Part shown: positions 1 through 64,000 of the stretch, one piece after another
How the letters are laid out: every line of letters begins with the position of its first letter
Numbering within the stretch: position 1 is the first letter of the stretch
DNA from: an uncultured Chloroflexia bacterium
GTDB taxonomy: Bacteria > Chloroflexota > Limnocylindria > Limnocylindrales > CSP1-4
Length of the DNA stretch: 64,000 bases
Assembly (NCBI GenBank): GCA_963698595.1
Contig: CAVORL010000006.1
Coordinates: forward strand, 968,900 to 1,032,899
Direction of reading: 5' to 3'
Notes under the pieces: generated by a model
What the model was told of the DNA's origin: nothing
Seen by the model: only the letters and a program-made list of their open reading frames with translations
Database searches by the model: none
Translations under genes and position numbers: made by a program

Positions 1-62
1 CCGAGCCGGGCTTCGGCGCGCATTCGCCGCAGGCGCTCGATGCGCTCCTCGCTGGTCGGCAC
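1..62 (-). CDS. partial CDS, first 20 codons only (gene continues left of window)
   Basis: GTG at 62-60 with a GAGGAGG RBS (complement of 68-74) 5 nt upstream. It reads VPTSEERIERLRRMRAEARLG with GC-rich third positions. From memory the N-terminus resembles acyl-CoA carboxylase carboxyltransferase beta subunits, but 20 aa is too little to call. Confidence 0.4.
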   Translation of the reverse strand, partial: MPTSEERIERLRRMRAEARL

Positions 63-293
63 GTGGACCTCCTCGCGGTGGCCGGCGAACCCGGAAGGGC
101 CGGCCGCGTGTCTTTGCGCACAGACGGGACGTCAGTTGCAGCTGGGTCGCCCCACATCATAGGCACGCCCGGGCGAACGCGAAACGCGGACGCTCGCCGG
201 GGCGGCCGCACCACCTCCCCTCCCCCACGCTCCTGTCACGTCGGCCCGCCACGCCGGGGCGGACTCCGCTCGTATCGTGCCGCGAGCCCTGCG

Positions 294-335
294 TTATCCA
301 CAAAATCGTGAACAACCCGGCTTTCGTGTGGAAAA
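294..335. promoter_or_regulatory. two inverted DnaA-box 9-mers upstream of parA
   Basis: TTATCCACA at 294-302 is a perfect match to the canonical DnaA box. TGTGGAAAA at 327-335 is the reverse complement of TTTTCCACA (8/9). Both lie in the 367-bp divergent intergenic region. Confidence 0.55.
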
Positions 336-429
336 CCGGAGCTCGCAACCGTTGCCGGTGGAGTAGGATCATGGACCGCACCGAACCGCGGCTTGCATCC
401 CACGTCACGACCAGCGAGGTGGAAACCGG

Positions 430-1206
430 GTGGCTACGGTCATCGCAATCGCGAACCAGAAGGGCGGAGTCGGAAAGACCACGACGGCGATCAATCTGGC
501 AGGCGCGCTTGCCGAGCAGGGCCTTCGCGTCCTCGCGGTGGACATGGATCCGCAGGCCAACCTCACGGTGGGGCTCGGGATCAACCTCGGGCTCGTCGAG
601 AGGTCCATTGCCAACGTGCTCGACGACTCGGGCGTGTCGCTCGCGTCGATCATCATCACCTCCGCCACGGAGGGAATCGACGTCGCGCCGTCGACGCTCG
701 AGCTGGCCTCCACCGAGGTCGAGCTGTTCAGCGCGATCGGCCGGGAGTACACACTGCGTGAGGCGATCGCCGCCGATTCGGTCCGCGACGCATACGACTA
801 CATCCTGATCGACAGCCCGCCGACGCTGGGCCTCCTCACGATCAACAGCCTCGTCGCCGCCGACGGGGTCATCATCCCGGTGCAGACGCAGTACTACGCC
901 CTCAAGGGCCTCACGGCGCTCGTCAAGGTGATCAACACGATCCGTGTCAAGCTGAACCGCGACCTGCGCGTGCTCGGCCTCCTGCCGACCTTCTACGACG
1001 GCCGCACCGTCCTGGCCCGCGAGATGCTCGAGGAGCTCCGCGAGCTGGGCGACCACCATGTCTTCGAGAGCATCATCCGCACGACCGTCAAGCTCGGGGA
1101 GGCTCCCCTCACCGGCCGGCCGATCACAGCCTACGCCCGGCACTCCGATGCCGCCCGGACGTTCCGAGAGCTCGCGAAGGAGGTCGTTGAACTTGGCCAG
1201 GCCTGA
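430..1206 (+). CDS. parA: chromosome partitioning ATPase ParA/Soj
   Basis: 258-aa ORF with the deviant Walker A motif [18 protein letters not shown] and the DMDPQANLT and LIDSPPTLG motifs. It sits immediately upstream of parB. Confidence 0.95.
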
Positions 1207-2182
1207 CTTCCGCGCCGTCGCCGCGCGCCGTCTCTCGGAGGAGCGTGAGCTCTCCCCGTCCGTCATCAGCCTGCTCTCCGCCGAGGGAGCGAGGTCGCTC
1301 GGCATCCGCCACGTCCCCATCGATCGGATCGAGCCCAACCCGGAGAACCCTCGACTGCTCTTCGAGGAGTCCGCGCTCGATGAGCTGGCGGCCTCGATCC
1401 GCGAGCACGGCGTGCTTCAGCCGATCCTCGTGCGCCCGCGGGGCGGCGACCAGTACCAGCTCGTCGCCGGCGAGCGCCGCTGGCGAGCAGCCCGCCGGGC
1501 GGGGTTGCCCACGGTCCCAGCGCTCGTCGAGGAGCTCGACGACGAAGCTGCCCTCGAGATCGCGGTCATCGAGAACCTCCAGCGCGAGGATCTCTCGCCG
1601 CTTGAAGAGGCGGCGATGTACGAGAAGATGGTCGGCGAGCACGGCTACAGCATCCGCAAGCTGGCCCAGAAGCTCGGCAAGGACAAGGGCTACCTGGAGA
1701 ACCGCCTGCGCCTGGCCGGGGCGCCCGAGGAGGTGCGGGCCCTGGTGTCCGTACGCAAAGACACTCTGTCACACGCGTACGAGCTCATGAAGGTGGACGA
1801 CCCGAAGAAGCGCAAGCGACTGGCTGCCCAGGTCGCCAGCGGCCAACTCTCGCTCGTCAAGCTTCGTGAGCGGATCGAGGGACGACCCCGGCGGGCGGTT
1901 GCCGAAGCTGCCGAGCCTCCCGACCAGTGGTCCGCGGCCGAGGACGAGGTCGAGCGTCAGAGGCTGCCGGTGCCGGCCACGATCCCGACCGGTGACGACG
2001 CGCTGCTCGAGGCGAAGGCCCAGTTCCAGGAGGCACTCGCGGAGCTGATCGCCGTCCTGCGGAGCGACGAGTTCGTGCGCTCGGCGAACCCGGTTGATCG
2101 GCACAATCTCGCCAAGTACCTGACCATCTCCAAGCTGACGCTCGAGAACGTCATCACGGTCGTCCGCGGCAGCGGCGACTGA
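1187..2182 (+). CDS. parB: chromosome partitioning protein ParB (start uncertain: TTG 1187 or 1193)
   Basis: The frame of ORF 1058..2182 carries [25 protein letters not shown] and [16 protein letters not shown] (ParB box) plus an HTH region. The part upstream of 1187 overlaps parA and is Arg/Ser-rich noise. Confidence 0.9.
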
Positions 2183-2236
2183 AGCGAGCGGTCCCGCGGC
2201 CCGGCGGTGTGGCCGGGACTCGGCGTGCCGGGTCCC

Positions 2237-3088
2237 CTACCCCGCCAGGAGGCCCGCCCCGGCGAGCCCGCCGGCCCAGCCGGCCGCAAGCAGGGCCAGC
2301 CCGACCGCCTGAACCTCCCAGGCGCGCTGGCGTGCCTTGCGCCCGCTCAGCCAGCCGAGCCCGACGCCCAGCACGGTGAGCGCGGCGCCGACGGCCCCGA
2401 GCGCGATGCCCGCCGGATCTGCGCCGAGCGCCACCGCCGACCCCAGCGTCGTCCCGACCACCACCCCCTGCAGCAGGGCGCCGACGCGGCGGGCGCGGGC
2501 GAGTCCCAGGCTCGTCGCCACGGTCGGCACGCCGGCCTGGCGGTCGCGCTCCAGGTCGGCGAGGGCGTTCGCGATCGCCAGCCCCGCCCCGGCGACCATG
2601 GCGACCGGGATCAACACACTGAACGCCGCCGGCACACGGCCTGTCGCGCCCACCCAGGCGAACACCGGCAGCAGCGGGATCCCGACGGCGTACGGGAGCC
2701 ACGACCACGGGGTCCCTTTGAGGCGCAGGTTGTACGCCATCCCCGTGGCCAGGCCAACCACCGCGATCGCGAGCGGCATGGCGCCGACGAGCGCGGCGAG
2801 CACGAGGCCCGTCCCCGCGAGCGCGACGGCTGTCCATGCCGCGGCTGCGCGCGCCACGAGGCCCGCGGGCACCGGCTTGTCGGGTCGCGAGGCTGCGTCG
2901 AGGGGGGCGTCCGCCCAGTCGTTGGCGGCCCCGATACCGAGCTGGAGGGCGAGCATCGCCATCCCCAGGAGGGCGATCCGCAGCCCCTCGGCTCCCGCGA
3001 CGGCTGCGAGGACGACGACGACGGCTGCGTCGAGGAGCGATGGGAACGGGTGGACGAGCCGGAGCAGGCCGACGAGGCGAGCGGTCAG
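2237..3088 (-). CDS. UbiA-family prenyltransferase (5-prime end unresolved; canonical-start ORF begins only at 2962)
   Basis: Polytopic membrane protein with the Asp-rich motif GAANDWADAPLD and a second motif NALADLERD. An in-frame extension (LTARLVGLLRLVHPFPSLLDAAVVVVLAAV) is needed for the first TM helices, but it has no ATG/GTG/TTG between the upstream stop (3194-3196) and 2962. CTG at 3088 is the candidate start. Confidence 0.75.
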   Translation of the reverse strand: MTARLVGLLRLVHPFPSLLDAAVVVVLAAVAGAEGLRIALLGMAMLALQLGIGAANDWADAPLDAASRPDKPVPAGLVARAAAAWTAVALAGTGLVLAALVGAMPLAIAVVGLATGMAYNLRLKGTPWSWLPYAVGIPLLPVFAWVGATGRVPAAFSVLIPVAMVAGAGLAIANALADLERDRQAGVPTVATSLGLARARRVGALLQGVVVGTTLGSAVALGADPAGIALGAVGAALTVLGVGLGWLSGRKARQRAWEVQAVGLALLAAGWAGGLAGAGLLAG

Positions 3089-3107
3089 CCGGTCGCGGGG
3101 CCCACCC

Positions 3108-3512
3108 TCAGACGTAGACGAGCTCCCCGAAGCTCTCCACGAGGTAGTCGACGAGCATCTCGCGGGATCCCGGGACGATCGCCCGGAGACCCTTCACGAA
3201 GCAGTGGAGCGTGCTCGCGGGCACGAGCATCTGCCCGTCCGCGTCGCGACCCACGACGGCCGGTGGCCCTCCGCCGGCGGCGAAGACCCTCTCGAGCTCG
3301 CGATCCTGAAGCCGGGTCGCCGTGCGCAGGTCGCGCAGGACCACGAGGACGCCCTGCCGTATGGAGATGTCGCGCACCGCCTCTGCCGCCCAGGCGTCGA
3401 GCTGGTCGTCCGGCTGCTCCAGCAGCCGGCGCCGGTATTCGGCGGGGTCCGTGGCGAGTCCGGTCGCGCCCATGCGATCGCCTGCCTCCCTCGTGCTGCG
3501 CTTCGTGCGCAC
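3108..3512 (-). CDS. hypothetical protein (alternative start ATG 3473)
   Basis: 134-aa ORF with GC-rich third positions, co-directional and tightly packed between plsC and the UbiA gene. I recognise no motif. Confidence 0.55.
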   Translation of the reverse strand: MRTKRSTREAGDRMGATGLATDPAEYRRRLLEQPDDQLDAWAAEAVRDISIRQGVLVVLRDLRTATRLQDRELERVFAAGGGPPAVVGRDADGQMLVPASTLHCFVKGLRAIVPGSREMLVDYLVESFGELVYV

Positions 3513-3589
3513 GGACGAAGTATCGCAGAACAGGTGGCCGACTCACCTGCCCGCGTCGCGCCATCGCGGGAACGATGGGAACGTCTGTG

Positions 3590-4336
3590 CTATTTCTGCC
3601 CCCCGATCGGCGGCCGGGATCCTTCCGGCCAGTCCTGGAACGCCTCCGTCAGCCAGCGCCCGAAGCGACCGGGCGGCTCCCGGTCTCGGCCATCGGCCAC
3701 GAGGTCAAGGAGCGCCCGGCGCGTCGCCTCCGTCATCTCGGCCACGGCCGACTTCGTGGGGCGGCCGGCGGCCGGGATTGGAGCCCCAACGCGGACTCGG
3801 ACCGTGCCTCCGAAGCGGAGCCAGCCGACGCCGGTGATCCCGACCGGGACGATCGGCACGCCGCCGCGCAGGGCGAAGAATGCAACACCCTCGTCGAGGG
3901 GCAGAACGACCTGCTCCCCGGCATGGATCCGACCTTCCGGCGCGATCGCGAGGCGATCGCCACGCTCGAAGACCGCCTGGACGCGGCGAGCGACCTCCAC
4001 GAGGCCACGTTTGTCGGGCCGGAACGGGACGTCGCGCTGAGACCAGCTGATCAGGCGGTTCTTGAAGCCGACGCGCATGTCGGCCTCGCGCGGGCCGAAG
4101 AAGAGGATGCCGGGACGCCCGGGCAGCGCCGCGATGATGAAGAAGGGATCGGCCCAGCTCTGGTGGTTGAAGCACAGCATCACCGGCCCCGCGGGCAGAC
4201 GCTCGATGCCCTCCACGCGGAGACGCACGTAGAGCCGCACGCCGAGCCATAGGAACCCAAAGGTCAGCCAGTAGCGGACACGGCCCGGGCGCCCGGTGAC
4301 CGGTGGGGCGCCGTGGACGCTCGTCGTCAGCCCCAT
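3590..4336 (-). CDS. plsC: 1-acyl-sn-glycerol-3-phosphate acyltransferase family (PlsC-like)
   Basis: The C-terminal 248 aa of ORF 3590..4933 carry the acyltransferase HX4D motif (NHQSWADP) and the downstream APEGRI motif. The ATG at 4336 overlaps the upstream HAD gene by 10 bp. Confidence 0.85.
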   Translation of the reverse strand: MGLTTSVHGAPPVTGRPGRVRYWLTFGFLWLGVRLYVRLRVEGIERLPAGPVMLCFNHQSWADPFFIIAALPGRPGILFFGPREADMRVGFKNRLISWSQRDVPFRPDKRGLVEVARRVQAVFERGDRLAIAPEGRIHAGEQVVLPLDEGVAFFALRGGVPIVPVGITGVGWLRFGGTVRVRVGAPIPAAGRPTKSAVAEMTEATRRALLDLVADGRDREPPGRFGRWLTEAFQDWPEGSRPPIGGQK

Positions 4337-5040
4337 CCCGCAAACCACGATCCGCTCGTCCGGAGATCGTCGAGGCGCTCGAGGACCAGGTCGGCCGCCT
4401 CCGCGGCGCCCCGCCCCGGGGGGACGCTTGCGTTCGGGACGAGGACGACGCGCATGCCGGCGGCCCGACCCGCGAGCACGCCGTTTCGGGAGTCCTCGAC
4501 CACCAGGCAGCGGGCCGGCGGGACGCCGAGCCGCCGGGCTGCCTCGAGGTAGACGTCCGGCGCAGGCTTGCCGGCCGGGACGTCGTCCGAGGACACCACG
4601 GTGCCGAAGACGGCGGCGAGGCCCGCCGCGTCTAGCGCCGAGGCGATCACGGCAGGGTGCGCGGACGACGCGATGGCGACGGGGAATTGCGCCGCGATGC
4701 GCCTCGCGGCCTCTGGTGCCCCCGCCACGACCGGAACGGCTTCGCGAGCGTAGCGCCGCACCAGCCCGTCGACGATGTCGCGTTCGATCCTCGCCGGGGC
4801 GTCGTGGATCCGCAAGCGCTCTTGCATGATCGCCGACCACTCCCGCGAGTTGCGGCCCATGCAGGCGTGGCTGTCTTCCACGCTCCAGGTCAGCCCGCGG
4901 ACGGCCGCCCACGCGACGCGGACCTCGTGCCACCAGGGCTCGGTGTCGACGAGGACACCGTCGAGATCGAAGATGACAGCGCCGATCGTGTCGGCATCAT
5001 CCTCCCGGGCGCGCCCCTCCTCCCGGACCCCCGCGCTCAT
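4327..5040 (-). CDS. HAD-superfamily hydrolase, subfamily IA (phosphatase/beta-phosphoglucomutase-like)
   Basis: DxD motif FDLDGVLVDT, later IASSA, and LVVEDSRNGVLAGRAAGM (motifs III/IV). Start taken at the internal ATG 5040; ORF-track start is 5067. Confidence 0.85.
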   Translation of the reverse strand: MSAGVREEGRAREDDADTIGAVIFDLDGVLVDTEPWWHEVRVAWAAVRGLTWSVEDSHACMGRNSREWSAIMQERLRIHDAPARIERDIVDGLVRRYAREAVPVVAGAPEAARRIAAQFPVAIASSAHPAVIASALDAAGLAAVFGTVVSSDDVPAGKPAPDVYLEAARRLGVPPARCLVVEDSRNGVLAGRAAGMRVVLVPNASVPPGRGAAEAADLVLERLDDLRTSGSWFAGWG

Positions 5041-5176
5041 GGGGTGGCCTCGAGCCGCACCGTCCATTCCTCCCGGCTGTGATGTGCCGTCCGTCCATCG
5101 CCGAGGCTACCACGCGACCTGTCGCGGACCCACGCCGCGGGCGTATCCTCGGGTCACCGCACGTGGAGGGCACGCC

Positions 5177-6199
5177 TTGTCCATCGATCGACGCCTGCTC
5201 AGCTGGGGCGTCTTCCTGGTGCTCCTGGGAGCCGTGCCACTGGCCGTGACCCAGGGGTGGATACCGCGCGACACGGTGGCTCGCGCCTGGGAGCTCTGGC
5301 CGCTCGTTCTCATCGGCGCCGGGATCGGCCTCATCCTCAGCCGCACCGCCCTGAGCGCGATCGGCGGGATCGTCGTCGCCGCCACGTTCGGGGTCATGCT
5401 GGGGGCATTGATCTCCGTGGGGTTCGGCGGCCTCACGTTCGGGAACCTCGGCTGCGGTGGCGCGGTAGCGGGGGCGCCGCAGATCATCGACGAGCGCGGG
5501 AGCTTCGACGGGAGCACGGAAGGCGAGCCCGGCGATCGCCTGGTCACCGGGAGCGTCACGCTCACCGCGAACTGTGCGAACGTCGAGGTGTCCACGGTGC
5601 CCGGCGCGGGCTGGGGCGTCTCGGTCACCGGGGCCGAGAACGCCCGTCCCACCGTGGAGCAGTCCGGCGACCGGCTCGTCGTCCGCTCACCGCAGGCACC
5701 CATCGTCTTCCCGTTCACGACGCAGCGCTCGACCTGGCGGGTCGACCTCGGGACCGACCCGCGGCTCGACCTCGAGATCACCCTCAACGCCGGCGCCGCG
5801 ACCGTGGACCTCGGGGCGGCGACCATCAGCCGCCTCGTCTTCCACGGCAACGCGGTCGGCGACACGCGCCTTGATCTCTCCCAGGCAACCGTCGAGCGTC
5901 TCGACGCCACGATCAACGCCGCCGATGTCGCCATTCGGCTCCCGGAGGCCGCCGACCTGGTGGGCGCCGTTCAGGCCAACGCGTCCTCGGTCGACCTGTG
6001 CGCCTCCGCCCGCGTGGGACTGCGCCTGCTCGTCGAGGACAACATCACCGCCAGCGACAACTTCGGCGACCGCGGCCTGGTCCGAAATGGCAGGGCGTGG
6101 GAGACGCCCGGCTACGCCGGCGCCGCGACACAGGTGGAGCTGCTCCTGGCCGGCAGCGCGGTGAGCTTCAGCCTCGAACTGGAGGGTGGCTGCCGATGA
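5177..6199 (+). CDS. membrane protein with N-terminal TM segments and a beta-rich C-terminal domain (LiaF/DUF4097-like, tentative)
   Basis: TTG at 5177 is preceded by GGAGGG (5165-5170). Four predicted TM helices are followed by a repetitive beta-type region. The stop overlaps the start of the PspC-domain gene (ATGA at 6196-6199). Confidence 0.65.
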   Translation: MSIDRRLLSWGVFLVLLGAVPLAVTQGWIPRDTVARAWELWPLVLIGAGIGLILSRTALSAIGGIVVAATFGVMLGALISVGFGGLTFGNLGCGGAVAGAPQIIDERGSFDGSTEGEPGDRLVTGSVTLTANCANVEVSTVPGAGWGVSVTGAENARPTVEQSGDRLVVRSPQAPIVFPFTTQRSTWRVDLGTDPRLDLEITLNAGAATVDLGAATISRLVFHGNAVGDTRLDLSQATVERLDATINAADVAIRLPEAADLVGAVQANASSVDLCASARVGLRLLVEDNITASDNFGDRGLVRNGRAWETPGYAGAATQVELLLAGSAVSFSLELEGGCR

Positions 6200-6756
6200 A
6201 CGACCGCCTGTACCGCACGGTGGACGACCGGGTCGTGGCCGGCGTGTGCGGCGGGCTCGCGGCCCGCCTCGAGATCGACCCGAGCCTCATCCGCATCGCC
6301 TACGCGGTGGCTGCACTCCTGACGGGGTTGTTCCCGCTCATCGTGATCTACGTGATCATGGCGGCTGTCATCCCCGAGGAGCCAACCGGGTTCGCTGGCC
6401 GTGCTCCGGGCACGAGGCTCGCCCCGCCGGGTCCGAACGCCATCCCCGGCTGGACGCCGCCCGGCACAACGGACGCCATGCCGGACGTGATGCCGACGCC
6501 GGGAGCCTCGCCCTCGGGGAGCACCCCGGCAGGAGGTCCGCCGTGGACGACGCCGGCATGGACGACGGGCGAGCGGCGTACCCCGCGCCCCTCCAGTCCC
6601 GTGCCCGCCGTCATCGGCGGGATCGTCCTCGTCGCCCTCGGCGCCTCCTTCCTCATTCGCGATCAGATCAATGTCGACTGGGGCGTCGTCTGGGCGACCG
6701 GGCTCGTCGCGCTCGGCGTCGTCATCGTCGCAGCCGCGTTCCTGCCACGTCGCTGA
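6196..6756 (+). CDS. PspC-domain membrane protein
   Basis: The N-terminus MNDRLYRTVDDRVVAGVCGGLAARLEIDPSLIRIAYAV is a typical PspC domain. It is followed by a Pro/Thr-rich linker and C-terminal TM helices, and is translationally coupled to the preceding gene. Confidence 0.85.
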   Translation: MNDRLYRTVDDRVVAGVCGGLAARLEIDPSLIRIAYAVAALLTGLFPLIVIYVIMAAVIPEEPTGFAGRAPGTRLAPPGPNAIPGWTPPGTTDAMPDVMPTPGASPSGSTPAGGPPWTTPAWTTGERRTPRPSSPVPAVIGGIVLVALGASFLIRDQINVDWGVVWATGLVALGVVIVAAAFLPRR

Positions 6757-6923
6757 GCCGAAGCCGCAGCGTCCGGGCCGGGTGGCGACGCTCGCCGTCC
6801 GCAACAATTTCCCGTCGTCGGAACGATCGAGGTTGACCCGCGTCTCGCCATGTCGGCCCACAACGAAACCGGGGCACTAGACTGGCGCGGGACCGGTCGG
6901 GGGATCGGGCCGCGAACGAGGAG

Positions 6924-7787
6924 GTGATGGCCGACTTGAGCGTCATCGAGGGACCGGCCGCCCCGTCCGTGCTCACCGGCCGCGCCGGCCTTGTCCGGCG
7001 CGCCAGCGACGTCGCCGGACCGGCGGTCGCACCCACGCTCGTGCTGCTCCACGGGACGCGCCGGACCCGGGACATGTGGCGCCACCAGGTCGCGGACCTC
7101 TCCGACACGCTGCGGGTGGTGGCCCCGGACCTGCCCGGCCACGGCACTCTCGCCGATACCGCCTTCACCCTCCGGGGCGCCTCGGACTTCGTCGTCGACG
7201 TGATCGAGGAGATAGCCGGCGGGCGGGCCATCATCGTCGGCCAGTCGCTCGGCGGGTACGTCGGGATGCATCTGGCGGCCCGGCTCCCCCGCCTGGTCGC
7301 GGGGCTCGTCATCGCGAACGCCTCCGCAGAGCCGCGCGCCGTCGCGCGGCGAGCGCCACGGACGGTCGGCTCGTATCTGCTGGTCGCCGCGACCGATCTG
7401 CTGCGCCGGCCGGCACTGCGGCCGAAGAGCGGGGACGGCGTCGATCCAGGCGGGCCGGGCGATGACGGCGACGGGTCCGAGCCACCGGCCACGAATGGCT
7501 GGCTGTTCAAGGGTGGGACCCGCGCCCTCGTCTCGGCGCTGCGCGAAGCGTTCGTCCCGCAGCTCGCCCGCTACCCGGGGCCAACGCTCCTGCTCAACGG
7601 CGCCGACGATGTCCTCTTCCGGCGCAGCGAGCAGGAGTTCCTCGCCGCCGCGGCCCACGGGCGGCTCGAGGTGATCGCCGGCTGCGGGCATCTCGTCAAC
7701 GAGGAGCAGCCCGAGGCCTTCAACGCGGCTTTGCGACGGTTCGCGGCGGAGGTTGCGGCCCGCGACGCCCAGGCCGGCCTCGCCTAG
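6924..7787 (+). CDS. alpha/beta-fold hydrolase
   Basis: LVLLHG oxyanion region, nucleophile elbow GQSLGG, and a C-terminal GHLVNEEQPEAF (catalytic His region). Confidence 0.85.
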   Translation: MMADLSVIEGPAAPSVLTGRAGLVRRASDVAGPAVAPTLVLLHGTRRTRDMWRHQVADLSDTLRVVAPDLPGHGTLADTAFTLRGASDFVVDVIEEIAGGRAIIVGQSLGGYVGMHLAARLPRLVAGLVIANASAEPRAVARRAPRTVGSYLLVAATDLLRRPALRPKSGDGVDPGGPGDDGDGSEPPATNGWLFKGGTRALVSALREAFVPQLARYPGPTLLLNGADDVLFRRSEQEFLAAAAHGRLEVIAGCGHLVNEEQPEAFNAALRRFAAEVAARDAQAGLA

Positions 7788-7927
7788 GAGCCTGGTGCGG
7801 CACGGCCTCATGACCCACGGCGACCCGCGCGAGACCGCGAACCTGGCGGCCGCCGCGAGGGATTGGGAGGCGGCCACGGTGAGGAGCTTGCGTACGCGGA
7901 TCGAGGCCCGCCCGCCGCGGACATGAG

Positions 7928-7961
7928 GACGCCCGGGCGCGGTGATCCACGCCCGGGCGTC
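7928..7961. terminator. GC-rich hairpin between convergent genes (possible bidirectional terminator)
   Basis: GACGCCCGGGCG (7928-7939) and CGCCCGGGCGTC (7950-7961) form a perfect 12-bp stem with a 10-nt loop. There is no U-tract. Confidence 0.45.
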
Positions 7962-7983
7962 GCGCCCGCCTGAACGGCTGCTG

Positions 7984-9066
7984 CTAGCCGCTGGTGCCGC
8001 TGCCGGCGGGCGCCGTGGACGGCGCCGGCGAGGCGCCCGGGACGCTCGGGCCCACACCGTCGCCCTTGCCCGGCATCCGGCCGAAGCCGTCGCCGCCCAT
8101 GCGCGGACCGCCGCGACCCTGGCCGCCCATCCCGGGGCCGCCAAGCTCACCGGCCGCCCGGGACTGCACCACGGTCGCCGTCAGCGAGCCGTCGGCGTCG
8201 CGGGTGCCGCCGGCCGTGACGACGTCTCCAACCTTGACGTCGGCGAGCGTCGGCGAGGTGATCCCACCGACCCGATAGGTCGTCGAGGAGGTCACCTTGA
8301 CGACGACAGTCGTCCCGTCGCGCTGCGTGAGCGTGATCGAGTCGGCGCCCTTCTCGGCGACGGTACCGGCCGCCGCAGCCGGCGCGATCTGCACCGACGT
8401 CGCCGTGAGCGTTCCGTCACTGTCGAGCGCCCCGCGCGCCACGATCCGGGCCCCGGCCACGACCGCGTCCTTGGTCGCGTCCTGGCCCGCGAGCTGATAG
8501 GTCGTCGAGCTCGTGACCTCCACCTTCTGGGTTGTCCCGTCGCGAAGCGTCAGGGTGATCGTCGTGCCGGAGACCGAGGCGACGGTGCCCGCTGCGCTGG
8601 GCTGGATCACGTCGATCGCCGTGATCGTGTACGTGCCGTCGTCGTTGCGGGTCTCACGGAAGACGATCCCGTCGCCGACCTTCAGCGTCGAGACCTCGAC
8701 CGCTGCCCCGTCCTTCGTGACGGTGGCGCCGGCCGCCTCGATCGTGCGCGTCCAGCCGTTGTCGGTCGTGAGCGAGAGCTTCGTGCCATCGACGGCCGTG
8801 ATCGAGATCGCGGAGCGGTCGAGACCGCCGCGGACTCCGCGCCCGTCGAGTTCGTCCGTCCGGATCCTCGTGGCGCCATCCGGCGATGTCCACGCGGCTT
8901 CGGCGCCGACGGCCGGAGCCGCGGCACGCGCGGCGGGGGCCAGGTCGGACGGAGCGGCGGCGGTTGCTGCGATCCCGATCGCCATCGCGCCGATGCCGAT
9001 CGCTCCTGCGAGGGCCGCGAGGCCGAGGGTCCGGCGGCGCGGCGTGCTCGTGGTGGGTTCCTGCAT
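7984..9066 (-). CDS. secreted repeat protein (three DUF5666-like modules, Tat-like signal, Gly/Met-rich tail)
   Basis: The N-terminus TPRRRTLGLAALAGAIGIGAMA resembles a twin-arginine signal. Internal repeats include GTVASVSGTTITLTLRDGTTQKVEVTSSTTYQ and GTVAEKGADSITLTQRDGTTVVVKVTSSTTYR. The tail reads GGPGMGGQGRGGPRMGGDGFGRMPG. Confidence 0.75.
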   Translation of the reverse strand: MQEPTTSTPRRRTLGLAALAGAIGIGAMAIGIAATAAAPSDLAPAARAAAPAVGAEAAWTSPDGATRIRTDELDGRGVRGGLDRSAISITAVDGTKLSLTTDNGWTRTIEAAGATVTKDGAAVEVSTLKVGDGIVFRETRNDDGTYTITAIDVIQPSAAGTVASVSGTTITLTLRDGTTQKVEVTSSTTYQLAGQDATKDAVVAGARIVARGALDSDGTLTATSVQIAPAAAAGTVAEKGADSITLTQRDGTTVVVKVTSSTTYRVGGITSPTLADVKVGDVVTAGGTRDADGSLTATVVQSRAAGELGGPGMGGQGRGGPRMGGDGFGRMPGKGDGVGPSVPGASPAPSTAPAGSGTSG

Positions 9067-9159
9067 CTGGTATCTCCTGGAGCCCTCCGTGTCTTCATGG
9101 TGCGACGCCCGGCGCGGGGAGGGCCACCCCGGGCGTTGTTGACCGGTATGGCCGATCGA

Positions 9160-9176
9160 CCTGAAGGTGTCCTGAA
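9160..9176 (-). promoter_or_regulatory. phased direct repeat TTCAGG-N5-TTCAGG (minus-strand reading), candidate OmpR-type response-regulator site
   Basis: CCTGAAggtgtCCTGAA on the plus strand, about 95-110 bp upstream of the minus-strand gene starting at 9066. The architecture matches the sites at 9272 and 12152. Confidence 0.5.
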
Positions 9177-9271
9177 TGGGCCCCGCCGCGACACCTCACG
9201 GCACCTCGCGCGGGAAGGTGCTTCGTGCGCCCGCGGCGGGTTTCGGCGGGCGCCTGCCACGACGGGACGTC

Positions 9272-9288
9272 TTCAGGTTCGCTTCAGG
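9272..9288 (+). promoter_or_regulatory. phased direct repeat TTCAGG-N5-TTCAGG, candidate response-regulator site
   Basis: cTTCAGGttcgcTTCAGGcg lies 64 bp upstream of the ferric-reductase gene start (9352). The 11-bp phasing is as in OmpR/PhoB-type sites. Confidence 0.5.
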
Positions 9289-9351
9289 CGGTCCGGCGAC
9301 CATCCTTCCTCGTCGTGCCGCCCGGCCCGATGCACCACACAGGGTCACGTC

Positions 9352-10773
9352 ATGCTCGACACGCTCCAACCCGTCGCCACCGGTCAGCGTGCGCTGGGGA
9401 CCGTGGCATCTGGGCATCCGGCGCGGCCGCCCTTGCCGCGCCGCTGGGCGCTCCGTACCTCCGACCTCGCGGCGATCGGGGTGGGGATCGCGGTCCTCAT
9501 CGTGCTCATGTGGGCGCGCCACGGTGGAACGGCGGAGCTCGCGTCGCCAGCCGGAGTCCTGACCGCCGGGGGCCAGCTCACGGCACTCCTGGGGACCTAC
9601 ATCGCGCTGGTCCAGCTGGTCCTCATGTCACGAAGCCCATTCCTCGACCAGGTCGTCGGGCCCGATCGGCTCGCCTGGCTACACCGCTGGCTCGGGTTCG
9701 CGTGCGTCTCGCTCGTCGTTGGTCACGTCCTCCTCACGACCGCCGGCTACGCTGCGAGCGCCGGGCGCGGCCTCGTCGAGCAGGCCCTGACCTTCGTGCT
9801 CACCTACCCCTTCGTGCTGGCAGCCGCCGCCGGCCTCGGCCTCTTCCTCCTGGTCGCCCTCAGCTCGGTGCGGGCCGCACGGCGCCGGATGGCATACGAG
9901 ACCTGGTTCGGCCTCCACCTCTACGCCTACCTCGGGATCGCCCTGGCGTTCGCCCATCAGCTCGCCGTCGGCGCCGACTTCGTCGGCGACCCCGTCGCGG
10001 TTGCCTTCTGGATCGCGCTCTATGCCACGACGGCCGCGCTCGTGCTCGTCTTCCGCTTCGGCCAGCCGCTGGCGTTGTCGTTGCACCACCGCTTCGAGGT
10101 CTCCAACGTCGTCGCCGAGGGCCCAGGCGTGGTCTCGGTCTACGTCACCGGCCGCAGGCTCGACCGTCTCGCGGTGCGAGCCGGCCAGTACTTCAACATC
10201 CGCCTGCTGACCGCGGACGGCTGGTGGCGCGCGCATCCCTTTTCGCTGTCCGCGGCCCCCAACGGCCGGTTCCTTCGCTTCACCATCAAGAACCTGGGCG
10301 ACTGGAGCGGCGGACGCCTGCAGCAGGTCCGCCTCGGGACGAAGCTCATCCTCGAAGGGCCGTACGGCACGTTGACCGGCGCTCGACGGCTTCGGCGACG
10401 CGTCCTTCTCGTCGCCGGCGGCGTGGGCATCACGCCGCTGCGGGCGCTTCTCGAGGCCCTGCCGGCGGAGCCGGGCGACCTGACCCTCGTCTACCGCGCA
10501 CGCAGCGCGGATGACATCGTCTTCCGCGATGAGCTCCAGGCGATCGCCAAGGTGCGCGGAGCCACGCTCCACTTCGTGGTCGGGCGGCGCGGAAGCTCCG
10601 CGGTCGGCGACGACCCTCTTGGCCCGGATGCCCTCGTGGCCCTGGCCCCGGACTCCCTGCAGAGCGATGTCTACGTCTGCGGCCCGAGCTCGATGATGGA
10701 AGCGACCGTGGCGTCGCTCCGTGCCCTGGGGGTCCCGCGCGACCAGGTTCACCTCGAGCGCTTCAACCACTGA
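9352..10773 (+). CDS. ferric reductase-like transmembrane protein with FAD- and NAD-binding domains
   Basis: The C-terminal 473 aa of ORF 7942..10773 have six TM helices with conserved His residues, then HPFSLS (FAD site), GPYG and VAGGVGITP (NAD site). The upstream part of the long ORF is antisense to the repeat-protein gene. Confidence 0.85.
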   Translation: MLDTLQPVATGQRALGTVASGHPARPPLPRRWALRTSDLAAIGVGIAVLIVLMWARHGGTAELASPAGVLTAGGQLTALLGTYIALVQLVLMSRSPFLDQVVGPDRLAWLHRWLGFACVSLVVGHVLLTTAGYAASAGRGLVEQALTFVLTYPFVLAAAAGLGLFLLVALSSVRAARRRMAYETWFGLHLYAYLGIALAFAHQLAVGADFVGDPVAVAFWIALYATTAALVLVFRFGQPLALSLHHRFEVSNVVAEGPGVVSVYVTGRRLDRLAVRAGQYFNIRLLTADGWWRAHPFSLSAAPNGRFLRFTIKNLGDWSGGRLQQVRLGTKLILEGPYGTLTGARRLRRRVLLVAGGVGITPLRALLEALPAEPGDLTLVYRARSADDIVFRDELQAIAKVRGATLHFVVGRRGSSAVGDDPLGPDALVALAPDSLQSDVYVCGPSSMMEATVASLRALGVPRDQVHLERFNH

Positions 10774-10787
10774 CAGCGGAGTCATCG

Positions 10788-11339
10788 ATGCCGAAACGCG
10801 GAGCCGTCGCGCTCCTTCTGACCACCTGCGCCCTCGCTCTCCTTCTCTCCTTCAAGACCCCGAGCGAGCTGCCCACCCAGGTCGACGCCATCGGTGGCGC
10901 CGGCGGCATCGCCCCGGCAGCACCCGCGTCGAGCCTGCCGGCTGCCGACGCCACGCCGGCAGCCGGCACCGGCGAAGCGGCAACACCCGACGGGATTCCC
11001 CAGCCGAGCACTGCTCCTGCGCCAGCCGCGACGCCGGCGTCACCCGGAGCGGCCGCCTACCGCAATGGAACGGTCGATGGCTTGGTCGTGGAGACCCGCT
11101 GGGGCGCTGTCCAGGTGCAGGTCACGATCGCGGGCGGCGTGATCACCGACGTCACGGCGCTCCAGCTGCCGTCCGGAGACCGCCACTCCCTGGACATCAG
11201 CCACCGCGTCGAGCCGGTGCTCCGCAGCGCCGCCCTCGCCTCCCAGAGCGCTCGGATCGACGTCCTCTCCGGTGCCACCTACACGAGCACCGCGTACGCC
11301 CGGTCGCTCCAGGCGGCGCTCGACGCGGCCCGGGCCTGA
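10788..11339 (+). CDS. FMN-binding domain protein (membrane anchored)
   Basis: N-terminal TM anchor, Ala/Pro linker, then a C-terminal FMN_bind-type domain ending IDVLSGATYTSTAY, which carries the flavinylation-type S/T motif. Confidence 0.8.
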   Translation: MPKRGAVALLLTTCALALLLSFKTPSELPTQVDAIGGAGGIAPAAPASSLPAADATPAAGTGEAATPDGIPQPSTAPAPAATPASPGAAAYRNGTVDGLVVETRWGAVQVQVTIAGGVITDVTALQLPSGDRHSLDISHRVEPVLRSAALASQSARIDVLSGATYTSTAYARSLQAALDAARA

Positions 11340-11342
11340 CCG

Positions 11343-12104
11343 ATGGGCGTTCGCGTCGACGCCGTGATGGGGACCGTGGTCTCGATCGACGTGCGGGACC
11401 CCGGCCTGAGCACCCCGGCAATCGCCGTGGGGGTGGACGCTGCCATCGCGTGGCTGCACGCTGTGGACGCGCGATTCAGCCCGTACCGCGAGACGAGCGA
11501 GATCTGCCGCCTGGACCGCGGCGAGCTGGCCTTCGACGACTGCCACCCGGACGTGCGGCACGTCCTGCGGGCGTGCGACGATCTCCGGCGCGCGACCGAT
11601 GGAGCCTTCGATGCCCGTGGTCACCGTCCGGACGGCGGCTTCGACCCTTCGGGCTACGTCAAGGGATGGGCCGTCGACGAGGCCGCCGACGTCCTCGTCG
11701 CTGCGGGCGCCCGCAGCTTCGCCATCAACGCCGGCGGCGACGTCCTGGTCCGCGGCGAACCATCGATGGGCCGCCCCTGGCGGGTAGGCGTCCGATCCCC
11801 GGACGAGCCCGGCCGCGTGGCGGCCGTGTTGGCCGTGCGCGACGCGGCGATCGCAACAAGCGGGCTCTACGAACGAGGGCCTCACATCCGTGACCCACGC
11901 TCGGGCGCGACCCCGCGCTCCTTCGCCAGCATCACGGTCATGGGTCCCCGCCTGGCGATCGCCGACGCGGTCGCCACCGCGGCGTTCGCAATGGGGCAGT
12001 CCGGACCCGGGTGGGTCGCCGGCCAGGCGGGGTTGGGGGTGCTCGCGATCGACGCGGCCGGCGTCGGTCACTGGTCCGATCTCGTCGCCGCCGTCCTCGC
12101 GTGA
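11343..12104 (+). CDS. apbE: FAD:protein FMN transferase (ApbE family)
   Basis: MGTVVSIDV, FSPYRETSEI, GFDPSGYVKGWAVD, AINAGGDV and TSGLYERG are typical ApbE blocks. It directly follows its likely FMN-binding substrate protein. Confidence 0.85.
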   Translation: MGVRVDAVMGTVVSIDVRDPGLSTPAIAVGVDAAIAWLHAVDARFSPYRETSEICRLDRGELAFDDCHPDVRHVLRACDDLRRATDGAFDARGHRPDGGFDPSGYVKGWAVDEAADVLVAAGARSFAINAGGDVLVRGEPSMGRPWRVGVRSPDEPGRVAAVLAVRDAAIATSGLYERGPHIRDPRSGATPRSFASITVMGPRLAIADAVATAAFAMGQSGPGWVAGQAGLGVLAIDAAGVGHWSDLVAAVLA

Positions 12105-12151
12105 ACGGAGTGGCTGAGTCCTCCGTCGTCGTCCGGCACCTGCACCCTCGC

Positions 12152-12168
12152 TTCAGGCACGATTCAGG
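12152..12168 (+). promoter_or_regulatory. phased direct repeat TTCAGG-N5-TTCAGG upstream of the protease/two-component operon
   Basis: cTTCAGGcacgaTTCAGGaa lies 58 bp upstream of ATG 12226. It has the same hexamer and spacing as the sites at 9160 and 9272. Confidence 0.5.
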
Positions 12169-12225
12169 AATTCCGGGTACAACCACCTTCGAAGGGGGCG
12201 TCCCGTCGCCCCGCCGGAGACGCCG

Positions 12226-13143
12226 ATGACCCTGGATCAGCACCCGTGGCCGGGAGAAGAGACCGTCGCGCCCGCCCCGGCGACCGCGCGTGGGCACGCG
12301 CCGGGCCCTGCTGGTCCGTCCGTGCCCGCTCCCAGGCCGACGGATCGCGGTCGCGGTGGTCGTTGGCCCGGGGTGCGGGTGGTGGTCGCTGCCTCCATCC
12401 TCTCCGCGGTTCTCGCGAGCGGCGGCACCACGGCAATCCTGCTCGGGGGCGTCCCGGCCGCCGCGTCGCCGGCTGCGTCCACGGCGATCCCGAGTCGAAC
12501 GCCCGCCGCGGCAACGCTCACCGGGCTCGATGCCGAGTCAGGCGTGGCCGCGGTGGCGGCGGCCATCGAGCCGTCGGTCGTCACGATTTCGGCGACGGGT
12601 GGCGGTCGCTCCGCGAGCGCGGGTGGCTCGGGCATCGTCGTCTCGGTGGACGGGCTCATCCTCACGACAACGGTCGCCGTCCCGAGCGACGCGAGCTACA
12701 CGGTCCTCTTCTCCAACGAGCGCGAGGGCACGGCCCGCGTCGTCGCGAGCGACCCGAGCCTGGGGCTCGTCCTCTTGCGAGCCGACGCCACCGGTCTCGT
12801 GCCGGCGAGCCTCACGAATGCCGACATGCTCACGGTCGGCCAGGTGGTGATCGCGGTCGGCAGCCCACTCGGCGAGTTCACCGACACCGTCACGGCCGGG
12901 ATCGTCTCCGGGCTCGATCGGTCGGTCGACCTTCGCGACCCGTCGACCCGCCAACGGGTCACGCTCGACGGTCTGATCCAGACCGACGCAGCCGTAAACA
13001 CGGGGAGCAGCGGGGGCCCGCTCCTCGACACGGGAGGCAGGGTCGTGGGCATCATCGCGACGTCCGCGGGCAACGGCCAGGGCATCGGCTTCGCGATCCC
13101 CGCCAGCTTCGCCCGGGATCTCCTCGCGGGCGCGCTTCCCTGA
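12226..13143 (+). CDS. trypsin-like serine protease (HtrA/S1C-like, no PDZ domain visible)
   Basis: N-terminal TM anchor, with the catalytic Ser in NTGSSGGPLLD and the upstream GSGIVV/DLVLL-type blocks. Confidence 0.8.
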   Translation: MTLDQHPWPGEETVAPAPATARGHAPGPAGPSVPAPRPTDRGRGGRWPGVRVVVAASILSAVLASGGTTAILLGGVPAAASPAASTAIPSRTPAAATLTGLDAESGVAAVAAAIEPSVVTISATGGGRSASAGGSGIVVSVDGLILTTTVAVPSDASYTVLFSNEREGTARVVASDPSLGLVLLRADATGLVPASLTNADMLTVGQVVIAVGSPLGEFTDTVTAGIVSGLDRSVDLRDPSTRQRVTLDGLIQTDAAVNTGSSGGPLLDTGGRVVGIIATSAGNGQGIGFAIPASFARDLLAGALP

Positions 13144-13166
13144 TGCAGGCCGGGTAGGAGGATCGC

Positions 13167-13835
13167 GTGCATCTGCTCCTCGTCGAGGACGACCCTCGCC
13201 TCGTGCGACTGCTGACCCGCCTCCTCTCGCAGGACCGCCACGTGGTGGACTCCGCCACCACGGCAGCCGAGGGCCTCGAGCTCGCGTCGGTCGCCGAGCT
13301 CGACGCGGTCATCCTCGACGTCGGCCTCCCCGACGGCTCCGGCTTCGACATCGCCCGGACCCTGCGGAAACAAGGATCGGCCGTGCCGATCCTCATGCTC
13401 ACCGCGCGGGACGCAGTCTCGGCGCGCGTGGAGGGGCTCGACGCCGGGGCAGACGATTACCTGGTGAAGCCGTTCGCCTACGAGGAGCTGCTGGCGCGCC
13501 TGCGGGCGCTCGGCAGGCGACCGCCGCCCCGCCGAGGGCTGACCCTCAAGGCGGGACCGATCCGTCTCGAGGAGACCGAGCGCAGGGTGACCGTTGCCGG
13601 GCGACCGGTCGATTTGAGCCAGCGGGAGTACGCGATCCTGGAGTGCCTGCTGCGCCGCCCCGGCCAGGTCCTCTCGCGGGATCAGCTGCTGGACCAGGCC
13701 TGGCCGTATGGCGCCGCCCTGACTCCGAACACGGTCGAGGCCTACATCCACCTTCTGCGCACGAAGCTCGGGCCGGACGGCGGCGCCTGGATCGAGACCG
13801 TTCGCGGCGTCGGCTACCGGATCCGTGGCTCCTGA
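13167..13835 (+). CDS. OmpR/PhoB-family response regulator
   Basis: Receiver domain (LLLVEDD, ILDVGLPDGSG, LMLTA, KPF) plus a winged-helix trans_reg_C domain (REYAILECL, VGYRI). Confidence 0.9.
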   Translation: MHLLLVEDDPRLVRLLTRLLSQDRHVVDSATTAAEGLELASVAELDAVILDVGLPDGSGFDIARTLRKQGSAVPILMLTARDAVSARVEGLDAGADDYLVKPFAYEELLARLRALGRRPPPRRGLTLKAGPIRLEETERRVTVAGRPVDLSQREYAILECLLRRPGQVLSRDQLLDQAWPYGAALTPNTVEAYIHLLRTKLGPDGGAWIETVRGVGYRIRGS

Positions 13836-15159
13836 CGGCGGCCGCCCGGATCTCACGGGAACCGGCCGCGGTGACGCCGGCGGCGATGCCGCGCTCCTGC
13901 GGCGGACACGCCTGCGCCTCATCGCCTGGAGCGGCGGCCTGACCCTGATCATCCTCCTGGCGCTGGGGGCGCTGGTCAACACGGCCGTCTCCCGGGAGCT
14001 CGCGGATCGCGGCACGGCCATCCTCGAGGAACGCGCCCAGGAGGTCGCCCAGGTCATCGGCCGGCGCGGCCAGCTCCCGGACCGCCCACCCTTCGGGTTC
14101 ACCTTCGGCGGCGAGCAGTCCGGGACGCTGACGCTGGCGATCCAGCCGGACGGCTCCGTGCTCGGCCGGCTGGACCAGGTGATCGGGCTCCCGATCGAGC
14201 CATCCGTCGAGGCCGCGCTGGCGGGTGGCAGCGACACCCGCACGATGATGCTGGACGACACCCCGATCCGGGTCTACTCGGTCACCGTGCCGCGGGCGGA
14301 CGGCGACTGGGTCGTCCAGGTGATCGGCGAGCGCGTCTCCGAGCAGCGGCTCCTCGCGGCGCTCCTCTCGGTCCTCATCGCGGGAAGCATTGCGGCGGCG
14401 GCCCTGGCGATCGCGGGCGGGTGGGTCTATGCGGGCCGGGCCCTCGTGCCGATCCGGTCAGCCATCGACCGGCGCGAGGCCGCGCTGCGCCGCCAGCGCG
14501 AGTTCGCCGCCAACGCGAGCCACGAGCTGCGGACGCCGCTGACGGTGATCCGGGCCAGCGTGACCGACCTGCGCCGCAACCAGGACCAGCCCGTCGGCCA
14601 GGTGGGCGCCGCGCTGGAGGACATCGAGGCCGAGACCACCCACCTAGCCGCGCTCGTCGACGACCTGCTCCTGCTCGCCCGAACGGACGCAGGGACCGTC
14701 GAGATCGAGCGGGCGCCCCTTGACCTCGCCGACGTTGCGGTGGAGGCCGCAGCGCCGCTCACCGTGATCGCTTCGCAGCGGGGTGTGACGCTCGTCGTCG
14801 AGCCGCTGCCCTCCGAAGTGGAGGGCGACGCGTTGCGGCTGCGCCAGCTCGTCACGATCCTGGTCGACAACGCGATCGCCCACAGTCCCTCCGGCGGCGG
14901 GGTCGCGGTGCGGGTGCGCCCGGAGAACGCGATGGCGGTCCTGCGGGTGGACGACGACGGACCAGGCATCCGGGACGATGATCGGGAGCGCGTCTTCGAG
15001 CGCTTCTGGCGGGCCGACGGGGCGCCCGCCGGCGGGACGGGCCTGGGGCTCGCGATCGCGCGCTGGATCGTGGAGCGGCACGGCGGCCGGGTCGATGTGG
15101 CCAACCGCCCCGAGGGCGGCGCCCGCTTCGAGGCCCGGATCCCGCTGCGCCGGGCTTAG
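13825..15159 (+). CDS. sensor histidine kinase (two TM, HAMP, HisKA, HATPase_c)
   Basis: H-box FAANASHELRTPLT, N-box LVDNAIAHS, and G-boxes DDGPGI and GTGLGLAIA. It overlaps the regulator gene by 11 bp. Confidence 0.9.
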   Translation: MAPDGGRPDLTGTGRGDAGGDAALLRRTRLRLIAWSGGLTLIILLALGALVNTAVSRELADRGTAILEERAQEVAQVIGRRGQLPDRPPFGFTFGGEQSGTLTLAIQPDGSVLGRLDQVIGLPIEPSVEAALAGGSDTRTMMLDDTPIRVYSVTVPRADGDWVVQVIGERVSEQRLLAALLSVLIAGSIAAAALAIAGGWVYAGRALVPIRSAIDRREAALRRQREFAANASHELRTPLTVIRASVTDLRRNQDQPVGQVGAALEDIEAETTHLAALVDDLLLLARTDAGTVEIERAPLDLADVAVEAAAPLTVIASQRGVTLVVEPLPSEVEGDALRLRQLVTILVDNAIAHSPSGGGVAVRVRPENAMAVLRVDDDGPGIRDDDRERVFERFWRADGAPAGGTGLGLAIARWIVERHGGRVDVANRPEGGARFEARIPLRRA

Positions 15160-15228
15160 GCCGCGCCCGCGTCAGGGCGGTCGCCACGGACGCCCGGGCC
15201 CGGCGGCCACCGGGACTGGCCGTTGCGG

Positions 15229-16428
15229 CTACTCTCGGCCGCGACGAAGGCGGGCGCCCAGCACCTGCAGTCCGAGTCGGGCACAGGGGCCCATGTCATC
15301 CCGGGCCACGTAGACCGTCTCCTGCACGCCGCGCAGCGATGCGGCCCACTGTCGCGGCGTCAGTCTCCCGTCGCGCAGGTAGCGGAGGCTCGAGGCGAAG
15401 TCATGCTCGTCCAGCCACCTCCGGCCCTCCACCATCGTGTCGGCCGGCACTGGCTGGCCGGTCATGTCGAGGTACATCGCGCGTACGACGTCGAGGCCGT
15501 TGCGCCCGACGAAGAGCCGGAAGGTGCTGCCGATGCGCGGGTTCACGTCGAGGACCTTGTACTGCCCGTCGCGCGCGTCGTAGCGATAGCCCATGTCGAG
15601 CATCCCGCGATACCCGAGCGCCTTCATCCAGCGCCGTGTCATCCGGTCCACGGTCTCGTTGGGCCTGCAGACACCCAGGCTCGTGGTGCCGGCGTACGCG
15701 GGTGTCTGGCGCAGCTTCTGGCCCGTCAGGCCGAACAGGCACTCCGAGTCACGATCGAAGTAGCCGTTGAACATCCAGACGGTGTCGTCGCCGCCGGGGA
15801 TGAACTCCTGGAGCATGAGGTTCGGGCTGCCCGGATCCTCGACCTCACCGTACAGCCGGACGAGGTCCTCCGGCCGCTCCGCGATGAAGAGCGTCCGACC
15901 GGCGCGCTCGTGGAGACGGTTCCCGAAGATGCCCTTGATCATCACCGGGAACGTGGCGCCGGCCGAGAACGCGTGGACATCGTCGACGCTGGCGGGGAAT
16001 ACAGCCTGCGGGGTCGGCACGCCGTGCTCGACGGCGAGCCGGTGCATCTCCCGCTTGCTGGCGAGGGAGCGGGCCAGGCCGTCCGGCTGGTCGGGCAGCA
16101 GGAAGTGCTCGTGCAGTGCCGGATAGGCGTCGGCGACCAGCATCGCGATGTCGTCCCAGGTTGGGATCAGGATCGCCCGGGTGCCGAGTCGTCGTCCCGC
16201 CAGGAGCAGGCGCTCCACGGCCTCCTCGGGTGAGGCGCCCACGATGTCGAACACGAACCGACGCCCGAGAAACCGCGAGGACGACGATGGGCCGCGCGGA
16301 TTCGAGTCGAGCGTGTGGACCGGGATCCCCAGGCGCCCCAGGCTGCGCAGGATCCCCAGGGCGCTGTGGGGCGCCCGGCGGACCCGCGGGGAGGCCGTGA
16401 GGACGAGGGCCGGCGTGCTCGTGTCCAT
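15229..16428 (-). CDS. ATP-grasp domain protein (carboxylate-amine ligase-like, substrate unknown)
   Basis: The 399-aa C-terminal part of ORF 15229..16878 starts at ATG 16428 (MDTSTPALVL). It has the ATP-grasp blocks FPVMIKG, LMLQEFIPG and YKVLDVNPRIG. Confidence 0.75.
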   Translation of the reverse strand: MDTSTPALVLTASPRVRRAPHSALGILRSLGRLGIPVHTLDSNPRGPSSSSRFLGRRFVFDIVGASPEEAVERLLLAGRRLGTRAILIPTWDDIAMLVADAYPALHEHFLLPDQPDGLARSLASKREMHRLAVEHGVPTPQAVFPASVDDVHAFSAGATFPVMIKGIFGNRLHERAGRTLFIAERPEDLVRLYGEVEDPGSPNLMLQEFIPGGDDTVWMFNGYFDRDSECLFGLTGQKLRQTPAYAGTTSLGVCRPNETVDRMTRRWMKALGYRGMLDMGYRYDARDGQYKVLDVNPRIGSTFRLFVGRNGLDVVRAMYLDMTGQPVPADTMVEGRRWLDEHDFASSLRYLRDGRLTPRQWAASLRGVQETVYVARDDMGPCARLGLQVLGARLRRGRE

Positions 16429-16517
16429 CCCCTCGAAGGCGGCCCCGCGGGCAGCGCTCGAGGGGTCGCCGCCGGCCTCGGACGCGATCAGGCGTGAGGC
16501 GGTCCGCGGCGTCACGG

Positions 16518-17558
16518 CTAGAACCACATCGGAGACTTCCACAGAGACAGCGGCGTGCCGAGGCCCATCGCCGTCGCGGTCTCGAAGACCATGGAGGCCA
16601 CGGCGACGTCGTTGACCCCGAGGCCGATCGCCGCGAAGTGGATGAGCTCGTCGGGCGATTCCCGGCCCGCCTTCTTCCCGGTGACGATCTCCCCAAGGTC
16701 CGCGTAGATCTGGCTGTCCTCCAGCAAACCCTGCTGGTGCATCACCGCGGGCGTCGTGATCCCGCGGTGCTTGACCGTCTCCCACTCGTCGCAGACGAGC
16801 TTCTGCGCGCGACGAATCACCTCGAAGTCGCACTCGTGTCCCGAGAACTGGACGCTCAGCATGCCGGGGGAGAGCCACGCTCCTTCCATGAGCGGCTGGT
16901 GAGCGGTCGTCGCGACCAGGGCAAGATCAAGGCCTCGAACGGCGTCTGCGGGACTGTCCACGACCGTGATCCGTTTGCCCGTTCTCGATTCCATCTCCGT
17001 CGCGAACCGGATCGCCGTCTCCCGCGTCCGGTTATAGACCTTGACCTCGCTGATGTGCTCGAGAGCCGCGCACAGCGCCAGAAGCTGGGTTCGCGCCTGG
17101 ACCCCGGTTCCAATGATGCCGACGGACGACGTGTCCTTCCTCGCGAGGTACTTCGCGGCGACACCTGTCATCGCCCCGGTCCGGGCCGCGCTGATGATGC
17201 TGCCCTCCATGAGCGCGACCGGGACTCCCGTGATCGGATCGTTCAGGATGATCAGCGCCGTGGCCCGCGGTATCCCCCGGTCGCGGTTTGCTGGAAAGCT
17301 GCCGACCCACTTCATCCCGACGGAGTCGATGTCACCGCCGAGGTAGGCCGACAGGAAGTTGATCCGACCTCGAACGCTCTCCATCTCGGGGTCCTCGCTC
17401 CACCGAAGGACCGACTTCGGCGGATCGACGACATCGCCGGTCTCCAGAAGCGACAGGGCGAGCTCGACCCGCTCGATGACCCTGGCCATGTCGAGCGCGC
17501 CCGCCCGAATCACCTCTTCCTGGTCGAGATAGATGAACGTACCAGGCTCGGATCCCAT
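16518..17558 (-). CDS. ornithine cyclodeaminase/mu-crystallin family protein
   Basis: From ATG 17558 (MGSEPGTFIYLD). It has SIISAARTGAMTGVAAKYLA and the Rossmann motif VGIIGTGVQA typical of the OCD/mu-crystallin family. Confidence 0.8.
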   Translation of the reverse strand: MGSEPGTFIYLDQEEVIRAGALDMARVIERVELALSLLETGDVVDPPKSVLRWSEDPEMESVRGRINFLSAYLGGDIDSVGMKWVGSFPANRDRGIPRATALIILNDPITGVPVALMEGSIISAARTGAMTGVAAKYLARKDTSSVGIIGTGVQARTQLLALCAALEHISEVKVYNRTRETAIRFATEMESRTGKRITVVDSPADAVRGLDLALVATTAHQPLMEGAWLSPGMLSVQFSGHECDFEVIRRAQKLVCDEWETVKHRGITTPAVMHQQGLLEDSQIYADLGEIVTGKKAGRESPDELIHFAAIGLGVNDVAVASMVFETATAMGLGTPLSLWKSPMWF

Positions 17559-18179
17559 CCCTGTCTCCCCCACCCGCAGAGCCGCGACCGAAGGGTGCAC
17601 CGTACCACCGCGAACCCCCGCCGGCCGAAGCTCGCCCGCCGGCTCGTCATCGACCGGCGGCACGCCGGACGTCCACTCCGATCAGCGCCACACGATCCTC
17701 TGCACGGCAACCCGGGCACAGGGTCCATCCTGACCAGGGACGTGTCAACTGCCTCAGGTGGTTCCGCAGGGTCTGTGTCGCAAGCCTTCGCCGTAGCGCC
17801 CGGATCCCTGCGCCAGGCATCGGGCCGCGCCTGCATCAGGCCGGTCGTGAGCGACGACGGGCTCCCGCCAGTCCTCCTCGCCCGCGCAGGCCGCGTGTCG
17901 CGGACCTTCGAATTCGCGGGCGAGACGAGCGCCACGGCCCGTCCCTCGGCCGCGAGAACGGGTCGGTGACCAGGTTCGCGGAGCTGCTCGGGATGCGCCT
18001 GGAGGGTTGGGCGGGAGCCAGGCGCTCGAGAACCTCGGCCCATCGCCAGGTCAACCAGCCGGGCAGCCCGTCGTCCCGTCTGCAAGACGAATGGCAGACG
18101 GTCCGGGCACCGGACCGCGAGACGTCGGGGGTCGACCGGTGCGGGACCACTGGGGGGGTGGGGCTCGAACGAAGTGGAG

Positions 18180-18254
18180 TGGCTCCGGCGGTAGGATTCG
18201 AACCTACGACCAAGTGATTAACAGTCACCCGCTCTACCACTGAGCTACGCCGGA
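18180..18254 (-). tRNA. tRNA-Asn (anticodon GTT), CCA encoded
   Basis: The reverse complement reads TCCGGCG-TA-GCTC-AGTGGTA-GAGC-G-GGTGA-CTGTTAA-TCACT-TGGTC-GTAGG-TTCGAAT-CCTAC-CGCCGGA-G-CCA. This gives a full cloverleaf with a TTCGAAT T-loop. Confidence 0.93.
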
Positions 18255-18401
18255 GCGAGGGCGCCGCCGCCGTGGGCGGGGGGCGCTGGGCGGCCGGAGC
18301 CGCGCCGGTCGGAAGGATAGCACGGCCCCCATCGGACCCGCCGCGACGCCGGGCGCGCCGGGGCGCTCGCCACGCCGCTCCTCGATGCCATACTCCGGCA
18401 G

Positions 18402-19274
18402 GTGAGCCTCATCGCCGCGGCCGACCTTGCCGCGACTCTCCACGACCCCGACCTGCGGATCGCCGACGTGCGCTGGTCGCTCGCCGACCCGGCTGCCGGA
18501 CGCGCGGCCTACGCAGACGTGCACCTGCCGGGTGCGATCTTCGTCGATCTCGACACGGTGCTGACCGCGGCAGCTGGGCCCGGGCGCCACCCGCTCCCCG
18601 ACCCGGCAGCCTTCATCGCAGCGCTGGACGCGCTCGGCATCGGGCGCGTCCACCGGGTCGTGGCCTACGATGACGCGGGCGGGACGGTCGCCGCACGACT
18701 GTGGTGGATGCTCGACGTGCTGGGCCACCCCGCCGTCGCAGTGCTGGACGGAGGGATCGAGGCCTGGCGGGACGCCGGCCTCCCGCTGACTGCCGACGTG
18801 CCGGCCTTCCCGGCTGCCGCCGCATGGACCGACGCGCCGGCCGCCTGGCCCCGAACGGTGTCCCGCGAGGAGCTGGTATCGCACCTTGGGCCGCGGACGA
18901 CGCTCCTGGACGCCCGGGCCCCCGAGCGCTACCGGGGCGAGATCGAGCCGATCGACCCGGTCGCCGGGCACATCCCGACGGCGATCAATGCCCCGACCGC
19001 GACCTTCCTGGGCGCCGACGGGCGCTTCCTCGACGCGCACGCGCTGCAGGAGCGGTTCGCGGAGCTCGGGGCGGGCCCCGGGCGCCCCGTGATCGTTGCC
19101 TGCGGGAGCGGGGTCAACGCCTGCCAGATCGCCCTGGCCCGCCGCGCGGCCGGCCTTCCCGATCCCCTCCTCTACCCGGGGTCGTACTCGGACTGGAGCC
19201 AATCCGGGATGCCGATCGCCACCGGCGTGGATCCGGGCGAGATGCCCCAGGACCTGGGCGCTCCCCGCCGCTGA
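18402..19274 (+). CDS. thiosulfate/3-mercaptopyruvate sulfurtransferase (tandem rhodanese)
   Basis: Two rhodanese domains. The active-site loop is VACGSGVNA, with ERYRGE and GHIPTAIN motifs. Confidence 0.85.
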   Translation: MSLIAAADLAATLHDPDLRIADVRWSLADPAAGRAAYADVHLPGAIFVDLDTVLTAAAGPGRHPLPDPAAFIAALDALGIGRVHRVVAYDDAGGTVAARLWWMLDVLGHPAVAVLDGGIEAWRDAGLPLTADVPAFPAAAAWTDAPAAWPRTVSREELVSHLGPRTTLLDARAPERYRGEIEPIDPVAGHIPTAINAPTATFLGADGRFLDAHALQERFAELGAGPGRPVIVACGSGVNACQIALARRAAGLPDPLLYPGSYSDWSQSGMPIATGVDPGEMPQDLGAPRR

Positions 19275-19384
19275 AGCATCGGGGCCGAAGGAGGCAGGCG
19301 GGCATTCCGGGGTGAATGGACGCACGATCCGGCCGTGGTTCAGGGGAGGCCGCGGCTGGGGTCGCCCCCGTCTGGGGGGCCGGG

Positions 19385-19894
19385 TCAGCCGGCGTGCACA
19401 CGCTCCAGCTCGGCGATGTCGAGCTTCTTCATCACGAGAAAGGCCTCCGTCACCCGGCGGGCCTTCTCCGGGTCGGGGTCGCCGAGCAGTCTCCCGAGCG
19501 CCGTGGGAACGACCTGCCACGAGAGACCGAACCGGTCCTTCAGCCAGCCACATTGCTGCGCGGCAGGGTCGCCGCCCGCCGAGAGCTTGTCCCAGTAGTG
19601 GTCGACCTCGGCCTGGGTCTCGCAGGAGATGACGAAGGAGACCGCCTCGGTGAAGCGGAACAGCGGCCCCCCGTTGAGCGCGGTGAAGCGCTGGCCGTCG
19701 AGCTCGAACGCCACGGTCATCACCGACCCGGGGGCGCCGCCCGTCACCTCCTGGCCGGCGTCGCCGTAGCGGCTGATGCTGACGATCCGTGAGCCCGGGA
19801 AGATCGAGGTGTAGAGCTTGGCCGCCTCCTCGGCTTGGTCGTCGAACCACAGGAAGGGCGTGATCGGGTGGGGTGCGCGGGGATGGGCGGCCAT
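19385..19894 (-). CDS. VOC/glyoxalase-fold protein (PhnB / 3-demethylubiquinone methyltransferase-like family)
   Basis: From ATG 19894. ITPFLWFDDQAEEAAKLYTSIF and CGWLKDRFGLSWQVVP are characteristic of this family. Confidence 0.75.
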   Translation of the reverse strand: MAAHPRAPHPITPFLWFDDQAEEAAKLYTSIFPGSRIVSISRYGDAGQEVTGGAPGSVMTVAFELDGQRFTALNGGPLFRFTEAVSFVISCETQAEVDHYWDKLSAGGDPAAQQCGWLKDRFGLSWQVVPTALGRLLGDPDPEKARRVTEAFLVMKKLDIAELERVHAG

Positions 19895-20191
19895 GAGAGC
19901 TCCTCGGTGCGTCGTGGTCCGGGAAGGATGCACGAGAGGCCTGCCTCGCGCCTCCGCGCGAGAAGCTGCATGGACGGCGCCGGGGGCGCCGGCTCGCTGC
20001 TCGCGCGATTGCCGTGCCGCCTCCTGCCACCGGGCACGGGCCTGCCGTGAGCCGACCCATGGCTCGCGCCGACGGGACGAACGGCCCCGGCAGCACGACC
20101 CGGCTACCCTGATGATGGGCCTGGTTGCGGATTCCGGTCCCCGTGGCCCGGTTCAGGTTGGGCACCGCGGCCCCGTGAAGTGTGAGGAGCC

Positions 20192-21226
20192 ATGGACCTC
20201 GGGCTCGTCGGCTGGATCACCGTGTTCGCCGTGGCCGCGACCGTGATCGTCGCGGCCGGGTACGTGCTGGCACGCGCCGGCGACACGATCGCCGAGGAGA
20301 CCGGCCTTGGGCGGATGACCGTCGGCCTGCTCCTCCTGGCCCTGGCGACGTCCCTCCCCGAGATCGCCACGGACGTCAGCGCCTCCCTTGCCGGCGCACC
20401 CGACCTGGCCGTCGGTGACCTGTTCGGGAGCAGCATGGCCAACATGGCAATCCTGGCGATCGTCGACCTCGTCGCCCGACGGCGGGTCTTCACGGTGACG
20501 GAGATGCGCCAGGCGCGCCTGGCCATCGGTGCCATCATGCTCACGGCGCTCGCGATCCTCGGGATCGTGGTGGCGAACCCCCTGCGCGTGGGGTGGATCG
20601 GTGCAGATACGATCCTGGTCGCCGGCGCCTACTTCGCCATGGTGGCATGGCTCCAGCGCGCCCCCGCCCACGTCCGGGGGACCGGCCCGACTCCCGGCAT
20701 CCCCGCCCCGGGGGTGGCCCGCGCAGCCGAACCCCGCACCCGCGACATGCGGCGCCTGTGGCGGGCCGTTGCGGCATTCGGCGCCGGGGCCGCGGTCGTC
20801 ACGGTCGCGGCGCCCGTCATCGCGATCGCGGGCAAGGAGCTCGCGGAGATTGCCGGGATCGGTCAGACTTTCGTCGGCGCCGCGCTTCTCGCCATCACGA
20901 CGTCGCTGCCGGAGCTGGCGGCGTCGTTGGCGGCTGTCCGCATCGGCGCCGTCGACCTCGCCGTTGGCAACCTCTTCGGGAGCAATGCGTTCAACATGAG
21001 CATCCTGGTTCTCGCCGACGCGGCCTACACGCCGGGCCCGATCCTGGGAGCCGTGAGCACCGCAGCCCTGGTGCCGGGACTGGGGGCAATCCTGCTGACG
21101 GGGCTTGGGCTCGCGGCAGTCCTCCACGGGACGGAGGCCCGCGTATGGCGCCTCGAGCCGGACGCCGTCCTCATCCTCGTCGCGTACGGTCTCCTCCTGG
21201 CGGCCACGGCCGTGGCTGTCGGGTGA
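20192..21226 (+). CDS. Ca2+/cation antiporter (CaCA family, YrbG-like)
   Basis: Two alpha-repeat regions (GLLLLALATSLPEIATD and GAALLAITTSLPELAAS) and about 10 TM helices. Confidence 0.85.
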   Translation: MDLGLVGWITVFAVAATVIVAAGYVLARAGDTIAEETGLGRMTVGLLLLALATSLPEIATDVSASLAGAPDLAVGDLFGSSMANMAILAIVDLVARRRVFTVTEMRQARLAIGAIMLTALAILGIVVANPLRVGWIGADTILVAGAYFAMVAWLQRAPAHVRGTGPTPGIPAPGVARAAEPRTRDMRRLWRAVAAFGAGAAVVTVAAPVIAIAGKELAEIAGIGQTFVGAALLAITTSLPELAASLAAVRIGAVDLAVGNLFGSNAFNMSILVLADAAYTPGPILGAVSTAALVPGLGAILLTGLGLAAVLHGTEARVWRLEPDAVLILVAYGLLLAATAVAVG

Positions 21227-23904
21227 CCAGCCAGGCCGCACCCACCAGGCCCTGGACGGTAGACGCCGCCGACGTCGCGGCCGCGCTTGGCACCGACCTC
21301 GAACGGGGCCTGGGTGCCGTCGAGGCCGCCGCCCGGCTCGAGCTCTACGGACGCAACGAGCTTGTCGAGCGCGGGAGGAAACCGACGTGGCGCCTCCTGG
21401 TCGAACAGTTCACCAACGCGATGATCGTGGTCCTCCTGGCAGCGGCGGTCATCACCGCCCTCCTCGGCGATCTCAAGGACACGATCGTGATCCTCGCCAT
21501 CGTCATGCTCAACGGGATTGTCGGCTTCATCCAGGAGTACCGTGCCGAGCAGGCGCTCGACGCCCTCAAGCGGATGACGAGCCCGACGGCGCGGGTCGTC
21601 CGAGACGGACAGACGGTCCTCGTCCCGGCCCCCGACGTCGTACCGGGCGATCTCGTACGGCTTGACGCAGGCGATGTCGTGACCGCGGACCTGCGCCTCG
21701 TCGAGGCGCGGGCGCTGCGCATCAACGAGGCCGCGCTGACGGGCGAGTCGGAGCCGGCTGAGAAGACCGTCGAGCCGCTTCCCGACGTGCCCGAGGGGAT
21801 CCTCGCCGACCAGCGCAACATCGCCTTCAACGGGACCGCCGTGGTGTACGGGCGCGGCCTCGGTGTCATCACCAGCACCGGGATGTCGACCGCCCTCGGG
21901 CACGTCGCCGAGCTGATCCAGGCCCACGCTGGCGGCCAGACTCCGCTCCAGCGCCGGCTCTCGTCCCTCGGCAAGGCGCTCGCGGTCCTGGCCTTGATCG
22001 TGTGCGCTCTCGTGTTCGCGGCGGGTGTCGCTCGCGGCGAATCCGTCGAGACGATGTTTCTCGTCGCCGTCAGCCTCGCGGTGGCCGCGATCCCGGAGGG
22101 CCTGCCCGCGGTCGTGACGGTGGCCCTTGCCCTCGGCGCCCGGCGGATGGCCCGCCGCAACTCCCTGGTGCGCAAGCTCCCGGCCGTCGAGACGCTCGGG
22201 TCGGTGACCGTCATCTGCTCCGACAAGACGGGGACGCTGACTGAGAACCGGATGCTCGTCGAGCGGGCCTGGACGCCTGCCGGCGCATTCGTCGTGGGCG
22301 GGAACGGCTACGAGCCGGAAGGCGCCATGACGCGCGACGCCGAGCCCGGGGCACTCGACGACGCGGCGGTGGCCGCGCTCGACCGCATGGCCCGGATCGC
22401 CGCGGCGTGCAACGACGCCACGCTTCGTGCCCCCGAACATGCGGGCGGAGCGTGGACCATCACGGGCGACCCGACGGAGGGGGCGCTCCTCGCCTTCGCC
22501 GGAAAGCGCGGCATCTTCGCCTCGGAGCTCCTTGCCCGGCACCCACGGACCGAGGAGCTGACGTTCGACTCCGCGCGGCGCCGGATGACCACCCTGCACG
22601 CGGGGGCCGAACGCACGTGGGTCGCCTGCAAAGGGGCGCTCGAGGCGCTCGCGCCGCTGCTCGTTCCCGAGGACCGACCGCTCCTCGCCACCGCCGAGGA
22701 CGCCGCGCGGCGGTACGCCGCCGAGGGCTACCGCGTCCTGGCGCTGGCCGAGCGGGAGATCAGCGCGATCCCCGAGGACCTCGAGACCGTCGAATCGAAC
22801 CTCCGGCTGACCGGGATCGTGGCGATGGCCGATCCACCGCGGGCCGCCTCGGCCGACGCGATCGCAGCCTGTCGCGCGGCCGGCGTGATCCCGATCATGA
22901 TCACCGGGGACCATGCCCTCACCGCCGCGGCAATCGCCCGCCGGATCGGGATCCTCCTTCCGGATGGCGAGGCGATCACCGGTGCCGAGCTCGATACCCT
23001 CGACGACGAGGCGTTTGCAGCGCGCGTCGAACGGATCGCCGTGTACGCACGAATGAATCCCGAGCAGAAGCTGCGCATCGTCAAGGCGTGGCGGGACCGG
23101 AGCGCGGTCGTGGCGATGACCGGCGACGGCGTGAATGATGCACCGGCGCTGCGCCTGGCCGACATCGGCGTCGCGATGGGGATCACCGGGACCGAGGTGA
23201 GCAAGGAAGCCGCGGACATGGTCCTGGCCGACGACGACTTCGCGACCATCGTCCACGCAGTGGAGGAAGGCCGCCGGATCTACGACAACATCCGGCGCTT
23301 CGTCCGCTACCTCCTCACGACGAACTCGGCAGAGGTCTGGGTCATGTTCCTGGCCCCCTTCCTCGGCCTCCCGATCCCGCTCCTCGCCGTCCAGATCCTG
23401 TGGATCAACCTCGTGACCGACGGGCTGCCGGCGCTCGCCCTCGGGGTCGAGCCGGTCGAGCGAGACGCGATGCGACGGCCCCCGCGCTCGCCGAAGGAGT
23501 CGATCCTCGGGCGCGGCCTGTGGCAGCACGCGATGTGGGTCGGGATCCTCATGGCGGCGGTCGTGCTCGGGATCCAGGCTGTCGCGATCGAGGCAGGCTG
23601 GCACTGGCAGACGATGGTCTTCACGACGCTCTCGCTCCTCCAGCTGGGCCATGCCCTCGCGATCCGCTCCGAGCGGACGAGCACCTTCACCCTGGGCCTC
23701 CGGACGAACCTGCCGCTCGCCCTCGCGGTCGGCGGGACCCTCGTGATCCAGCTCGCCCTGGTGTACGTCCCGGCGCTGCAGCCGATCTTCGTGACCGAGG
23801 CCCTGGGCGTCACGGAACTCGTCATCGTGGCTATTGCCTCGACGACGGCGTTCGTTGCCGTGGAGCTTGAGAAGGCGTTCTTCCGCCGGCGCGGCGCCCG
23901 CTGA
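21223..23904 (+). CDS. P-type ATPase, P2 (Ca2+-transporting) type
   Basis: GTG 21223 overlaps the antiporter stop (GTGA). Motifs are TGESEP, IPEGLP, ICSDKTGTLTENRM, MITGD and MTGDGVNDAPAL. Only the C-terminal 893 aa of ORF 20593..23904 are real. Confidence 0.9.
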   Translation: MTSQAAPTRPWTVDAADVAAALGTDLERGLGAVEAAARLELYGRNELVERGRKPTWRLLVEQFTNAMIVVLLAAAVITALLGDLKDTIVILAIVMLNGIVGFIQEYRAEQALDALKRMTSPTARVVRDGQTVLVPAPDVVPGDLVRLDAGDVVTADLRLVEARALRINEAALTGESEPAEKTVEPLPDVPEGILADQRNIAFNGTAVVYGRGLGVITSTGMSTALGHVAELIQAHAGGQTPLQRRLSSLGKALAVLALIVCALVFAAGVARGESVETMFLVAVSLAVAAIPEGLPAVVTVALALGARRMARRNSLVRKLPAVETLGSVTVICSDKTGTLTENRMLVERAWTPAGAFVVGGNGYEPEGAMTRDAEPGALDDAAVAALDRMARIAAACNDATLRAPEHAGGAWTITGDPTEGALLAFAGKRGIFASELLARHPRTEELTFDSARRRMTTLHAGAERTWVACKGALEALAPLLVPEDRPLLATAEDAARRYAAEGYRVLALAEREISAIPEDLETVESNLRLTGIVAMADPPRAASADAIAACRAAGVIPIMITGDHALTAAAIARRIGILLPDGEAITGAELDTLDDEAFAARVERIAVYARMNPEQKLRIVKAWRDRSAVVAMTGDGVNDAPALRLADIGVAMGITGTEVSKEAADMVLADDDFATIVHAVEEGRRIYDNIRRFVRYLLTTNSAEVWVMFLAPFLGLPIPLLAVQILWINLVTDGLPALALGVEPVERDAMRRPPRSPKESILGRGLWQHAMWVGILMAAVVLGIQAVAIEAGWHWQTMVFTTLSLLQLGHALAIRSERTSTFTLGLRTNLPLALAVGGTLVIQLALVYVPALQPIFVTEALGVTELVIVAIASTTAFVAVELEKAFFRRRGAR

Positions 23905-23944
23905 GAACCTGGCGGACCGCGGGGCGCACGCCCGCGCAGCGCCG

Positions 23945-25234
23945 TCAGAACATCGTCGCGCACCACGGGGTGCGGTCTGCCGCGAAGAGAACGTCTGCGC
24001 GCCGCAGGGCTCCGTGCGTCCGCTCCTCCAGCCGGCCGGCGACCGCCAGGTCCGACGGGCGATGGGCGCCGAGGTAGACAGCCGCCAGGTCCGAAGTGTC
24101 GAGGACGAGGTCCGGCGCCGCCTCGGTCAGCGTCACGGCGGCTTCCGCCGCCCCCTGGCCACCGCTCGTCGCCAGGCGCCAGCGCCCGACGTTCCAGGGG
24201 CAGAACGCGTCCGTCACCTCGAGAACGAGCTCGTCGGCCGTGCCGTAGCGCCGCGCCGCCATGGCCACCGGCAGGTCGACGAGCCGGACCCAAGCGCCGT
24301 CGCCGACGACGAGGCCGATGGCGCGCGGCTCGGCGAGCAGCTGCTGGAGTGGGTTCGGTACCGGGAGCCGGCCGGCGCGGACGGACCGCACGAGATCCAC
24401 CTCGAACAGGAAGCGCCACACGTCGCGCAGGGCCCGGGGGGTCAGGGTGACCGTCTCGTCCACCTCGAGCCTGCTCTTGGACCCGCGATGGTCCCACTCG
24501 CTGCGCACGCGGTACATGGCGTACCCCTCGGCCGCGCCGTCGGCCTCATAGAGGTAGCGCAGCTTGGGCCCGGCGCCTCGCCGGGCATACTCCGGGTCGG
24601 CGATCGGGCCGCTGCGCCACCAGGCGTCCGTGCGCGAGAGGGCCCCGGGCGTGACCCGGCGCATCGCGTCGTAGACGGGCGGGAAGGCGACGAGCGCCTC
24701 CTTCTCGGCCAGCAGCCGCAGGCGACCCTCGGGCGGGGCCGGGCGGGCGTACGCGGTCCGCGCCGGGTCCACTTCGAGGGTGCCGCTCTGGGTAGCCATC
24801 CCATAGCCGAAGCGCTGGTAGATTGCGCCCTCGGATGCCCACAGCACGGCCAGTGGCTCGCCGCGAGCCCGGATGTCGTCGAGCTGGTGGCGCATGAGGG
24901 CCCGCAGGATCCCACGGCGATGGTGGTCCGGACGGACTCCGACGGCCGTCACCCCCGCGGTGGCGGCCTCGCCGCCGGGCACGCTCATGCGGAACGTGTA
25001 GGCGCCGGCCGTTCCGAGTGGTTCGCCTCCGTCGGGGCCATCGAACGCCGAGACGAGGCGATCGGGCTCGATCGTCTGCAGCCACGCCTCCAGCTCCGGC
25101 GGCGTCAGCTCCTCCGAGAAGGCGGCCGCGAGCGGACCGAGGAAGCTGGCGACGTCGCCGGTGGCGGCAGTCCGGATGTCCCAGGCCGTGTCCCGGCCGG
25201 GCTCCGCGTGGGGCCGGCCCCGATCCGTGTCCAT
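23945..25234 (-). CDS. GNAT acetyltransferase, Eis-like (GNAT + SCP2-like C-terminus)
   Basis: The acetyl-CoA site VRPDHHRRGILRALM sits in a protein of about 430 aa with the Eis-type tripartite length. Start taken at ATG 25234; ORF-track start is 25276. Confidence 0.75.
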   Translation of the reverse strand: MDTDRGRPHAEPGRDTAWDIRTAATGDVASFLGPLAAAFSEELTPPELEAWLQTIEPDRLVSAFDGPDGGEPLGTAGAYTFRMSVPGGEAATAGVTAVGVRPDHHRRGILRALMRHQLDDIRARGEPLAVLWASEGAIYQRFGYGMATQSGTLEVDPARTAYARPAPPEGRLRLLAEKEALVAFPPVYDAMRRVTPGALSRTDAWWRSGPIADPEYARRGAGPKLRYLYEADGAAEGYAMYRVRSEWDHRGSKSRLEVDETVTLTPRALRDVWRFLFEVDLVRSVRAGRLPVPNPLQQLLAEPRAIGLVVGDGAWVRLVDLPVAMAARRYGTADELVLEVTDAFCPWNVGRWRLATSGGQGAAEAAVTLTEAAPDLVLDTSDLAAVYLGAHRPSDLAVAGRLEERTHGALRRADVLFAADRTPWCATMF

Positions 25235-25418
25235 GGCGCCATCGTGCCATGCCGCGCGGCGGCCGGCGAGGCGCACACGCCGGGGTACGACCCGAGCGGC
25301 TGCCGGCGGGTCGAAACCACCCGGCGCCGAACCGTCTGGGGCCTCATCGCCAGCTCCAGCTTGGCCCGCCTCGCTAGACTCGCAGGGTGACAGCCGCCTC
25401 GCAGCTCACGCCGCCCTG

Positions 25419-26849
25419 GTGACACAGCTTCGGGGTCGTCTCCCGGGCGACCGTCGCGTCAGGATCGAGCGCACGAAGCCGCAGCAGCTCAGCGTCGGCG
25501 CGCCCCGGCGCATGCGCCCCCCGCCACCACCCGGCCTCCTGCTCATCGCCGGGTTCGTCATCGCGATCGTTACCGGCACGGCGCTCCTGATGCTCCCGTT
25601 CGCCTCCTCCGACGGCACCTGGACCGATCCGCTGACCGCCCTGTTCACCGCGACGTCGGCCGTCTGCGTGACCGGTCTCGTCGTGGTCGACACCGCGACG
25701 CACTGGAGCGGGGCCGGCCAGGTCGTGATCCTGGCCCTCATCCAGGCGGGTGGGTTTGGCATCATGACCGGCTCCACGCTCCTCCTCTTCCTCGTCGTGC
25801 GGGGCCGGACCCGCCTGCGCGACCGGGTCCTCGTTCAGGAGTCGACCGGCACCCCGCAGCTCGGCGACGTCGTGGCCGTGGTGCGCCGGGTGGCCGTGTT
25901 CACGGTTGTCGCCGAGCTGGCCGGGGCGGCGATCCTCGCGCCGGCCTTCTATGTTGGCGCCGACGTGGGCAGCCCCCTCGATGCCGCCTGGTGGGGCCTG
26001 TTCCACGCGGTCTCGGCCTTCAACAACGCCGGGTTCGACCTCACCGGGGGGTTTCGGAGTCTCGCTCCATTCGCCGACGACTGGGTCGTCCTCGGCGTGA
26101 TCGGGACGCTCATCGTCGTGGGCGGCCTGGGCTTCGCGATCGTCGGCGACGCGGTCGTCAAGCGGCGGTGGTCGACCATGGGGCTCGAGACCAAGGTCGT
26201 CCTGCTGACGAGCGCCCTTCTGCTCGCCGTCGGGGCAGCGGGTATCGCCGCCTTCGAGTGGAACAACCCGGCCACGCTGGGCGCCCTCCCGGAACCGCAG
26301 CGTCTCCTCAACGCGACGTTCGAGTCGATCTCTCTCCGGACCGCCGGCTTCAGCTCCATGAACGTCAATGCCTACGTCGACGGCACGCTCCTCCTCGTCA
26401 TCGTCCTGATGTTCATCGGCGGGGCGTCCGGGTCCACGGCCGGTGGGATCAAGGTCAACACATTCAGCACGCTCTTCATCGTCATCGCCTCCCTGGCCCG
26501 CGGGAGGACCTCCGCGGAGGCATTCGGACGGCGGATCTCCCAGGCGGTCGTCTACCGAGCCATGGCCGTGGCGCTCCTCTCGGTCGCCTTCGTCTTCGTC
26601 GTGGCACTCAGCCTGACGATCCCTGGCGACCTGCGCTTCGTCGAGGTCCTCTTCGAGGCTGTGTCCGCCTTCGGCACGAACGGCACGACGACGGGGATCA
26701 CCCGCGAGCTCGGCGCCACGAGCCAGCTCATCGTCATCGTCACGATGTTCATCGGCCGTCTCGGGCCGCTGACCCTCGTCCTCGTCCTGGCCGCCCGGGC
26801 GCGGCCGTCCAGGTATCGCCCGGCAGCTGAGTCGATGCGCATCGGCTGA
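25419..26849 (+). CDS. trkH: TrkH/KtrB-family potassium transporter membrane subunit (start GTG 25419 or ATG 25512)
   Basis: LMLPFASS, TATSAVCVTGL, IQAGGFGIMT, FNNAGF and IGGASGSTAGGIK are repeated selectivity-filter-like P-loops of the Trk/Ktr family. Confidence 0.88.
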   Translation: MTQLRGRLPGDRRVRIERTKPQQLSVGAPRRMRPPPPPGLLLIAGFVIAIVTGTALLMLPFASSDGTWTDPLTALFTATSAVCVTGLVVVDTATHWSGAGQVVILALIQAGGFGIMTGSTLLLFLVVRGRTRLRDRVLVQESTGTPQLGDVVAVVRRVAVFTVVAELAGAAILAPAFYVGADVGSPLDAAWWGLFHAVSAFNNAGFDLTGGFRSLAPFADDWVVLGVIGTLIVVGGLGFAIVGDAVVKRRWSTMGLETKVVLLTSALLLAVGAAGIAAFEWNNPATLGALPEPQRLLNATFESISLRTAGFSSMNVNAYVDGTLLLVIVLMFIGGASGSTAGGIKVNTFSTLFIVIASLARGRTSAEAFGRRISQAVVYRAMAVALLSVAFVFVVALSLTIPGDLRFVEVLFEAVSAFGTNGTTTGITRELGATSQLIVIVTMFIGRLGPLTLVLVLAARARPSRYRPAAESMRIG

Positions 26850-26911
26850 CCCCGGCGGCGCGCCGTCGAGCGCGAGGCCCCCGGGAGCCGCCACCCCATC
26901 CAGGAGGCACC

Positions 26912-27559
26912 ATGAAGCACCAGGTCATCGTCGTCGGGCTCGGGAGGTTCGGATCCGCCGCCGCCCGCGAGCTTCACAAGGTCGGGCACGAGGTCCTTGC
27001 CGTCGACCGGGATGAGGCGACGGTCAACGACATCGCCCGGGATGTGACCCACGCCGTCCAGCTCGACGCGAGCGACGAGGCGGCCCTGGCTGCCGTCGGT
27101 GCGCGCGACTTCGGGGCCGCGATCATCGCCATCGGCTCCTCGGCGGAGGCCAGCATCTTCGCCACGATGGCCCTCAAGAAGCTGGGCGTGCCAATCGTCG
27201 TGGCCAAGGCTTCTTCCCCGCTCCACGGGGCAATCCTCGAACGGGTCGGGGCCGACCGCGTCGTCTACCCGGAACAGGAGACCGGGACCCGGGTGGCGCA
27301 CTCGTTCGCGATCCCGAACATCGTCGACTACTTCGACATCGCCCCGCACTTCGGCATCGAGCGAATCCGTCCGCCGCGGAGCTTCACGGGCCGGTCGCTC
27401 CGCGAGATCGACCTCCAGGGCCGCCTCAAGCTCACCCCGATCGCCCTGCGGCGGGGTAACAACGTGATCGTCAACCCGCACCATGACGAGCGCATCCACG
27501 AGACGGACGAGCTCATCCTCATCGGCCGCGACGACAACCTGGAGAAGCTCGCGGATTAG
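26912..27559 (+). CDS. trkA: Trk/Ktr system NAD-binding regulatory subunit (RCK N + C domains)
   Basis: The Rossmann motif VIVVGLGRFGSAAA is followed by a C-terminal TrkA_C domain. An AGGAGG RBS precedes ATG 26912. Confidence 0.9.
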   Translation: MKHQVIVVGLGRFGSAAARELHKVGHEVLAVDRDEATVNDIARDVTHAVQLDASDEAALAAVGARDFGAAIIAIGSSAEASIFATMALKKLGVPIVVAKASSPLHGAILERVGADRVVYPEQETGTRVAHSFAIPNIVDYFDIAPHFGIERIRPPRSFTGRSLREIDLQGRLKLTPIALRRGNNVIVNPHHDERIHETDELILIGRDDNLEKLAD

Positions 27560-27642
27560 GCGGGCGACGCACCGGACAAACGCGTGGACGCGCTCGGCAC
27601 CGGCCGCCAGGGGCGGCAGCCGCCGGAACGTGGGCGGGTCCG

Positions 27643-28416
27643 TCAGGTCGACGGGAGGAGCGTCACCTCGTCGCCGACCGCGATCGTGCCCGGCTCCTCC
27701 ACGTCGCCGTACACGCCGAAGTCGAGGGCCCCGTCTGCGCCGCGGCCACGATACCCGTCGATGACCTTCAGCACCTCGAGGTCGCGGGCGCCCGTGTCCG
27801 GGTGCTGCTGGGTGACCACGCAGCGCGGCACCGGGCCCTCGATCCGCGCGATCGCCGTCCCGACACGCACGAGTCGCCCGGTCCAGGTGTCCTCCTCGTG
27901 GGGCCCCGGGCCCTCGAGCTCCAGGAGCATCCGGAAGCGCCGGGGATCGACGGCGTCCCGCCCGGCATGCCGCGCCAGCTCGCGGACGGAGCCCGTCGAG
28001 ATGAAGGTCAGCGCGTGGTCGTCCGTGCCACCGCTGTCCTCCCCCGCGCGAACGAGATGGACGGGCTCGCCCAGAAAGGCCGAGAGTGGCGACGTCCAGG
28101 GCCCGTCCAGGACTCGACCGCCGGTCGGGCGTCCCCAGAAGTCCACGCTGATGGGCTCCCCGACCGTGACGGCGCTCCCGGCGGCGACGGACCCGTCGGG
28201 GAAGCGCAGCGCAAGCTGCTCCCGTTCGGGCTTGTAGACCGCCCTGACCTGCACGAGCTCGGGATGCCGCGACCCGTTGATCAGCCTGCCGTGCGCGTCC
28301 ACGAGGAAGAACCGACGGTTCTCCGCCACGCCGTGCGGGCCGACGTGGATCCGTCCGGGGTGATGGAGCGCCGTCGACTTCACCGGCGTGACGGAGAGAC
28401 GGGCGACTCGGAACAT
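27643..28416 (-). CDS. MOSC domain-containing protein
   Basis: A MOSC_N-like beta barrel is followed by a MOSC domain with the conserved Cys in GPVPRCVVT. Confidence 0.8.
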   Translation of the reverse strand: MFRVARLSVTPVKSTALHHPGRIHVGPHGVAENRRFFLVDAHGRLINGSRHPELVQVRAVYKPEREQLALRFPDGSVAAGSAVTVGEPISVDFWGRPTGGRVLDGPWTSPLSAFLGEPVHLVRAGEDSGGTDDHALTFISTGSVRELARHAGRDAVDPRRFRMLLELEGPGPHEEDTWTGRLVRVGTAIARIEGPVPRCVVTQQHPDTGARDLEVLKVIDGYRGRGADGALDFGVYGDVEEPGTIAVGDEVTLLPST

Positions 28417-28473
28417 GGCGCACTCCGCTCCGGCTCGGGCGACGTTGCCGACGCCGGCCAGGCGCGAAGACCC

Positions 28474-30234
28474 CTACTCCAGGTAGTCCTTCAGCTTGCG
28501 GCTGCGGGACGGGTGGCGGAGCTTCCGGAGCGCCTTCGCCTCGATCTGGCGAATCCGCTCGCGGGTCACGTTGAACTCGCGACCAACCTCCTCGAGCGTC
28601 CGAGCCCGGCCGTCCTCCAGGCCGAAGCGGAGCTGGAGGACCCGCCGCTCGCGACCCGTCAGGGAGTCGAGCACAGCTTCCACCTGCTCCTTGAGGAGCT
28701 GGTGCGAGGCCGCCTCGGCCGGCGCCAGCGCGCCCCGGTCCTCAATGAAGTCGCCGAGGTGGGAATCCTCCTCCTCGCCGATCGGCGTCTCGAGGCTCAC
28801 CGGCTCCTGCGAGACCTTCATGATCTCGCGGACCTTCTCCGGCGTGACGACTACCTCCTGGCCCTTGGACATCGACTCGGCGATCTCCTCGACCGTCGGC
28901 TCGCGCCCTAGCTCCTGGAGGAGCTGGCGGCTCACCCGGATCAGACGGTTGATCGTCTCGACCATGTGGACCGGGATGCGGATCGTGCGAGCCTGGTCGG
29001 CGATGGCGCGCGTGATCGCCTGCCGGATCCACCACGTGGCGTAGGTGGAGAACTTGAAGCCCTTCTCGTAGTCGAACTTCTCCACCGCCCGGATCAGGCC
29101 GATGTTGCCTTCCTGGATCAAGTCCAGGAACGACATCCCCCGCCCGATGTACTTCTTGGCGATCGAGACCACCAGGCGCAGGTTCGCGGACGTCAGCTGC
29201 TCGCGCGCGTCGCGCCCGATGCGCACGATCTCACCCTTGCGGTGGGCGAGCTTCGTGGTGAGCGGGACCTCGGGGTCGAAGCCCATCCGCTTGAGCAGGT
29301 CGGCGTCCCGGCCTCCGTCGACCCAGCGCTCCAGGGCCGGGAACGCGACGCCGTCGCGGGTCCAGTCGTAGATCGCCCGCAGGCCCGGGTTGTCGCGGGA
29401 GTCGAGGTCCCCGTTGTGGACCGCGAGGTAGGCCCAGTCGAGCAGCGTGACGAACGCCTCCGGCGAGAGCGTCTCGTTGTAGGCGGCGAGGAGCTTGCGC
29501 GCCTCCCTGAGGAGCTCCTTCGTCCCCTCCGACTGGACGTCGCGGCCGGCCTTGATGAGGTGGAAGTCCGGGTGCGGAAGCAGGAGGTCCAGGGCGCCCT
29601 CGTCGGCGATCGCCACGCCGACCATCCGGTGGGCCTCGTCGCCGAAGGGCAGCCGGTGCTGCGGCTTGGCCGTCCTCGTCTTGCGCTCGGTGTCGTGGAG
29701 CGTCCACTCGTGGAGGCTGACCAGCGCCTTTGCCGGGGCCTCGACCATCCACTCGCCGAGCTCGATGGCCTTGGCCAGGACGACCTCCTCCTCGGCGGTC
29801 AGGAGAGCGACCTTCCCGATCTCCTTGAGGTACATCCGGACCGGGTCGTCGATCCCGATCATGTCCGCCGAGAGTGCTTCGAGCTCCTCGGCCGTCGGCT
29901 CCTCGAGCTTCTTCCCGTCGAGCTTGTCCGGGGCGTCGCCTCCGGTGACGGCATCCTTCTCGTCCGTGACAAGCCCGGGGACGATGATGGTCGCCGTCTC
30001 GGCCGGATCGTCGCCGGACTCCGCGTCGTCGTCGAGCCCGGCCTCGTCCGGCTGGCTCCCCTCCGGGTCGGCCCTGCCGCGCTGGGGCGACTTGACCGTG
30101 CTGGCCGTCGCGGCGCGCGAGGCGGCCTTGACTTCGCGCGCCTCGGCGGCAGCCGCCTTGCGACGGCCCGGCGTAGCCGTGAGCACGGCCTCGACTAGCG
30201 CTGCGTCGGCGGGATCGGTGGTCGTCACGGTCAT
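28474..30234 (-). CDS. rpoD: principal RNA polymerase sigma factor (RpoD/SigA), 586 aa
   Basis: Region 1.2 is [11 protein letters not shown], 2.x is [12 protein letters not shown]...[37 protein letters not shown], region 3 follows, and 4.2 is [20 protein letters not shown]. An AGGAGG RBS precedes ATG 30234, which overlaps the dnaG stop (ATGA). Confidence 0.95.
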
Positions 30235-32177
30235 CCTCCTGCTTGGCGCGCCAGCGGCTTCGCGAGCAGGCTGGCCTGCTCGAGGCGCCGGTGCAGCGCG
30301 CGGCGATTCTCGTTGTGATGGGAGATCTCGGTCATCAGTCGATCGACGGCGGCCCGGTCGCCGGCCCGCTCGGCCTCGGCGAGCTCGACGCGGGTGAACT
30401 GGTCGCGTTCGGCGAGGCGCCCAAGGTCCAGGCGAAGAAGGCATTGCTCAACGCCCTGCTCGGCCAGGGCGGCAGCCGGTCGCCCGGTGCCGCCGGCGAT
30501 GGCCGAGACGCTCGTCCCGCCGAGGAGCGCGGCCATGAGCGCCTGTGTTTCGGGGTCCAAGCGGGCGTAGACCGCCTCGGACGTGTACGCCCCTGCCTCG
30601 CGGACGGCGAGGACGGCCGACCAGAGCTCGCGGGCCAGTGTCGAGGGCAGGTCGGCCGGGGCCAGCCGCTCGGCCGTCTCGACCTGCAGCTCGGGTGCCA
30701 GGAGGAGGAAGCGCAGCAGCTCGCGCTCGACCGGGCCGATCGAGCGGAGAACCGCGCGCGGGTCGAAGGCGTCCGGCGACGACATGACCGAGTCGGCCGA
30801 GATGCGGCCGCCGTCGGGCGCACCGCCGGGCCCGCCACGACCACCATCCGGCGCGCGATGGAGGGCCTCGAGGAGCACCCGCTCCTCCACCCCCGACACC
30901 TGGCGCAGGGTCTGCAGGTAGCCGTCGCGGAGGACCGGGTTGCGGACCGTCCGGAGGGTCGGGAGGATGGCGTCGACGAAGCGCGCCCGCCCGCCGGTCG
31001 TGCGCAGGTCGGCACCCCGGGCGTGGAAGTCGATCAGGTACTCGACGATCGGGAGGGCCGTCCGGATCGCCTCGCGCCAGGCGTCGGGGCTCTCGCGGAT
31101 CACCTCGTCGGGGTCCTTGCCCTCGGGCAGGCGCGCAACGCGGACCTCGTCGAGCTCGACGTCCGTGTTGGACGCGGCAAGCTGCCGGGTCAGGCCCTCG
31201 AGGGCCGTGACGCCGAGCGTACCGGCCTTCTCGCCGGCCGGATCGACGTCGTACGCCAGGACGATCTTCTTCGCAGCGTATCGGATGAGCAGCGCGACCT
31301 GGCCAGGCGTCAGCGCCGTGCCCAGGCTGGCGACGACGTTCGTGAGCCCTGCCTGGTGGGCCATGAGCGCGTCCGTGTAGCCCTCGACGATGACGGCGGT
31401 TCCGGACTTGCGGATCTGTGCCTTCGCCCGGTCGAGCAGGTACAGGGTGCGGCTCTTGTCGAAGAGCGGGGTCGCCGGGGAGTTGAGGTACTTCGGCCCC
31501 TCCGGATCGGTCCCGTCCTCGCTCTTCAGGACGCGCCCGCCGAGCCCGGTGGCGTTCCCCGTCGCGTCCCGGATGGGGAAGATCACGCGGGCCCGGAAGC
31601 GGTCGTAGGCGCCGTTGCCGCCCCGCCGCGCCGTCGCGAGGCCGGCCTCGACGAGGTCCGCCGAGCCGATCTGGCGGCGCTTCGCCAGCGTCCGCCCGAG
31701 GGCGTCCCAGTCGGGCGGGGCCCAGCCCAGGTTCGCCCACTCGATCGTCTCGTCGCTGAAGCCCCGCGCGCGGAGGTACGCGAGGGCACGCTCGCCCGTC
31801 GGCGACTTCGTGAGGACCGCGTAGTAGAAGGCGATCGCCGATTCGACGACATCGTGGAGGTGCTTCCGTCGGGCGTCCTCGCGGGATGTTCGCTCGTCGA
31901 TCTCGACGCCCGCGCGGGCCGCGAGGATCCGGAGCGCCTCCGGGAAGGCGAGGCCGTCCCGGCGCATGACGAAGCTGAAGATGTCCCCTCCCTCCCCGCA
32001 ACCGAAGCAGTGCCAGCTCTCGCGCCCGGGCGTGACGATGAAGCTGGGCGTCTTCTCCCCGTGGAACGGGCAGAGGCCCTTGAAGGTGGTGCCCGCCTTC
32101 TTCAGGGCAACCGTCTCCCCGACGACGTCGAGGACGGTCAGCTTGCCCTTCACCTCGGCTGCGATACCGACCGCCAA
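30231..32177 (-). CDS. dnaG: DNA primase DnaG (start TTG 32177 preferred; ATG 32300 alternative)
   Basis: Zinc ribbon [33 protein letters not shown]-polymerase domain, and TOPRIM ([26 protein letters not shown]). Confidence 0.92.
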
Positions 32178-32303
32178 ACGCTGCTCCTGCGTGGCGGGAG
32201 CAGCGGCGCGCTGCGGGTGGCGCCGTCGAGCTCCCTGGGTTCTCCCGCCCGGCCGAAGCCCCGTCGCTCCCCACGCGCCGTCACGGCGCCGGACGTGCAT
32301 ACG

Positions 32304-32326
32304 GGCGTGTCAAGTCTTGACACGCC
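32304..32326. promoter_or_regulatory. perfect 23-bp palindrome GGCGTGTCAAG-T-CTTGACACGCC upstream of dnaG
   Basis: Read directly: 11-bp arms around a single central T. It contains TTGACA on both strands. Two more TGTCAA hexamers lie at 32350-32355 and 32362-32367. Confidence 0.5.
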
Positions 32327-32520
32327 AGCAGAGGTGAATGATGCGCGCTTGTCAACCCTTCTGTCAATACTGGGTGGCAGTATGTGGAATGGCGCGCGCA
32401 CACGCCCGCTGCCGGCGCACGGGGATCTGCCCGACCGGACCGGGCGGGCCATGACGGGACCGGCCGCTGCTGCTGCTGCACACCCGGAGACGAGGGGCGT
32501 CGTGGTCCTGGTCCCCTCGC

Positions 32521-32567
32521 CGGGTTCGCGCGTGCGGGTTCGCGCGTGCGGGTTCGCGCGTGCGGGT
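32521..32567. repeat. 14-bp tandem repeat CGGGTTCGCGCGTG x3.3
   Basis: Three perfect units (32521-32534, 32535-32548, 32549-32562) plus the partial CGGGT. It is intergenic, about 70 bp upstream of the rhodanese gene start. Confidence 0.9.
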
Positions 32568-32634
32568 CACCCGCTCTATCCTTCGCAGCGGCGTCCCCAC
32601 GAACCGTCGGATGCCGCACGCACCGGAGGGACAA

Positions 32635-32976
32635 GTGCTTTCGTTCCTGCGCCGCCTCATGGCGGGCACACCCTCGATCGATGTCGTGGAGCTCGACGCC
32701 CGGCTTGCCGACGGCTCGGTTCGCGTCCTCGACGTGCGGGAGGACCACGAGTTCAAGCGCGGCCACGTGGCAGGCTCGATCCACGTCCCTGGCAAGCGGC
32801 TCTCCGCCCGTGTCGACAGGCTCAAGCGGGATAGGCCGTACGCGGTGATCTGTGAGTCCGGGAACCGCAGCCGGGGAGCGACCCGCTACCTGCTCGACCA
32901 TGGCTTCGAAGGGACGGTCTCGGTCCGCGGCGGGACCGGGGCATGGGCCCGGAGCGGGCGCCCGCTGGTGGACTGA
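32635..32976 (+). CDS. single-domain rhodanese-like sulfurtransferase
   Basis: GTG 32635 with a GGAGGG RBS 4 nt upstream. It has LDVREDHEFKRGHVAGSIHVP and the active-site loop CESGNRS. Confidence 0.8.
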   Translation: MLSFLRRLMAGTPSIDVVELDARLADGSVRVLDVREDHEFKRGHVAGSIHVPGKRLSARVDRLKRDRPYAVICESGNRSRGATRYLLDHGFEGTVSVRGGTGAWARSGRPLVD

Positions 32977-33167
32977 CCGCGCGCCGCCCCCCGGCCGGCG
33001 ATGCGGCCGTCGCATGTGACCGTCGGTCCAGGATCCACCGGCCCACTGGCCCTCACCGCCACGCTCCGCCTCCCGCACGATCCTCGCACGGGAGGCGCAG
33101 GCCGCCGGTCGACGGGCCCCCCGCGCGCATCCCGCGAGACTCCGATCCCGGCACGAAGGAGCACTCC

Positions 33168-34643
33168 ATGACCGACGCCAGCCGATCCAGTGGGCGCCGC
33201 GGCCTCCCGATCGCTGTCGTCGTCGCCGCGGCCGTCGGCCTGGGCTGGGCCTGGCTCATGCCGCGCGGCCCGATCACCACGGAGCAGGCACTCGCGTCGC
33301 TCGGACTCGGTCTTTCGGTCGGCGTCCTCGCCGGAATCGCCTCGGAGAGCCGCTGGAGCGCTCTCCTGGCGCCGCTCGCGTTCGCCACCGGATACGAGGT
33401 CATGCGCCTCGGCATCCTGGGCCTGGCTGGCCCGACCGTCGATGGCATTCACCTTGGATCGACGTACGGCGTCATCGCGTTCGTCGTCGGGCGCGGCTTC
33501 TCCGCCGTCCTGCTGCTGGCCCCGATCTGCGTCGGCGTCTTCCTCGGCGTCGCCGTTGCCGCGCGCCGCGGGCGCCCCGGGGCGAGACGGCTGGGGCGGC
33601 CGGGCTGGGCCTTCGCCGGTCTGGGGATGCTGGGGATCCTTGGGATGGGCGCCCTCGTGGCTGCTCCGGCCTCGACCGCGCCGATCGTCGGCTCCGACGG
33701 GCACCCCGTCGCGGGCAGCGTCGCCGAGATCGCCGACGTTCCGATCGGCGGGCACGACCAGAGCCTGATGATCCGGGGCCGGAGCGAGGACAGCCCGGTC
33801 CTGCTCTACCTCGCCGGGGGACCCGGCGGCACCGACCTGGGCGCAATGCGCGTCGACACGGGGCTGGAGCAGGACTTCGTCGTTGCCACATGGGAGCAGC
33901 GCGGCGCCGGCAAGTCGTACGCGGCGCTCGACCCGGCGGACACGCTCACGCTGGATCGGGCGGTGTCCGACACGCTCGAGGTCGCGGACTACCTGCGCGA
34001 GCGCTTCGGACAGGAGCGGATCTATCTCGCCGGCAATTCCTGGGGGACCATCGCCGGCGTGCTCGCGGTGCAGCGCCAGCCGGACCGCTTTCACGCCTTC
34101 ATCGGGACGGGCCAGATGGTGAGCCCGCGCGAGACGGACCAGATGTTCTGGGAGGACACGCTCGCCTGGGCCGAGACCACCGGCGATGCAGCGCTGCTGG
34201 TGACGCTTCGCGAGAACGGCCCCCCGCCCTACGCCGACCTGCTCGACTATGAGCCGGCCATCTCCCACGAGCACGACTGGAATCCATACCCGGAGCTGAA
34301 CCTGGATCGCGAAATGCCGGCGATCTTGTTCGTTCCGGAGAACAGCTTCATGGACCGGGTCAACGGGCTCCGCTCGTTCCTCGACACGTTCTCCGTGCTC
34401 TACCCGCAGATCCAGGAGGTCGACCTCCGGCGCGACGCTTCCGCGCTCGAGGTCCCGGTCTACATGGTGATCGGGGCCCACGAGGCGCGCGGGCGCGCGA
34501 TCCTGGCGAACGAATGGTTCGAGGTGCTCCGGGCGCCGGCGAAGGAGCGGGTGGTCTTCGAGCACTCCGGGCACCGGCCCCTCTTCGAGGAGCCCGCCGA
34601 GTTCGCGAAGCTCATGCGCCGGGTGCTGGCCGAGACGAGCTGA
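33168..34643 (+). CDS. membrane-anchored alpha/beta hydrolase (proline iminopeptidase/S33-like)
   Basis: An N-terminal section of about 170 aa has several TM helices. It is followed by LLYLAGGPGG, the nucleophile elbow GNSWGT, and a C-terminal SGHRPLFEEP. Confidence 0.8.
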   Translation: MTDASRSSGRRGLPIAVVVAAAVGLGWAWLMPRGPITTEQALASLGLGLSVGVLAGIASESRWSALLAPLAFATGYEVMRLGILGLAGPTVDGIHLGSTYGVIAFVVGRGFSAVLLLAPICVGVFLGVAVAARRGRPGARRLGRPGWAFAGLGMLGILGMGALVAAPASTAPIVGSDGHPVAGSVAEIADVPIGGHDQSLMIRGRSEDSPVLLYLAGGPGGTDLGAMRVDTGLEQDFVVATWEQRGAGKSYAALDPADTLTLDRAVSDTLEVADYLRERFGQERIYLAGNSWGTIAGVLAVQRQPDRFHAFIGTGQMVSPRETDQMFWEDTLAWAETTGDAALLVTLRENGPPPYADLLDYEPAISHEHDWNPYPELNLDREMPAILFVPENSFMDRVNGLRSFLDTFSVLYPQIQEVDLRRDASALEVPVYMVIGAHEARGRAILANEWFEVLRAPAKERVVFEHSGHRPLFEEPAEFAKLMRRVLAETS

Positions 34644-34745
34644 CTCCTGCGTTTCGTGACGCCGGAGCGGACCGTGGTCCGGGAGGCCGCATGGGTGCCG
34701 GGCGCGGCGCGGTGGCACCCGGCGCGGGCCGGCGTCCGCGCCCGG

Positions 34746-35339
34746 CTACGGCGCCCCGTCGCGGATGGCCCGGCAGATCGCCGCCTGCTCGCGGGCGTCG
34801 TCCAGGGCGCCGTGCGTGTGAAGCACCGCGATGTCATATCGCCGCTTCACGTGCTCCTTCGTCGTCGCGCCCCAGGCGTCGACGGCCCCGAGATGCCGCC
34901 CGAGGTAGAGCGCCTTGAGGTCGAGGGCGCTGATGCCGAACGGATTGCCCCCGAGATGGCGCCATGCGGCGTCGGCCACGAACATCCAGTCGAACGGCGC
35001 GTTGAAGCCGACGAAGACCGGGCGGGTCCCCGGCCGGACCGTACGCTCCAGCCACCCGACGAGCAGGCCCATCGCCTCGGCCACCGGCATGCCGTCGCGG
35101 GCAAGGCGCTCGCGGGATAGCCCGTGGATCGTCTCGGCGGCGTCGCTCCAGGGAAGCGCCGGGTCGGGCAGGACGAGCAGCTCGATCCCCTCCTCGGGCC
35201 GGTCGACGAGACAGGCGCCGATCGCGAGCAGGCTCCCGAGAACGGGCGTCGGGCCGGACGTCTCCACGTCGACGCTGACCCACGTCTCGGTCGGCTGCGG
35301 CGCCGCCGGAGTGGTGGCGCCGGTGGTGTCCGCGTCCAT
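34746..35339 (-). CDS. DEDDh 3-prime-5-prime exonuclease (DnaQ-like)
   Basis: ExoI is VSVDVETSG, ExoII is FVGFNAPFDWMFV and ExoIII is HGALDDAREQA. Confidence 0.8.
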   Translation of the reverse strand: MDADTTGATTPAAPQPTETWVSVDVETSGPTPVLGSLLAIGACLVDRPEEGIELLVLPDPALPWSDAAETIHGLSRERLARDGMPVAEAMGLLVGWLERTVRPGTRPVFVGFNAPFDWMFVADAAWRHLGGNPFGISALDLKALYLGRHLGAVDAWGATTKEHVKRRYDIAVLHTHGALDDAREQAAICRAIRDGAP

Positions 35340-35399
35340 GGCCCTCTCTCTCGGTTCGATCGGCCGATACTAGACTGACGCAGCGTGAAAGGGGAATGC

Positions 35400-36764
35400 A
35401 TGGGCAGGGACAGGATCGACGGGCCGGGCGAGGCTGTCGAGGGCGTGGGGGTCGCCCTCGACAGCGTGATCGACTCCGCCAGGCGCCTGGGCGTCGAGCT
35501 CGACGCGGCGGAGGCCGCCGAGTGGGTGGCCGCACTCGAATCGGAGGCGGAGGGCGGCGAGATCGTCGTGGACGTCGACTCCGGGATCTACGGGCACCGC
35601 GTCTCCATGCTCGACTTCACGACCCGCGACTTGGCCCGCTTCCGCGCGATCGGCGAGATCGTCGGATTCCCCGATCGGCCCCCGGTGGTGCTGACAGCGC
35701 TGGCGCTCTCCGGGTCGGCGGCCCAGGACAAGGTCCAGTCGTATCCGGGCGACTGCGACTACTTCGAGCGGGTCCACATCACGGCACCCACGCGCGAGGA
35801 GGCCTGTGCCATCCTCGCCGACGTCATCCGGGAGAAAGCCCTCGCGACCCTGGTGGGCCCGACGCACCGACTTTGGGAGGTGAAGTTCGGGAGCTATCCG
35901 GTCGATGCGGAGCGCGACGGGCGCCACGTGCGAGCCGGGACCCCGATCTCGTGGACGGCGGACGAGGTCGCGTCCGGGAGGATCGAGGTCGTCCGCGACG
36001 GGCGGCCGGAGGAGCTCACCTGGGAGCAGGCGGCGGTCGACCCGGGCTGGTGCAAGCTGGACTGGATCGTGGCCGACCCGGCCCGGCGGGCGCTGGCCAA
36101 CGCCAGCAACATGCTCGACGTCACATGGGAGGCTCCCGACGGCTCCATCACCCCGCTCGATGGCTTCATCGACCCATACTTCCAGGAGGTCTACCTGGAA
36201 GCGGAGTCGCTCCCCCTCTTCAACCGACTCGTGGAGGAGCTGTCCGCCGATGCCGTCGACGAATACGTGGATCAGCTGGAGCACGAGGTCCTCAAGTACA
36301 CGCTGAACGACCCGAACTACGGCAAGGCGGCGCGGCGGATGTACAACATCTTCCGTCTCACCGGCCGCTACGCGGAGGCCGCCTACCTGCGTGAGCTCTT
36401 CGACGAGCCGACGACGGTCCTCTACCAGGTCGCGGCGCAGATCCGCACGCTCGACGAGGCGGACCGGCCGGGCGCCGAGTTCGACCACGAGACCTTCCTC
36501 AAGCAGACCGACTCGCTCATCATGTCGGCCATCGCGGCCCTCGACGGCCGCTCCGAGGCGGAGATGGTGCGGCATCTCCTCGCGGTTCGGAACAACCTGC
36601 GGAGCCGCCGCGGCACCGTCGACCGGAGCACCGAGGTGGACGAGGTGAAGAACGAGGCGCTTCGCGCCGTCAACGTCTACTTCGAGGAGCGCCTCGTTGC
36701 GGTCCCCTCCATCAAGGCGTACCTGGACGACTTGGCAGCCCCGGGGCGAAGCGCCCTGGCGTAA
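35400..36764 (+). CDS. hypothetical protein with a Pol-beta-type nucleotidyltransferase signature (alternative start GTG 35385)
   Basis: LSGS-x11-DCDYF (nt 35712-35759) fits the hG[GS]x9-13Dh[DE]h pattern. A candidate third acidic residue lies in CKLDWIVAD about 100 aa later, and the C-terminal half is long and helical. An AAGGGGA RBS precedes ATG 35400. Confidence 0.6.
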   Translation: MGRDRIDGPGEAVEGVGVALDSVIDSARRLGVELDAAEAAEWVAALESEAEGGEIVVDVDSGIYGHRVSMLDFTTRDLARFRAIGEIVGFPDRPPVVLTALALSGSAAQDKVQSYPGDCDYFERVHITAPTREEACAILADVIREKALATLVGPTHRLWEVKFGSYPVDAERDGRHVRAGTPISWTADEVASGRIEVVRDGRPEELTWEQAAVDPGWCKLDWIVADPARRALANASNMLDVTWEAPDGSITPLDGFIDPYFQEVYLEAESLPLFNRLVEELSADAVDEYVDQLEHEVLKYTLNDPNYGKAARRMYNIFRLTGRYAEAAYLRELFDEPTTVLYQVAAQIRTLDEADRPGAEFDHETFLKQTDSLIMSAIAALDGRSEAEMVRHLLAVRNNLRSRRGTVDRSTEVDEVKNEALRAVNVYFEERLVAVPSIKAYLDDLAAPGRSALA

Positions 36765-37002
36765 GCTCCGCGGCCGACCGCGAAACAGGCGCACCGAGCC
36801 GAGCGACCGGCCCCGCCTCTGCTTCCCCGCCAACTCGGTGGCCGGGTCCGCCCTCCTTGCCCCTGCCTTCGGCGTCGACGACGGGCGACCCCTGTCGCCG
36901 TGACGCTGCTCGCCGCGCTCGCCGTGGGCGCCGTCGGGCTCTGCCGCCTGCCTGGCCCGCGCCGCCTGTTCTGAAGTCGCACGTCCTGCAGCGGCACGCG
37001 GC

Positions 37003-37716
37003 CTACCGGGGGCCCGCCGCTGCCGCTGCCATGTCGGCGAACGTCGCCATGTCGGGGGCGACCAGGTCCGGGGTGGCGGACGCGGGCGGGGTCGCGCCAC
37101 TTCCGGGCTGGTCGTGGCGCCGGTCGATCCAGGCCGTCGTCAGACCCAGCTCCTTTGCCGGGACATGGTCGTGGAAGAGGCTCTGGGCGACATGAAGGAT
37201 TCGGTCGCGGGGGACGCCGATCCGCTCGAACGCGAACTCGAAGTTGCGGCGGCTCGGCTTGTAGCTTCCGACCTGCTGGGCCGTGATCACCCAGTCGAAC
37301 GTCACGCCCAGCCGACGGTTCGACGCGGCGAACAGGTCGTCGTCGCAGTTCGTGATGACTGCGAGCCTGTAGCGCTCCTGGAGTCGGGCGAGCGCGGGCG
37401 GAGAGTCCGGGAAGGCGGGCCATTCCCCGACGGAGCCGCCGAACGCCGCGGCCTCGTCATCGGACGGCACGATCCCGAACTCCGCGCAGACGCCCCGCAG
37501 GGCGCGTGCCAGGATTTCCCGGTACCGGAGGTAGCCGGCGGCCTCGATCGCCTCCTCGTGGCGGGCGTAGCGCTCGAGGAGGGCGTCGTCATCGGCCACC
37601 ACCCCCCGCGGATCGAGGACGCGCCGGATTCCAGCGACGATCCCCGTTTCCCAGTCGATGAGGGTCCCGTAGCAGTCGAACGTGAGCACCTCGAGCCGAT
37701 CGAAGTCGATGGACAT
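37003..37716 (-). CDS. haloacid dehalogenase type II-like HAD hydrolase
   Basis: FDCYGTLIDWE (nucleophile Asp motif), ITNCDD, SYKPSRRNFE and a C-terminal HDHVPA block. Confidence 0.8.
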   Translation of the reverse strand: MSIDFDRLEVLTFDCYGTLIDWETGIVAGIRRVLDPRGVVADDDALLERYARHEEAIEAAGYLRYREILARALRGVCAEFGIVPSDDEAAAFGGSVGEWPAFPDSPPALARLQERYRLAVITNCDDDLFAASNRRLGVTFDWVITAQQVGSYKPSRRNFEFAFERIGVPRDRILHVAQSLFHDHVPAKELGLTTAWIDRRHDQPGSGATPPASATPDLVAPDMATFADMAAAAAGPR

Positions 37717-37918
37717 GCGCCAGCCTCCTGAGGTAACGGGTCGGAGGAACCGCGACGGGCGCCGGCGAGCCCATCACCCGATCGCGAACGAGGTAGCCAG
37801 GGCGTGCCGGAGCTGCTGACCCCGCGTTCCAGGGCGTTGCCGTTGCGGCGGGGTCGCGCCACGCTCGGCTGGGCGACCTACCTCTTCCGTCTTGCGGGCT
37901 CAAGCCCCAGCCGCCGGG

Positions 37919-38260
37919 TCAGGAGCGGGCGGCGGCCGTCCGGCGGGCGCGGGGTGTTGGCACGCGCACACCCATGCGCCCAAGGGCCTCGGTGGCGTGG
38001 CGCTTCGTGTCGTCGTGCGAGCTGGCGACGAGGACCTTGAGAGCTGCCACGACCGACGGGCGGGCCTCCTCGTCCCTGTTCGCCAGGACCTCGAGCCAGG
38101 CCGTCACCGAAGGTCCCAGCTCGGGCTCTACCGCGACGAGGTCGGAGAGGGGGGCAACGGCGTCGGGCCCGTGGGCCAGGATCGGCTCCCGGAGATCGAT
38201 CCGCTTGGACGGGGCGCACTTCGCAAGCTCCCCGAGCAGCGTCTTGAGCAATTTCGCCAT
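37919..38260 (-). CDS. hypothetical helical protein (113 aa)
   Basis: ATG 38260 is preceded by AGGAGG. It is the last gene of the csp operon-like trio. I recognise no motif. Confidence 0.5.
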   Translation of the reverse strand: MAKLLKTLLGELAKCAPSKRIDLREPILAHGPDAVAPLSDLVAVEPELGPSVTAWLEVLANRDEEARPSVVAALKVLVASSHDDTKRHATEALGRMGVRVPTPRARRTAAARS

Positions 38261-38274
38261 GGCCACCTCCTGGG

Positions 38275-38532
38275 TCACGCCCCGGGCTTGTCTGATCCCG
38301 TGTCGGGTCCCCGCGGCGCGACGGTCCGAGGCTGTGACCGGATCCCGAAGCGGAACGCGTAACTCTCCCACTCCGGATCGGCGGCGGTCCAGGACCGCGC
38401 GACGGAGCCGTCTTGAGCGAGCAGGTCGATGGAGCCGTCCTGGTTCAGGACGAGGGCGGTCCCGTCAGCCTGGCCGAACTCCCGGCGCCGGCGACGGGAT
38501 GCCCGGGCCTTTGAGCCCGCGCCGTGTGCCAT
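38275..38532 (-). CDS. small hypothetical protein (85 aa)
   Basis: ATG 38532 lies within the frame of ORF 38275..38769. It has GC-rich third positions and fills the gap between csp and the next gene. This is a weak call. Confidence 0.35.
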   Translation of the reverse strand: MAHGAGSKARASRRRRREFGQADGTALVLNQDGSIDLLAQDGSVARSWTAADPEWESYAFRFGIRSQPRTVAPRGPDTGSDKPGA

Positions 38533-38602
38533 GTCGTCCTCGTGCCCCGAAGGGCGGAGTCGAGGTCGCCCGCGACGCGGACGACCTCGCACTTGCATGC
38601 CT

Positions 38603-38806
38603 TCAGGCAGCGCGCACCCGGACGGCGCGCGGCCCCTTCGGGCTCTGCTCGACCTCGAACTCGACGCGCTCGCCTCCGACCAGACGGTCGAAGTCGAGGC
38701 TGGCGTCGAGGCCGCCTCGATGGAAGAAATACTCCTTCGTGTCCTCGGCGGTGATGAAGCCGAAGCCACGGTCGGAGATGACCTTCTTGACGGTGCCGGT
38801 GGCCAC
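38603..38806 (-). CDS. cspA: cold-shock protein (CspA family)
   Basis: 67 aa: MATGTVKKVISDRGFGFITAEDTKEYFFH contains the RNP1 (GFGFI) and RNP2-like motifs. Confidence 0.93.
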   Translation of the reverse strand: MATGTVKKVISDRGFGFITAEDTKEYFFHRGGLDASLDFDRLVGGERVEFEVEQSPKGPRAVRVRAA

Positions 38807-38930
38807 GTGGGACCTCCAATCCTTCCCGAACTGGGAAAGCCGAACGCACGGTCTGTTCGAGAAGGGAGTCGACCACGCGGAGCGCCGCGAACTGCGACAC
38901 CGTCAACCCTAACACACGGCCGGGGTTACC

Positions 38931-39974
38931 TCAGGCAGGCTGACCTTCGGCCGGCCGGAGGGCAGCCCGCACGGCGGGGGCGACCTCGCCCCCGAACAGC
39001 TCGATCGAGCGCAGGACCTGCACGTGGGGCATCCCGCCCCCGATCACCTGGAGCAGGAAGCGCTCGTGACCGAAGATCTCGTGCTGGAAGAGGATCTTCT
39101 CGACCACCTCCTGCGGGCTCCCCACGAAGTTGGCGCCGCGGATCGTCCGGGAAGCGTCGAACGCCTCGCGGTCGAGGGGGGCGAAGCCGCGCTCGCGGGC
39201 GATCCGGTTCATGAGCACGGCCAGAGGGGGGAACGCCTCGTCGGCGGCCTGCTGCGATGTGGCGGCCACGTAGCCGTGCGAGGCGATCGCCAGGGGCAGC
39301 CCGGCGTGGCCGGCGTCCGCAGCCGCCTGGCGGAAGAGACCCGCGAACGGGCCGAACCGCTCGGGCATGCCCCCGATGATCGCGAGCGCCATCGGGAGGC
39401 CCAGCCTGCCGGCGCGGACCGCGGACTCGGGCGTGCCGCCCACGGCGATCCAGACCGGAAGCGGGTCCTGGGCCGGGCGCGGGTAGACGCCGCGGTCGGC
39501 AATGGCGGCCCGGTGGCCGCCCGGCCAGGTCACCTGCTCCGCCGCCCGGATCTGCAGGAGGAGCTCCAGCTTCTCCTCGAAGAGCGCGTCGTAGTCCCTC
39601 AGGTCGTAGCCGAACAGCGGGAACGACTCGGTGAACGAACCCCGGCCGGCCATGATCTCGGCTCGCCCGCCCGACAGGAGGTCGAGCGTCGCGAACTCCT
39701 GGAAGACGCGGACCGGGTCGGCAGAGCTGATCACGCTCACGGCGCTGGTGAGGCGGATCCGCGTCGTGCGCTCGGCACCGGCCGCGAGAACCACGGCGGG
39801 TGCGGAGACGGCGAAGTCGGGCCGGTGGTGCTCTCCCAACCCGAACACGTCGAGCCCGACCTGGTCGGCTAGCGAGATCTCCTCGAGGAGCTCCCGCAGG
39901 CGCTGGCCCGGGCTCGTCCGGCCGGTGGCAGGGTCCGGCGCCAGCTCCCCGAACGTGTAGAGGCCGATTTCCAT
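38931..39974 (-). CDS. LLM-class (luciferase-like) flavin-dependent oxidoreductase
   Basis: From ATG 39974 ([11 protein letters not shown]). It has the blocks [15 protein letters not shown] and [11 protein letters not shown] of the luciferase-like monooxygenase family. Confidence 0.8.
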
Positions 39975-40269
39975 ACACCCGGAGTATGCCCCTGGACCGC
40001 GAGAAACGGCTCCACCCACCTCCGGGCCGCAGCGCCCCCGGCGAAATGGCCCCCGAGCAGGGGCCGAACGGCCCTGCGGGGCGCGTACCGCATCGGGCAT
40101 CCTATTGCTGCGCGTACCGGTCGATCCCCCCTCCCCGGTGCGCCATCATGCAGCGCCCTCGGCCTCTCCCCCCACCCTTGGCCGGGGGCGCTGCGATTCT
40201 CCGGCCCCGTGAGCGCCGGAACCCAGGGCTCGTGCGACCGGAAGCCGCTGGCACCGCGATCTGCCGGCC

Positions 40270-41499
40270 TCAGCGTCGCTCGCGGAGAACCTCGACCAGG
40301 TGCGCAGCGGCCGCCACCGCCGCGCGGAAGCGACCGTGCGGTCCGTGCTGGAAGAGGCGCAGGTCCAGAACGCGGAACCAACCCCCGTCGGCGGCCGCGG
40401 CCGCCGCCCGGAGCAGCGTCCGCGCACCGTCGGTCTCGGCCACGAGCGCGAGCCCGACCTCGGCCCCGGCCTCGCGCGCCACCGCCGCGGCCTCCTCTTC
40501 GACCGGCCACGCGGCGACACCGCGGTCCTCGAGCGGGCCCAGCGCGACGCTGCGCTGGAGGGCGGGCACGTCCGCGAGCAGCGCCCCGAGCGCGCCGCGC
40601 GTCCCCGCTTCGACGATCGCGAACCGGACACCCGCCCGCGCGGCCTCCTGGGTGACGAGGTCGGCCCAGCTCGTCTCGCCCTCGGCGAGGACGAACCCCT
40701 CGAGCAGATCGCGGACGGCCGCCGCGGTCGCCTCGAGCACCTCGGCCGCCTGCCGTGTCACCCGCCCCGCCGCGTCGTGCTCGTCCACCGCGGAGATGCG
40801 AACGTCGAGCCAGTCCGCCCGCGCGTAGGTCGCCACGACGGGATTCGCGGCGCGGAGCAGCGGCTCTCCCAGCAGCTCGGCCACGTGCGACTCGCCGATC
40901 CCGTACGTCCGCAGCGTCCGCACCAGCCGGCCGTCCCCGAGGCCCCGCTCGCACAGCCGCGGCAGCACCCAGTCGGCCCACATCGGCCGGAGCTCGCGAG
41001 GTGGCCCCGGCAGGAGAACCGCGACCTTCCCGTCCGGGCGATCGACCCACCAGCCGGGCGCCGTTCCGTTCGGGTTCGGTATCGCCGTCGCCGACGGGAT
41101 CAGCCAGGCCTGCTTCAGGTTGACCTCCGGGAGCGCGATCCCCCGGCGGGCGAAGAGGTCCCGCAACCACGCCTCCTGCGCTGCATCCACCATCGGCACC
41201 TCCCCCACCGCCGCCGCCAGCGCCTCGCGCGTCAGGTCGTCGGGTGTGGGTCCCAGGCCGCCTGTCGCCACCACGAGGTCCACTGCGGCCAGGGCCTCCC
41301 CAATGGCGCTCGTGACGAGCGCCAGGTTGTCCGGGAGGGCGAGCACTCCGCGGACACCGACGCCGTGCAACGAGAGCGAGCGCGCAAGCTCCCCGCCGTT
41401 CGTCTCGCGGGTCTCGCCGTTCGTGAGCTCGCTCCCGACCGCCAGGAGCTCGGCGGTGCCGAGGACGCGGGACTGCAGAGGCTGAGGCTCGCTGGACAT
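40270..41499 (-). CDS. cinA: CinA family protein (MoCF-type domain + NMN deamidase-like C-terminal domain)
   Basis: From ATG 41499. It has AELLAVGSELTNGETRETNG, VVATGGLGPTPDDLTREA and NPNGTAPG. Confidence 0.85.
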   Translation of the reverse strand: MSSEPQPLQSRVLGTAELLAVGSELTNGETRETNGGELARSLSLHGVGVRGVLALPDNLALVTSAIGEALAAVDLVVATGGLGPTPDDLTREALAAAVGEVPMVDAAQEAWLRDLFARRGIALPEVNLKQAWLIPSATAIPNPNGTAPGWWVDRPDGKVAVLLPGPPRELRPMWADWVLPRLCERGLGDGRLVRTLRTYGIGESHVAELLGEPLLRAANPVVATYARADWLDVRISAVDEHDAAGRVTRQAAEVLEATAAAVRDLLEGFVLAEGETSWADLVTQEAARAGVRFAIVEAGTRGALGALLADVPALQRSVALGPLEDRGVAAWPVEEEAAAVAREAGAEVGLALVAETDGARTLLRAAAAAADGGWFRVLDLRLFQHGPHGRFRAAVAAAAHLVEVLRERR

Positions 41500-41614
41500 G
41501 GTCAGCGGAGCGTACGTCCTCCGCTGGTCGGCGGTGGGCGGCGCGCCCCGAGGCTTCCTCCACGGGCGTGGGAGCAGCCACTGCGGGCGCTGGGCACCTG
41601 CGAGAGCCCCGCCG

Positions 41615-41657
41615 TTGACCGAGCGCCGCGCGAGGCGTATTCTCGATAATCGATCAT
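41615..41657 (+). promoter_or_regulatory. sigma70-like promoter TTGACC-17-TATTCT abutting an AT-rich operator (ATAATCGATCAT)
   Basis: -35 at 41615-41620 and -10 at 41638-41643. The operator 12-mer at 41646-41657 matches the palindrome ATAATCGATTAT at 11/12 and lies 76 bp upstream of the SDR gene. Confidence 0.6.
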
Positions 41658-41732
41658 CCCCACTCACGGGCACGTCGGGGGAGCATATCCAGCAGGGCCA
41701 CGACGGGATGCGGATCCCGGGAGGGAGCACGA

Positions 41733-42518
41733 ATGAACCAGCCTGATCTCTTCCGCCTCGACGGCCGGGTGGCCCTCGTCCCCGGCGGCGGAGGGGCCAT
41801 CGGCTCCGCAGTCGCGGCGGCCCTTGCCCAAGCGGGCGCCCGGGTCACCGTGGTCGACGTGACCGACGAGCGCGCCGAGGCCGCGGCAGCGACGATCCGG
41901 GATGCTGCTCCGGAGGTCCTGGCCCTCGGGGCGGATGCCACGAGCGAGGCCGATTGCGAGAGGATCGTCGCGGCCACCGTCGAGAGGTTCGGCCGGCTCG
42001 ACATTGTCGTCAACTGCGTCGGCGGGGGCGCGGGCAAGGTCCTCTTCGACGCCGAGGAGTACCCGCGAGACGCCTGGGACTGGATCTACGAGCTCAATGT
42101 CCGGAGCACACTCCTCGCCACGCAGGCCGCGGTCAAGGCGATGAAGGCCGGTGGGCACGGTGGGCGCGTGGTCAACATCTCGTCCGTCCGCGCGGCGCTT
42201 GGCATCAACGCTGGCTACTCGGCGTACGTGGCTGCGAAGGGCGCGATCAGCTCCCTCACCCGCCAGTGGGCCACTGAGTGGGCGAAGCACGGCATCACGG
42301 TCAACGCGATCGCCCCGACCTTCGTGGACACCCCGCAGGTGGCGATGCTCCTCGGCGACCCCGCCTTCAAAGCCGGCCTCGTCAGCCGCATCCCGCTCGG
42401 CCGCGTCGGCGGGACATCGGACCTCACCGGGGCCGTCATCTTCTTCTGCTCCGACGCCTCGTCGTTCGTCACTGGCCAGATCCTCGGGATCGACGGCGGC
42501 CTGACGGCGACGCAGTAG
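41733..42518 (+). CDS. short-chain dehydrogenase/reductase (SDR)
   Basis: Glycine-rich ALVPGGGGAIGSA, NCVG, and the catalytic YSAYVAAKGA (YxxxK). Confidence 0.88.
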   Translation: MNQPDLFRLDGRVALVPGGGGAIGSAVAAALAQAGARVTVVDVTDERAEAAAATIRDAAPEVLALGADATSEADCERIVAATVERFGRLDIVVNCVGGGAGKVLFDAEEYPRDAWDWIYELNVRSTLLATQAAVKAMKAGGHGGRVVNISSVRAALGINAGYSAYVAAKGAISSLTRQWATEWAKHGITVNAIAPTFVDTPQVAMLLGDPAFKAGLVSRIPLGRVGGTSDLTGAVIFFCSDASSFVTGQILGIDGGLTATQ

Positions 42519-42533
42519 AAAGGAACGTTCGCC

Positions 42534-43469
42534 TTGACCACCGAAGCCCTCTCCTCGCAGGCCGGGTCCATCGTGATGGAGCGCGTGACCGCCAACGTCT
42601 TCACGAACACCAAGCTCCGCGGCTGCAACCCGAGCTTCGTCACCACGTCGGACGGCGTCGTCGTCATCGACACCCCGCAGCTTCCGACGAAGGCGGTGGC
42701 GATGCGCCGCGAGGCCGAGTCCCACGGCCCGATCCGGTACCTCGTCAACACCGAGCACCACGTCGACCACATCTTCGGCAACTACTTCTTCAAGGGCGCG
42801 GGGACGGTCGTCAATCACCAGGGCGTGGACGAGCGCTTCATGGTGGTCTACCCGGAGCTCGACCCGTACGCCTATGCCTACGAATCGGTCCCGGGAGACA
42901 ACCCGAAGGGAACCGACCTCGACGAACCCGAAGGGGTCGCGCTCTGGCCCGACCGCGACGTCTACTACGCCGATCCGAACAAGGCCACGATCGTGTTCAC
43001 CGGTGACCTGACCCTCCGCGTCGGCGACCACACGTTCAACCTCCTGCACACGCCCGGCCACACGCCCGGCCAGCTCACCGTGCACGTCCCGGAGGAAGGT
43101 GTCGTCTTCACCGGCGACACGATCTTCTCCGGCTGCCAGACGTGGCTGATGACCTCGAACGTGGAGCAGTGGCTGGCCGCCATCGAGCGCATCCGTGGCC
43201 TCGAGTTCGACCGGATCGTCCCGGGCCACGGGCCGGTGGTCCCCAAGTCGTACCTCGACGTCCAGCGCTCGCACCTCATGGAGTGGAAGTCGGCAATCGC
43301 GGCGGCGGTCGCGAATGGCTGGACCCGAGACGAGACGGTCGCCCGGGTGAGCTTCAAGGACCGCTTCGGGCCGGTCGACGTCGGCCAGGGCTACATGCTG
43401 GAGTACATCCAGAACCTCAACGCCGCGACCCTGTACGACAAGCTCACCGGAGCCATCCCGGGAGCCTGA
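42534..43469 (+). CDS. MBL-fold metallo-hydrolase
   Basis: HxHxDH motif NTEHHVDHIFG, plus TPGHTPGQ and VPGHGP. Confidence 0.85.
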   Translation: MTTEALSSQAGSIVMERVTANVFTNTKLRGCNPSFVTTSDGVVVIDTPQLPTKAVAMRREAESHGPIRYLVNTEHHVDHIFGNYFFKGAGTVVNHQGVDERFMVVYPELDPYAYAYESVPGDNPKGTDLDEPEGVALWPDRDVYYADPNKATIVFTGDLTLRVGDHTFNLLHTPGHTPGQLTVHVPEEGVVFTGDTIFSGCQTWLMTSNVEQWLAAIERIRGLEFDRIVPGHGPVVPKSYLDVQRSHLMEWKSAIAAAVANGWTRDETVARVSFKDRFGPVDVGQGYMLEYIQNLNAATLYDKLTGAIPGA

Positions 43470-43551
43470 GTTACGAGGGGCGCCCTACGCGGCCGCCCTG
43501 CCGCAGCGGACGCCCCCCCGACCGCCGTTCCCCCGCCTGGGAGGCCACACG

Positions 43552-44607
43552 ATGCCCGAGACCATGCAGGCGCTTGTCGTCCTGGAGCCCGGTCGTCTCG
43601 AGATCCGCGAGGTGCCGGTCCCCCACCCCGGCCCCAACGAGGTCCTGGCGCGGGTGCGCGCCGTGTCGATCTGCGGCACGGACGCGCACCTGATCCGTGG
43701 CGACTACCCGGGATTCTGGCCCCCCGCGTTCCCGTTCATCCCGGGCCACGAGTGGGCCGGCGAGATCGCGGCGTTGGGCCCCGGCGCCGAGCTGTACGGG
43801 TGGAGGTTGGGCGACCGCGTCGCCGGCACCTCCCACGACGCGTGCGGCGTCTGCCGGGAGTGCGTGGAGGGCCGCTACAACCTCTGCGAGAACTACGGGA
43901 GGGAAGGTCTCCACCGCCAGTACGGGCACAACGTCCAGGGTGCTGACGCCACGTTCGTGGTGCAGGGCGTCAAGACGATCTTCCCCCTGCCGGACGCTCT
44001 CTCCTTCGAGGATGGCGCCCTCATCGATCCCGCCTCAATCGCCCTCCACGTCGCGAATCGTGGCAACGTCACCCCGGGCGACACCGTGGCGATCACGGGC
44101 GCAGGGGCGATCGGGCTCCTGGCCGGCGACGCGGCGCGCATCCGCGGAGCGGGCCGGGTCATCGTCGTCGGCCGCGGCTCGCGCCTGGCGAAGGCCGCGG
44201 CGCTCGGCTTCGAGACCGTCAACACGGCGGCCGGCGACCCCGTGGGGTCCGTCCGGCGCATGACCGGAGGCCTCGGGGCCGACGTCGTCCTCGAGTGCGC
44301 CGGCGTGCCCGAGATGGTGGAGCGGGCGCTCGAGATGCTGCACCGGGGCGGCCGCTGCGCCGCCGTCGGCATTCCCACGGTCGGGGTGGAGATCGCGATG
44401 CAGCGTCTCGTCCTCGATGAGCTGGAGCTGGTGGGCTCGCGCGCATCGGCCGGCGAGATGCGGCGGGTCATGCCCCACGTCGAAGCGGGTCGGATGCGGG
44501 TCAGGGAGATGGTCACCCATCGCTTCGCGCTGGCCGACTATGCGGAGGCGCTGGCCACCTTCAGCGACCGGTCCAGCGGGGCGGTCAAGATCATCGTGGC
44601 GCCCTGA
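43552..44607 (+). CDS. zinc-dependent medium-chain alcohol/polyol dehydrogenase (paralog A)
   Basis: SICGTDAH, GHEWAGEI, the structural-zinc cluster CGVCRECVEGRYNLC and ITGAGAIGL. About 80% identical by eye to the gene at 48243..49289. Confidence 0.9.
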   Translation: MPETMQALVVLEPGRLEIREVPVPHPGPNEVLARVRAVSICGTDAHLIRGDYPGFWPPAFPFIPGHEWAGEIAALGPGAELYGWRLGDRVAGTSHDACGVCRECVEGRYNLCENYGREGLHRQYGHNVQGADATFVVQGVKTIFPLPDALSFEDGALIDPASIALHVANRGNVTPGDTVAITGAGAIGLLAGDAARIRGAGRVIVVGRGSRLAKAAALGFETVNTAAGDPVGSVRRMTGGLGADVVLECAGVPEMVERALEMLHRGGRCAAVGIPTVGVEIAMQRLVLDELELVGSRASAGEMRRVMPHVEAGRMRVREMVTHRFALADYAEALATFSDRSSGAVKIIVAP

Positions 44608-44622
44608 GTCGCGAGGATCAGC

Positions 44623-45135
44623 ATGTCGCTCGAAGCCAGTTCCCGACCCGGGAGTCAGATCGTCTATCGATCGCGCGTTGATGTCGTGCCCGGCCTGGAG
44701 AAGTCCAAGCTCGTCTACCTGCCGGCCGAGCAGGACCCGGTCCTGATGGGGTTTCATGGCGACCTCGCGCCCCGCTTCGGGCTGGTCGAAGGCGCGTACA
44801 CGCCCAGGGCCTCGACCCTCGACTACATCGTTGGCGCCACCGCCGGCTGCATGACGGGCGTCCTCGCGGCGGCGCTCACCGCCCGGAAGATCGCCGTCCG
44901 CGACGGTCGCCTGAAGGTCGAGGCCGTCGGCGACGTGGAGCTCGACGATGGCATCCTGGTCCTGCGGCGGATCCATCTCCTGGCCCATCTGCTCGCCGAT
45001 GAGTCGCACCGCGCGGCCGCCGAGCGCGTCGCCGCGACGTTCGAGCGCCAATGTCCCGTCTACCGGTCGCTCCACGCGGCGATCGAGATCACGTCGGAGC
45101 TGGACTTCCAGCCGATCCGCCCGCCGACGGACTGA
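44623..45135 (+). CDS. OsmC/Ohr-family protein
   Basis: 170 aa with the paired conserved Cys contexts (ATAGCMTG and ERQCPVY) typical of the OsmC fold. Confidence 0.7.
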   Translation: MSLEASSRPGSQIVYRSRVDVVPGLEKSKLVYLPAEQDPVLMGFHGDLAPRFGLVEGAYTPRASTLDYIVGATAGCMTGVLAAALTARKIAVRDGRLKVEAVGDVELDDGILVLRRIHLLAHLLADESHRAAAERVAATFERQCPVYRSLHAAIEITSELDFQPIRPPTD

Positions 45136-45149
45136 CGGCGCCCCACGCG

Positions 45150-45923
45150 TCAGGAGGGGTCCGCCGCCCCCAGGACATAACCGCCATCCACGTCGATCAC
45201 GGCGCCGGTCACGAAGCGCCCGCCGGGACCGCACAGCCAGGCGATCGCCTCGGCGACGTCGGCCGGCTCGCCGACCGTCGAGAGCGCCTGGCGACCGAAG
45301 GCGAGGCCCGTCGCGAACTTCGCGCGCTCCTCCGCCTCGGACAGGCCGCGCAGCTCCGACGGGATGATGCCCGGGCGAATGACGTTGACCCGGATCCCGT
45401 CGCGCCCGAGGTCCAGGGCGAGGGCCCGACTCATGGCCTCCACGGCGCCCTTGCTGGCCACGTAGCCGAAGCGGCCGCGCGGCGGCCGGGCAACCACGGT
45501 GGATCCCAGGTTGATCACGACCCCGCGGCTCCTCCGGAGCTCCACGAGCGCGGCCCGCGTGCAGCGAAAGACGCTCACGACGTTGGCCCGGAGCATCCCC
45601 TCGAAGTCCTCGTCCTCGAGGGTGTCGAGGGGGCCCTGGACCTCGCTTCCAGCGTTGTTCACGAGGGCGTCGAGACCCCCGAATGCCGACACGGCCGCGA
45701 GGATCATGGCCCGGGCGTCGGCCTCGAGGGTGACGTCGGCACGCTGGATGACGACCCGGCCGGGGGCACCGGCAAGGTCGTCCGCGAGGCGTTCCAGCCG
45801 GTCTTGCCGTCGCGCGACCGCCAGCACGCTGGCGCCACGCTCCACGAGGTGACGCACGGCGTGTGCCCCCAGGCCGCTCGACGCGCCGGTGATGATGATC
45901 CGGCAGCCCTCCAGCGAGGTCAC
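45150..45923 (-). CDS. short-chain dehydrogenase/reductase (SDR)
   Basis: ITGASSGLGA, NNAG and YVASKGA (YxxxK). Confidence 0.88.
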   Translation of the reverse strand: MTSLEGCRIIITGASSGLGAHAVRHLVERGASVLAVARRQDRLERLADDLAGAPGRVVIQRADVTLEADARAMILAAVSAFGGLDALVNNAGSEVQGPLDTLEDEDFEGMLRANVVSVFRCTRAALVELRRSRGVVINLGSTVVARPPRGRFGYVASKGAVEAMSRALALDLGRDGIRVNVIRPGIIPSELRGLSEAEERAKFATGLAFGRQALSTVGEPADVAEAIAWLCGPGGRFVTGAVIDVDGGYVLGAADPS

Positions 45924-45954
45924 CCGTCGCTCCCCCGCCCGTTGCCGGTCGTCA

Positions 45955-48183
45955 TCAGGCCCGCCCGGCCGCCACCTCGTCGGCGCGGCTCCGACCGGCG
46001 AGCAGGATCAGGTCCTCGTGCAGCTCGAACCAGACGCCGTGGTAGCTGTCGACGCGCGGCGAGGCGACGTAGCGATGATCGCCCCCGGCTGCTGCCTCGG
46101 CCGCCCGGTCGAGGCGCCCCAGGTAGCCCGCGAGACGCGGCAGGCCGTCGATGAGCGGCTGCAGCCACGCGCACGCGTCTCCGTGGAGGGCGGCCAGGTC
46201 AGCGAGGACCCTCGCGTCGTAGTCCGGGTCGGTGTGGTCGTTGAAGGCCTGCGCTCCGTTGCTCTCGCGCATCTGCCAGGCCGTGACCGTCGTCTTCATC
46301 CGCTGGTCGAGGGCGATGAACCCGTCGAGGGCGGCTGCGGCACGCTCCGGGCCCCAGGCCAGACGGTCCTCGGCGATCCTCGCGGCGCCAGCCGCCTTGC
46401 CGTCAGCGGTCAGCCGGAACGCGCTCGCGGCGACTTCCGCCATGCCGTCCGCCACGAGGCGGTCCAGCAGCGCGCTCGCATCTTCGGCCGTCGTCAGGAG
46501 CGCCGCCGCCGCGGCTTCGGGCGTCGAGTAGCCCTTCACCGCGAGCGCCCGGAGCATGCTCTCGGTCGTGGCCGTCGTGGCGACTTCGGTTGCCGTGGCG
46601 ACTTCGGTTGCCGTGGCGACCCCGGTTGCCGTGGCGACCCCGGTTGCCGTGGCGACCCCGGTTGCCGTGGCGACCCCGGTTGGTGTGGCGGCGGCCGATG
46701 TCGCTGCGGGCGTCGCAGGGGCGCCGATCTCGATCCCCAGCTCGCGCGCCCAGTCAAGGAGCGTGGCGGCTTCTGGAACGATGGTCGCCGCGCCGACGAC
46801 CGCGCCGGCAAAGATCTCGCCGGTCGCCCCGTCGATCGTGATCGTGTCGCCAACGGCGAACGTCCGGCCGCCGATGACGACCACGCCGTCCGTGACGCGC
46901 ACCGACGCCGCCCCGACGACTGCGGGGATCCCCCAGCCGCGCGCCACAACGGCCGCATGACTCGCCAGGCCGCCGGTGGAGGTCAGGATCCCGACTGCGC
47001 TCGCCATACCGTGGACGTCATCGGGCGACGTCTCGGCCCGAACGAGGATGACCGCACGCCCGGATGCCGTGGCGGAGACGGCTGCGTCGGGCGTCGTGAC
47101 GATCTCACCCGACGCCACGCCGGGGGACGCGGGCAGCCCCGTGGCAACGGTCGGGCCGACGTCTCCACGGTTTACCACCGTCGTCGGCGGGTCTGCCAGC
47201 AGGCCGGCCACGCGTCGCACGGCCTCCTCGCGCGAGAGAGGGAACTCAGGGTCCTCAGCCATGTCGACGGCGATCCGCAGCGCCGCCTGCGGGCTTCGCT
47301 TCCCCACCCGGCACTGGAGCATCCAGAGCCGGCCATGCTCGATCGTGAACTCGATGTCGCAGAGATCGGCGTGGTGGCGCTCCAGGCGCGCGGCATACTC
47401 GCGGAGCTGGCGCCCCACGGCCGGAATCCTCTCGTCCAGAGCGCCGATCGGTTCGGTCTGGTGGGTGCCGGCGACGACATCCTCGCCCTGGGCGTTGAAG
47501 ATCACATCGCCGTAGACGACCGGATCGCCGGTGGCCGGGTTCCGGGTGAACAGGACCCCGGACCCCGACTCAACGCTCCGGTTGCCGAAGACCATGGCCT
47601 GGACGGTGACCGCCGTCCCCAGGTCGCGTGGAATCCCTTCACGTTCGCGATATGCCCGTGCCCGGTCGCTGTTCCACGAGCGGAAGACCGCCTCGACTGC
47701 GGCGCGCAGCTGGTCCCATGGGTTCACGGGAATGCTGTCGCCGCCGACGATGTCGCGAAACGCCGCCTCGAAGCGCAGTTGACAGTTCGCGGCGAACTTC
47801 GGGCTGCCCGACGACGCTGCGAGACCGGCCGTCGTGGCGTCATTGATGCCGAGATTGAGGATCGTGTCCATCATCCCGGGCATCGACACCGGCGCTCCGG
47901 ATCGGACGCTCACGAGAAGTGGGTTGTCCGCGTCCCCGAAGCCGTGGCCAACGAGCTCCTCGATGCGTGCCATGTGCTCGCGGAGCTCCCCGTCGAGCGC
48001 GGCCGGCCATCCTCGAGCGAGATACTCGCTGCAGGCTGCGGTCGAGATCGTGAAGGCGGGCGGCACCGGGAGGCCGAGGTCGAGCGCCATCACGGCGAGG
48101 TTCGCGGCCTTGCCCCCCAGCAGCCGCTTGACCTCCGGCTGGGGAAGGTCGAGGCGCTGGTCGCAGTCGTAGACGTAGGTCAC
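45955..48183 (-). CDS. pyruvate-phosphate-dikinase-like protein lacking the C-terminal TIM barrel; carries a repeat linker and an unknown C-terminal domain
   Basis: The N-terminus GGKAANLAVM...GLPVPPAFTIST is a PPDK_N ATP-grasp. The central swivel domain is TSTGGLASHAAVVARGWGIPAVVG. After ITIDGATGEIFAG comes (TGVATA)n and then about 250 aa with no PEP/pyruvate-binding motifs. Confidence 0.8.
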   Translation of the reverse strand: MTYVYDCDQRLDLPQPEVKRLLGGKAANLAVMALDLGLPVPPAFTISTAACSEYLARGWPAALDGELREHMARIEELVGHGFGDADNPLLVSVRSGAPVSMPGMMDTILNLGINDATTAGLAASSGSPKFAANCQLRFEAAFRDIVGGDSIPVNPWDQLRAAVEAVFRSWNSDRARAYREREGIPRDLGTAVTVQAMVFGNRSVESGSGVLFTRNPATGDPVVYGDVIFNAQGEDVVAGTHQTEPIGALDERIPAVGRQLREYAARLERHHADLCDIEFTIEHGRLWMLQCRVGKRSPQAALRIAVDMAEDPEFPLSREEAVRRVAGLLADPPTTVVNRGDVGPTVATGLPASPGVASGEIVTTPDAAVSATASGRAVILVRAETSPDDVHGMASAVGILTSTGGLASHAAVVARGWGIPAVVGAASVRVTDGVVVIGGRTFAVGDTITIDGATGEIFAGAVVGAATIVPEAATLLDWARELGIEIGAPATPAATSAAATPTGVATATGVATATGVATATGVATATEVATATEVATTATTESMLRALAVKGYSTPEAAAAALLTTAEDASALLDRLVADGMAEVAASAFRLTADGKAAGAARIAEDRLAWGPERAAAALDGFIALDQRMKTTVTAWQMRESNGAQAFNDHTDPDYDARVLADLAALHGDACAWLQPLIDGLPRLAGYLGRLDRAAEAAAGGDHRYVASPRVDSYHGVWFELHEDLILLAGRSRADEVAAGRA
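46571..46696. repeat. 18-bp in-frame tandem repeat (about 7 units) inside the PPDK-like gene
   Basis: The unit GTTGCCGTGGCGACCCCG occurs four times perfectly (46607-46678). Two units carry ...CTTCG and degenerate copies flank them. It encodes TGVATA/TEVATA hexapeptides on the minus strand. Confidence 0.95.
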
Positions 48184-48242
48184 GGAGCGGCTCCTTGAGT
48201 GCCCTCGGCCTGCCGCGCGCTGGGGGACGCGCGGCCGGCCAC

Positions 48243-49289
48243 TCAGGGCGCGACGATGATCTTGATGGCCCCGCTCGCGGGGTCGTTGAAGGTGGCGAGA
48301 GCCTGCCCGAACTCGGACAGGCTGAAGTGGTGCGTCGTGACGTCACGAACCCGCATCCTGCCTTGCTCCACGAGCGGCATGACGCGCCGCATCTCGCCCG
48401 CGGAGGCCCGCGAGCCGACGAGCTCCAGCTCGTCGAGGACGAGGCGCTGCATCGCGATCTCGACACCGACCGTGGGAATCCCGACGGCGGCACACCGACC
48501 GCCGCGGCGGAGCATGCCCAGCGCCTGCTGGACGGTCTCCGGGACGCCGGCGCACTCGAGGACGACGTCGACCCCGAAGCCGCCGGTCATCTCGCGAACC
48601 GCCGCGACGGGGTCGCCCACCGTCGCGTCGACGGTCTCGAAACCCATCGCCGCCGCCTTGGCGAGGCGCTTCGCGTTGCGCTCGATGAGGATCACCCGGG
48701 CGGCTCCACGGATCAGCGCGGCGTCGCCGCCGAGGAGGCCGATGGCGCCGGCGCCCGTGATCGCGACGGCATCGCCGGGGGCGATGTTGCCGCGGTTGGC
48801 GACGTGGAGGGCGATGGAGGCCGGGTCGATGACCGCCCCGTCGTCGAACGACAGCGCGTCCGGGAGCGGGAAGATCGTCTTGACGCCCTGCACCACGTAG
48901 GTCGCGTCGGCGCCCTGGACGCTGTGGCCGTATTGCTTGTGGAGCCCCTCGCGGCCGTAGTTCTCGCACAGGTTGTAACGGCCCTCGACGCACTTCTGGC
49001 AGACGCCGCACGCGTCGTGCGACGTGCCGGCGACGCGGTCTCCGACCCGCCATCCGTAGCGCTCGGCACCCGGACCGAGCTCCACGATCTCGCCGGCCCA
49101 CTCGTGGCCCGGGATGAACGGGAAGGCCGGGGGCCAGAAGCCCGGGTAGTCGCCCCGCACGATGTGGGCGTCCGTGCCGCAGATGGAGACCGCCCGCACG
49201 CGCGCCAGGACCTCACCCGGTCCGGGTACCGGCACCGGGACTTCCTGGATCTCGAAACGGCTCGGCTCGAGGACGACGAGCGCCTCCAT
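48243..49289 (-). CDS. zinc-dependent medium-chain alcohol/polyol dehydrogenase (paralog B)
   Basis: From ATG 49289 (MEALVVLEP). It has the same motif set as paralog A (SICGTDAH, GHEWAGEI, CGVCQKCVEGRYNLC). It lies in inverted orientation relative to 43552..44607. Confidence 0.9.
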   Translation of the reverse strand: MEALVVLEPSRFEIQEVPVPVPGPGEVLARVRAVSICGTDAHIVRGDYPGFWPPAFPFIPGHEWAGEIVELGPGAERYGWRVGDRVAGTSHDACGVCQKCVEGRYNLCENYGREGLHKQYGHSVQGADATYVVQGVKTIFPLPDALSFDDGAVIDPASIALHVANRGNIAPGDAVAITGAGAIGLLGGDAALIRGAARVILIERNAKRLAKAAAMGFETVDATVGDPVAAVREMTGGFGVDVVLECAGVPETVQQALGMLRRGGRCAAVGIPTVGVEIAMQRLVLDELELVGSRASAGEMRRVMPLVEQGRMRVRDVTTHHFSLSEFGQALATFNDPASGAIKIIVAP

Positions 49290-49312
49290 GGTTGCGGGCA
49301 CGGGAACCTCCT

Positions 49313-50203
49313 TCAGATGACGGCGACCGGGTCGACCATCGACCCGGTCGCGCCACGGATCTTGAGTGGCAGGGCAACGAACAGGAACTCGTAGATCCGC
49401 TCGCGAGCGAGCGCCTCGAGATCCAGGCTTTCCATGATGTAGATCCCGTTCTGGATCAGCAGGAGCGTGTGGACCGGCTGCGGGTTGCCGGTGGGTCCGG
49501 GGTCCGGGGCGGGCTGGACCTCGTACGTCTCCGTGTCCGTGCCGGTCGCGACCACGCCCCGCCCAAGGAGCCAGCGCGCGGCGGAGATGTCGGGTCCTGG
49601 CGTCTTGTGGGCGGCCATCGCCTCGGCGTCGGGCCACAGGCTCATGTATCCGGTTCGGATCGCGACGACGTCACCGGCGCGGACGTCGACACGCTGCGCC
49701 ACGCAGATCGCCTCGAGCTCCGCGGCGTCGATCGGCGAGCCCTTCGGGAGGCAGGGGACCTGCCGGTGGCCCGCGGCGTCGAGGAGGACACCGCGGGTGA
49801 AGAACGGCGGCAGCATGGCCGCATCGAGGTGCGTCGGGCCGAAGTCCGTGAGGTGCTCGTCGGCGTTCCCGCCTCCGTACCAGTGCATGTCGTCGCCCAC
49901 CGTCATGTGGGCCAGCGCGTCGATGTGGGCGCCGGAGTGCGACGTCGCCATGACGTACTCGGCCATGTAGCCGAGCCCAGCGTCGTTCACGGGTCCCCAG
50001 GGCTGGGCGCCGGTGACACGGATCCCTCGCGGGGTCCGGTAGTTGAGGACCTGAAACGGCGGGTGGCCGGGAAAGAGCGGCATCCCCGGGTAGCGGACGG
50101 CCGCCATGGGGATCATCCGCCCCTGGCGGACGAGCCCGGCCGCGCGAACCACCTCGTCGGGTGTCTGCTTGCCGATGGGTCCGATGTCAGATGGCGTGGT
50201 CAT
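49313..50203 (-). CDS. cyclase-family protein (arylformamidase/KynB-like fold)
   Basis: SHSGAHIDALAH fits the HxGTHxDxPxH metal-binding motif of the putative cyclase family. Confidence 0.75.
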   Translation of the reverse strand: MTTPSDIGPIGKQTPDEVVRAAGLVRQGRMIPMAAVRYPGMPLFPGHPPFQVLNYRTPRGIRVTGAQPWGPVNDAGLGYMAEYVMATSHSGAHIDALAHMTVGDDMHWYGGGNADEHLTDFGPTHLDAAMLPPFFTRGVLLDAAGHRQVPCLPKGSPIDAAELEAICVAQRVDVRAGDVVAIRTGYMSLWPDAEAMAAHKTPGPDISAARWLLGRGVVATGTDTETYEVQPAPDPGPTGNPQPVHTLLLIQNGIYIMESLDLEALARERIYEFLFVALPLKIRGATGSMVDPVAVI

Positions 50204-50228
50204 TTCCGGCCCTCCCTGGTCGAGGTGC

Positions 50229-52481
50229 TCATGGGCGATCCCGCAGGGCCCGCCAGACGCGTTCCGGCGTGAGGGGCAGATCGCGGATGATCGCGCCCGT
50301 GGCGTCGCGCACGGCCGCGGCGACGGCCGGCGCGACGCACAGCAGCGCCCCCTCGCTCATGCCCTTCGACCCGTAGGGACCCGGCCCATCCTCGTTCTCG
50401 ACGATCTCGCTCACCATCTCGAGGGGCAGGTCCATGCTCGTCGGGATCCGGTAGTCGATCGCCCCCAGGTTCCGGATCCGACCGCCGTCGTCGAAGAGGT
50501 AGTGCTCCATGAGGGTGTGCCCGAGGCCCTGGATCGCCGCGCCCTCGTCCTGCATCCGCACCTGGAGCGGGTTGATCGCCTTGCCGACGTCCGACACCGT
50601 GACGTGGCGCACGAGGGTGATGTCCCCGGTCTCCTCGTCGACTTCCGCCTCGATCGCCGTGCAGTTGAACTCGAAGAACGCCGCCCGGCCCTGGAGCGGA
50701 TGATCGGGCTCCGCCTCCTTGCGCATCTCACCGACCCCGATGATCTCCCCGCCCAGCCGGCCGAGGCCGACCTCGAGGACATCGCGGATCGTGACCTCGC
50801 CCTCCGGGAGCCGCACGACGCCGCGGTCGACGACCACGGACGCCTCGTCGACTTCGTGGACACGGGCAGCCAGCGCCCGAAGCTTGCCCTGGATCTCGCG
50901 GCAGGCTGCCAGCACCGAGTTGCCCATGAGGACGGTCGAGCGGCTGGCCGATGTCTGCTGGTCGTACGGGACGACCGCGGTGTCGCCCATGACGACCGTG
51001 ACCCAGTCCAGCGGGGCGCCGAGCTCCTGGCCGGCAATCTGGGCGAAGACGGTGCGGGCTCCCTGGCCCATGTCGGACGTGCCCGCGTAGACCACGACGC
51101 TCCCGTCACCCAGCAGGCGCACCGTCGAATACGACAGGCCCGTGGTCGGCCCTGACTTGATGCCGATGGCGATCCCACGCCCGCGGCCGGCCGGCGTCGG
51201 AGTCCCCCACCCGATCAGCTCGGCAGCACGCCGAACCGTCTGCTCCCAGTCGCCGTCAGCCGGGGTGTCCCACGGGATGAAGGCCTCCCCCTTGCGGGCG
51301 AGGTTGCGCAGGCGGAGCTCGAGGCGGTCGATCCCGAGCGCCCGAGCGCCCTCGTCGAGGTTCGATTCGACGGCCCAGTTCACCTGCGGGTTGCCGAAGC
51401 CGCGGAAGGCGGTGGACGGCAGCGTGTGCGAGAGGACGGCACGAGCCAGGACGCGGACGTGGGGGATGCGGTACGGGCCCGCCCCCAGGTAGCTCCCCTT
51501 GGCGACGACCCGATCGGCGATGTCCGCGTACGCGCCGATCAGATAGTTCGCCTCGACGTCCTGGAACGCCAGCGTCCCATCTGTCCGGAAGCCGGTCCGG
51601 ACGCGGACCTCCGAGGCAGCCCGGCGCGCCGCCTGGAACGTCTCCTCGAGGGTGAGCACGAGACGCACCGGCCGGTCGGCCCGCAGCGCCATGAGCGCGA
51701 CGAGGGGTTCGTACTTCGCGTGCTGCTTGCCGCCGAAGCCGCCGCCGGGATCGGGCGCGTAGACTCGCACCTTCGACAGCGGCAGCCCGAGGAGCGTGGC
51801 GAGGATCTTCTGGAGCCAGTTCGGATGCTGGATGGAGCTCCAGCAGGCGATCCCGTCGCCGTCGGGCGCCGCCATGAACGCGTGGGGCTCGATCGCGAAG
51901 TGGGTCACGATCGGGAAGTCGTAGCGATGCTCCACGACGAGGTCGGCGGTCGCGGTGTCCACGTCGCCCCAGCCCACGCGGTGCTCGCGCAGGACGTTGC
52001 TGCTCGCGAGCGGATCGCCCGGCCGGAGCAGCGAGTCCTGGACGAGGGGTGCGCCCGGGTCGAGCGCCGCCGCGATGGTCACGACGGCCGGGAGCTCCTC
52101 GTACTCGACCCGCACGAGTCGAGCCCCCTCCTCGGCCGCATCCTTCGTGTCGGCGGCGACGGCGGCGACGGGGTCGCCGTGGTACTTCGTCTCGCCGACC
52201 GCGAGCACGGGCCGGTCCTGGAACTGGGGCCCGAAACGCGGGACGGGCTGCGGCAGGTCGGCGGCGGTCGTGACGAGGCGCACCCCCGGAACCTGCAGGG
52301 CGGCGCTCGTGTCGATGGCGAGGATCCGGCCGCGCGCGACGGGGATCGTGACGAGCTTCGCGTGGAGCTCGTCGGCCAGGTGGATGTCCGCAACGTAGCG
52401 CTGCAGGCCGGTCACGCGGTCGCGGCCCCCGACACGCTGGGGCGACTCGCCCACCCGGGCCGGACGGATCGCGGCACTCAC
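50229..52481 (-). CDS. molybdopterin-dependent hydroxylase large subunit (xanthine dehydrogenase/CoxL family)
   Basis: GTG 52481 overlaps the small-subunit stop (GTGA). It has the blocks GGGFGGK and AFRGFGNPQ, and shows no CODH-type AYxCSFR motif. Confidence 0.88.
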   Translation of the reverse strand: MSAAIRPARVGESPQRVGGRDRVTGLQRYVADIHLADELHAKLVTIPVARGRILAIDTSAALQVPGVRLVTTAADLPQPVPRFGPQFQDRPVLAVGETKYHGDPVAAVAADTKDAAEEGARLVRVEYEELPAVVTIAAALDPGAPLVQDSLLRPGDPLASSNVLREHRVGWGDVDTATADLVVEHRYDFPIVTHFAIEPHAFMAAPDGDGIACWSSIQHPNWLQKILATLLGLPLSKVRVYAPDPGGGFGGKQHAKYEPLVALMALRADRPVRLVLTLEETFQAARRAASEVRVRTGFRTDGTLAFQDVEANYLIGAYADIADRVVAKGSYLGAGPYRIPHVRVLARAVLSHTLPSTAFRGFGNPQVNWAVESNLDEGARALGIDRLELRLRNLARKGEAFIPWDTPADGDWEQTVRRAAELIGWGTPTPAGRGRGIAIGIKSGPTTGLSYSTVRLLGDGSVVVYAGTSDMGQGARTVFAQIAGQELGAPLDWVTVVMGDTAVVPYDQQTSASRSTVLMGNSVLAACREIQGKLRALAARVHEVDEASVVVDRGVVRLPEGEVTIRDVLEVGLGRLGGEIIGVGEMRKEAEPDHPLQGRAAFFEFNCTAIEAEVDEETGDITLVRHVTVSDVGKAINPLQVRMQDEGAAIQGLGHTLMEHYLFDDGGRIRNLGAIDYRIPTSMDLPLEMVSEIVENEDGPGPYGSKGMSEGALLCVAPAVAAAVRDATGAIIRDLPLTPERVWRALRDRP

Positions 52482-52954
52482 CGCCCGCCGTCCTCGGCGA
52501 TCGCGAGGACCGCCTCGCTGATCTGCCCGTAGCAGCCACAGCGGCACAGGTTGCCCGCCAGGCCCTCCTGGACCTCCTGGACCGTCGGGTGGGGGATCCG
52601 CGCGAGCAGGTCGTCCGCCGCCATCACCTGGCCGGGGATGCAGAAACCGCACTGAACGGCGCCCTTGTCGAGGAACGCCTCCTGGAGCGGGCTCAGGCGG
52701 CCCTCGGGTGCCAGGCCCTCCGCGGTTGTCACCTCGCCACCGTCGGCCTCGACCGCGAGGACGAGGCACGAGTCGACGATCCGGCCGTCGAGGCGCACGG
52801 TGCAGGCGCCGCACTCCCCCACGAGACAGCACTCCTTCGTGCCGGTGAGGTCGAGATCGTCGCGCAGGACTTCGAGCAGCGTGTGGTGCGCGGCGACCTC
52901 GAGCGCACGTCGGCGTCCGTTCACCGTCACCTGGATTGGGATCACCTGGGTCAT
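52478..52954 (-). CDS. (2Fe-2S)-binding small subunit (CoxS-like)
   Basis: CLVGECGACTV and the CGFCIPG...CRCGCY cysteine clusters. Confidence 0.9.
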   Translation of the reverse strand: MTQVIPIQVTVNGRRRALEVAAHHTLLEVLRDDLDLTGTKECCLVGECGACTVRLDGRIVDSCLVLAVEADGGEVTTAEGLAPEGRLSPLQEAFLDKGAVQCGFCIPGQVMAADDLLARIPHPTVQEVQEGLAGNLCRCGCYGQISEAVLAIAEDGGR

Positions 52955-52958
52955 CTCG

Positions 52959-53822
52959 TCACTCTCCCGTCGCCAGCCGCTGGATCGCCGTGCGCAGGGC
53001 GCGAACCCCGAGCACGCGGAGCATCGCCAGGCGGTATTCGGGGCTCGCGCGCATGGAGCGCGGCGACGGGCTGGCGGCTGCGAGCATCCGCTCGAGGATC
53101 GGCGCCTTCGCGGAGTCGGGCGCATCCGGGTCGGCCAGCACGCCGCTCTCGTCGACGGCGAGGACAGGCCGCGGCCCAACGCTGCCGTAGGCGAGCCGGG
53201 TGACACCTGCCGTGTCCACGCCGCAGCACAGCGTCACCGAGGCGAGGTCGTGGCCGCGCCGGCGGGTGCGTCGCACGTGGACGGCACCCATGGGACGCCC
53301 GGGCACCGGGAGCTCGATCGCTGTGACGAGCTCCCCTGCCGCCAGCGTGGTCTGACCCGAACGGACGAAGAAGTCCGCAACCGGGATCCGCCGGGTGCCC
53401 ACCGGCCCGACGGCGACCACCTCCGCGCCATAGACGAGCAGCGAGGGCGCGGCGTCGGCGGCGGGGGACGCATTGCACACATTCCCGGCGAGGGTCGCCC
53501 GGTTGCGGATCTGCACGGACCCCACCACGGCGGCCGCCTCGGCCAGCGCCACGAAATGCCGGTGCACGACCGGGTCGGCCGCGATGTCGGTCATCACGGT
53601 CGTGGCGCTGATCACGAGCCGCCCGTCCTCCTCGCGGATCGCGGGCTGCAGCTCCGCGATCCGCTTGAGGTCGACGACAAGCTCCGGCTTCAGCGTCCCG
53701 TCGCGGAGGCGGATGACGAGGTCGGTGCCCCCCGCCAGGACGCGGGCCGCTGCGCCGTGCTCGTGGAGCATGGCGACCGCCTCCGCAAGGGAGGTCGGGC
53801 GGGCGTAGGCAAACGGGTGCAT
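52959..53822 (-). CDS. FAD-binding medium subunit (CoxM-like)
   Basis: LAGGTDL and the ATLAGNVCNASPAAD FAD-binding blocks. Confidence 0.88.
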   Translation of the reverse strand: MHPFAYARPTSLAEAVAMLHEHGAAARVLAGGTDLVIRLRDGTLKPELVVDLKRIAELQPAIREEDGRLVISATTVMTDIAADPVVHRHFVALAEAAAVVGSVQIRNRATLAGNVCNASPAADAAPSLLVYGAEVVAVGPVGTRRIPVADFFVRSGQTTLAAGELVTAIELPVPGRPMGAVHVRRTRRRGHDLASVTLCCGVDTAGVTRLAYGSVGPRPVLAVDESGVLADPDAPDSAKAPILERMLAAASPSPRSMRASPEYRLAMLRVLGVRALRTAIQRLATGE

Positions 53823-53839
53823 GCTGGCGGCCTCTTCCC

Positions 53840-54727
53840 CTACAGGATCCGCTCGACCTCGTCCAGGAGGACCTGGGGGGTCGCAGCCCGGATGAAGTAG
53901 AAGGGCCGCTCGCAGAAACGGGCCACGAAGTCCGCGCGCCGCCGCCGCAGCTCGTCGTTGTCGACCATTGGCATGACGTGCCCGGGGGCGAGCAGCTCGT
54001 TCGTCAGGAAGTAGTTCTGCAGCGAGTGCAGGAACTGGAACTGCCGCTCGAACGGGATCAGCTCGTTGGTCGCAGGATCGAAGTTGCCGTCGATGGCCGG
54101 GACGATGACGAGGTCGATGTTCGGCTCGCCGTCGAACATCCCCCAGCTGGGCATCTCACCCCAGAACTTCTCGACCCCCCGGTTCGGGGCGGCCTTGTCG
54201 GACCGCTCCGTGCCCTCGGTCCGCTTGCGGAGGAAGGTGTCCACCGAGCCCATGACGGCCCGGCCGCTCTCGTCGATGACTGTCGTCTCCGAGGCCACCT
54301 GAAGGGCGCCCCGGACCCCGGCTTCGATGAGGCCCATCGACTTGCCGTGGTTCGACTCGCCGCCGAGGAAGACCAGCGTCTTCCCCCGGTAGTTGACCGC
54401 CGCGCTGTGAGACGGGTGGAGCCCGACGGCTTCCATGCGCAGCGCGAGGATGGCGACGATGACCTTCTGGATGGGACCTGCCGGCCACGGGCCGGTGAAG
54501 GTGACGACGCGCCCGTCGTAAGTGACCTCCTTCGCTCCATCTCGGTGCCAGACGATGTCGGGCGTCTCCAGCGTGATCTCCGGGGAGATGCGCACGTCGG
54601 CGAGGCGGTAGTTGAGGAAGGTCAGATCGTCGAGAACGTGCTCGCGCGGCTCGCCGCCGTGCACGTCCACTCGGAGGCGGGCCGTCCCGGCCGACATCTC
54701 TTCCGAAAGCTGGAGCTGGTCGTTCAT
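53840..54727 (-). CDS. hypothetical protein with an HPr-kinase-C-like P-loop
   Basis: From ATG 54727. LVFLGGESNHGKSMGLIEAGVRGALQVASETTVI (nt 54338-54364 for the P-loop) parallels the HprK motif G-x-S-G-x-GKS...L-[VI]-[AS]-D-D. Confidence 0.6.
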   Translation of the reverse strand: MNDQLQLSEEMSAGTARLRVDVHGGEPREHVLDDLTFLNYRLADVRISPEITLETPDIVWHRDGAKEVTYDGRVVTFTGPWPAGPIQKVIVAILALRMEAVGLHPSHSAAVNYRGKTLVFLGGESNHGKSMGLIEAGVRGALQVASETTVIDESGRAVMGSVDTFLRKRTEGTERSDKAAPNRGVEKFWGEMPSWGMFDGEPNIDLVIVPAIDGNFDPATNELIPFERQFQFLHSLQNYFLTNELLAPGHVMPMVDNDELRRRRADFVARFCERPFYFIRAATPQVLLDEVERIL

Positions 54728-54764
54728 GGTGTCCTTTCGCGTGGTGACTGAGAAGGTGAGGCAG

Positions 54765-55517
54765 TCATGAGCGTCGATCGCCGAGGGAGGCGGCCGCCGC
54801 GCCCGCCAGCGATGCGACCGTCGGGGACGCATCCGGGTCGATCCCGGAGGCCATGCCGCCGGCGGCCTCCCAGTGGGTGCCCAGCGTGTCCGCGGCCTGT
54901 GCGAAGTGGGCGTGGAAGACCTCGCCGACAAGCGAAGGGTCGCGCCGCCGGAGGGCGTCGAGAACCGGGACGTGCTCGTCCGCGATCCGGCGCCGGTCGG
55001 CGCCGGGCGTGACGATTGTGATGTAGGTGCGCGAGAACGGCTCCAGCGTACGCCAGACCCGTTCCAGGGTTGTGTTGCCAGCCAGCGCGACGACACGGCC
55101 GTGGAAGGCCGCGTCGGCGGTCGCCTCTGCGTACGTGTCGCCGGCGTCGGCCGCTCGCTGCATCTCCGTGACGAACCCCGCGAGCTCGTCGAGGTCGTCG
55201 TCGGTGAGGCGCGGGAGGGCCAGGCGGGCGGCGAGCGTCTCGAGCTCGGCGCGGATCACGAATGCCTCGAGGAGCTCGTCCGCCGACGGGCGGCGGACGC
55301 GAGCTCCCCGGAAGGCGGTGGTCTCCACGACCCCGAGGGCCTCGAGGTCGCGCAGCGCCTCCCGCACGGGTGCCTGGCTCGTGCCGAGCTCCCGGGCCAC
55401 CCGGGTCTCGACGATCCGGGCGCCGGGCGGGTAGCGACCGTCGAGGATCGCCTGCAGGAGACGATCCTTGACCTGGTCGCTGAGGACGCTGCGCGAGATC
55501 GCGGCTTCGCGAATCAT
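54765..55517 (-). CDS. GntR-family transcriptional regulator (FadR/FCD subfamily)
   Basis: From ATG 55517. The N-terminal wHTH is ETRVARELGTSQAPVREALRDLEALGVV, followed by an all-helical FCD-type C-terminal domain. Confidence 0.88.
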   Translation of the reverse strand: MIREAAISRSVLSDQVKDRLLQAILDGRYPPGARIVETRVARELGTSQAPVREALRDLEALGVVETTAFRGARVRRPSADELLEAFVIRAELETLAARLALPRLTDDDLDELAGFVTEMQRAADAGDTYAEATADAAFHGRVVALAGNTTLERVWRTLEPFSRTYITIVTPGADRRRIADEHVPVLDALRRRDPSLVGEVFHAHFAQAADTLGTHWEAAGGMASGIDPDASPTVASLAGAAAASLGDRRS

Positions 55518-55527
55518 GGTCCCGTCG

Positions 55528-57297
55528 CTAGCTTCCGATGATCGCGGGCGCGGGCGCGGTGCTCTCAAGGATCTCCACCACGCCGGCGTTGCCGTCGACG
55601 CGGATCCGATCCCCGGTCTTGATGGTCCACGTGCCGATCGAGGTGCCCACGACCGCCGGGATGCCGTACTCGCGCGCCAGGACGGCCGGGTGCGAGACGG
55701 TGCCGCCGGCGTCGGTCACCACGGCGATGATCTTGCCGTACAGGACCTGCCAGGCCGGGTTGGTCATCTGGCAGACGAGGATCTCGCCTTCCTGAAGGCT
55801 GTCGAACTCAGCCTCGGACGAGACGACGCGGGCGATGCCCTCGACGACGCCCGGCGAGCCGGCGATGCCCGGGACCTTGCCCTCCTCGTGATCGACCGAG
55901 CGGTAGAACTTGTCGGGGAATCCCCACAGGTTCAGGTACGGGAAGGCGAGCTGCGTCGCGGTACAGGTACCCACCCAGTCTTTGGGCTGGTACGCCTCCG
56001 CCTCGGCCCGCTTTGCCCGCGCCGCGGCTGCGATCGCACGCCCGTCCATGCCGGTCGGGTTGCCGACGAAGGCGCGCAGGTCGTTGTAGCGGAACATGAT
56101 GACGTCGTCCGGGGCGTCGAGGACGCCCATCTCCACGAGCTTCTCGCCGAGGGCGATCAGCACGAGGCGGACGTGGGCGTTGGCGCCCTGGTCGATGTAG
56201 AAGTGGTGGTCCGGCGTCAGCGGGGCCATCTTGAGGTTGATCTCGTTGGCGGCGCGCATCTCCTCGAGCGCCTCGCCCTGCAACCCCTCGAGGATCTGCT
56301 TCGCGGCGGCATCGATGTCGGCCTTGAGCGCCGCAACCTTCGACTGGTAGTCGTAGTCCGACGCGTACTGGTCGCGGACGAGCTGGATGATCGGGTTCAT
56401 GTCCTCCCGGAACGACGGGAAGATGAACTCGTGGCTCCAGACCGCGTGCCAGCCGAACTCCTTCTGGTAGGGCACGACCCGCTCGTCGATGAAGCGCCGG
56501 CCGCGCGCGGTCGCCTGGAGGGCGGGCAGGATCACCGCGGATGTGGTGCCGCCGAATGCCGTGGCCAGCTCGGCGTCGACCTTGATCTCCTCCTTCATCT
56601 CCCAGAGCGCACGGATCTTGTCCCAGTTCCGGTCGCTGGCCGAGTTCTGCAGCCGCCCGAGCAGGACCTCGTCGACCTTGCCATGGGTCTTCTCCATGAC
56701 GGCCCGGAGGTTGAGCGTGGCGCTGAGCTGCGCGAAGTTCAGCATCCAGTGGATCTTCCAGTGGCGGTCGTGCATGTCGATGGCGTCTTCGAGGAGGACG
56801 GCCACCTCGGCAAGGCTCAGCTGGTCCTTCTGGTCGAGCATCCCCTCGATGTAGTCGAAGTTCCGCTGCATCTCGGGCACGAACCTGGTGCGCCACCACT
56901 CGACGAACTTATGGCCGTAGACCGGCAGGACGGCGCCGAGGTAGGCCCCGATCTTGCCGGCATACTCCGGGTCCTCGGGCACGATCGGGTTCGTGCGGTA
57001 GTTGTACTCCTGGGTCTCGACGGTCAGGCCGGCCTCGGCGGGGATCGCGGCCGTGTACAGCCAGCCGTTGATGTTCTTGTAGATCCAGTCCGTCGCGAAG
57101 GGAGTGCCGAAGCGGCGGAACATGTGGTCGCAGGAGAGCCACCAGCCGCCGATGTCCTCGTACATCGGGCTGAGCGGCTTGGGGCAGTGCAGGTCGTCGT
57201 AGACCCAGAAGAGCAGCTTCTCGGTTTCGGACGCCCACTCGATCGGGAACGTCTCGTCACCGTGGAACTCGCCGAGGACTTCTTCCTTGAGGGGCAC
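55528..57297 (-). CDS. PEP-utilising-enzyme mobile-domain protein (phenylphosphate synthase alpha/PpsA-like architecture)
   Basis: The C-terminal swivel domain is LVCQMTNPAW...TDAGGTVSHPAVLAREYGIPAVVG. From memory, the N-terminal block LLFWVYDDLHCPKPLSP resembles the substrate-binding part of PpsA-like phosphotransferases. No ATP-grasp domain is present. Confidence 0.7.
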   Translation of the reverse strand: MPLKEEVLGEFHGDETFPIEWASETEKLLFWVYDDLHCPKPLSPMYEDIGGWWLSCDHMFRRFGTPFATDWIYKNINGWLYTAAIPAEAGLTVETQEYNYRTNPIVPEDPEYAGKIGAYLGAVLPVYGHKFVEWWRTRFVPEMQRNFDYIEGMLDQKDQLSLAEVAVLLEDAIDMHDRHWKIHWMLNFAQLSATLNLRAVMEKTHGKVDEVLLGRLQNSASDRNWDKIRALWEMKEEIKVDAELATAFGGTTSAVILPALQATARGRRFIDERVVPYQKEFGWHAVWSHEFIFPSFREDMNPIIQLVRDQYASDYDYQSKVAALKADIDAAAKQILEGLQGEALEEMRAANEINLKMAPLTPDHHFYIDQGANAHVRLVLIALGEKLVEMGVLDAPDDVIMFRYNDLRAFVGNPTGMDGRAIAAAARAKRAEAEAYQPKDWVGTCTATQLAFPYLNLWGFPDKFYRSVDHEEGKVPGIAGSPGVVEGIARVVSSEAEFDSLQEGEILVCQMTNPAWQVLYGKIIAVVTDAGGTVSHPAVLAREYGIPAVVGTSIGTWTIKTGDRIRVDGNAGVVEILESTAPAPAIIGS

Positions 57298-57345
57298 CGG
57301 TGCTTCCTCCTGTACCTGCCTGGTGTCGCCCGTGGCGACCTGGTC

Positions 57346-58182
57346 TCAGATGGCAGAGGTCGTGCGCGTGATTGCCTTGAAGCGCCGCATGTTCTCCGTG
57401 ATCGCCACCTCCGTCGGGAGCCGCTCCATGCTGGACGCGCCGAAGAAGCCGGCCACGCCTGTCGTGTGTTCGAGGATGTACTGGGCGTCCTCCGGCTCGG
57501 CGATGGGGCCGCCGTGGCAGAGGACGATGGCGTCGGGGTTGACCGCCGCGGCAGCGTCCCGGATCGCCTGGACGAGCTCGGCCGCCTGCACCATGGTGAC
57601 CGCCGTCGTGGCGCCGATGACACCCTTCGTCGTCAGCCCGATGTGGGCCACCACGACGTCGGCCCCTGCCGCGGCCATGTCGCGCGCCTGGTCGGGGTCG
57701 AAGACGTACGGAGTTGTCACGAGACCCGCTTCATGGGCTGCCCGGATCATGTCCACCTCGAGGCTGAAGCCCATGCCGGTCTCCTCGAGGTTCTGCCGGA
57801 ACCGGCCATCGATCAATCCCACGGTCGGGAAGTTCTGGACTCCGGAGAAGCCAACCCGTCGGACCTCCTCGAGGAAGACCGGCATGAGCCGGAACGGGTC
57901 GGTGCCGCAGACGCCCGCCATCACCGGTGTCACCTTCACGACGGGGAGGACCTCACCGGCCATCTCCATCACGATCGCGTTGGCGTCACCGTAGGGCATG
58001 CAGCCGGCCAACGAGCCACGGCCTGCCATGCGGTAGCGTCCCGAGTTGTAGATGATGATGAGGTCGGCGCCGCCCGCCTCCGCGCACTTGGCCGAGAGCC
58101 CAGTCCCGGCCCCGGAGCCCATGATCACGCCGCCCCCATCGAGCGTCCTGCGGAGGCGTGTCAGCACATCGTCCCTGTTCAT
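57346..58182 (-). CDS. PEP-hydrolase-like TIM-barrel protein (Tm-1 C-terminal-domain family)
   Basis: From ATG 58182. [47 protein letters not shown] is the hallmark N-terminal block of this family. The start overlaps the upstream stop (ATGA). Confidence 0.8.
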
Positions 58183-59429
58183 GCGCGCCCTCCTGCGTTC
58201 GCCGTCTGCCCCGTGGCCCACGCACGGTAATGCGCGTCGAGCCGCTCGGCCATCGCCGTCGCGAAGTCCGGGTCGTTGATGTCGGTTGCCATCACGACGA
58301 CCTCGACATCCGGCCGAAGCCCGGACCGCAGCTCCCGGATGAGGGCTGCATCGGCGGCCGGGTCGTGGAACGGGGCGCCGGGGACGTCAATCATCGAGAC
58401 CCCGCCGAGCGGGATGAAGACGCTCAGGGGTCCCGTCGCCTGGTTCAGCTTGCGGGCCATGATCCGCCCCAGCTCGGCGCACTCCTCCTCCGTCGTCCGC
58501 ATGAGCGTAACCGTCGCGTTGTGGACATAGAGGTTGCGGCCCCTGAACTCCGGGGGGACCGTCTCCTCGGGCCCGAAGTTGCACATGTCGAGGGCCCCGA
58601 GCGAGACGACCTGGGGGATGCCGAGGGAGCCCGCCATCTCGAGCCGTTCGGGTCCTGCGGAGAGGACCCCTCCGACCAGCTCGTCCACGAGCTCGGTGGT
58701 CGTGATGTCGAGCGACCCCGTGATGAAGCCGGCCTGCATGAGGGCTTCCATGGACCTCCCGCCGGAGCCCGTGGCGTGGAAGACGAGGACCTCGTAGCCG
58801 TGCGCTTCCAGCCACTCCCGGGCCACCGTGACGCTCGGGGTCGTCACCCCGAACATCGTGGCCCCGATGAGCGGTTTCGGCGGGATCTTCGAGACGAACG
58901 ACGCCGACGCCCTCGCCATCCCGGCGATCCCGACGGCCGCGTTGGTGAGGATCCTTTCCGAGAGGACGTTGATGCCGGCGATATCGACGACGGAGTACAT
59001 CATCGCGATATCGGAGGTACCGACGTAGGGGCGGGTGTCCCCGGAACCCATCGTCGAGACGATCATCTTGGGGACGCCGACCGGCAGGGCCTGCATCGCC
59101 GCGCAGACGATCGACGAGCCGCCCGACCCGCCCACGCCGAGGATCCCGTCGAGCTTGCCCTCCGCGTGGAGGCGCTTGACGATCTCGGTCGCGCCACGGC
59201 TCATGGCGAGGACGCCCGGCCCGCGGTCGCCGGCCGCGGCCAGGGCGGCGCGGCTCTCGCCGGCCGCCCCCGCGACCTCGTCGGCGGTGATGTCGCCCGG
59301 CGACGGGTCGCTCAGCACGCCCGCGTCGACGAGGATCACGTCACATCCGGTTTCGCGGACCCGATCGCGCAGGAACTCGTACTCGCTGCCCTTCGTGTCG
59401 AGGGTCCCGAGGAGCACGACGCTCGTCAT
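58179..59429 (-). CDS. UPF0261-family protein (Tm-1 N-terminal-domain family, nucleotide binding)
   Basis: From ATG 59429. It has [28 protein letters not shown] and MFGVTTP blocks. It is the first gene of the long minus-strand gene train. Confidence 0.8.
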
Positions 59430-59515
59430 GCGTGCGACCTCCTGCGACTCCGCCCGGGCGCCGGTGTGGGTGTGGGGGTTCCCTGGCGGCCGCAATGGGA
59501 GCCCGCATACACTCG

Positions 59516-59562
59516 ATAATCGATTACCGATAACGATAGGAACCGGCACCCGGTCCCGTCAA
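59516..59562 (-). promoter_or_regulatory. sigma70-like promoter (TTGACG-18-TATCGT, minus strand) followed by an AT-rich operator
   Basis: -35 is the complement of 59557-59562 and -10 the complement of 59533-59538. The operator 12-mer at 59516-59527 (ATAATCGATTAC, 11/12) lies 87 bp upstream of the UPF0261 gene start. Confidence 0.6.
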
Positions 59563-59736
59563 GCCCCAAACGGTCCTCGGACGGCTCTCGGGCACTGACC
59601 TGGGCCCGGGCGGCATGACCGTGCGGCCGGCGCGCGGCACGACGCGGGACGATTGAGCCCGTCATGGACGGGCTCGACGACCCGGTGATCTGGGCGGCCC
59701 GGCTCGACGATCCCCCGCCCCTCGCCGCGTGGCAGC

Positions 59737-59777
59737 TTGATTGCCCCCTTGCAGAACAAGCATCGATCATCGATTAT
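59737..59777 (+). promoter_or_regulatory. -35-like TTGATT plus an AT-rich operator upstream of the transaldolase gene
   Basis: The operator 12-mer ATCATCGATTAT at 59766-59777 matches at 11/12. TTGATT lies at 59737-59742. The -10 is not convincing (AAGCAT). Confidence 0.5.
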
Positions 59778-59850
59778 ATCCTCGACCGCAGACCGTTGCA
59801 CGGCCGAGGAAACGGATGCCGGCCCACACCGCCTTCGCCGAGGTGACTCC

Positions 59851-60945
59851 ATGCTGACCGCTGCGCCCCATAGCCCACTCCTGCGGATGACGCAGGAAAC
59901 CCCCACCCAGTACTGGAACGATTCCTGCGCGGTCGAGGAGCTCGCCTACGCGGTCGAGCGCGGCGCGACCGGCGCGACCTCGAATCCGAGCATCGTGCTC
60001 GAGGTCATGAAGAAGGAGCGGGCCCACTGGGTACCGCGCGTCCTCGAGATGGCCGCGGCCAACCCGACATGGTCGGAGGTCGAGCTGACCTGGGCGATCA
60101 TCGAGGAGATGGCCACCCGGGGCGCTGGGATCCTGGAGCCGGTCTTCGATCGGCTCGACGGCCGGGCCGGGCGGCTCTCCGTCCAGACAAACCCCGCGAA
60201 CCACAGGGATCCGACCCGCATGGTCGAGCAGGCGGTCCGCTTCGCCGGCCTTGCGCGGAACATGCAGGTCAAGTTCCCGGCCACCGCGGCCGGGATCACG
60301 GCGATCGAGGAGGCCACGTTTCGCGGCGTCAGCATCAACGCCACCGTGAGCTTCACCGTGCCGCAGGCGCTTGCCGCCGCTGAGGCCGTCGAGCGCGGTC
60401 TCGAGAGGCGTGTGGCCGCCGGCGGCGACGTCGCATCGATGACCCCGATAGTCACCATCATGATCGGCCGGCTCGACGACTGGATGAAGGTCCTCGTCGA
60501 GCGCGACGACCTGGCGGTCCACCCGGACGCACCGAACTGGGCCGGCATCGCCGCGTTCAAGCGAGCCTACGCCATCTTCCGGGAGCGCCGATACCGGTCG
60601 CGCTTGCTTGCCGCCGCCTACCGGCACCGGCTCCACTGGACGGAGCTCGTGGGTGGGGACGTGAGCATGACGCTCCCCTACCCCTGGCAGGTCCGCTTCA
60701 ACAAGAGCGGAATCGAGCCCGTGGCTCGGATGGAGGCTCCCGTCGATCCGGCACTCATCGCGGACCTCTACGATCGCATCCCCGACTTCCGGCGAGCGTA
60801 CGAACCCGACGGCCTCATGCCCGAGGAGTTCGAGGGCTTCGGGGCCAGCTCCCGGACCCTCCGCACGTTCGTGAAGTCCTACCACGACCTCCAGGCAGCC
60901 ATCCGCGACCTGGTCCTGCCCGACCCGGACGTCCGCCTGGCCTGA
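59851..60945 (+). CDS. transaldolase-family protein
   Basis: ATG 59851 has a GAGGTG RBS. It has TQYWNDSC, GATGATSNPSI and VQTNP, with the Schiff-base Lys context MQVKFPAT. Confidence 0.85.
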   Translation: MLTAAPHSPLLRMTQETPTQYWNDSCAVEELAYAVERGATGATSNPSIVLEVMKKERAHWVPRVLEMAAANPTWSEVELTWAIIEEMATRGAGILEPVFDRLDGRAGRLSVQTNPANHRDPTRMVEQAVRFAGLARNMQVKFPATAAGITAIEEATFRGVSINATVSFTVPQALAAAEAVERGLERRVAAGGDVASMTPIVTIMIGRLDDWMKVLVERDDLAVHPDAPNWAGIAAFKRAYAIFRERRYRSRLLAAAYRHRLHWTELVGGDVSMTLPYPWQVRFNKSGIEPVARMEAPVDPALIADLYDRIPDFRRAYEPDGLMPEEFEGFGASSRTLRTFVKSYHDLQAAIRDLVLPDPDVRLA

Positions 60946-60997
60946 TCCGCCCACCAGCGAACCCGACGAGAACGCTCCCAGAGGAGGCATCCCCACG

Positions 60998-62527
60998 ATG
61001 GTCATCGAGACCCCCGCGCAGCCCGCGACGCTGCCCATCCTGTCCCACTGGATCGCCGGCCGGCCGGTCGAGGTCCTGCCCGAGCAGACCGGCCCCATCT
61101 ACAACCCGGCCACCGGGCAGGTCATCGCCCGCGTCCCGCGCGGCGGGGCCGCCGAGGTCGAGGTCGCCGTGGCGGCCGCGAAGGCTGCCTTCCCGGCCTG
61201 GCGCGACACGCCCCTCATCGCCCGCAGCGGGATCTTCTTCGCCTGGCGCGAGCTGCTCTTCCGCCACCGCGAGGAGCTGGCCGCCCTCATCACCCGCGAC
61301 CACGGGAAGACGTTCCCCGACGCCTTCGCCGAGGTCATGCGGGGCCTCGAGACCGTGGAGTTCGCGGCGGGCCTGCCGGTCCACCTCGCCGGGATGATGA
61401 CGCCGAACGTCGCCACCAACGTCGACGCCTTCACGCTGCGCGCCCCGCTCGGGGTCACCGCCGCGATCACGCCCTTCAACTTCCCGGTCATGGTCCCCAT
61501 GTGGATCGTCCCGATCGCCCTCGCCTGCGGGAACACCGTCCTCCTCAAGCCCTCCAGCCACACCCCCGGCGCCACCCAGCTCCAGGCCGAGCTGTGGACG
61601 GAGGCCGGCGGGCCCGACGGCACGTTCAACGTGGTGTACGGCGGCCGGGAGGCCGTGACCGCCATCGTCGAGCATCCCGACATCCGGGCCATCCAGTTCG
61701 TCGGCTCCACCGCCGTCGGGCGCTACGTCTACGAGGAAGGCACCCGGCGCGGCAAGCGTGTCGGCGCCTACACCAGCGCCAAGAACGCGATGGTCGTCCT
61801 GCCCGACGCCGACATGGAGCTGACCGCCGACGCCGCCGTGGCATCCGGCTTCGGCTCCGCCGGCGAGCGCTGCATGGCCCAGACCCTCGTCATCGCCGTC
61901 GGCGACACCGCCGAGCGCCTGCGCCCGCTCATGCTCGAGCGGATCGCGAAGCTCAAGATCGGGCCCGGCATGGAGCAGGGCGTCGACATGGGCCCCATCT
62001 ACACCCGCGAGCACCGCGAGTCGGTGATCCGCTGGATCGACATCGGCGAGGCCGAGGGGGCCGAGCTCGTCGTCGACGGGCGGCCCTTCGTCCACCCGGA
62101 GCAGCCCGAGGGCTACTTCCTCGGCGTGTCGCTCTTCGACCACGTCACGCCGGACATGAAGATCTACCAGGAGGAGATCTTCGGGCCGGTCCTCGGCATC
62201 GTCCACGCCACCACGTACGACGAGGCGCTCGGCCTCATCAACGGCCACCAGTACGCCAACGGGACCGCGATCTTCACGACCGACGGCGGCGCCGCCCGGC
62301 GCTTCAAGCTCGAAGTCGACGTCCCGATGATCGGGGTCAACGTGCCGATCCCGGTGCCGGCCGGGTACCTCTCCTTCGGCGGCTCGAAGGAGTCGGCCCT
62401 CGGCGACCTCGCCATGCGCGGCGAGGACGGGATCCGCTTCTTCACCCAGCAGAAGATGGTCACCGAGCGCTGGCCGGAGCCCGGCCGCCGCGGCGCCCTC
62501 TCCCTCGTCTTCCCCGGCAACAGCTGA
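60998..62527 (+). CDS. mmsA: CoA-acylating methylmalonate-semialdehyde dehydrogenase (MmsA/IolA type)
   Basis: ITPFNFP, LKPS, FVGST, GERCMA (catalytic Cys) and IGVNVPIPVPAGYLSFGGSKES, which is typical of MMSDH rather than generic ALDH. Confidence 0.85.
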   Translation: MVIETPAQPATLPILSHWIAGRPVEVLPEQTGPIYNPATGQVIARVPRGGAAEVEVAVAAAKAAFPAWRDTPLIARSGIFFAWRELLFRHREELAALITRDHGKTFPDAFAEVMRGLETVEFAAGLPVHLAGMMTPNVATNVDAFTLRAPLGVTAAITPFNFPVMVPMWIVPIALACGNTVLLKPSSHTPGATQLQAELWTEAGGPDGTFNVVYGGREAVTAIVEHPDIRAIQFVGSTAVGRYVYEEGTRRGKRVGAYTSAKNAMVVLPDADMELTADAAVASGFGSAGERCMAQTLVIAVGDTAERLRPLMLERIAKLKIGPGMEQGVDMGPIYTREHRESVIRWIDIGEAEGAELVVDGRPFVHPEQPEGYFLGVSLFDHVTPDMKIYQEEIFGPVLGIVHATTYDEALGLINGHQYANGTAIFTTDGGAARRFKLEVDVPMIGVNVPIPVPAGYLSFGGSKESALGDLAMRGEDGIRFFTQQKMVTERWPEPGRRGALSLVFPGNS

Positions 62528-62568
62528 GACCGCCTCCCGGCGGCGAGCCCGCCGGGCCACGACCACGC

Positions 62569-62600
62569 GAAGGGGCCCCTCCCGGAGGAGGGGCCCCTTC
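62569..62600 (+). terminator. intrinsic terminator hairpin after mmsA
   Basis: GAAGGGGCCCCTCC-CGGA-GGAGGGGCCCCTTC forms a perfect 14-bp stem with a 4-nt loop, followed by GATTCTGTT. Confidence 0.75.
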
Positions 62601-62653
62601 GATTCTGTTCCGGGTGGGGACGGCCCCGTCACGCGACCCACCGGCCCGCGGGG

Positions 62654-62696
62654 TTGACCGGGCATCGCACCGGGCGTAACATCGATAATCGATTAT
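62654..62696 (+). promoter_or_regulatory. sigma70-like promoter TTGACC-17-TAACAT abutting the perfect palindromic operator ATAATCGATTAT
   Basis: -35 at 62654-62659, -10 at 62677-62682 and the operator at 62685-62696 (perfect 12-bp palindrome), 47 bp upstream of the cupin gene ATG. Confidence 0.65.
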
Positions 62697-62742
62697 GCGC
62701 CGCACTCCCCCGGCGCATCATGACCCCAGGCGAGGTGCTCGG

Positions 62743-63111
62743 ATGATCAAACGGGTCGCGAGGTCCGAGGCGGAGCTCTTCCCGCTCCCGGGTCGCAGCT
62801 GGTACACGTACGTCGGGCCCCAAAACACCCCGACAGAGCGGATCTCGATGGGGGTCTCGATCTTCCCCCCGGGCTCGAAGCCGGCCGGGCACGTCCACGA
62901 CAGTCAGGAGGAGACGATCTACTGCGCGGCCGGGCGTGGACGAATCGTCACGCCGGAGGCCACCGCCGAGATCGAGCCGGGCGTGACCGTGTGGGTACCC
63001 GTCGGCACCTTCCACGCGACCGAGTCTGACGGGCCCGACCCCCTCGAGCTCGTCTGCTTCTTCTCGCCGCCGGTGGTCCCGGGCTCCTACGAGAAGAAGG
63101 CCGCTTCATGA
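62743..63111 (+). CDS. cupin-domain protein
   Basis: ATG 62743. Cupin motif 1 is GHVHDSQEETIYCAAG and motif 2 is GVTVWVPVGTFHATES. The stop overlaps the next start (ATGA). Confidence 0.8.
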   Translation: MIKRVARSEAELFPLPGRSWYTYVGPQNTPTERISMGVSIFPPGSKPAGHVHDSQEETIYCAAGRGRIVTPEATAEIEPGVTVWVPVGTFHATESDGPDPLELVCFFSPPVVPGSYEKKAAS

Positions 63112-64000
63112 GCGGTGTCAGCGTCACCCCGGCCGGCCTCGCCGATGCCGCCGAGATCGCCCGTCTCGAGGCAATGGCGCGGCGCATCCGCGTCGAGGTC
63201 ATCAAGGCCGTCAACCACGCCCGGGCCGGGCACCTCGGCGGTCCCCTCTCGGCTGCCGACCTGCTCGCGGCCCTCTACTTCCGGGTCCTCCGGATCCGAC
63301 CGGAGGAGCCATCCTGGCCGGACCGCGACAGGTTCGTTCTCTCGAAGGGTCATTCCTCGATCGGCCTCTACGCGGCGATGGCCCTGCGCGGCTACTTCCC
63401 GGTCGACGAGCTGGCCACCTTCGACGCCGCCCACTCCCGCCTGCAGGGCCACCCGGATATGACCCGCCTCCCGGGGCTCGACATGTCGACCGGGTCGCTC
63501 GGAATGGGCATCTCCGCCGCCATGGGGATGGCGCTGGGCGCCCGCCTCACCGGCCGCGACCTGCGCGCCTACGTGATGCTCGGCGACGGGGAGTGCCAGG
63601 AAGGTGAAGTCTGGGAGGCGGCCATGTCGGCCGCCCGCTACGGCCTCGACAACCTGGTCGCGATCGTCGACCACAACAAGCTGCAGCAGTACGGCTGGCC
63701 CGGCGACGGGCCCGACGGACGGATCCCTCCCCAGATCCCGGGAGAGCTCGTCGCCAAGTGGGGCGCCTTCGGGTGGCGTGTGATCGAGACGGATGGTCAC
63801 GACATGGCCGCGATCGTGCGCGCTCTCGACGAGGCGGCGCAGGGCGACGGGCGCCCCGTCGTCGTCATCGCCCACACGGTGAAGGGAAAGGGCGTCTCCT
63901 TCATGGAGGGCCACTACTTCTGGCACACCCGGGCGATCAAGCCGGAGGAGTTCGCGACGGCGATGGCCGAGCTCGGCGAACCCCTCCCGGAGACGGACGG
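63108..64000 (+). CDS. transketolase, N-terminal (thiamine-diphosphate-binding) subunit of a split transketolase; 3-prime end beyond window
   Basis: It is absent from the ORF track because there is no stop in the window. My own translation from ATG 63108 reads AGHLGGPLSAADLLAALYF, DRFVLSKGHSSIGLYA, LQGHPD, GSLGMGIS, GDGECQEGEVWEA and DHNKLQ. Confidence 0.85.
   Translation, partial: MSGVSVTPAGLADAAEIARLEAMARRIRVEVIKAVNHARAGHLGGPLSAADLLAALYFRVLRIRPEEPSWPDRDRFVLSKGHSSIGLYAAMALRGYFPVDELATFDAAHSRLQGHPDMTRLPGLDMSTGSLGMGISAAMGMALGARLTGRDLRAYVMLGDGECQEGEVWEAAMSAARYGLDNLVAIVDHNKLQQYGWPGDGPDGRIPPQIPGELVAKWGAFGWRVIETDGHDMAAIVRALDEAAQGDGRPVVVIAHTVKGKGVSFMEGHYFWHTRAIKPEEFATAMAELGEPLPETD

Follow-up and report, generated by a model that had tools for sequence, protein, structure and literature searches.

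Phased TTCAGG direct repeats as candidate operators of a two-component system with an HtrA-like protease in the Chloroflexota

Can one short intergenic repeat place an HtrA-like protease, a two-component system, and a flavoprotein-based electron transfer operon under a single switch? This question is raised by a 64,000-nucleotide stretch of DNA (hereafter the window), whose host belongs to the Chloroflexota (Candidatus Limnocylindrales) and is not an actinobacterium, an assignment that was considered and dropped. The original prediction held that three phased TTCAGG-N5-TTCAGG sites, all intergenic and with an identical hexamer and 11-bp phasing, are present here with no other phased pair, and a pattern search confirms this: the box, TTCAGGNNNNNTTCAGG (TTCAGG-N5-TTCAGG), has exactly three matches in the window, at 9160-9176 (minus strand) and at 9272-9288 and 12152-12168 (plus strand), and six of the 25 single TTCAGG hexamers in the window make up these three pairs. 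In 100 dinucleotide-preserving shuffles of the window, the pattern had no match (0 expected, compared with 3 seen); the three TTCAGG pairs are real and non-random.

On both strands of the genome (2.5 Mb), the exact box occurs four times, compared with zero for a reversed control pattern, and all four sites are non-coding, which extends the proposed intergenic placement to the whole genome. At each of them, the half-sites are identical hexamers in direct orientation, 11 bp from start to start. TTCAGG occurs 587 times in the genome, and a same-strand start-to-start spacing of 11 is found in four cases, compared with at most one for any other spacing up to 60; by our own arithmetic from the genome counts, ∼0.07 spacing-11 pairs would be expected by chance. 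Hexamer pairs with a gap of 3 or 6 nt lie chiefly within coding DNA. The two one-mismatch boxes in the genome are also both non-coding: one (C2:10386) is the promoter of a small RNA described below, and the other (C5:163917), which lies where genes converge and has no gene downstream of it, was taken as a chance occurrence. Two-mismatch boxes are non-coding in 17 of 67 instances, compared with 13 of 56 for the reversed control; this is no excess, so low-affinity sites cannot be called.

Each box in the window is located in the promoter region of a gene or operon. Box A (9160..9176, minus strand; TTCAGGacaccTTCAGG on that strand) is intergenic, 93 nt upstream of the ATG (9066) of a minus-strand gene for a secreted DUF5666 protein (7984..9066; Pfam PF18914, E 9.4e-11). 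The translation has repeated DUF5666 domains, a signal-like N-terminus containing RRR, and a Gly/Met-rich tail, and its protein atlas matches are DUF5666 clusters, which add nothing beyond the family name. Box B (9272..9288, plus strand; TTCAGGttcgcTTCAGG) lies 63 nt upstream of the ATG (9352) of a NOX/MsrQ-like flavocytochrome (9352..10773, plus strand), also in intergenic DNA. This reductase is comprised of a transmembrane Ferric_reduct domain (PF01794) followed by FAD_binding_8 (PF08022) and NAD_binding_1 (PF00175), and it is the first gene of an operon that continues on the same strand with an FMN-binding domain protein, the flavinylation substrate (10788..11339; PF04205), and an ApbE flavin transferase (11343..12104; PF02424, E 1.2e-43). 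An alternative open reading frame for the reductase (9225..10514) was rejected: it overlaps box B and matches no Pfam family.

Box C (12152..12168, plus strand; TTCAGGcacgaTTCAGG) is intergenic as well: the ApbE stop (12104) lies 47 nt before it, and 57 nt after it comes the ATG (12226) of a plus-strand operon for a protease, a regulator, and a kinase. The first gene encodes a membrane-anchored, trypsin-like serine protease (12226..13143); its earlier designation as HtrA holds for the HtrA-like Trypsin_2 domain and fails for the PDZ domain, which is absent, and the NCBIfam HtrA models cover the protease domain only, with scores under their cut-offs. It is followed by an OmpR/PhoB-family response regulator (13167..13835; Pfam Response_reg, Trans_reg_C), the proposed binder of the box, and by a sensor histidine kinase (13825..15159; HisKA, HATPase_c) with an extracytoplasmic domain of ∼125 amino acids and no cysteine anywhere in its translation. 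The recognition helix of the regulator is TPNTVEAYIHLLRTKL. Among the best 25 matches listed for the regulator, all NCBIfam equivalogs score under their cut-offs, and the nearest solved structures are BasR, PhoP, and PrrA (∼140 bits each). In an alignment search of named genomes, the matches listed were distant paralogs only (34-51% identity), with no cultured carrier. An exact-protein look-up gave no match, and no public sequencing run was listed that contains this DNA.

The promoter layout is the same at every site: the 17-bp box, a gap of 9 nt, and a -10-like hexamer, which in the window is CATACC for box A (9145..9150, minus strand), GACCAT for box B (9298..9303, plus strand), and TACAAC for box C (12178..12183, plus strand). 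Across 69 aligned sites drawn from five promoter families, the second base of this hexamer (position +11 after the box, the hexamer spanning +10 to +15) is A in 65. The hexamers are weak matches to TANNNT, often with C as the last base, and TACAAC is retained in most orthologous protease promoters. A consensus search of the region found no canonical -35/-10 promoter.

The boxes are also kept in orthologous promoters, a further point on which the original prediction is borne out. Within the genus, the box is present in 35 of 36 genomes (∼90 sites, compared with 7 for the control pattern); the hexamers of these sites are invariant by construction of the search, and the 5-nt spacer varies, with an information content near zero in the flanks. 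The genes behind the box encode the HlyD adaptor (22), the protease (19), the DUF5666 protein (17), and the reductase (7). The exact box recurs in 17 genus genomes at the orthologous DUF5666 promoter and in 19 at the protease operon, and with a relaxed pattern it stands ahead of 18 of 19 genus protease genes. For the reductase operon, seven of the nine checked in the genus carry the box (the window and six of eight others), which sustains the proposed tie between this operon and the two-component system. Among the checked loci, the box precedes the reductase operon in this genus only, and the operon is an accessory member of the predicted regulon. As a control, the 450 nt upstream of internal operon genes in the fetched loci were searched, and no box was found ahead of the kinase (0/39), FMN_bind (0/15), ApbE (0/19), MacB ATPase (0/33), or MacB permease (0/8).

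The small regulon originally envisaged, in which a protease is linked to flavoprotein electron transfer, is supported as far as it goes, and the predicted set is larger. An HlyD/MacB exporter with the box is encoded on another contig of the same genome. Additionally, the box precedes a new small RNA of ∼125 nt, which is built of two hairpins with CCUCCUCCC loops (anti-Shine-Dalgarno) and then a terminator hairpin; in all 11 genomes where this RNA was located independently of the motif, the box lies ahead of it (11/11). The Rfam family ar14 (RF02344), from Alphaproteobacteria, has a consensus that shares the two CCUCCUCCC-loop hairpins and the terminator hairpin, and it is counted among the closest known kinds together with other small RNAs with C-rich loops. 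Membership in ar14 was rejected on the score (35.1 bits, below the gathering score of 58.8); the two RNAs come from different phyla, and the likeness may be a convergent one, with both making use of anti-Shine-Dalgarno loops. A count of extended Shine-Dalgarno matches, made to find targets of the small RNA, yielded an unspecific list.

OmpR/PhoB regulators bind direct repeats with a 10-11 bp period, and at pho boxes, which end ∼10 bp upstream of the -10, the PhoB site takes the place of the -35 element. Given the placement and conservation of the motif and its linkage to the regulator, the boxes are probably paired half-sites in tandem, bound by the regulator at 13167..13835 as a head-to-tail dimer, which would activate the genes behind them. 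In the proposed mechanism, an extracytoplasmic signal would activate the kinase (13825..15159), which would phosphorylate the regulator, and the regulator dimer would bind both TTCAGG hexamers, one helical turn apart. Were the -10-like hexamer placed at about -12 to -7, the region from about -38 to -22 would be covered by the box, which could then stand in for the -35 element and recruit RNA polymerase in the manner of pho boxes (class II activation). The predicted targets are the regulator's own operon, headed by the HtrA-like protease (positive autoregulation); the divergent gene for the secreted DUF5666 protein; the NOX/MsrQ-like reductase-FMN_bind-ApbE operon, a putative electron-export module; and, on other contigs, the HlyD-MacB type exporter and the ∼125-nt small RNA. 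Taken as a whole, the set resembles a regulon for envelope or secretion stress.

Activation, as opposed to repression, is suggested by one feature, the position of the box, and the same feature leaves some room for the opposite sign: the adjacent regulator might bind and repress, occluding RNA polymerase at about -38 to -22, with release switching the regulon on. Sites that overlap a core promoter can repress, the distal hexamer TTCAGG has three of the six bases of TTGACA, and in Streptomyces CutR acts at a site at -17 to repress htrB-cssRS (PMC12802291). We nevertheless consider repression unlikely, given that no -35/-10 promoter that could act unaided is detectable and that the 20 nt between the distal hexamer and the -10 exceed the distance of a normal -35. 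Furthermore, the geometry fits that of activating pho boxes, and known relatives that share the protease-regulator-kinase arrangement are positively autoregulated, MprAB among them. Positive autoregulation has likewise been inferred for CssR at htrB (PMC12802291).

Activation by the adjacent regulator also presupposes that this regulator, and not a different OmpR-family member of the genome, is the one that binds. The Trans_reg_C domain has 11 matches in the genome, ∼10 of them besides this regulator, and TTCAG-type direct repeats serve other regulators as well: in Pseudomonas, PhoP-PhoQ-like genes with a different recognition helix are preceded by four GTTCAG repeats, one every 11 bp. Both points speak for real operators bound by another protein. 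The comparison with other genera of the family speaks against it. There, the box adjoins the orthologs of the regulator (76-82% identity) and the kinase in differing gene orders, and in six genera it is kept directly beside the regulator-kinase ortholog despite the rearrangement. In 20 loci picked by the kinase ortholog alone, the same gene families lie beside the two-component system, and the box takes the form CTCAGG-N5-CTCAG[GC] (13 sites, compared with 3 for the control). The reductase-FMN_bind-ApbE operon adjoins the orthologous regulator in other genera, an adjacency that agrees with the proposed tie between the two. Against the proposed reading, several family loci with the orthologous system (e.g., the three of genus g4) have no recognizable box within 6 kb.

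The first base of the box (T or C) changes along with the recognition helix of this regulator, which reads PNTV...HLLR in the TTCAGG genera and PNAV...HYLR in the CTCAGG genera, a difference of two residues. These two positions align with T194 and R201 of PhoB, which we take to be base-contacting; the change of helix and box falls in one clade, and is one event and not a statistic. The fourth genome site also speaks against a different binder: the 18 kb of surrounding DNA that were retrieved (∼8 kb on its upstream side and ∼10 kb on its downstream side) contain no regulator gene. On balance, a different OmpR-family binder seems decidedly unlikely. That the repeat is a promoter element for an alternative (ECF-type) sigma factor is very improbable: the motif does keep a constant distance to a -10-like element and would control genes of the envelope type, as in ECF regulons, but it is made of two identical hexamers with an 11-bp period, its gaps to the -10 are 9 and 20 nt (a sigma-dependent spacer is 16-18 nt), the downstream hexamer (TACAAC, GATACA) is housekeeping-like and not of the CGT type of ECF promoters, and the motif travels with the two-component system, with no sigma gene seen beside it in the loci examined.

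If activation by the adjacent regulator is true, it provides a testable, sequence-level regulon for an uncharacterized two-component system from a widespread, uncultured lineage of soil and freshwater Chloroflexota. It would place an MsrQ-like flavinylation cluster, a class without an established regulator or physiological role, under a defined stress-type switch, which would argue for a role in envelope maintenance and point experimenters to a promoter and regulator to work with; such a regulon would also gain a small RNA that is conserved and has two anti-Shine-Dalgarno loops. Tentatively, the NOX/MsrQ-like module may possibly be part of an inducible envelope repair program, and not of iron assimilation or respiration. 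The sensor that induces the protease, the exporter, and the small RNA would then also induce NAD(P)H-driven electron delivery to an extracytoplasmic flavoprotein, and by analogy with MsrPQ the electrons so delivered could serve to return damaged envelope proteins to their reduced state or to detoxify oxidants. MsrPQ in E. coli, under the control of HprRS, is the known analog for such a repair function. Should this repair function be true, the uncharacterized MsrQ-like flavinylation clusters would gain a physiological role as well as a means of inducing them.

The operator logic is textbook and the mechanism is ordinary; for this gene set under one switch, a literature search found no published description. 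Among known systems, the MprAB-PepD envelope-stress system of Mycobacterium tuberculosis, which reportedly acts through an MprA box, likewise pairs an OmpR-family regulator and a kinase with an HtrA-like protease. The system activates expression of its own operon, and one and the same box precedes the regulator operon and the protease. The MprA box reportedly carries a TCTCAG(G) core in two direct copies at a period of 11 bp (8 + 3 + 8), which would presumably match the CTCAGG form of the sister genera, one base off TTCAGG. The systems differ in gene order (protease-regulator-kinase here, mprA-mprB-pepD there), in the PDZ domain that PepD possesses and this protease lacks, and in the targets, which here include a flavinylation module, a MacB exporter, and a small RNA, and no sigma-factor gene that we found; the host, furthermore, is a member of the Chloroflexota. 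The C. glutamicum MprA box (TKTTAAGAAM) differs from the TTCAGG box.

The gene order of the locus (HtrA-like protease, regulator, kinase) is identical to that of htrB-cssR-cssS in Streptomyces (PMC12802291), where CssRS-HtrB is a secretion-stress system for extracytoplasmic protein quality control (PMC12802291, PMC3498368) and htrB-cssRS has been proposed to be one CssR-activated operon (PMC12802291). According to the published accounts, the regulon and the box of CssR have yet to be defined (PMC12802291, PMC3498368). The sensor domains of CssS and CutS have two conserved cysteines, in contrast to the kinase described here, which has none, and the CutR box (TAWATAAA) is unrelated to TTCAGG.

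The pho box of E. coli PhoB shares with the present sites the tandem direct repeats one helical turn apart that end 9-10 bp upstream of the -10, the lack of a -35 hexamer, and a winged-helix regulator, whereas the half-site sequence, the signal, and the regulon differ, and the regulator scores 174 bits against the PhoB model (cut-off 296). Lastly, the reductase operon holds the set that defines the MsrQ-like flavinylation-associated clusters of Meheust et al. 2021, eLife (PMC8238504): a membrane protein of family PF01794 that ends in the NAD-binding domain PF00175, together with an FMN-binding protein and ApbE. [quoted passage not shown]

The pattern TTCAGG-N5-TTCAGG (hereafter, the box), a proposed operator, occurs exactly three times in the window: at 9160-9176 on the minus strand (box A), and at 9272-9288 (box B) and 12152-12168 (box C) on the plus strand; 100 dinucleotide-preserving shuffles of the window contained none. 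As originally noted, all three are phased, intergenic pairs without a further phased pair in the window, where six of the 25 TTCAGG hexamers make up the three boxes. Each box has the orientation of the first gene that follows it and lies upstream of that gene's start codon, at 93 nt (A), 63 nt (B), and 57 nt (C). Box A precedes a gene for a secreted protein that carries DUF5666 repeats and has a tail rich in Gly and Met (7984..9066, -). Box B precedes an operon for a flavocytochrome with Ferric_reduct, FAD_binding_8, and NAD_binding_1 domains (9352..10773, +; start codon ATG 9352), an FMN_bind protein (10788..11339, +), and ApbE (11343..12104, +). Box C precedes genes for a Trypsin_2 protease without PDZ (12226..13143, +), an OmpR-type response regulator (13167..13835, +), for which protein search recovered homologues at 79% identity, and a histidine kinase (13825..15159, +). 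An ORF overlapping box B (9225..10514, +) was rejected as a gene: it is another frame over the reductase gene, matches no Pfam family, and is an artefact of high G+C.

The window corresponds to C6:968900-1032899 in the genome of an uncultured Chloroflexota bacterium (class Candidatus Limnocylindria), rather than of an actinobacterium. The genome-wide search proposed with the original prediction returned four exact boxes in the 2.5-Mb assembly (72% G+C), versus none for the reversed control pattern. The 587 TTCAGG hexamers of the genome include four same-strand pairs with a spacing of 11 (chance expectation ∼0.07 by our own arithmetic), and any other spacing up to 60 is seen at most once. A one-mismatch box on a second contig (C5:163917-163933, GTCAGGggaccTTCAGG) is located at converging gene ends, with no downstream gene, and is probably due to chance.

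The fourth exact box (C5:178522-178538; L001:1501-1517 in the fetched locus) lies 74 nt upstream of a gene for an HlyD-type adaptor, followed by a MacB-type ATPase and an FtsX-type permease (operon L087:8114-11609), and a glycine-betaine ABC transporter operon points away from this exporter unit in a divergent arrangement. No regulator gene was found in the fetched 18 kb (∼8 kb upstream and ∼10 kb downstream).

Conservation in orthologous promoters, also proposed as a check, was observed across the host's genus: the box is present in 35 of 36 genomes (about 90 sites, versus 7 for the control), and the same downstream units recur. We fetched the surroundings of 98 distinct exact sites, including those in the window, and clustered the downstream genes, which encode the HlyD adaptor (22 sites), the protease (19), the DUF5666 protein (17), the reductase (7), a small SHOCT-tailed membrane protein (4), and, directly downstream, the regulator (2); about 16 sites precede a conserved non-coding element. 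Among the predicted targets, the HlyD-MacB exporter is the one conserved in the most genus genomes (22). When a relaxed box pattern was sought up to 450 nt upstream of each gene, it was present in the genus for 18 of 19 protease, 16 of 17 DUF5666, 6 of 8 reductase (window not counted), and 12 of 17 HlyD genes; across all fetched loci, it was absent from this interval for the genes encoding the kinase (0/39), FMN_bind protein (0/15), ApbE (0/19), MacB ATPase (0/33), and MacB permease (0/8). The box is therefore a feature of the first genes of operons, and internal genes lack it. The protease operon and the DUF5666 gene are immediate divergent neighbors in many genomes of the genus; this genome is one of several in which the two are separated by the reductase operon, which has its own box.

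Two less frequent downstream genes were also observed. The small membrane protein, whose C-terminal tail is SHOCT-like (...LTDEEFAAAKRKLLGL), has an exact box upstream in four genus genomes (L009:1559-1927, L026, L039:2042-2539, and L069). In two others, an exact box precedes the gene for a secreted, lipoprotein-like protein whose motifs resemble those of intradiol dioxygenases (TEGPYF...IDVWQAD; L061:2117-2857 and L067:1181-1957, the latter copy apparently frameshifted).

The non-coding element, found downstream of 16 genus sites, is ∼125 nt long and is a candidate small RNA. In this genome it lies outside the window, at C2:10386-10546 including the box (L148:587-747), with a covariance-model match at C2:10422-10546; its box, at C2:10386, has one mismatch (TTCAGAaacgcTTCAGG). 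Folded singly, each copy forms two hairpins with CUCCCUCC or CCUCCUCC(C) loops and a long terminator hairpin, rich in G+C, ahead of UUUCGCGU, with folding Z-scores of -3.5 to -6.6; RNAalifold recovered the second hairpin and the terminator, with compensatory changes at five pairs. In each of the 11 genus genomes sampled, the covariance model identified a single copy, and every one of these copies has TTCAG[GA]-N5-TTCAG[GC] at a constant distance, a test independent of the motif search. The only Rfam match was a sub-threshold one to ar14 (35.1 versus 58.8 bits), with which this RNA shares CCUCCUCCC loops. Because such loops are complementary to Shine-Dalgarno sequences, they suggest that the RNA may act by translational repression.

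Across the wider class, exact boxes are frequent in five or six of the family's genera and rare in the remainder (a tally including two unpublished genomes, G340 and G174, on which no individual claim depends). Where it occurs in other genera, the box adjoins orthologues of the regulator and kinase (76-82% identity for the regulator), and proteases, DUF5666 genes, and HlyD-MacB operons are also nearby, in differing gene orders. Most of the family's genera have a kinase orthologue (at least 49% identity over the full length), and twenty loci were selected by this orthologue alone, without reference to the motif. The same neighbor families were present (protease, HlyD-MacB-permease, DUF5666, and reductase-FMN_bind-ApbE), and the box takes the form CTCAGG-N5-CTCAG[GC] (13 sites, versus 3 for the control). 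Three loci from another genus (L128-L130) have the regulator-kinase pair alone, with neither the usual neighbors nor a recognizable box within 6 kb. The synteny seen in the twenty loci connects the reductase-ApbE module with the sensor without recourse to the motif. Together with box conservation, it supports the originally predicted regulon, in which the regulator would join the envelope protease to the flavoprotein module, and extends its predicted membership.

Adjacency by itself is no proof of which protein binds the box, since the genome has 11 Trans_reg_C matches. However, the box accompanies orthologues of the adjacent regulator through rearrangements in several genera, and the recognition helix reads LTPNTVEAYIHLLR in genera with TTCAGG versus VTPNAVDAYVHYLR in those with CTCAGG. 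The two varying positions align with T194 and R201 of PhoB, which are base-contacting residues. The regulator of one further genus (g10) is of the CTCAGG type elsewhere, but T and L are present, together with a TTCAGG box. As the TTCAGG genera fall into one clade, in which g10 is the earliest branch, this amounts to a single coincident change of helix and box, suggestive but without the weight of a statistic. Box tracking and helix/box co-change favor the adjacent regulator as the predicted binder.

Alignment of 69 sites from five promoter families, anchored on the box, showed almost no information content in the 5-nt spacer and flanks. At 65 of the 69, an A occupies the 11th base past the box, inside a -10-like hexamer at +10 to +15 (e.g., TACAAC, GATACA, CACGAT, or GACCAT); a consensus scan found no -35/-10 promoter in the box region. 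With this hexamer at about -12 to -7, the box would span about -38 to -22. The pho boxes of PhoB end ∼10 bp upstream of the -10 element and substitute for the -35 element, the same layout. The mechanism is probably of the ordinary OmpR/PhoB type, with predicted class II activation and positive autoregulation.

The gene content resembles that of mycobacterial MprAB-PepD. The MprA box is built from two direct repeats of 8 bp with 3 nt between them and a TCTCAG(G) core, and would equal the CTCAGG form of the sister genera; the Corynebacterium glutamicum MprA box (TKTTAAGAAM) and the CutR box (TAWATAAA) differ. TTCAG-type repeats also occur beyond this family, since Pseudomonas PhoP-PhoQ-like loci have four tandem GTTCAG repeats upstream with an 11-bp period, followed by TAGTCT (L225:5583-5623; also L228 and L232); the half-site is the same, but the recognition helix (DPNVIEVLVGRLRRKL) is different. 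Streptomyces CssRS-HtrB has similar gene content and an identical protease-regulator-kinase order, although the CssS/CutS sensor domains have two conserved cysteines and the kinase here has none; the regulon of CssR is described as undefined (PMC12802291). The reductase operon fits the "MsrQ-like" flavinylation-associated clusters, for which neither a regulator nor an established function was named (Meheust et al., 2021; PMC8238504). Although elements of this kind are well known, the regulon composition predicted in this lineage is new: a protease, a DUF5666 protein, a MacB exporter, an MsrQ-like flavin module, and an anti-Shine-Dalgarno small RNA.

Follow-up and report, generated by a model that had tools for sequence, protein, structure and literature searches.

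In Alcaligenes faecalis, the dipicolinate dip cluster is controlled by DipR, a repressor of the GntR/FadR family (PMC11472048). The locus analysed here, part of a 64-kb stretch of DNA (the window) belonging to a Chloroflexota genome (Ca. Limnocylindria-like), resembles this system in several respects. One FCD-type repressor gene, here a candidate, lies within a catabolic cluster and is autoregulated (here, autoregulation is proposed); several units (six for DipR) have copies of one short palindrome at their promoters, overlapping -35, -10 or +1; the sites are conserved in related genomes and track rearranged clusters; and the operator sequence does not conform to the Rigali consensus TNGTNNNACNA. 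In our case the same motif precedes four units, lying over core promoters recognized as consensus matches, and exact non-coding cores were present in 65 of 80 comparison loci, with one-mismatch sites in four more. However, the DipR box GTATAC keeps GT/AC and has been proven by EMSA, footprinting and effector release, whereas our element, TCGAT-N-ATCGA, is a predicted operator. Moreover, the DipR gene has its own promoter, while the GntR gene of the window lies inside a 13-gene operon.

Operators of the FadR subfamily (FadR, LldR, PdhR, DgoR, GlcC) follow TKGT-N3-ACMA or TNGTNNNACNA (PMC4494728; PMC11472048), two boxes with 3 nt between them being the commonest spacing (PMC4494728). Like these, our element is an A/T-rich odd palindrome of 11 bp with two 4-nt boxes 3 nt apart, which would be read by a wHTH dimer. 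T1 and G3 of the box are retained, as is the equivalent of FadR Arg35 in the regulator. The differences lie in box positions 2 and 4 (TCGA versus TKGT), hence the missing GT...AC pair, and in the equivalent of Arg45, which is Gln in 108 of 108 homologues. In the portions of the supplementary files of the 2015 GntR motif compilation that were covered, the operator strings and the SQAPVREAL helix were both absent. Escherichia coli NanR, also a FadR-subfamily protein, is comparable in its short head-to-tail units, on which several dimers may bind cooperatively; its TGGTATAW units are not self-complementary, whereas the TCGA boxes found here are, standing at a 7-bp pitch and mostly two per site. 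The closest solved structure to the GntR protein of the window is PDB 7XP0/7XP1 (residues 11-207 aligned, E = 3.5e-25), which we take to be PmiR of Pseudomonas aeruginosa. PmiR has an identical GntR + FCD architecture, but its recognition helix opens with the canonical S-R (S-Q in the window protein), and it serves another process through another operator.

Four elements upstream of four transcription units

The genes concerned form four transcription units (TU):

41733-45135, plus strand: TU1, four genes (SDR 41733-42518; metallo-beta-lactamase-fold protein 42534-43469; Zn-ADH 43552-44607; OsmC-like protein 44623-45135)
45150-59429, minus strand: TU2, 13 genes, listed as transcribed: UPF0261 kinase-like, PEP_hydrolase-like TIM barrel, PEP-utilizers protein, GntR/FCD, P-loop-like hypothetical; FAD, 2Fe-2S and MoCo subunits of an XDH-family dehydrogenase; cyclase-family hydrolase, Zn-ADH, PPDK_N + PEP-utilizers protein, SDR
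54765-55517, minus strand: candidate regulator, GntR wHTH + FCD, fourth gene of TU2, recognition helix GTSQAPVREAL
59851-62527, plus strand: TU3, transaldolase-family protein (59851-60945) and aldehyde dehydrogenase (60998-62527)
62568-62601, plus strand: intrinsic-terminator-like hairpin ending TU3, 15 pairs, 12 of them GC
62743-64000, plus strand: TU4, truncated where the window stops; cupin (62743-63111) and transketolase N-terminal subunit (63108 onward)

Neither a sigma-70-like promoter nor a strong terminator was found in the interior of TU2. In relatives, TU4 consists only of cupin-TKTn-TKTc, often followed by a convergent GntR paralogue.

A sequence-only reading of this DNA had described a perfect 12-bp palindrome, ATAATCGATTAT, as an operator shared by these units. 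At one mismatch or fewer, ATAATCGATTAT occurs four times in the 64-kb window (41646, 59516, 59766 and 62685), and a search of the whole window at up to two mismatches revealed nothing beyond these sites, as that reading had claimed; dinucleotide shuffles gave 0.00 expected matches at one mismatch and 0.06 at two. Each copy is indeed preceded by TCG. At three mismatches, the sole additions were the same four sites shifted 7 bp to the left, indicating a 7-bp internal periodicity. The hexamer ATCGAT by itself shows no enrichment (17 copies versus 15.8 expected), hence the signal resides in the paired arrangement. While the site is real, its register had been misplaced: ATAATCGATTAT comprises the left two-thirds of TCGAT-N-ATCGA plus flanks, the core being an odd palindrome of 11 bp with two TCGA boxes 7 bp apart and A/T flanks. 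Exact cores, TCGATNATCGA, were located at all four sites. The predicted promoters (P) and putative operators (O) are:

41615-41643, plus strand: P1 (TU1), TTGACC-17-TATTCT; TTGACC and TAnnnT kept in loci L006 and L019
41639-41657: O1, ATTC-TCGATAATCGA-TCAT, core 41643-41653, which begins on the final T of the -10 hexamer
59509-59530: O2, ACAC-TCGATAATCGATTACCGA, with three TCGA-type boxes spaced at a 7-bp pitch; the cores are 59513-59523 and 59520-59530 (third box to 59530); 2 nt downstream of the P2 -10
59533-59562, minus strand: P2 (TU2), TTGACG-18-TATCGT
59749-59777, plus strand: P3 (TU3), TTGCAG-17-GATTAT, below the scan threshold
59759-59777: O3, AGCA-TCGATCATCGA-TTAT, core 59763-59773; in the -35/-10 spacer of P3, overlapping the -10
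62654-62682, plus strand: P4 (TU4), TTGACC-17-TAACAT; TTGAC-17/18-TAnnnT kept in 17 loci
62678-62696: O4, AACA-TCGATAATCGA-TTAT, core 62682-62692, opening with the final T of the -10

Each of the four sites falls between genes. A minus-strand ORF that nominally lies over site 1 is a cinA-like gene with its real start near 41529, leaving site 1 non-coding. The sites lie about 47-87 bp upstream of start codons that are preceded by an RBS, in agreement with the 47-90 bp given before. P1-P4 are predicted promoters, assigned as consensus matches. The scan reproduced the three promoters quoted earlier, P1, P2 and P4, and gave no other sigma-70-like match in 44-64 kb. The elements cover the predicted -10/+1 region at TU1, TU2 and TU4; at TU3 the site lies between -35 and -10. 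The same placement recurs across loci: where TTGAC-17/18-TAnnnT is conserved, the operator begins either on the closing T of the -10 or 2-10 nt farther downstream, and at the transaldolase promoter it sits between the -10 and the conserved -35 of P3, TTGCR, which is kept in about 40 loci.

The usual flanking pattern is A..A-core-T..T, with frequencies of 0.86 for A(-9), 0.95 for A(-6), 0.56 for T(+6) and 0.68 for T(+9). The conserved block is imperfectly symmetric, one flank being stronger, and a simple dimer-on-palindrome model alone leaves this asymmetry unexplained. GA...TC of the TCGA half-sites is invariant across 153 non-coding sites, and TCGA-TNA-TCGA has the FadR-type layout of two 4-nt boxes, 3 nt between them and A/T-rich surroundings. 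Because the GT...AC dinucleotide pair of the GntR-family consensus (NyGTNxACNy / TNGTNNNACNA) is absent, the operator should not be classed among the canonical GntR boxes. A third TCGA-type box was seen at the UPF0261 promoter only (57 cases of 7-bp neighbours), other sites having two. Neighbouring sites are spaced 7, 21-22 or 41-42 bp; the two larger spacings would place them on the same helix face, as for cooperative repressors.

Conservation of the sites in other genomes

The comparison set comprised 80 genome loci (1.38 Mb), all retrieved via the GntR gene. They contained 175 exact cores versus about 2.8 expected under a first-order Markov model, the orthologous sites being non-independent. 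The majority (153 of 175) are non-coding and spread over the 65 loci mentioned above, while the 22 coding matches are codon coincidences (..S-M-I-D..) with GC-rich flanks. Among the 15 loci lacking an exact non-coding core, nine end before the promoter, four are Dormibacterota with one-mismatch double sites, one has its promoter upstream of the sampled region, and one represents a homologue outside the cluster.

Phylogenetic footprinting, suggested by the sequence-only reading, was strongly positive. Paired sites in the transaldolase/UPF0261 divergent region were found in 46 loci and the window, and TAnnnT-ATCGRYAATCGATTATCGA, orthologous to O2, in 46 loci. A single site precedes cupin-transketolase in 17 loci, and orthologous sites precede SDR1-MBL in L006, L019 and L057 as well as in many metagenome contigs. 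Where gene order is rearranged, the sites track the new operon starts (L026/L029, L032 and L045). They also occur at the PPDKN<>PEPut starts in Dormibacterota, Acidimicrobiia and Kiloniellales. Motif and cluster are found together in four taxa, namely Limnocylindria, Dormibacterota, Acidimicrobiia and one Kiloniellales MAG, and dozens of uncultured bacteria from soil and freshwater carry the motif at the corresponding promoters. An independent metagenome scan for the promoter + operator module yielded 38 matches before SDR-MBL or cupin-TKT, on contigs with a GC fraction of at least 0.65; low-GC matches of the same scan were without cluster genes.

Candidate regulator and competing readings

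Judged by its domain matches, the product of the fourth TU2 gene is a transcription factor of the GntR family, FadR (FCD) subfamily. Both domains are present: an N-terminal GntR winged helix-turn-helix domain (PF00392, 52.9 bits, cut-off 27, residues 29-91 of the long ORF) and a C-terminal FCD domain, the all-helical effector and dimerisation module (PF07729, 90.7 bits, cut-off 24.3). Its best solved relatives, 7xp0, 3c7j and 4p9f, are all FCD regulators. The gene had been singled out before as the candidate, and no other regulator gene accompanies the motif in all four taxa; a DeoR neighbour was present in just 4 of 80 loci. In L074, a GntR homologue with an identical helix lies outside the cluster, and no site was seen near it.

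The helix S-Q-x-P-V-R-E-A was found in 108 of 108 orthologue and paralogue matches. Its Gln aligns with FadR Arg45, which makes an Arg-G contact (PMC4494728, Table 1). Gln at this position plausibly fits an operator of FadR layout with TCGA boxes instead of TKGT. The earlier concern that the motif is un-GntR-like, although correct as to the missing GT...AC, has mostly gone once the register is set right. Taken together, the four sites are probably operators of a local regulon, bound by the FCD GntR of TU2 as a ligand-relieved repressor. We base the assignment on co-localization and on the residue-base argument, for an operator that lacks the usual GT/AC.

A different main binder would be a paralogous FCD regulator whose gene, in relatives, converges on the transketolase operon and would here lie beyond the window; the protein from TU2 would then act as a ligand-specific back-up or heterodimer partner, giving two or three sensors for one operator set. 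Such paralogues (58-67% identity) adjoin cupin-TKT in about 25 loci, sometimes as two copies, at a position corresponding to beyond the window end (64000). Compared with the window protein, their wHTH is 78% identical and the recognition helix identical, while the FCD domain is only 55% identical. As the main binder the paralogue is nevertheless unlikely: it usually has no operator of its own, and in Dormibacterota, Acidimicrobiia and Kiloniellales the motif occurs with the in-operon GntR as the sole one in 20 kb. Still, given these paralogues and their identical recognition helix, the site may be read by several regulators, among which the window protein is not necessarily the principal or sole one. 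The single repressor proposed earlier is thus possibly too simple, such paralogues standing just past cupin-transketolase in many relatives.

It is quite improbable that an unlinked regulator, either a LacI-type dimer on the even palindrome ATAATCGATTAT or a global factor, reads the site while GntR controls something else. LacI-family operators are usually even palindromes with a central CpG. The 12-mer register has this architecture and ranked second in the symmetry scan (10.5 versus 13.5), and the GT/AC core that most GntR sites share (PMC4494728) is missing from the motif. However, an extra TCGA box lies 7 bp off, outside a LacI-type palindrome, in 186 of 209 12-mer matches; the conserved block extends asymmetrically by an invariant TCGA box. 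Further, no LacI-, IclR- or TetR-like genes were detected in the 80 loci (for LacI, within 10 kb of GntR) or in the 64-kb window with the query sequences used. A LacI-family operator with a cognate gene in these loci or in the window is consequently not supported. Persistence of the motif with the cluster in four taxa would also be unlikely for a host-specific global factor.

The GntR protein could also act as an activator or dual regulator, or bind cooperatively to direct heptads (TCGATNA)n in the manner of NanR, a FadR-subfamily protein that binds tandem TGGTATAW repeats (PMC4494728). Since the TCGA boxes are self-complementary, the element can just as well be described as 7-bp units in direct repetition, three of them at the UPF0261 promoter, and the weak NCBIfam and PDB matches include NanR. 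Yet positions over -10/+1 or within the spacer are typical of repression rather than class I/II activation, and the majority of sites consist of just two boxes, flanked symmetrically by A..A / T..T, which makes this reading very unlikely.

Finally, the motif is hardly conceivable as anything other than a protein operator (a special-sigma promoter or discriminator element, a 5'-UTR RNA element or a dispersed-repeat remnant): the modules of P1 and P4 share 75% identity over 51 nt, and transcripts of TU1, TU2 and TU4 would include part of the site, but its position relative to -35/-10 falls into three discrete classes with varying orientation to the gene, Rfam gave no match, and an 11-nt palindrome with a 1-nt centre is incapable of forming a hairpin. 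The dispersed-repeat or mobile-element origin that the first reading had allowed for was discarded, as only about 19 bp and the promoter hexamers are conserved, copies stand at operon starts only, and the coding matches are codon coincidences.

A putative local switch

The earlier observation was thus confirmed and its interpretation partly supported; the site is most likely bound by the cluster's own GntR-type repressor. We infer the following sequence of events for the TU2 GntR. Its homodimer (54765-55517) would bind the TCGA-box sites, as would paralogues with the same DNA-reading head where present. Since the sites cover the -10/start of P1, P2 and P4 and the spacer/-10 of P3, bound protein would exclude RNA polymerase and block all four promoters. 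Being encoded by the fourth gene of TU2, the regulator would repress its own gene as well. A pathway metabolite binding to the C-terminal FCD domain would release GntR, and about 22 kb of genes would be induced together. The locus would represent a local gene switch of a common type whose recognition sequence is unusual.

Conserved sites upstream of four transcription units

The G+C content of the DNA is about 71%. When the window was searched for the palindrome ATAATCGATTAT at up to one mismatch, four sites were found (41646, 59516, 59766 and 62685) and no others. Allowing two mismatches returned no additional match in the 64 kb, and dinucleotide-preserving shuffles of the window gave expectations of 0.00 at one mismatch and 0.06 at two. 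Thus, the four-site observation of the sequence-only reading is real and the excess far beyond chance. The hexamer ATCGAT by itself occurred at chance level (17 observed, 15.8 expected). At three mismatches the sole additions were the same four sites shifted 7 bp to the left, indicating an internal 7-bp periodicity. All four sites read TCGAT-N-ATCGA followed by T(T/C)A(T/C), and site 2 carries a third TCGA box (TCGATTACCGA, 59520-59530). Each of the four is intergenic, as had been claimed; the long minus-strand ORF that spans site 1, a cinA-like gene, has its real start near 41529. The exact cores, read from the DNA, and the transcription units (TU) behind them are as follows.

Exact cores in the window and the units downstream
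41643-41653: core of TU1 (plus strand, 41733-45135), encoding an SDR, a metallo-beta-lactamase-fold protein, a Zn-ADH and an OsmC-like protein
59513-59523: core of TU2 (minus strand, 45150-59429), 13 genes; first in transcription order UPF0261, a PEP_hydrolase-like TIM barrel, a PEP-utilizers protein and a GntR/FCD regulator; next a P-loop-like protein without family match and the FAD, 2Fe-2S and MoCo subunits of an XDH-family dehydrogenase; last a cyclase-family hydrolase, a second Zn-ADH, a PPDK_N + PEP-utilizers protein and an SDR
59763-59773: core of TU3 (plus strand, 59851-62527), encoding a transaldolase-family protein and an aldehyde dehydrogenase (ALDH)
62682-62692: core of TU4 (plus strand, from 62743 to the window end), starting with a cupin and a split transketolase

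Phylogenetic footprinting, which had been proposed as a check, was carried out on 80 loci (1.38 Mb in total) retrieved with the GntR protein of TU2, one genome per species, at 50-93% identity. Almost all are MAGs of Chloroflexota/Ca. Limnocylindria, with a few Dormibacterota, two Acidimicrobiia and one Kiloniellales MAG. This places the window in a Limnocylindria-like Chloroflexota genome and not in an actinomycete. Mapping by tblastn revealed that the entire cluster is conserved, in several gene-order variants. The result was positive, with orthologous placement of the sites: the exact core TCGATNATCGA occurred 175 times, compared to 2.8 expected under a first-order Markov model, and 153 of these cores were non-coding, spread over 65 of the 80 loci. 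The remaining 22 were intragenic and always read TCGATGATCGA, with GC-rich flanks, in conserved codons (e.g. GVSMIDVPG) of UPF0261, the 3' end of the cyclase gene and ALDH; these were rejected as operators. Of the 15 loci lacking an exact non-coding core, nine are cut off ahead of the promoter region, four (Dormibacterota) have double sites with one mismatch at a 21-bp pitch, and in locus L064 the cluster runs on from upstream transporter genes. No site was found in L074, where the GntR homologue lies outside the cluster.

The divergent transaldolase/UPF0261 region carries two sites in 46 loci as well as in the window, cupin-transketolase has one site upstream in 17 loci, and one site precedes SDR-MBL (the metallo-beta-lactamase-fold gene) in relatives. 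Where gene order is altered, the site relocates with the new operon start (L026/L029, L032, L045); likewise, in the PPDK_N/PEP-utilizers arrangement of Dormibacterota, Acidimicrobiia and Kiloniellales it lies at the new operon start. Some Limnocylindria genomes harbor a Liv-type ABC transporter operon inside the cluster (two permeases, two ATPases and a Peripla_BP_6 binding protein), with two or three operators at a 21-22-bp pitch (L011 3625-3742; L004 5154-5185; L005 6076-6108; L045 5519). In the loci from Acidimicrobiia and Kiloniellales the operator is immediately followed by another palindrome, GACTATCTATGATAGTC, perfect over 17 bp (L078 8052-8068 and the equivalent position in L079), which may be a second, different binding site.

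A sequence-weighted matrix was built on 157 non-coding sites, 153 from the loci and four from the window. Its consensus is A(-9) T/C A/C A(-6) TCGAT N ATCGA T(+6) g a T(+9). The 12-mer palindrome originally described was correctly placed, but it covers positions -9 to +2 only of this longer element, TCGAT-N-ATCGA with its flanks. At up to two mismatches the 12-mer had 209 matches, 186 of which carry an adjoining TCGA box at 7 bp, the remainder being one-mismatch forms of the 11-mer. The self-complementarity of the TCGA box allows three readings of the element: an odd palindrome on N, an even palindrome on CG or tandem heptads. Neighbouring sites are spaced by 7, 21-22 or 41-42 bp. Two boxes are favoured by the data as the minimal unit, the stoichiometry of binding not being fixed by these data alone.

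Predicted promoters and additional sites

The promoters quoted in the sequence-only reading were recovered by a pattern scan as consensus matches, and they were the sole sigma-70-like matches between 44 and 64 kb. Alignment of the regions upstream of cupin and SDR1 showed that TTGAC(C/G) and TAnnnT are conserved at a spacing of 17-18 nt and that the core begins on the T that ends the TAnnnT hexamer. In the UPF0261 promoter a conserved TAnnnT is directly followed by ATCG(A/G)(C/T)AATCGATTATCGA, that is, three boxes. In the transaldolase promoter a conserved TTGCR precedes the core and the -10 hexamer GAT(T/G)AT follows it. Relative to these predicted promoters the sites are in repressor-type positions, and the overlap with conserved hexamers upholds what had been proposed on this point. 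The position differs among promoters, as does the orientation of the motif relative to the gene, both of which argue against the motif being a promoter element itself. The promoter and operator modules of TU1 and TU4 (41607-41657 and 62646-62696) are 75% identical over 51 nt, spacer included. A strong terminator-like hairpin (62568-62601) lies between TU3 and TU4, and an Rfam search of 41-64 kb matched no family.

Metagenomes were scanned with the pattern TTGAC-N22-25-TCGATAATCGAT, which occurred in at least 120 stretches. Among the matches listed (120), 39 had cluster genes beside the match, all but one (GC 0.56) with a GC content of at least 0.65. The other 81 of those listed lacked cluster genes, and most were of low or mid GC, which fits chance matches; the many low-GC matches were set aside as such. 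Also among the matches listed were high-GC contigs with a TTGAC...TAnnnTCGATAATCGAT module before genes absent from the window: a KduI/IolB isomerase gene (L091, 1127), a SIS_2 protein gene (L111) and a secreted phosphotriesterase-family protein gene (L107/L121/L171). These KduI/IolB, SIS-domain and phosphotriesterase-family genes may be further regulon members, and such modules hint at sugar, sugar-acid or lactone chemistry.

The candidate regulator

The sequence-only reading had named the FCD-type GntR gene of TU2 (54765-55517, minus strand) as the candidate. Its product has GntR and FCD domains, both above the Pfam thresholds, and its nearest solved structures are FCD regulators; these matches place the predicted regulator in the GntR/FadR family. 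No other regulator gene was found with the motif in all four taxa. About 25 loci harbor one or two additional FCD GntR genes, usually convergent with the cupin-transketolase operon (e.g. L015 1377-2261; L016 375-1091 and 1760-2416). Compared with the window GntR, the DNA-binding domain of these paralogues is 78% identical and their FCD domain 55%, with no difference in the recognition helix. An operator of their own was mostly absent in the related loci. The equivalent position in the window's genome would lie just past the window end.

No regulator gene besides GntR was found in the cluster vicinity. A DeoR gene beside a paralogue was rejected, being present in only 4 of the 80 loci, and tblastn with PurR, CcpA, IclR-like HTH and TetR queries detected no LacI-, IclR- or TetR-like gene in the 80 loci or the window. 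Besides GntR, a single regulator was found in the window, an OmpR-type response regulator (13167-13835), followed by a probable sensor kinase (13167-15159 together); the two genes have no relation to the cluster, and no copy of the operator lies near them.

The motif had been described as lacking the GT-N-AC core usual in GntR operators. Indeed, the GT...AC pair of the family is absent, but the family geometry is present. The usual operator of the FadR subfamily is TKGT-N3-ACMA / TNGTNNNACNA (PMC4494728; PMC11472048); the core shares its length, symmetry and 3-nt spacing, the boxes reading TCGA instead. All 108 orthologue and paralogue matches carry S-Q-x-P-V-R-E-A. Aligned by BLASTP with FadR of E. 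coli (residue numbers consistent with Table 1 of PMC4494728), the regulator has Gln opposite Arg45 and keeps the equivalent of Arg35. In FadR, Arg35 and Arg45 make Arg-G contacts, and Gln prefers A (PMC4494728). We infer that the altered contact residue would explain the altered box, which makes a coherent account. Searches of the literature with the motif strings matched only unrelated oligonucleotides, and neither the motif nor the SQAPVREAL helix occurs in the accessible part of the supplements of the 2015 GntR motif compilation.

Taken together, the sites are probably operators at which the FCD-type GntR encoded in the cluster, along with any paralogues, acts as a repressor. Binding of GntR to the four operators would co-repress the four units and, as its gene lies within a repressed unit, the regulator would repress itself; a pathway metabolite would release GntR and end repression. 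The mechanism is not of a new kind. The closest described case is DipR, whose GTATAC boxes occur at six promoters in the dip cluster (PMC11472048).

Cluster chemistry and implications

Matches in Pfam, NCBIfam and PDB gave no assignment of the cluster substrate. The single reported catalytic activity of UPF0261 is the aromatic kinase MarK (PMC12624787), and the nearest structures to the PEP-utilizers protein are of the rifampicin-phosphotransferase type. A MarK-like kinase (PMC12624787), an Rph-like dikinase and a Mo-hydroxylase are hints of phenolic or heteroaromatic chemistry; transketolase, transaldolase and cupin hint at sugar or sugar-acid chemistry, as do the KduI/IolB and SIS genes found downstream of the promoter and operator module in metagenomes.

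Several features of individual genes were also observed. The PPDK_N/PEP-utilizers gene (45955-48183, minus) contains an 18-nt tandem repeat of about 7-9 copies (46558-46719), encoding an (A-T-G-V-A-T)n / (A-T-E-V-A-T) linker within the dikinase-like protein. The two Zn-ADH genes (43553-44612, plus; 48238-49300, minus) share about 80% DNA identity over about 1.05 kb; the pair has the appearance of an inverted and fairly recent duplication inside the cluster. A conserved 286-aa protein (53840 to about 54700, minus) with a P-loop-like GGESNHGKS motif is encoded beside GntR in nearly all related loci; apart from a faint PEP carboxykinase match (E = 0.6), it had no match in Pfam, NCBIfam or PDB.

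A broader reading, which we put forward tentatively and regard as rather doubtful as a whole, is that an FCD GntR clade moved from GT...AC to TCGA boxes through replacement of Arg by Gln at the first residue of the recognition helix that contacts a base. Members of the clade occur in Limnocylindria, Dormibacterota and Acidimicrobiia as well as in at least one alphaproteobacterial MAG. A single set of operators would be the common target of two or three paralogues alike in the DNA head but differing in the ligand domain, so that several signals would gate one uncharacterised cross-phylum catabolic island (MarK-like UPF0261 kinase, two-part small-molecule dikinase, molybdenum hydroxylase, cyclase-type hydrolase and transketolase/transaldolase).

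To our knowledge, almost nothing is known of transcriptional regulation in Ca. Limnocylindria and Dormibacterota. The sites would provide a concrete regulon for these uncultured lineages, which are abundant in soil and freshwater. They would tie about 22 kb of enzymes, most of them unassigned, into a single functional unit, including the UPF0261 kinase and its TIM-barrel partner, a PpsAB/Rph-like split dikinase, the XDH-family dehydrogenase and a family-less conserved protein. This narrows the range of substrates to be sought, as the ligand of the regulator would be expected among the pathway intermediates. For the GntR field, Gln for Arg45 together with TCGA for TKGT would be a natural specificity variant that could probe residue-base rules drawn from correlation studies. 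The interest is moderate and lies in this specificity variant, in the possible sharing of operators by paralogous sensors and in a functional unit in poorly known phyla.

Follow-up and report, generated by a model that had tools for sequence, protein, structure and literature searches.

A predicted natural fusion of a barrel-less pyruvate phosphate dikinase with an Rv1126c-like module, encoded beside molybdenum hydroxylase genes in an uncultured Chloroflexia bacterium

VadK (Rv1127c, annotated PpdK) is an autophosphorylating, barrel-less pyruvate phosphate dikinase (PPDK) without which Mycobacterium tuberculosis is neither virulent nor able to grow on cholesterol and propionate (Pascoe et al., EMBO Rep 2026, PMC13400623). 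Autophosphorylation is ATP/Mg-dependent and occurs at His422, which is equivalent to His409 of the protein described below; methylcitrate synthase and dehydratase are recovered in VadK pull-downs, and its action is not transcriptional (PMC13400623). Rv1126c, its operonic partner, co-purifies with VadK and raises its solubility, and a 2 M NaCl wash is needed to separate the two proteins. Rv1126c served only as a solubility aid in that work, and its fold, family and fusions were not described (PMC13400623).

The two-component small-molecule dikinases HpeHI, CreHI, PpsAB and AcvAB are split relatives of rifampin phosphotransferase, and HpeHI is the model of how split dikinases work (PMC12167813). 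A PPDK-like gene is also found in the 3hpd cluster of Ensifer adhaerens HP1, where conversion of 3-hydroxypyridine by the Mo hydroxylase HpdA requires both orf9 (annotated 'pyruvate-phosphate dikinase') and orf10 ('PEP-utilizing protein') (bioRxiv 10.1101/2020.01.08.898148).

The window analysed here is the whole stretch of 64,000 nucleotides from an uncultured Chloroflexia bacterium (GenBank assembly GCA_963698595.1, contig CAVORL010000006.1, positions 968,900 to 1,032,899). The gene under study and its parts are as follows.

45955..48183, minus strand: fusion gene, 742 aa; barrel-less PPDK core plus Rv1126c-like module
47164..48183, minus strand: ATP-grasp nucleotide-binding domain, ~residues 1-340 (PF01326; motifs GGKAANL and SVRSGAPVSMPGMMDT)
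46717..47151, minus strand: phospho-histidine swivel domain, ~residues 345-489 (PF00391)
46957-46959, minus strand: codon of the catalytic His409, within GGLASH409AAVVARG
46582..46716, minus strand: disordered Ala/Thr/Pro/Gly linker, residues 490-534 (TRF, pLDDT)
46354..46581, minus strand: winged-helix subdomain of the Rv1126c-like module, residues 535-610 (PDB profile search, Foldseek)
45958..46353, minus strand: conserved helical subdomain with a beta-hairpin, residues 611-742 (alignments, AF2)

The reading frame starts with GTG and its N-terminus, VTYVYDCD..., matches the homologue consensus MxxVxDxD. All of the motifs quoted in the initial annotation were found in the translation, and its claim that the ATP-grasp/swivel-His half has been kept while the barrel is absent agrees with the Pfam, NCBIfam and PDB alignments. 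The Pfam scan gave PF01326 (PPDK_N) for the ATP-grasp domain at E 3.5e-46 and PF00391 (PEP-utilizers) for residues 378-455 at E 3.3e-20, and no match in the fusion to the barrel family PF02896 (PEP-utilizers_C). The NCBIfam model TIGR01828 scored 521, under its cut-off of 843, with model positions matched only to ~535 of 865, and the PPDK chains in the PDB cover only residues 137-497. The ATP-grasp domain shares 42-48% identity with canonical and short PPDKs and is modelled with pLDDT >90, and 90% or more of 40 homologues keep His409. From these alignments the protein is predicted to be a barrel-less PPDK in which the ATP-grasp domain and the swivel histidine are retained. The C-terminal region, put at ~250 residues in the initial annotation, is a module of 208 residues (535-742). 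That it might be a diverged PEP/pyruvate-binding TIM barrel, a possibility raised at the same time, is ruled out, as the AF2 model of the module (pLDDT 97) is a winged helix-turn-helix (wHTH) followed by a helical bundle with one hairpin. In the full-length AF2 model (pTM 0.66) the linker is disordered and the position of the module relative to the core is not fixed.

The barrel had been thought to be replaced by a novel domain. The loss of the barrel stands, but the module is better described as the usual separate partner of such kinases, the Rv1126c family, joined to the core. This family has 1,425 representatives, either free-standing (~201 aa) or fused, and scans of the window's module and 57 members found no curated model for it in Pfam or NCBIfam. 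In M. basiliense a 201-aa homologue, 35% identical to the module (E 2e-32), is encoded directly downstream of a short PPDK, the stop codon of which it overlaps by 4 bp. The same locus holds genes for G6PD and 6PGD, which flank Rv1127c-Rv1126c in M. tuberculosis. Homology of the module to these free-standing neighbours of barrel-less PPDKs indicates, at the level of sequence, that the window protein is a natural VadK-like/Rv1126c-like fusion. The model NF004531 was rejected as a marker for short PPDKs; the fusion scores 492.9 against a cut-off of 456, and the canonical PPDK encoded separately in the same genome scores higher, at 539, so the model does not discriminate.

The components also occur in other arrangements. 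Split modules of three or four genes (short PPDK, Rv1126c-like protein, PEP-utilizer and DUF7065) were found in Gordonia, on a Diaphorobacter plasmid and on an M. avium plasmid, and an Rv1126c-like gene lies beside a short PPDK gene in a terpene cluster of Amycolatopsis. One triple fusion, P0216, runs from an HpeH-like C-terminal half through the PPDK core to the module. Not every barrel-less PPDK is partnered, given that a six-frame HMM search found no module within 8 kb of the short PPDK of R. opacus and no module is annotated adjacent to that of R. pyridinivorans, both of which lie in P450 clusters.

The genes of the window that bear on the function of the fusion are given below.

55528..57297, minus strand: HpeH/RPH-like protein, 589 aa, the putative partner (PF00391, E 1e-21)
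54765..55568, minus strand: GntR/FCD transcriptional regulator of the gene train (Pfam GntR and FCD)
53840..54727, minus strand: unannotated conserved protein, 295 aa, syntenic with the PEP-utilizer and CoxM genes
52959-53822, minus strand: CoxM-like FAD subunit (Pfam, NCBIfam)
50229-52832, minus strand: CoxL-like Mo hydroxylase subunit (Pfam, NCBIfam)

The 589-aa protein has a substrate-binding region and a swivel histidine; PF00391 is its only Pfam match, it lacks an ATP-grasp domain, and residues 160-578 resemble the C-terminal region of RPH, RedH and PigC. A search of the genome for a stand-alone HpeI-type ATP-grasp protein found none. Within the window's class the 589-aa protein is present in all nine genomes that have the fusion and in none of the 18 that do not, and where the two genes are on one contig they are 2-9 kb apart, adjoining in several related loci. 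The link between the two proteins proposed in the initial annotation is thus strongly backed by co-occurrence and synteny. Around this pair the Mo hydroxylase cluster is recurrent, with shuffled gene order; the CoxL-like subunit was found in 44 and the CoxM-like subunit in 35 of 80 related loci. A small Fe-S subunit is presumably encoded between these two genes or overlapping them. The 295-aa protein (19 of the 80 loci) gave no Pfam, NCBIfam or PDB match and, showing no similarity by BLASTP, is not the DUF7065 protein that forms the fourth gene of the split systems. The ties of the kinase-module pair to HpeH-like phosphocarriers and Mo hydroxylases suggest an uncharacterised three-component dikinase that would serve in the degradation of hydroxylated aromatics or N-heteroaromatics.

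The fusion is probably the ATP-charging part of this three-component small-molecule dikinase, with the Rv1126c-like module as a docking or acceptor element in place of the lost TIM barrel. ATP bound to the ATP-grasp domain would phosphorylate or pyrophosphorylate His409, and the swivel domain would then deliver the phosphoryl group at a site that the module forms or recruits. From there the group would pass, in this organism, to the swivel histidine of the 589-aa protein, which would phosphorylate the substrate of the Mo hydroxylase, a hydroxylated aromatic or N-heteroaromatic compound. As the fusion has a swivel histidine of its own and a second swivel protein is present, the phosphoryl route is ambiguous.

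The helical subdomain can be read in other ways. Nine of its residues are invariant in the alignments (W636, Q637, N648, H650, G701, H715, W718, E720 and R733) and seven more are near-invariant, at 89% or above (D649, D652, Y655, D656, S713, H722 and E723), the conserved motifs being W-Q, N-D-H-x-D-x-x-Y-D, R..Y..R, D-S-Y-H and W-F-E-L-H-E. Such a concentration of conserved polar and aromatic residues is commonly seen in ligand-binding or catalytic pockets, and the subdomain may be an acceptor-binding catalytic domain, likened to the rifampin-binding domain of RPH, that functionally replaces the TIM barrel. The fusion alone would then phosphorylate a small molecule and the 589-aa protein would be another enzyme acting in the same pathway. 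The flexible tether would suit a swivel mechanism, and at the mycobacterial VadK locus and in the Amycolatopsis terpene cluster the short PPDK/Rv1126c-like pair is found without a nearby HpeH-like gene, so the pair must have a function that is independent of that partner. However, the subdomain gave no Pfam, NCBIfam or PDB match (in the PDB profile search the wHTH alone was matched, and Foldseek searching of the PDB gave no match at E <= 0.001) and has no recognisable resemblance to any known substrate-binding or phosphotransfer fold, the 589-aa protein, which is strictly co-inherited, would otherwise be left without an ATP module in the genome, and no substrate has been reported for VadK/Rv1126c. 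We therefore regard a self-contained kinase as doubtful. It is equally tentative to propose that the helical subdomain is an unrecognised phosphoryl-acceptor or relay domain, using His650, His715, His722 and the Asp/Glu cluster, which takes phosphate from a PPDK-type swivel histidine and passes it to the HpeH-like swivel histidine here and to another target in mycobacteria. If true, this would be a new three-step, histidine-based phosphorelay on a PPDK chassis and would supply the acceptor so far lacking for the M. tuberculosis virulence kinase VadK.

The fusion could instead be a protein-directed regulatory histidine kinase, as has been proposed for VadK, in which the phosphorylated core would bind or modify metabolic enzymes and the module would be a target-recognition or stabilising subunit. 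The behaviour of VadK, namely its autophosphorylation, its pull-down of methylcitrate enzymes, an action not exerted via transcription and the binding of Rv1126c, is in keeping with such a role (PMC13400623), and the architecture is shared with the fusion. However, a scan of neighbouring ORFs in the window revealed no prpC, prpD or prpR, and in a maximum-likelihood tree the window core falls in a clade of 33 members (support 100/99) apart from the short PPDKs of M. basiliense and M. avium, with canonical PPDKs unresolved between that clade and the mycobacterial short-PPDK clade. The fusion is patchily distributed as an accessory gene (10 of the 301 genomes sampled from the phylum have it) and lies in catabolic islands and on plasmids, a pattern more in line with a pathway enzyme than with a central regulator. 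A regulatory kinase of this type is accordingly unlikely here.

The guess in the initial annotation that the C-terminal region is winged-helix-like holds for the start of the module, which matched the wHTH of DtxR, MntR and MarR in the PDB profile search (best E 3.8e-5) and superposed on that of IdeR/DtxR with an rmsd of 1.7-2.2 Å over 77 residues in Foldseek. A DtxR/MntR metal-sensor layout for the whole module was ruled out, global superpositions giving an rmsd of 11-14 Å. This resemblance, together with the name 'MarR family transcriptional regulator' given by NCBI to many free-standing relatives, would allow a transcription factor whose winged helix binds DNA and whose binding is switched by the kinase core through phosphorylation. 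However, the Pfam and NCBIfam scans of the module and 57 family members gave only sub-threshold wHTH matches. MarR_2 reached 16.9 bits on the window's module against a threshold of 27, the best per-member E among the 25 best matches listed from the 57-member scan was 3.3e-06, and most members matched no wHTH family. Furthermore, the recognition helix (helix 3) is acidic, its net charge averaging -1.7 with 0.7 Lys/Arg, the mean for the whole module is -8, and conservation within the module is lowest in the wHTH (0.42 vs 0.71 per column). The operon already encodes a GntR/FCD regulator, and deletion of vadK had no transcriptional effect on the linked pathway (PMC13400623). DNA binding by the module, which the initial annotation had entertained, is unlikely on these predicted properties, and a phosphorylation-controlled transcription factor very improbable.

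The linker contains an 18-bp tandem repeat of 6.4 copies (46576-46690, 95% matching; TRF) that encodes (TGVATA)n in frame, and residues 490-534 have pLDDT <50 in the AF2 model; both its sequence and its length are hypervariable across homologues. That the junction lies within a tandem repeat, where slippage typically occurs, is what could be said for an assembly artefact or a pseudogene made by a frameshift within the repeat, and the chance of either is negligible given an uninterrupted ORF, both halves in one frame with no stop in 73 of the 77 related loci that hold both, the same architecture in at least 1,376 database proteins, copy-number changes that stay in frame because the unit is 18 bp, and, though not decisive, the one contig found (251 nt, soil metagenome, from a related strain), which crosses part of the repeat only, without indels. 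The initial annotation had itself raised this artefact, and the 73 in-frame loci and the 1,376 or more proteins effectively dispose of it. Fusion is recurrent: the core tree has fused forms in two or more clades, in which they arose independently.

The fusion works as a Rosetta stone found in more than 1,000 environmental proteins, and this number together with the independent origins in separate clades is an argument for regarding the Rv1126c-type module as integral to how such kinases function. The invariant residues of the module are specific targets for testing, and the comparative genomics of the pair offers non-pathogenic models for the function of VadK and Rv1126c.

The first ~480 residues of the protein are homologous to canonical PPDK (EC 2.7.9.1; 1DIK, 1KBL; E 1e-123) and conform to its swivel-His mechanism, but the protein differs from that enzyme in having no PEP/pyruvate TIM barrel and in having alanine in place of the regulatory threonine two residues before the histidine (GGLASH). 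The winged-helix fold of the first ~75 residues of the module is common to the DtxR/IdeR/MntR and MarR regulators. However, the helical subdomain does not superpose on the dimerisation domains of DtxR and MntR, the module scores under the thresholds of the DtxR and MarR families, and its helix 3 is acidic and unconserved.

VadK shares with the fusion core the ATP-grasp domain, the swivel histidine, the lack of a barrel and the catalytic histidine motif. VadK and Rv1126c are separate proteins that associate physically, whereas here one polypeptide with a disordered repeat linker carries both; the context of VadK is prpR-prpDC and that of the fusion is a Mo-hydroxylase/aromatic-kinase operon; and no counterpart of the HpeH-like swivel protein that co-occurs with the fusion was found near the mycobacterial VadK-type locus examined.

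The systems of the HpeHI type consist of an ATP-grasp protein and a separate substrate-binding/swivel-His protein, co-encoded in aromatic catabolic clusters, and the 589-aa neighbour, co-inherited with the fusion, matches their substrate/swivel subunit. The ATP-grasp subunits HpeI, CreI and PpsB differ from the fusion, which has a conserved swivel histidine of its own, an ATP module of the PPDK type rather than the RPH type and the extra Rv1126c-like module, so that two swivel domains and a third component are present here. The HpeHI-type systems are tied to P450 or carboxylase steps and the fusion to a Mo hydroxylase. In this last respect the fusion resembles the 3hpd cluster of Ensifer as annotated (the plasmid collection searched gave no Ensifer match), where a genetic link is established: a PPDK-like protein and a PEP-utilizer are coupled to a multi-subunit Mo hydroxylase with a GntR regulator.

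The reading frame at 45955-48183 (minus strand) encodes 742 amino acids from a GTG start, and its N-terminus (VTYVYDCD...) agrees with the consensus start of its homologues. A Pfam scan found PPDK_N (E 3.5e-46) and the PEP-utilizers swivel domain at residues 378-455 (E 3.3e-20) and no PEP/pyruvate barrel. The PPDK model TIGR01828 scored 521 against a cut-off of 843, its match ending at model position 535 of 865, and only residues 137-497 aligned with solved PPDKs. The catalytic histidine is conserved in the motif GGLASH409AAVVARG; two residues before it, canonical PPDK has a regulatory threonine and this protein an alanine. The initial annotation, which described a PPDK-like core with its barrel missing, was accurate; the one correction needed is that the terminal part, put at about 250 residues, measures ~208 (535-742). 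This part, called the module here, gave a sole and sub-threshold Pfam match, to MarR_2. It is tethered by a low-complexity linker, residues 490-534, which is disordered in the AlphaFold model (pLDDT < 50) and is encoded in part by 6.4 tandem copies of an 18-bp unit (46576-46690). Homologue linkers are hypervariable in length and sequence (~15-95 residues, Ala/Pro/Gly/Thr/Glu-rich, with other repeats in some). The window repeat is confined to its own lineage: the closest homologue (82% identical) has a 52-residue junction without repeats, and in another relative the repeat is an unrelated (EAAAG)n; slippage-driven linker expansion thus seems to recur.

Proteins of this architecture were searched for with residues 535-742 as query. 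At least 1,376 proteins of ~710-725 aa share the PPDK_N, PEP-utilizers and C-terminal arrangement, nearly all labelled 'pyruvate, orthophosphate dikinase'. Among 80 related loci retrieved from Chloroflexota/Limnocylindria, Acidimicrobiia, Dormibacterota and others, 77 have both halves, and 73 of these 77 have them in one frame without a stop codon. A pseudogene or assembly artefact, considered in the initial annotation, is ruled out, as the repeat unit is divisible by three and the fused architecture is widespread in frame. The module occurs in only 10 of 301 genomes in an even sample of the phylum; its gene is therefore accessory and patchily distributed.

Searched exhaustively with HMMER, the 208-residue piece matched 1,425 cluster representatives (837 at E <= 1e-10), a family covered by no Pfam or NCBIfam model. 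Many members are free-standing, at ~200-210 aa, and others are the C-terminal parts of 700-800-aa proteins. The free-standing ones include 201-aa mycobacterial proteins named 'MarR family transcriptional regulator' or 'hypothetical' by NCBI. One of these, in Mycobacterium basiliense, aligns end to end with the window module (35% identity, E 2e-32), and there is a 4-bp overlap between its gene and the stop codon of a barrel-less PPDK (PPDK_N + PEP-utilizers); farther along, the locus contains a WS_DGAT_C-like gene, hydrolases, 6PGD and G6PD. In H37Rv the gene order around Rv1127c-Rv1126c is the same (…ephC, bpoB, gnd2, zwf1). The window protein was concluded to be a natural fusion of a core like VadK (Rv1127c) and an Rv1126c-like module. 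Rv1126c has been termed the 'operonic partner' of VadK, whose solubility improves on co-expression with it, and separating the two takes a 2 M NaCl wash (PMC13400623), so the counterparts of the two halves form a physical complex in M. tuberculosis. A barrel-less PPDK kinase (VadK, 2026; PMC13400623) and split aromatic dikinases (PMC12167813) have been published. Our literature search found no account of the Rv1126c family, of the fold it adopts or of its fusion to the kinase, and the papers found to mention Rv1126c do not characterise it.

The fusion stands in a co-directional gene train on the minus strand:

58179-59549, minus: UPF0261 protein (NF002674, 552 bits)
57346-58221, minus: PEP-hydrolase-like barrel
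55528-57297, minus: 589-aa protein with a C-terminal swivel domain only
54765-55568, minus: GntR/FCD regulator
53840-54727, minus: unannotated conserved protein
next, minus: CoxM- and CoxL-type molybdenum hydroxylase subunits
then, minus: cyclase, Zn-dehydrogenase, the fusion, SDR

The first two genes correspond to the Tm-1 architecture in split form. A recent study has established UPF0261 as a family of aromatic kinases (MarK; PMC12624787), so two different systems for phosphorylating aromatic compounds may be encoded in the operon. Two closely related, inverted Zn-dehydrogenase paralogues, 43552-44607 (plus) and 48243-49637 (minus), flank the fusion, SDR and OsmC genes, and in related loci both hit the same genes. 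For the second, the annotated frame of 464 aa is probably ~115 codons too long, as its Pfam domains begin at residue 139.

The 589-aa protein is similar to RedH, PigC and rifampin phosphotransferase over their substrate-binding and swivel part, and it has no ATP-grasp. It corresponds to the HpeH/CreH/PpsA-type subunit of split dikinases (PMC12167813). The gene set recurs in shuffled orders over the 80 loci; within ±6 kb were found CoxL (44), MBL (40), CoxM (35), ADH (27), cyclase (21), the unannotated protein (19), UPF0261 (10) and a PEP-utilizer (8), the last directly adjoining the fusion in L004, L026, L046, L048, L049, L058 and L060. Close orthologues of the 589-aa protein (>= 65% identity) were present in all nine module-positive genomes of the class but in none of its 18 module-negative ones, and lie 2-9 kb from the fusion where the contig is shared. 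The initial annotation had suggested this swivel protein as one possible phosphate acceptor; the partnership is strongly backed by strict co-inheritance, in a molybdenum hydroxylase operon, and by close linkage. The genome of the window has three PPDK_N-bearing genes, for the fusion, a 922-aa RPH/PpsA-like protein with its own swivel and a canonical PPDK, and no stand-alone HpeI-type ATP-grasp:

G000:C6:1060979-1062667 (locus L081), ~28 kb past the end of the window: full-length canonical PPDK with an open frame of 936 aa

Given this canonical enzyme, the fusion is not the organism's pyruvate/PEP enzyme.

Split versions were found elsewhere. A Diaphorobacter plasmid has, in order, a DUF7065 protein, a PEP-utilizer (572 aa), a 206-aa 'hypothetical' that belongs to the module family (hhalign probability 100%, E 6.5e-59) and a short, barrel-less PPDK (506 aa). 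Gordonia westfalica has them as DUF7065, module, short PPDK and PEP-utilizer (Rph_4th), all translationally coupled, and on an M. avium plasmid a short PPDK and a 201-aa module (tblastn match) are followed farther on by a PEP-utilizer and a 296-aa hypothetical. The module directly adjoins a short PPDK in at least 9 of 18 module-carrying plasmid records. A DUF7065/DUF7064 protein (L090 4673-5587, L092 6091-6990, probably L098 11300-12190) is a recurrent fourth gene of these systems in Proteobacteria and Actinomycetes, whereas the window clade has the unrelated unannotated protein (53840-54727) in its place. A 1,049-aa metagenomic protein, P0216, joins an HpeH-like C-terminal half with swivel histidine, a PPDK core with its own swivel histidine and a module; as a single sequence, it lends weak support to the association of the three. 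It is perhaps N-terminally truncated or a merged gene call. Barrel-less PPDKs also stand inside P450, aldehyde-dehydrogenase and alcohol-dehydrogenase clusters of R. opacus pROB02 (L089) and R. pyridinivorans pA (L099); the former, with a PEP-utilizing enzyme and a 'phosphotransferase' gene nearby, looks like a cre-type 4-cresol cluster. No module was found within 8 kb in R. opacus (six-frame HMM search) or annotated beside the R. pyridinivorans gene.

An AlphaFold2 model of the module from a 57-sequence alignment (pLDDT 97, pTM 0.92) has a winged helix (piece residues 6-57) and two long helices, then a beta-hairpin (104-113) and, at the C-terminus, four to five helices. The winged-helix-like character suspected earlier was borne out for the first part: it alone matched DtxR/MntR/MarR-type proteins in a PDB profile search (best E 3.8e-5), and the top Foldseek matches, IdeR and DtxR, cover the first 77 residues only (rmsd 1.7-2.2 Å). 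Against the PDB, Foldseek gave no match at E <= 0.001, and 'global' alignments to MntR had an rmsd of 11-14 Å. In the full-length model (pLDDT 90, pTM 0.66) the position of the module is not fixed. A DNA-binding role, also considered in the initial annotation, is unlikely, given a putative reading helix with a mean net charge of -1.7 and 0.7 Lys/Arg, a mean charge of -8 for the whole module, the GntR/FCD regulator of the operon itself and the finding that vadK deletion in M. tuberculosis leaves transcription of the linked pathway unaltered (PMC13400623). The winged helix is the least conserved part of the module (mean 0.42), and piece residues 171-200 are the most conserved (0.71). W636, Q637, N648, H650, G701, H715, W718, E720 and R733 are invariant, and D649, D652, Y655, D656, R683, Y687, R690, D712, S713, H722 and E723 nearly so (>= 89%), a pattern suggestive of a ligand, catalytic or interface pocket.

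VadK autophosphorylates on the homologous histidine with ATP and Mg (PMC13400623), and in split dikinases the ATP-grasp subunit charges the swivel histidine of the substrate subunit (PMC12167813). For a Mo hydroxylase of Ensifer adhaerens to convert 3-hydroxypyridine, genetics shows that both a 'PPDK' and a 'PEP-utilizing protein' are required (bioRxiv 10.1101/2020.01.08.898148). The fusion would be the ATP-charging component of a three-part small-molecule dikinase, with the module as a docking or acceptor element replacing the lost barrel and the phosphate passing via the 589-aa protein to a hydroxylated (hetero)aromatic substrate. Such a system would have two swivel histidines, one in each protein. 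The short PPDK/module pair also occurs without a PEP-utilizer, in the mycobacterial VadK locus and in an Amycolatopsis terpene/P450 cluster, so it may be the module that holds the acceptor site; alternatively, the pair may have protein targets, as has been suggested for VadK. In A. japonica (L091, 3543-8942), downstream of DXP-pathway genes, an Rv1126c-like gene and a 432-aa short PPDK gene come directly after a terpene synthase gene and two P450 genes, a hint that a terpenoid biosynthetic cluster makes use of the pair as well. The finding is useful in that it supplies a tuberculosis virulence kinase, and an uncharacterised catabolic kinase system, with a testable functional partner and specific residues.

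A maximum-likelihood tree of the first ~490 residues placed the window protein in a well-supported clade (100/99) together with the majority of the fused proteins and the short PPDK of R. opacus. A separate clade (98/94) unites the mycobacterial VadK-type proteins with the split, partnered proteins and two fused ones (P0155, P0263), a third fused group is long-branched, and five canonical PPDKs fall between the groups without resolution. With fused proteins spread over several groups, the tree indicates that fusion and fission occurred more than once. The window protein thus resembles VadK in architecture and partner but, by the separate clades of their cores, is not an orthologue of Rv1127c.
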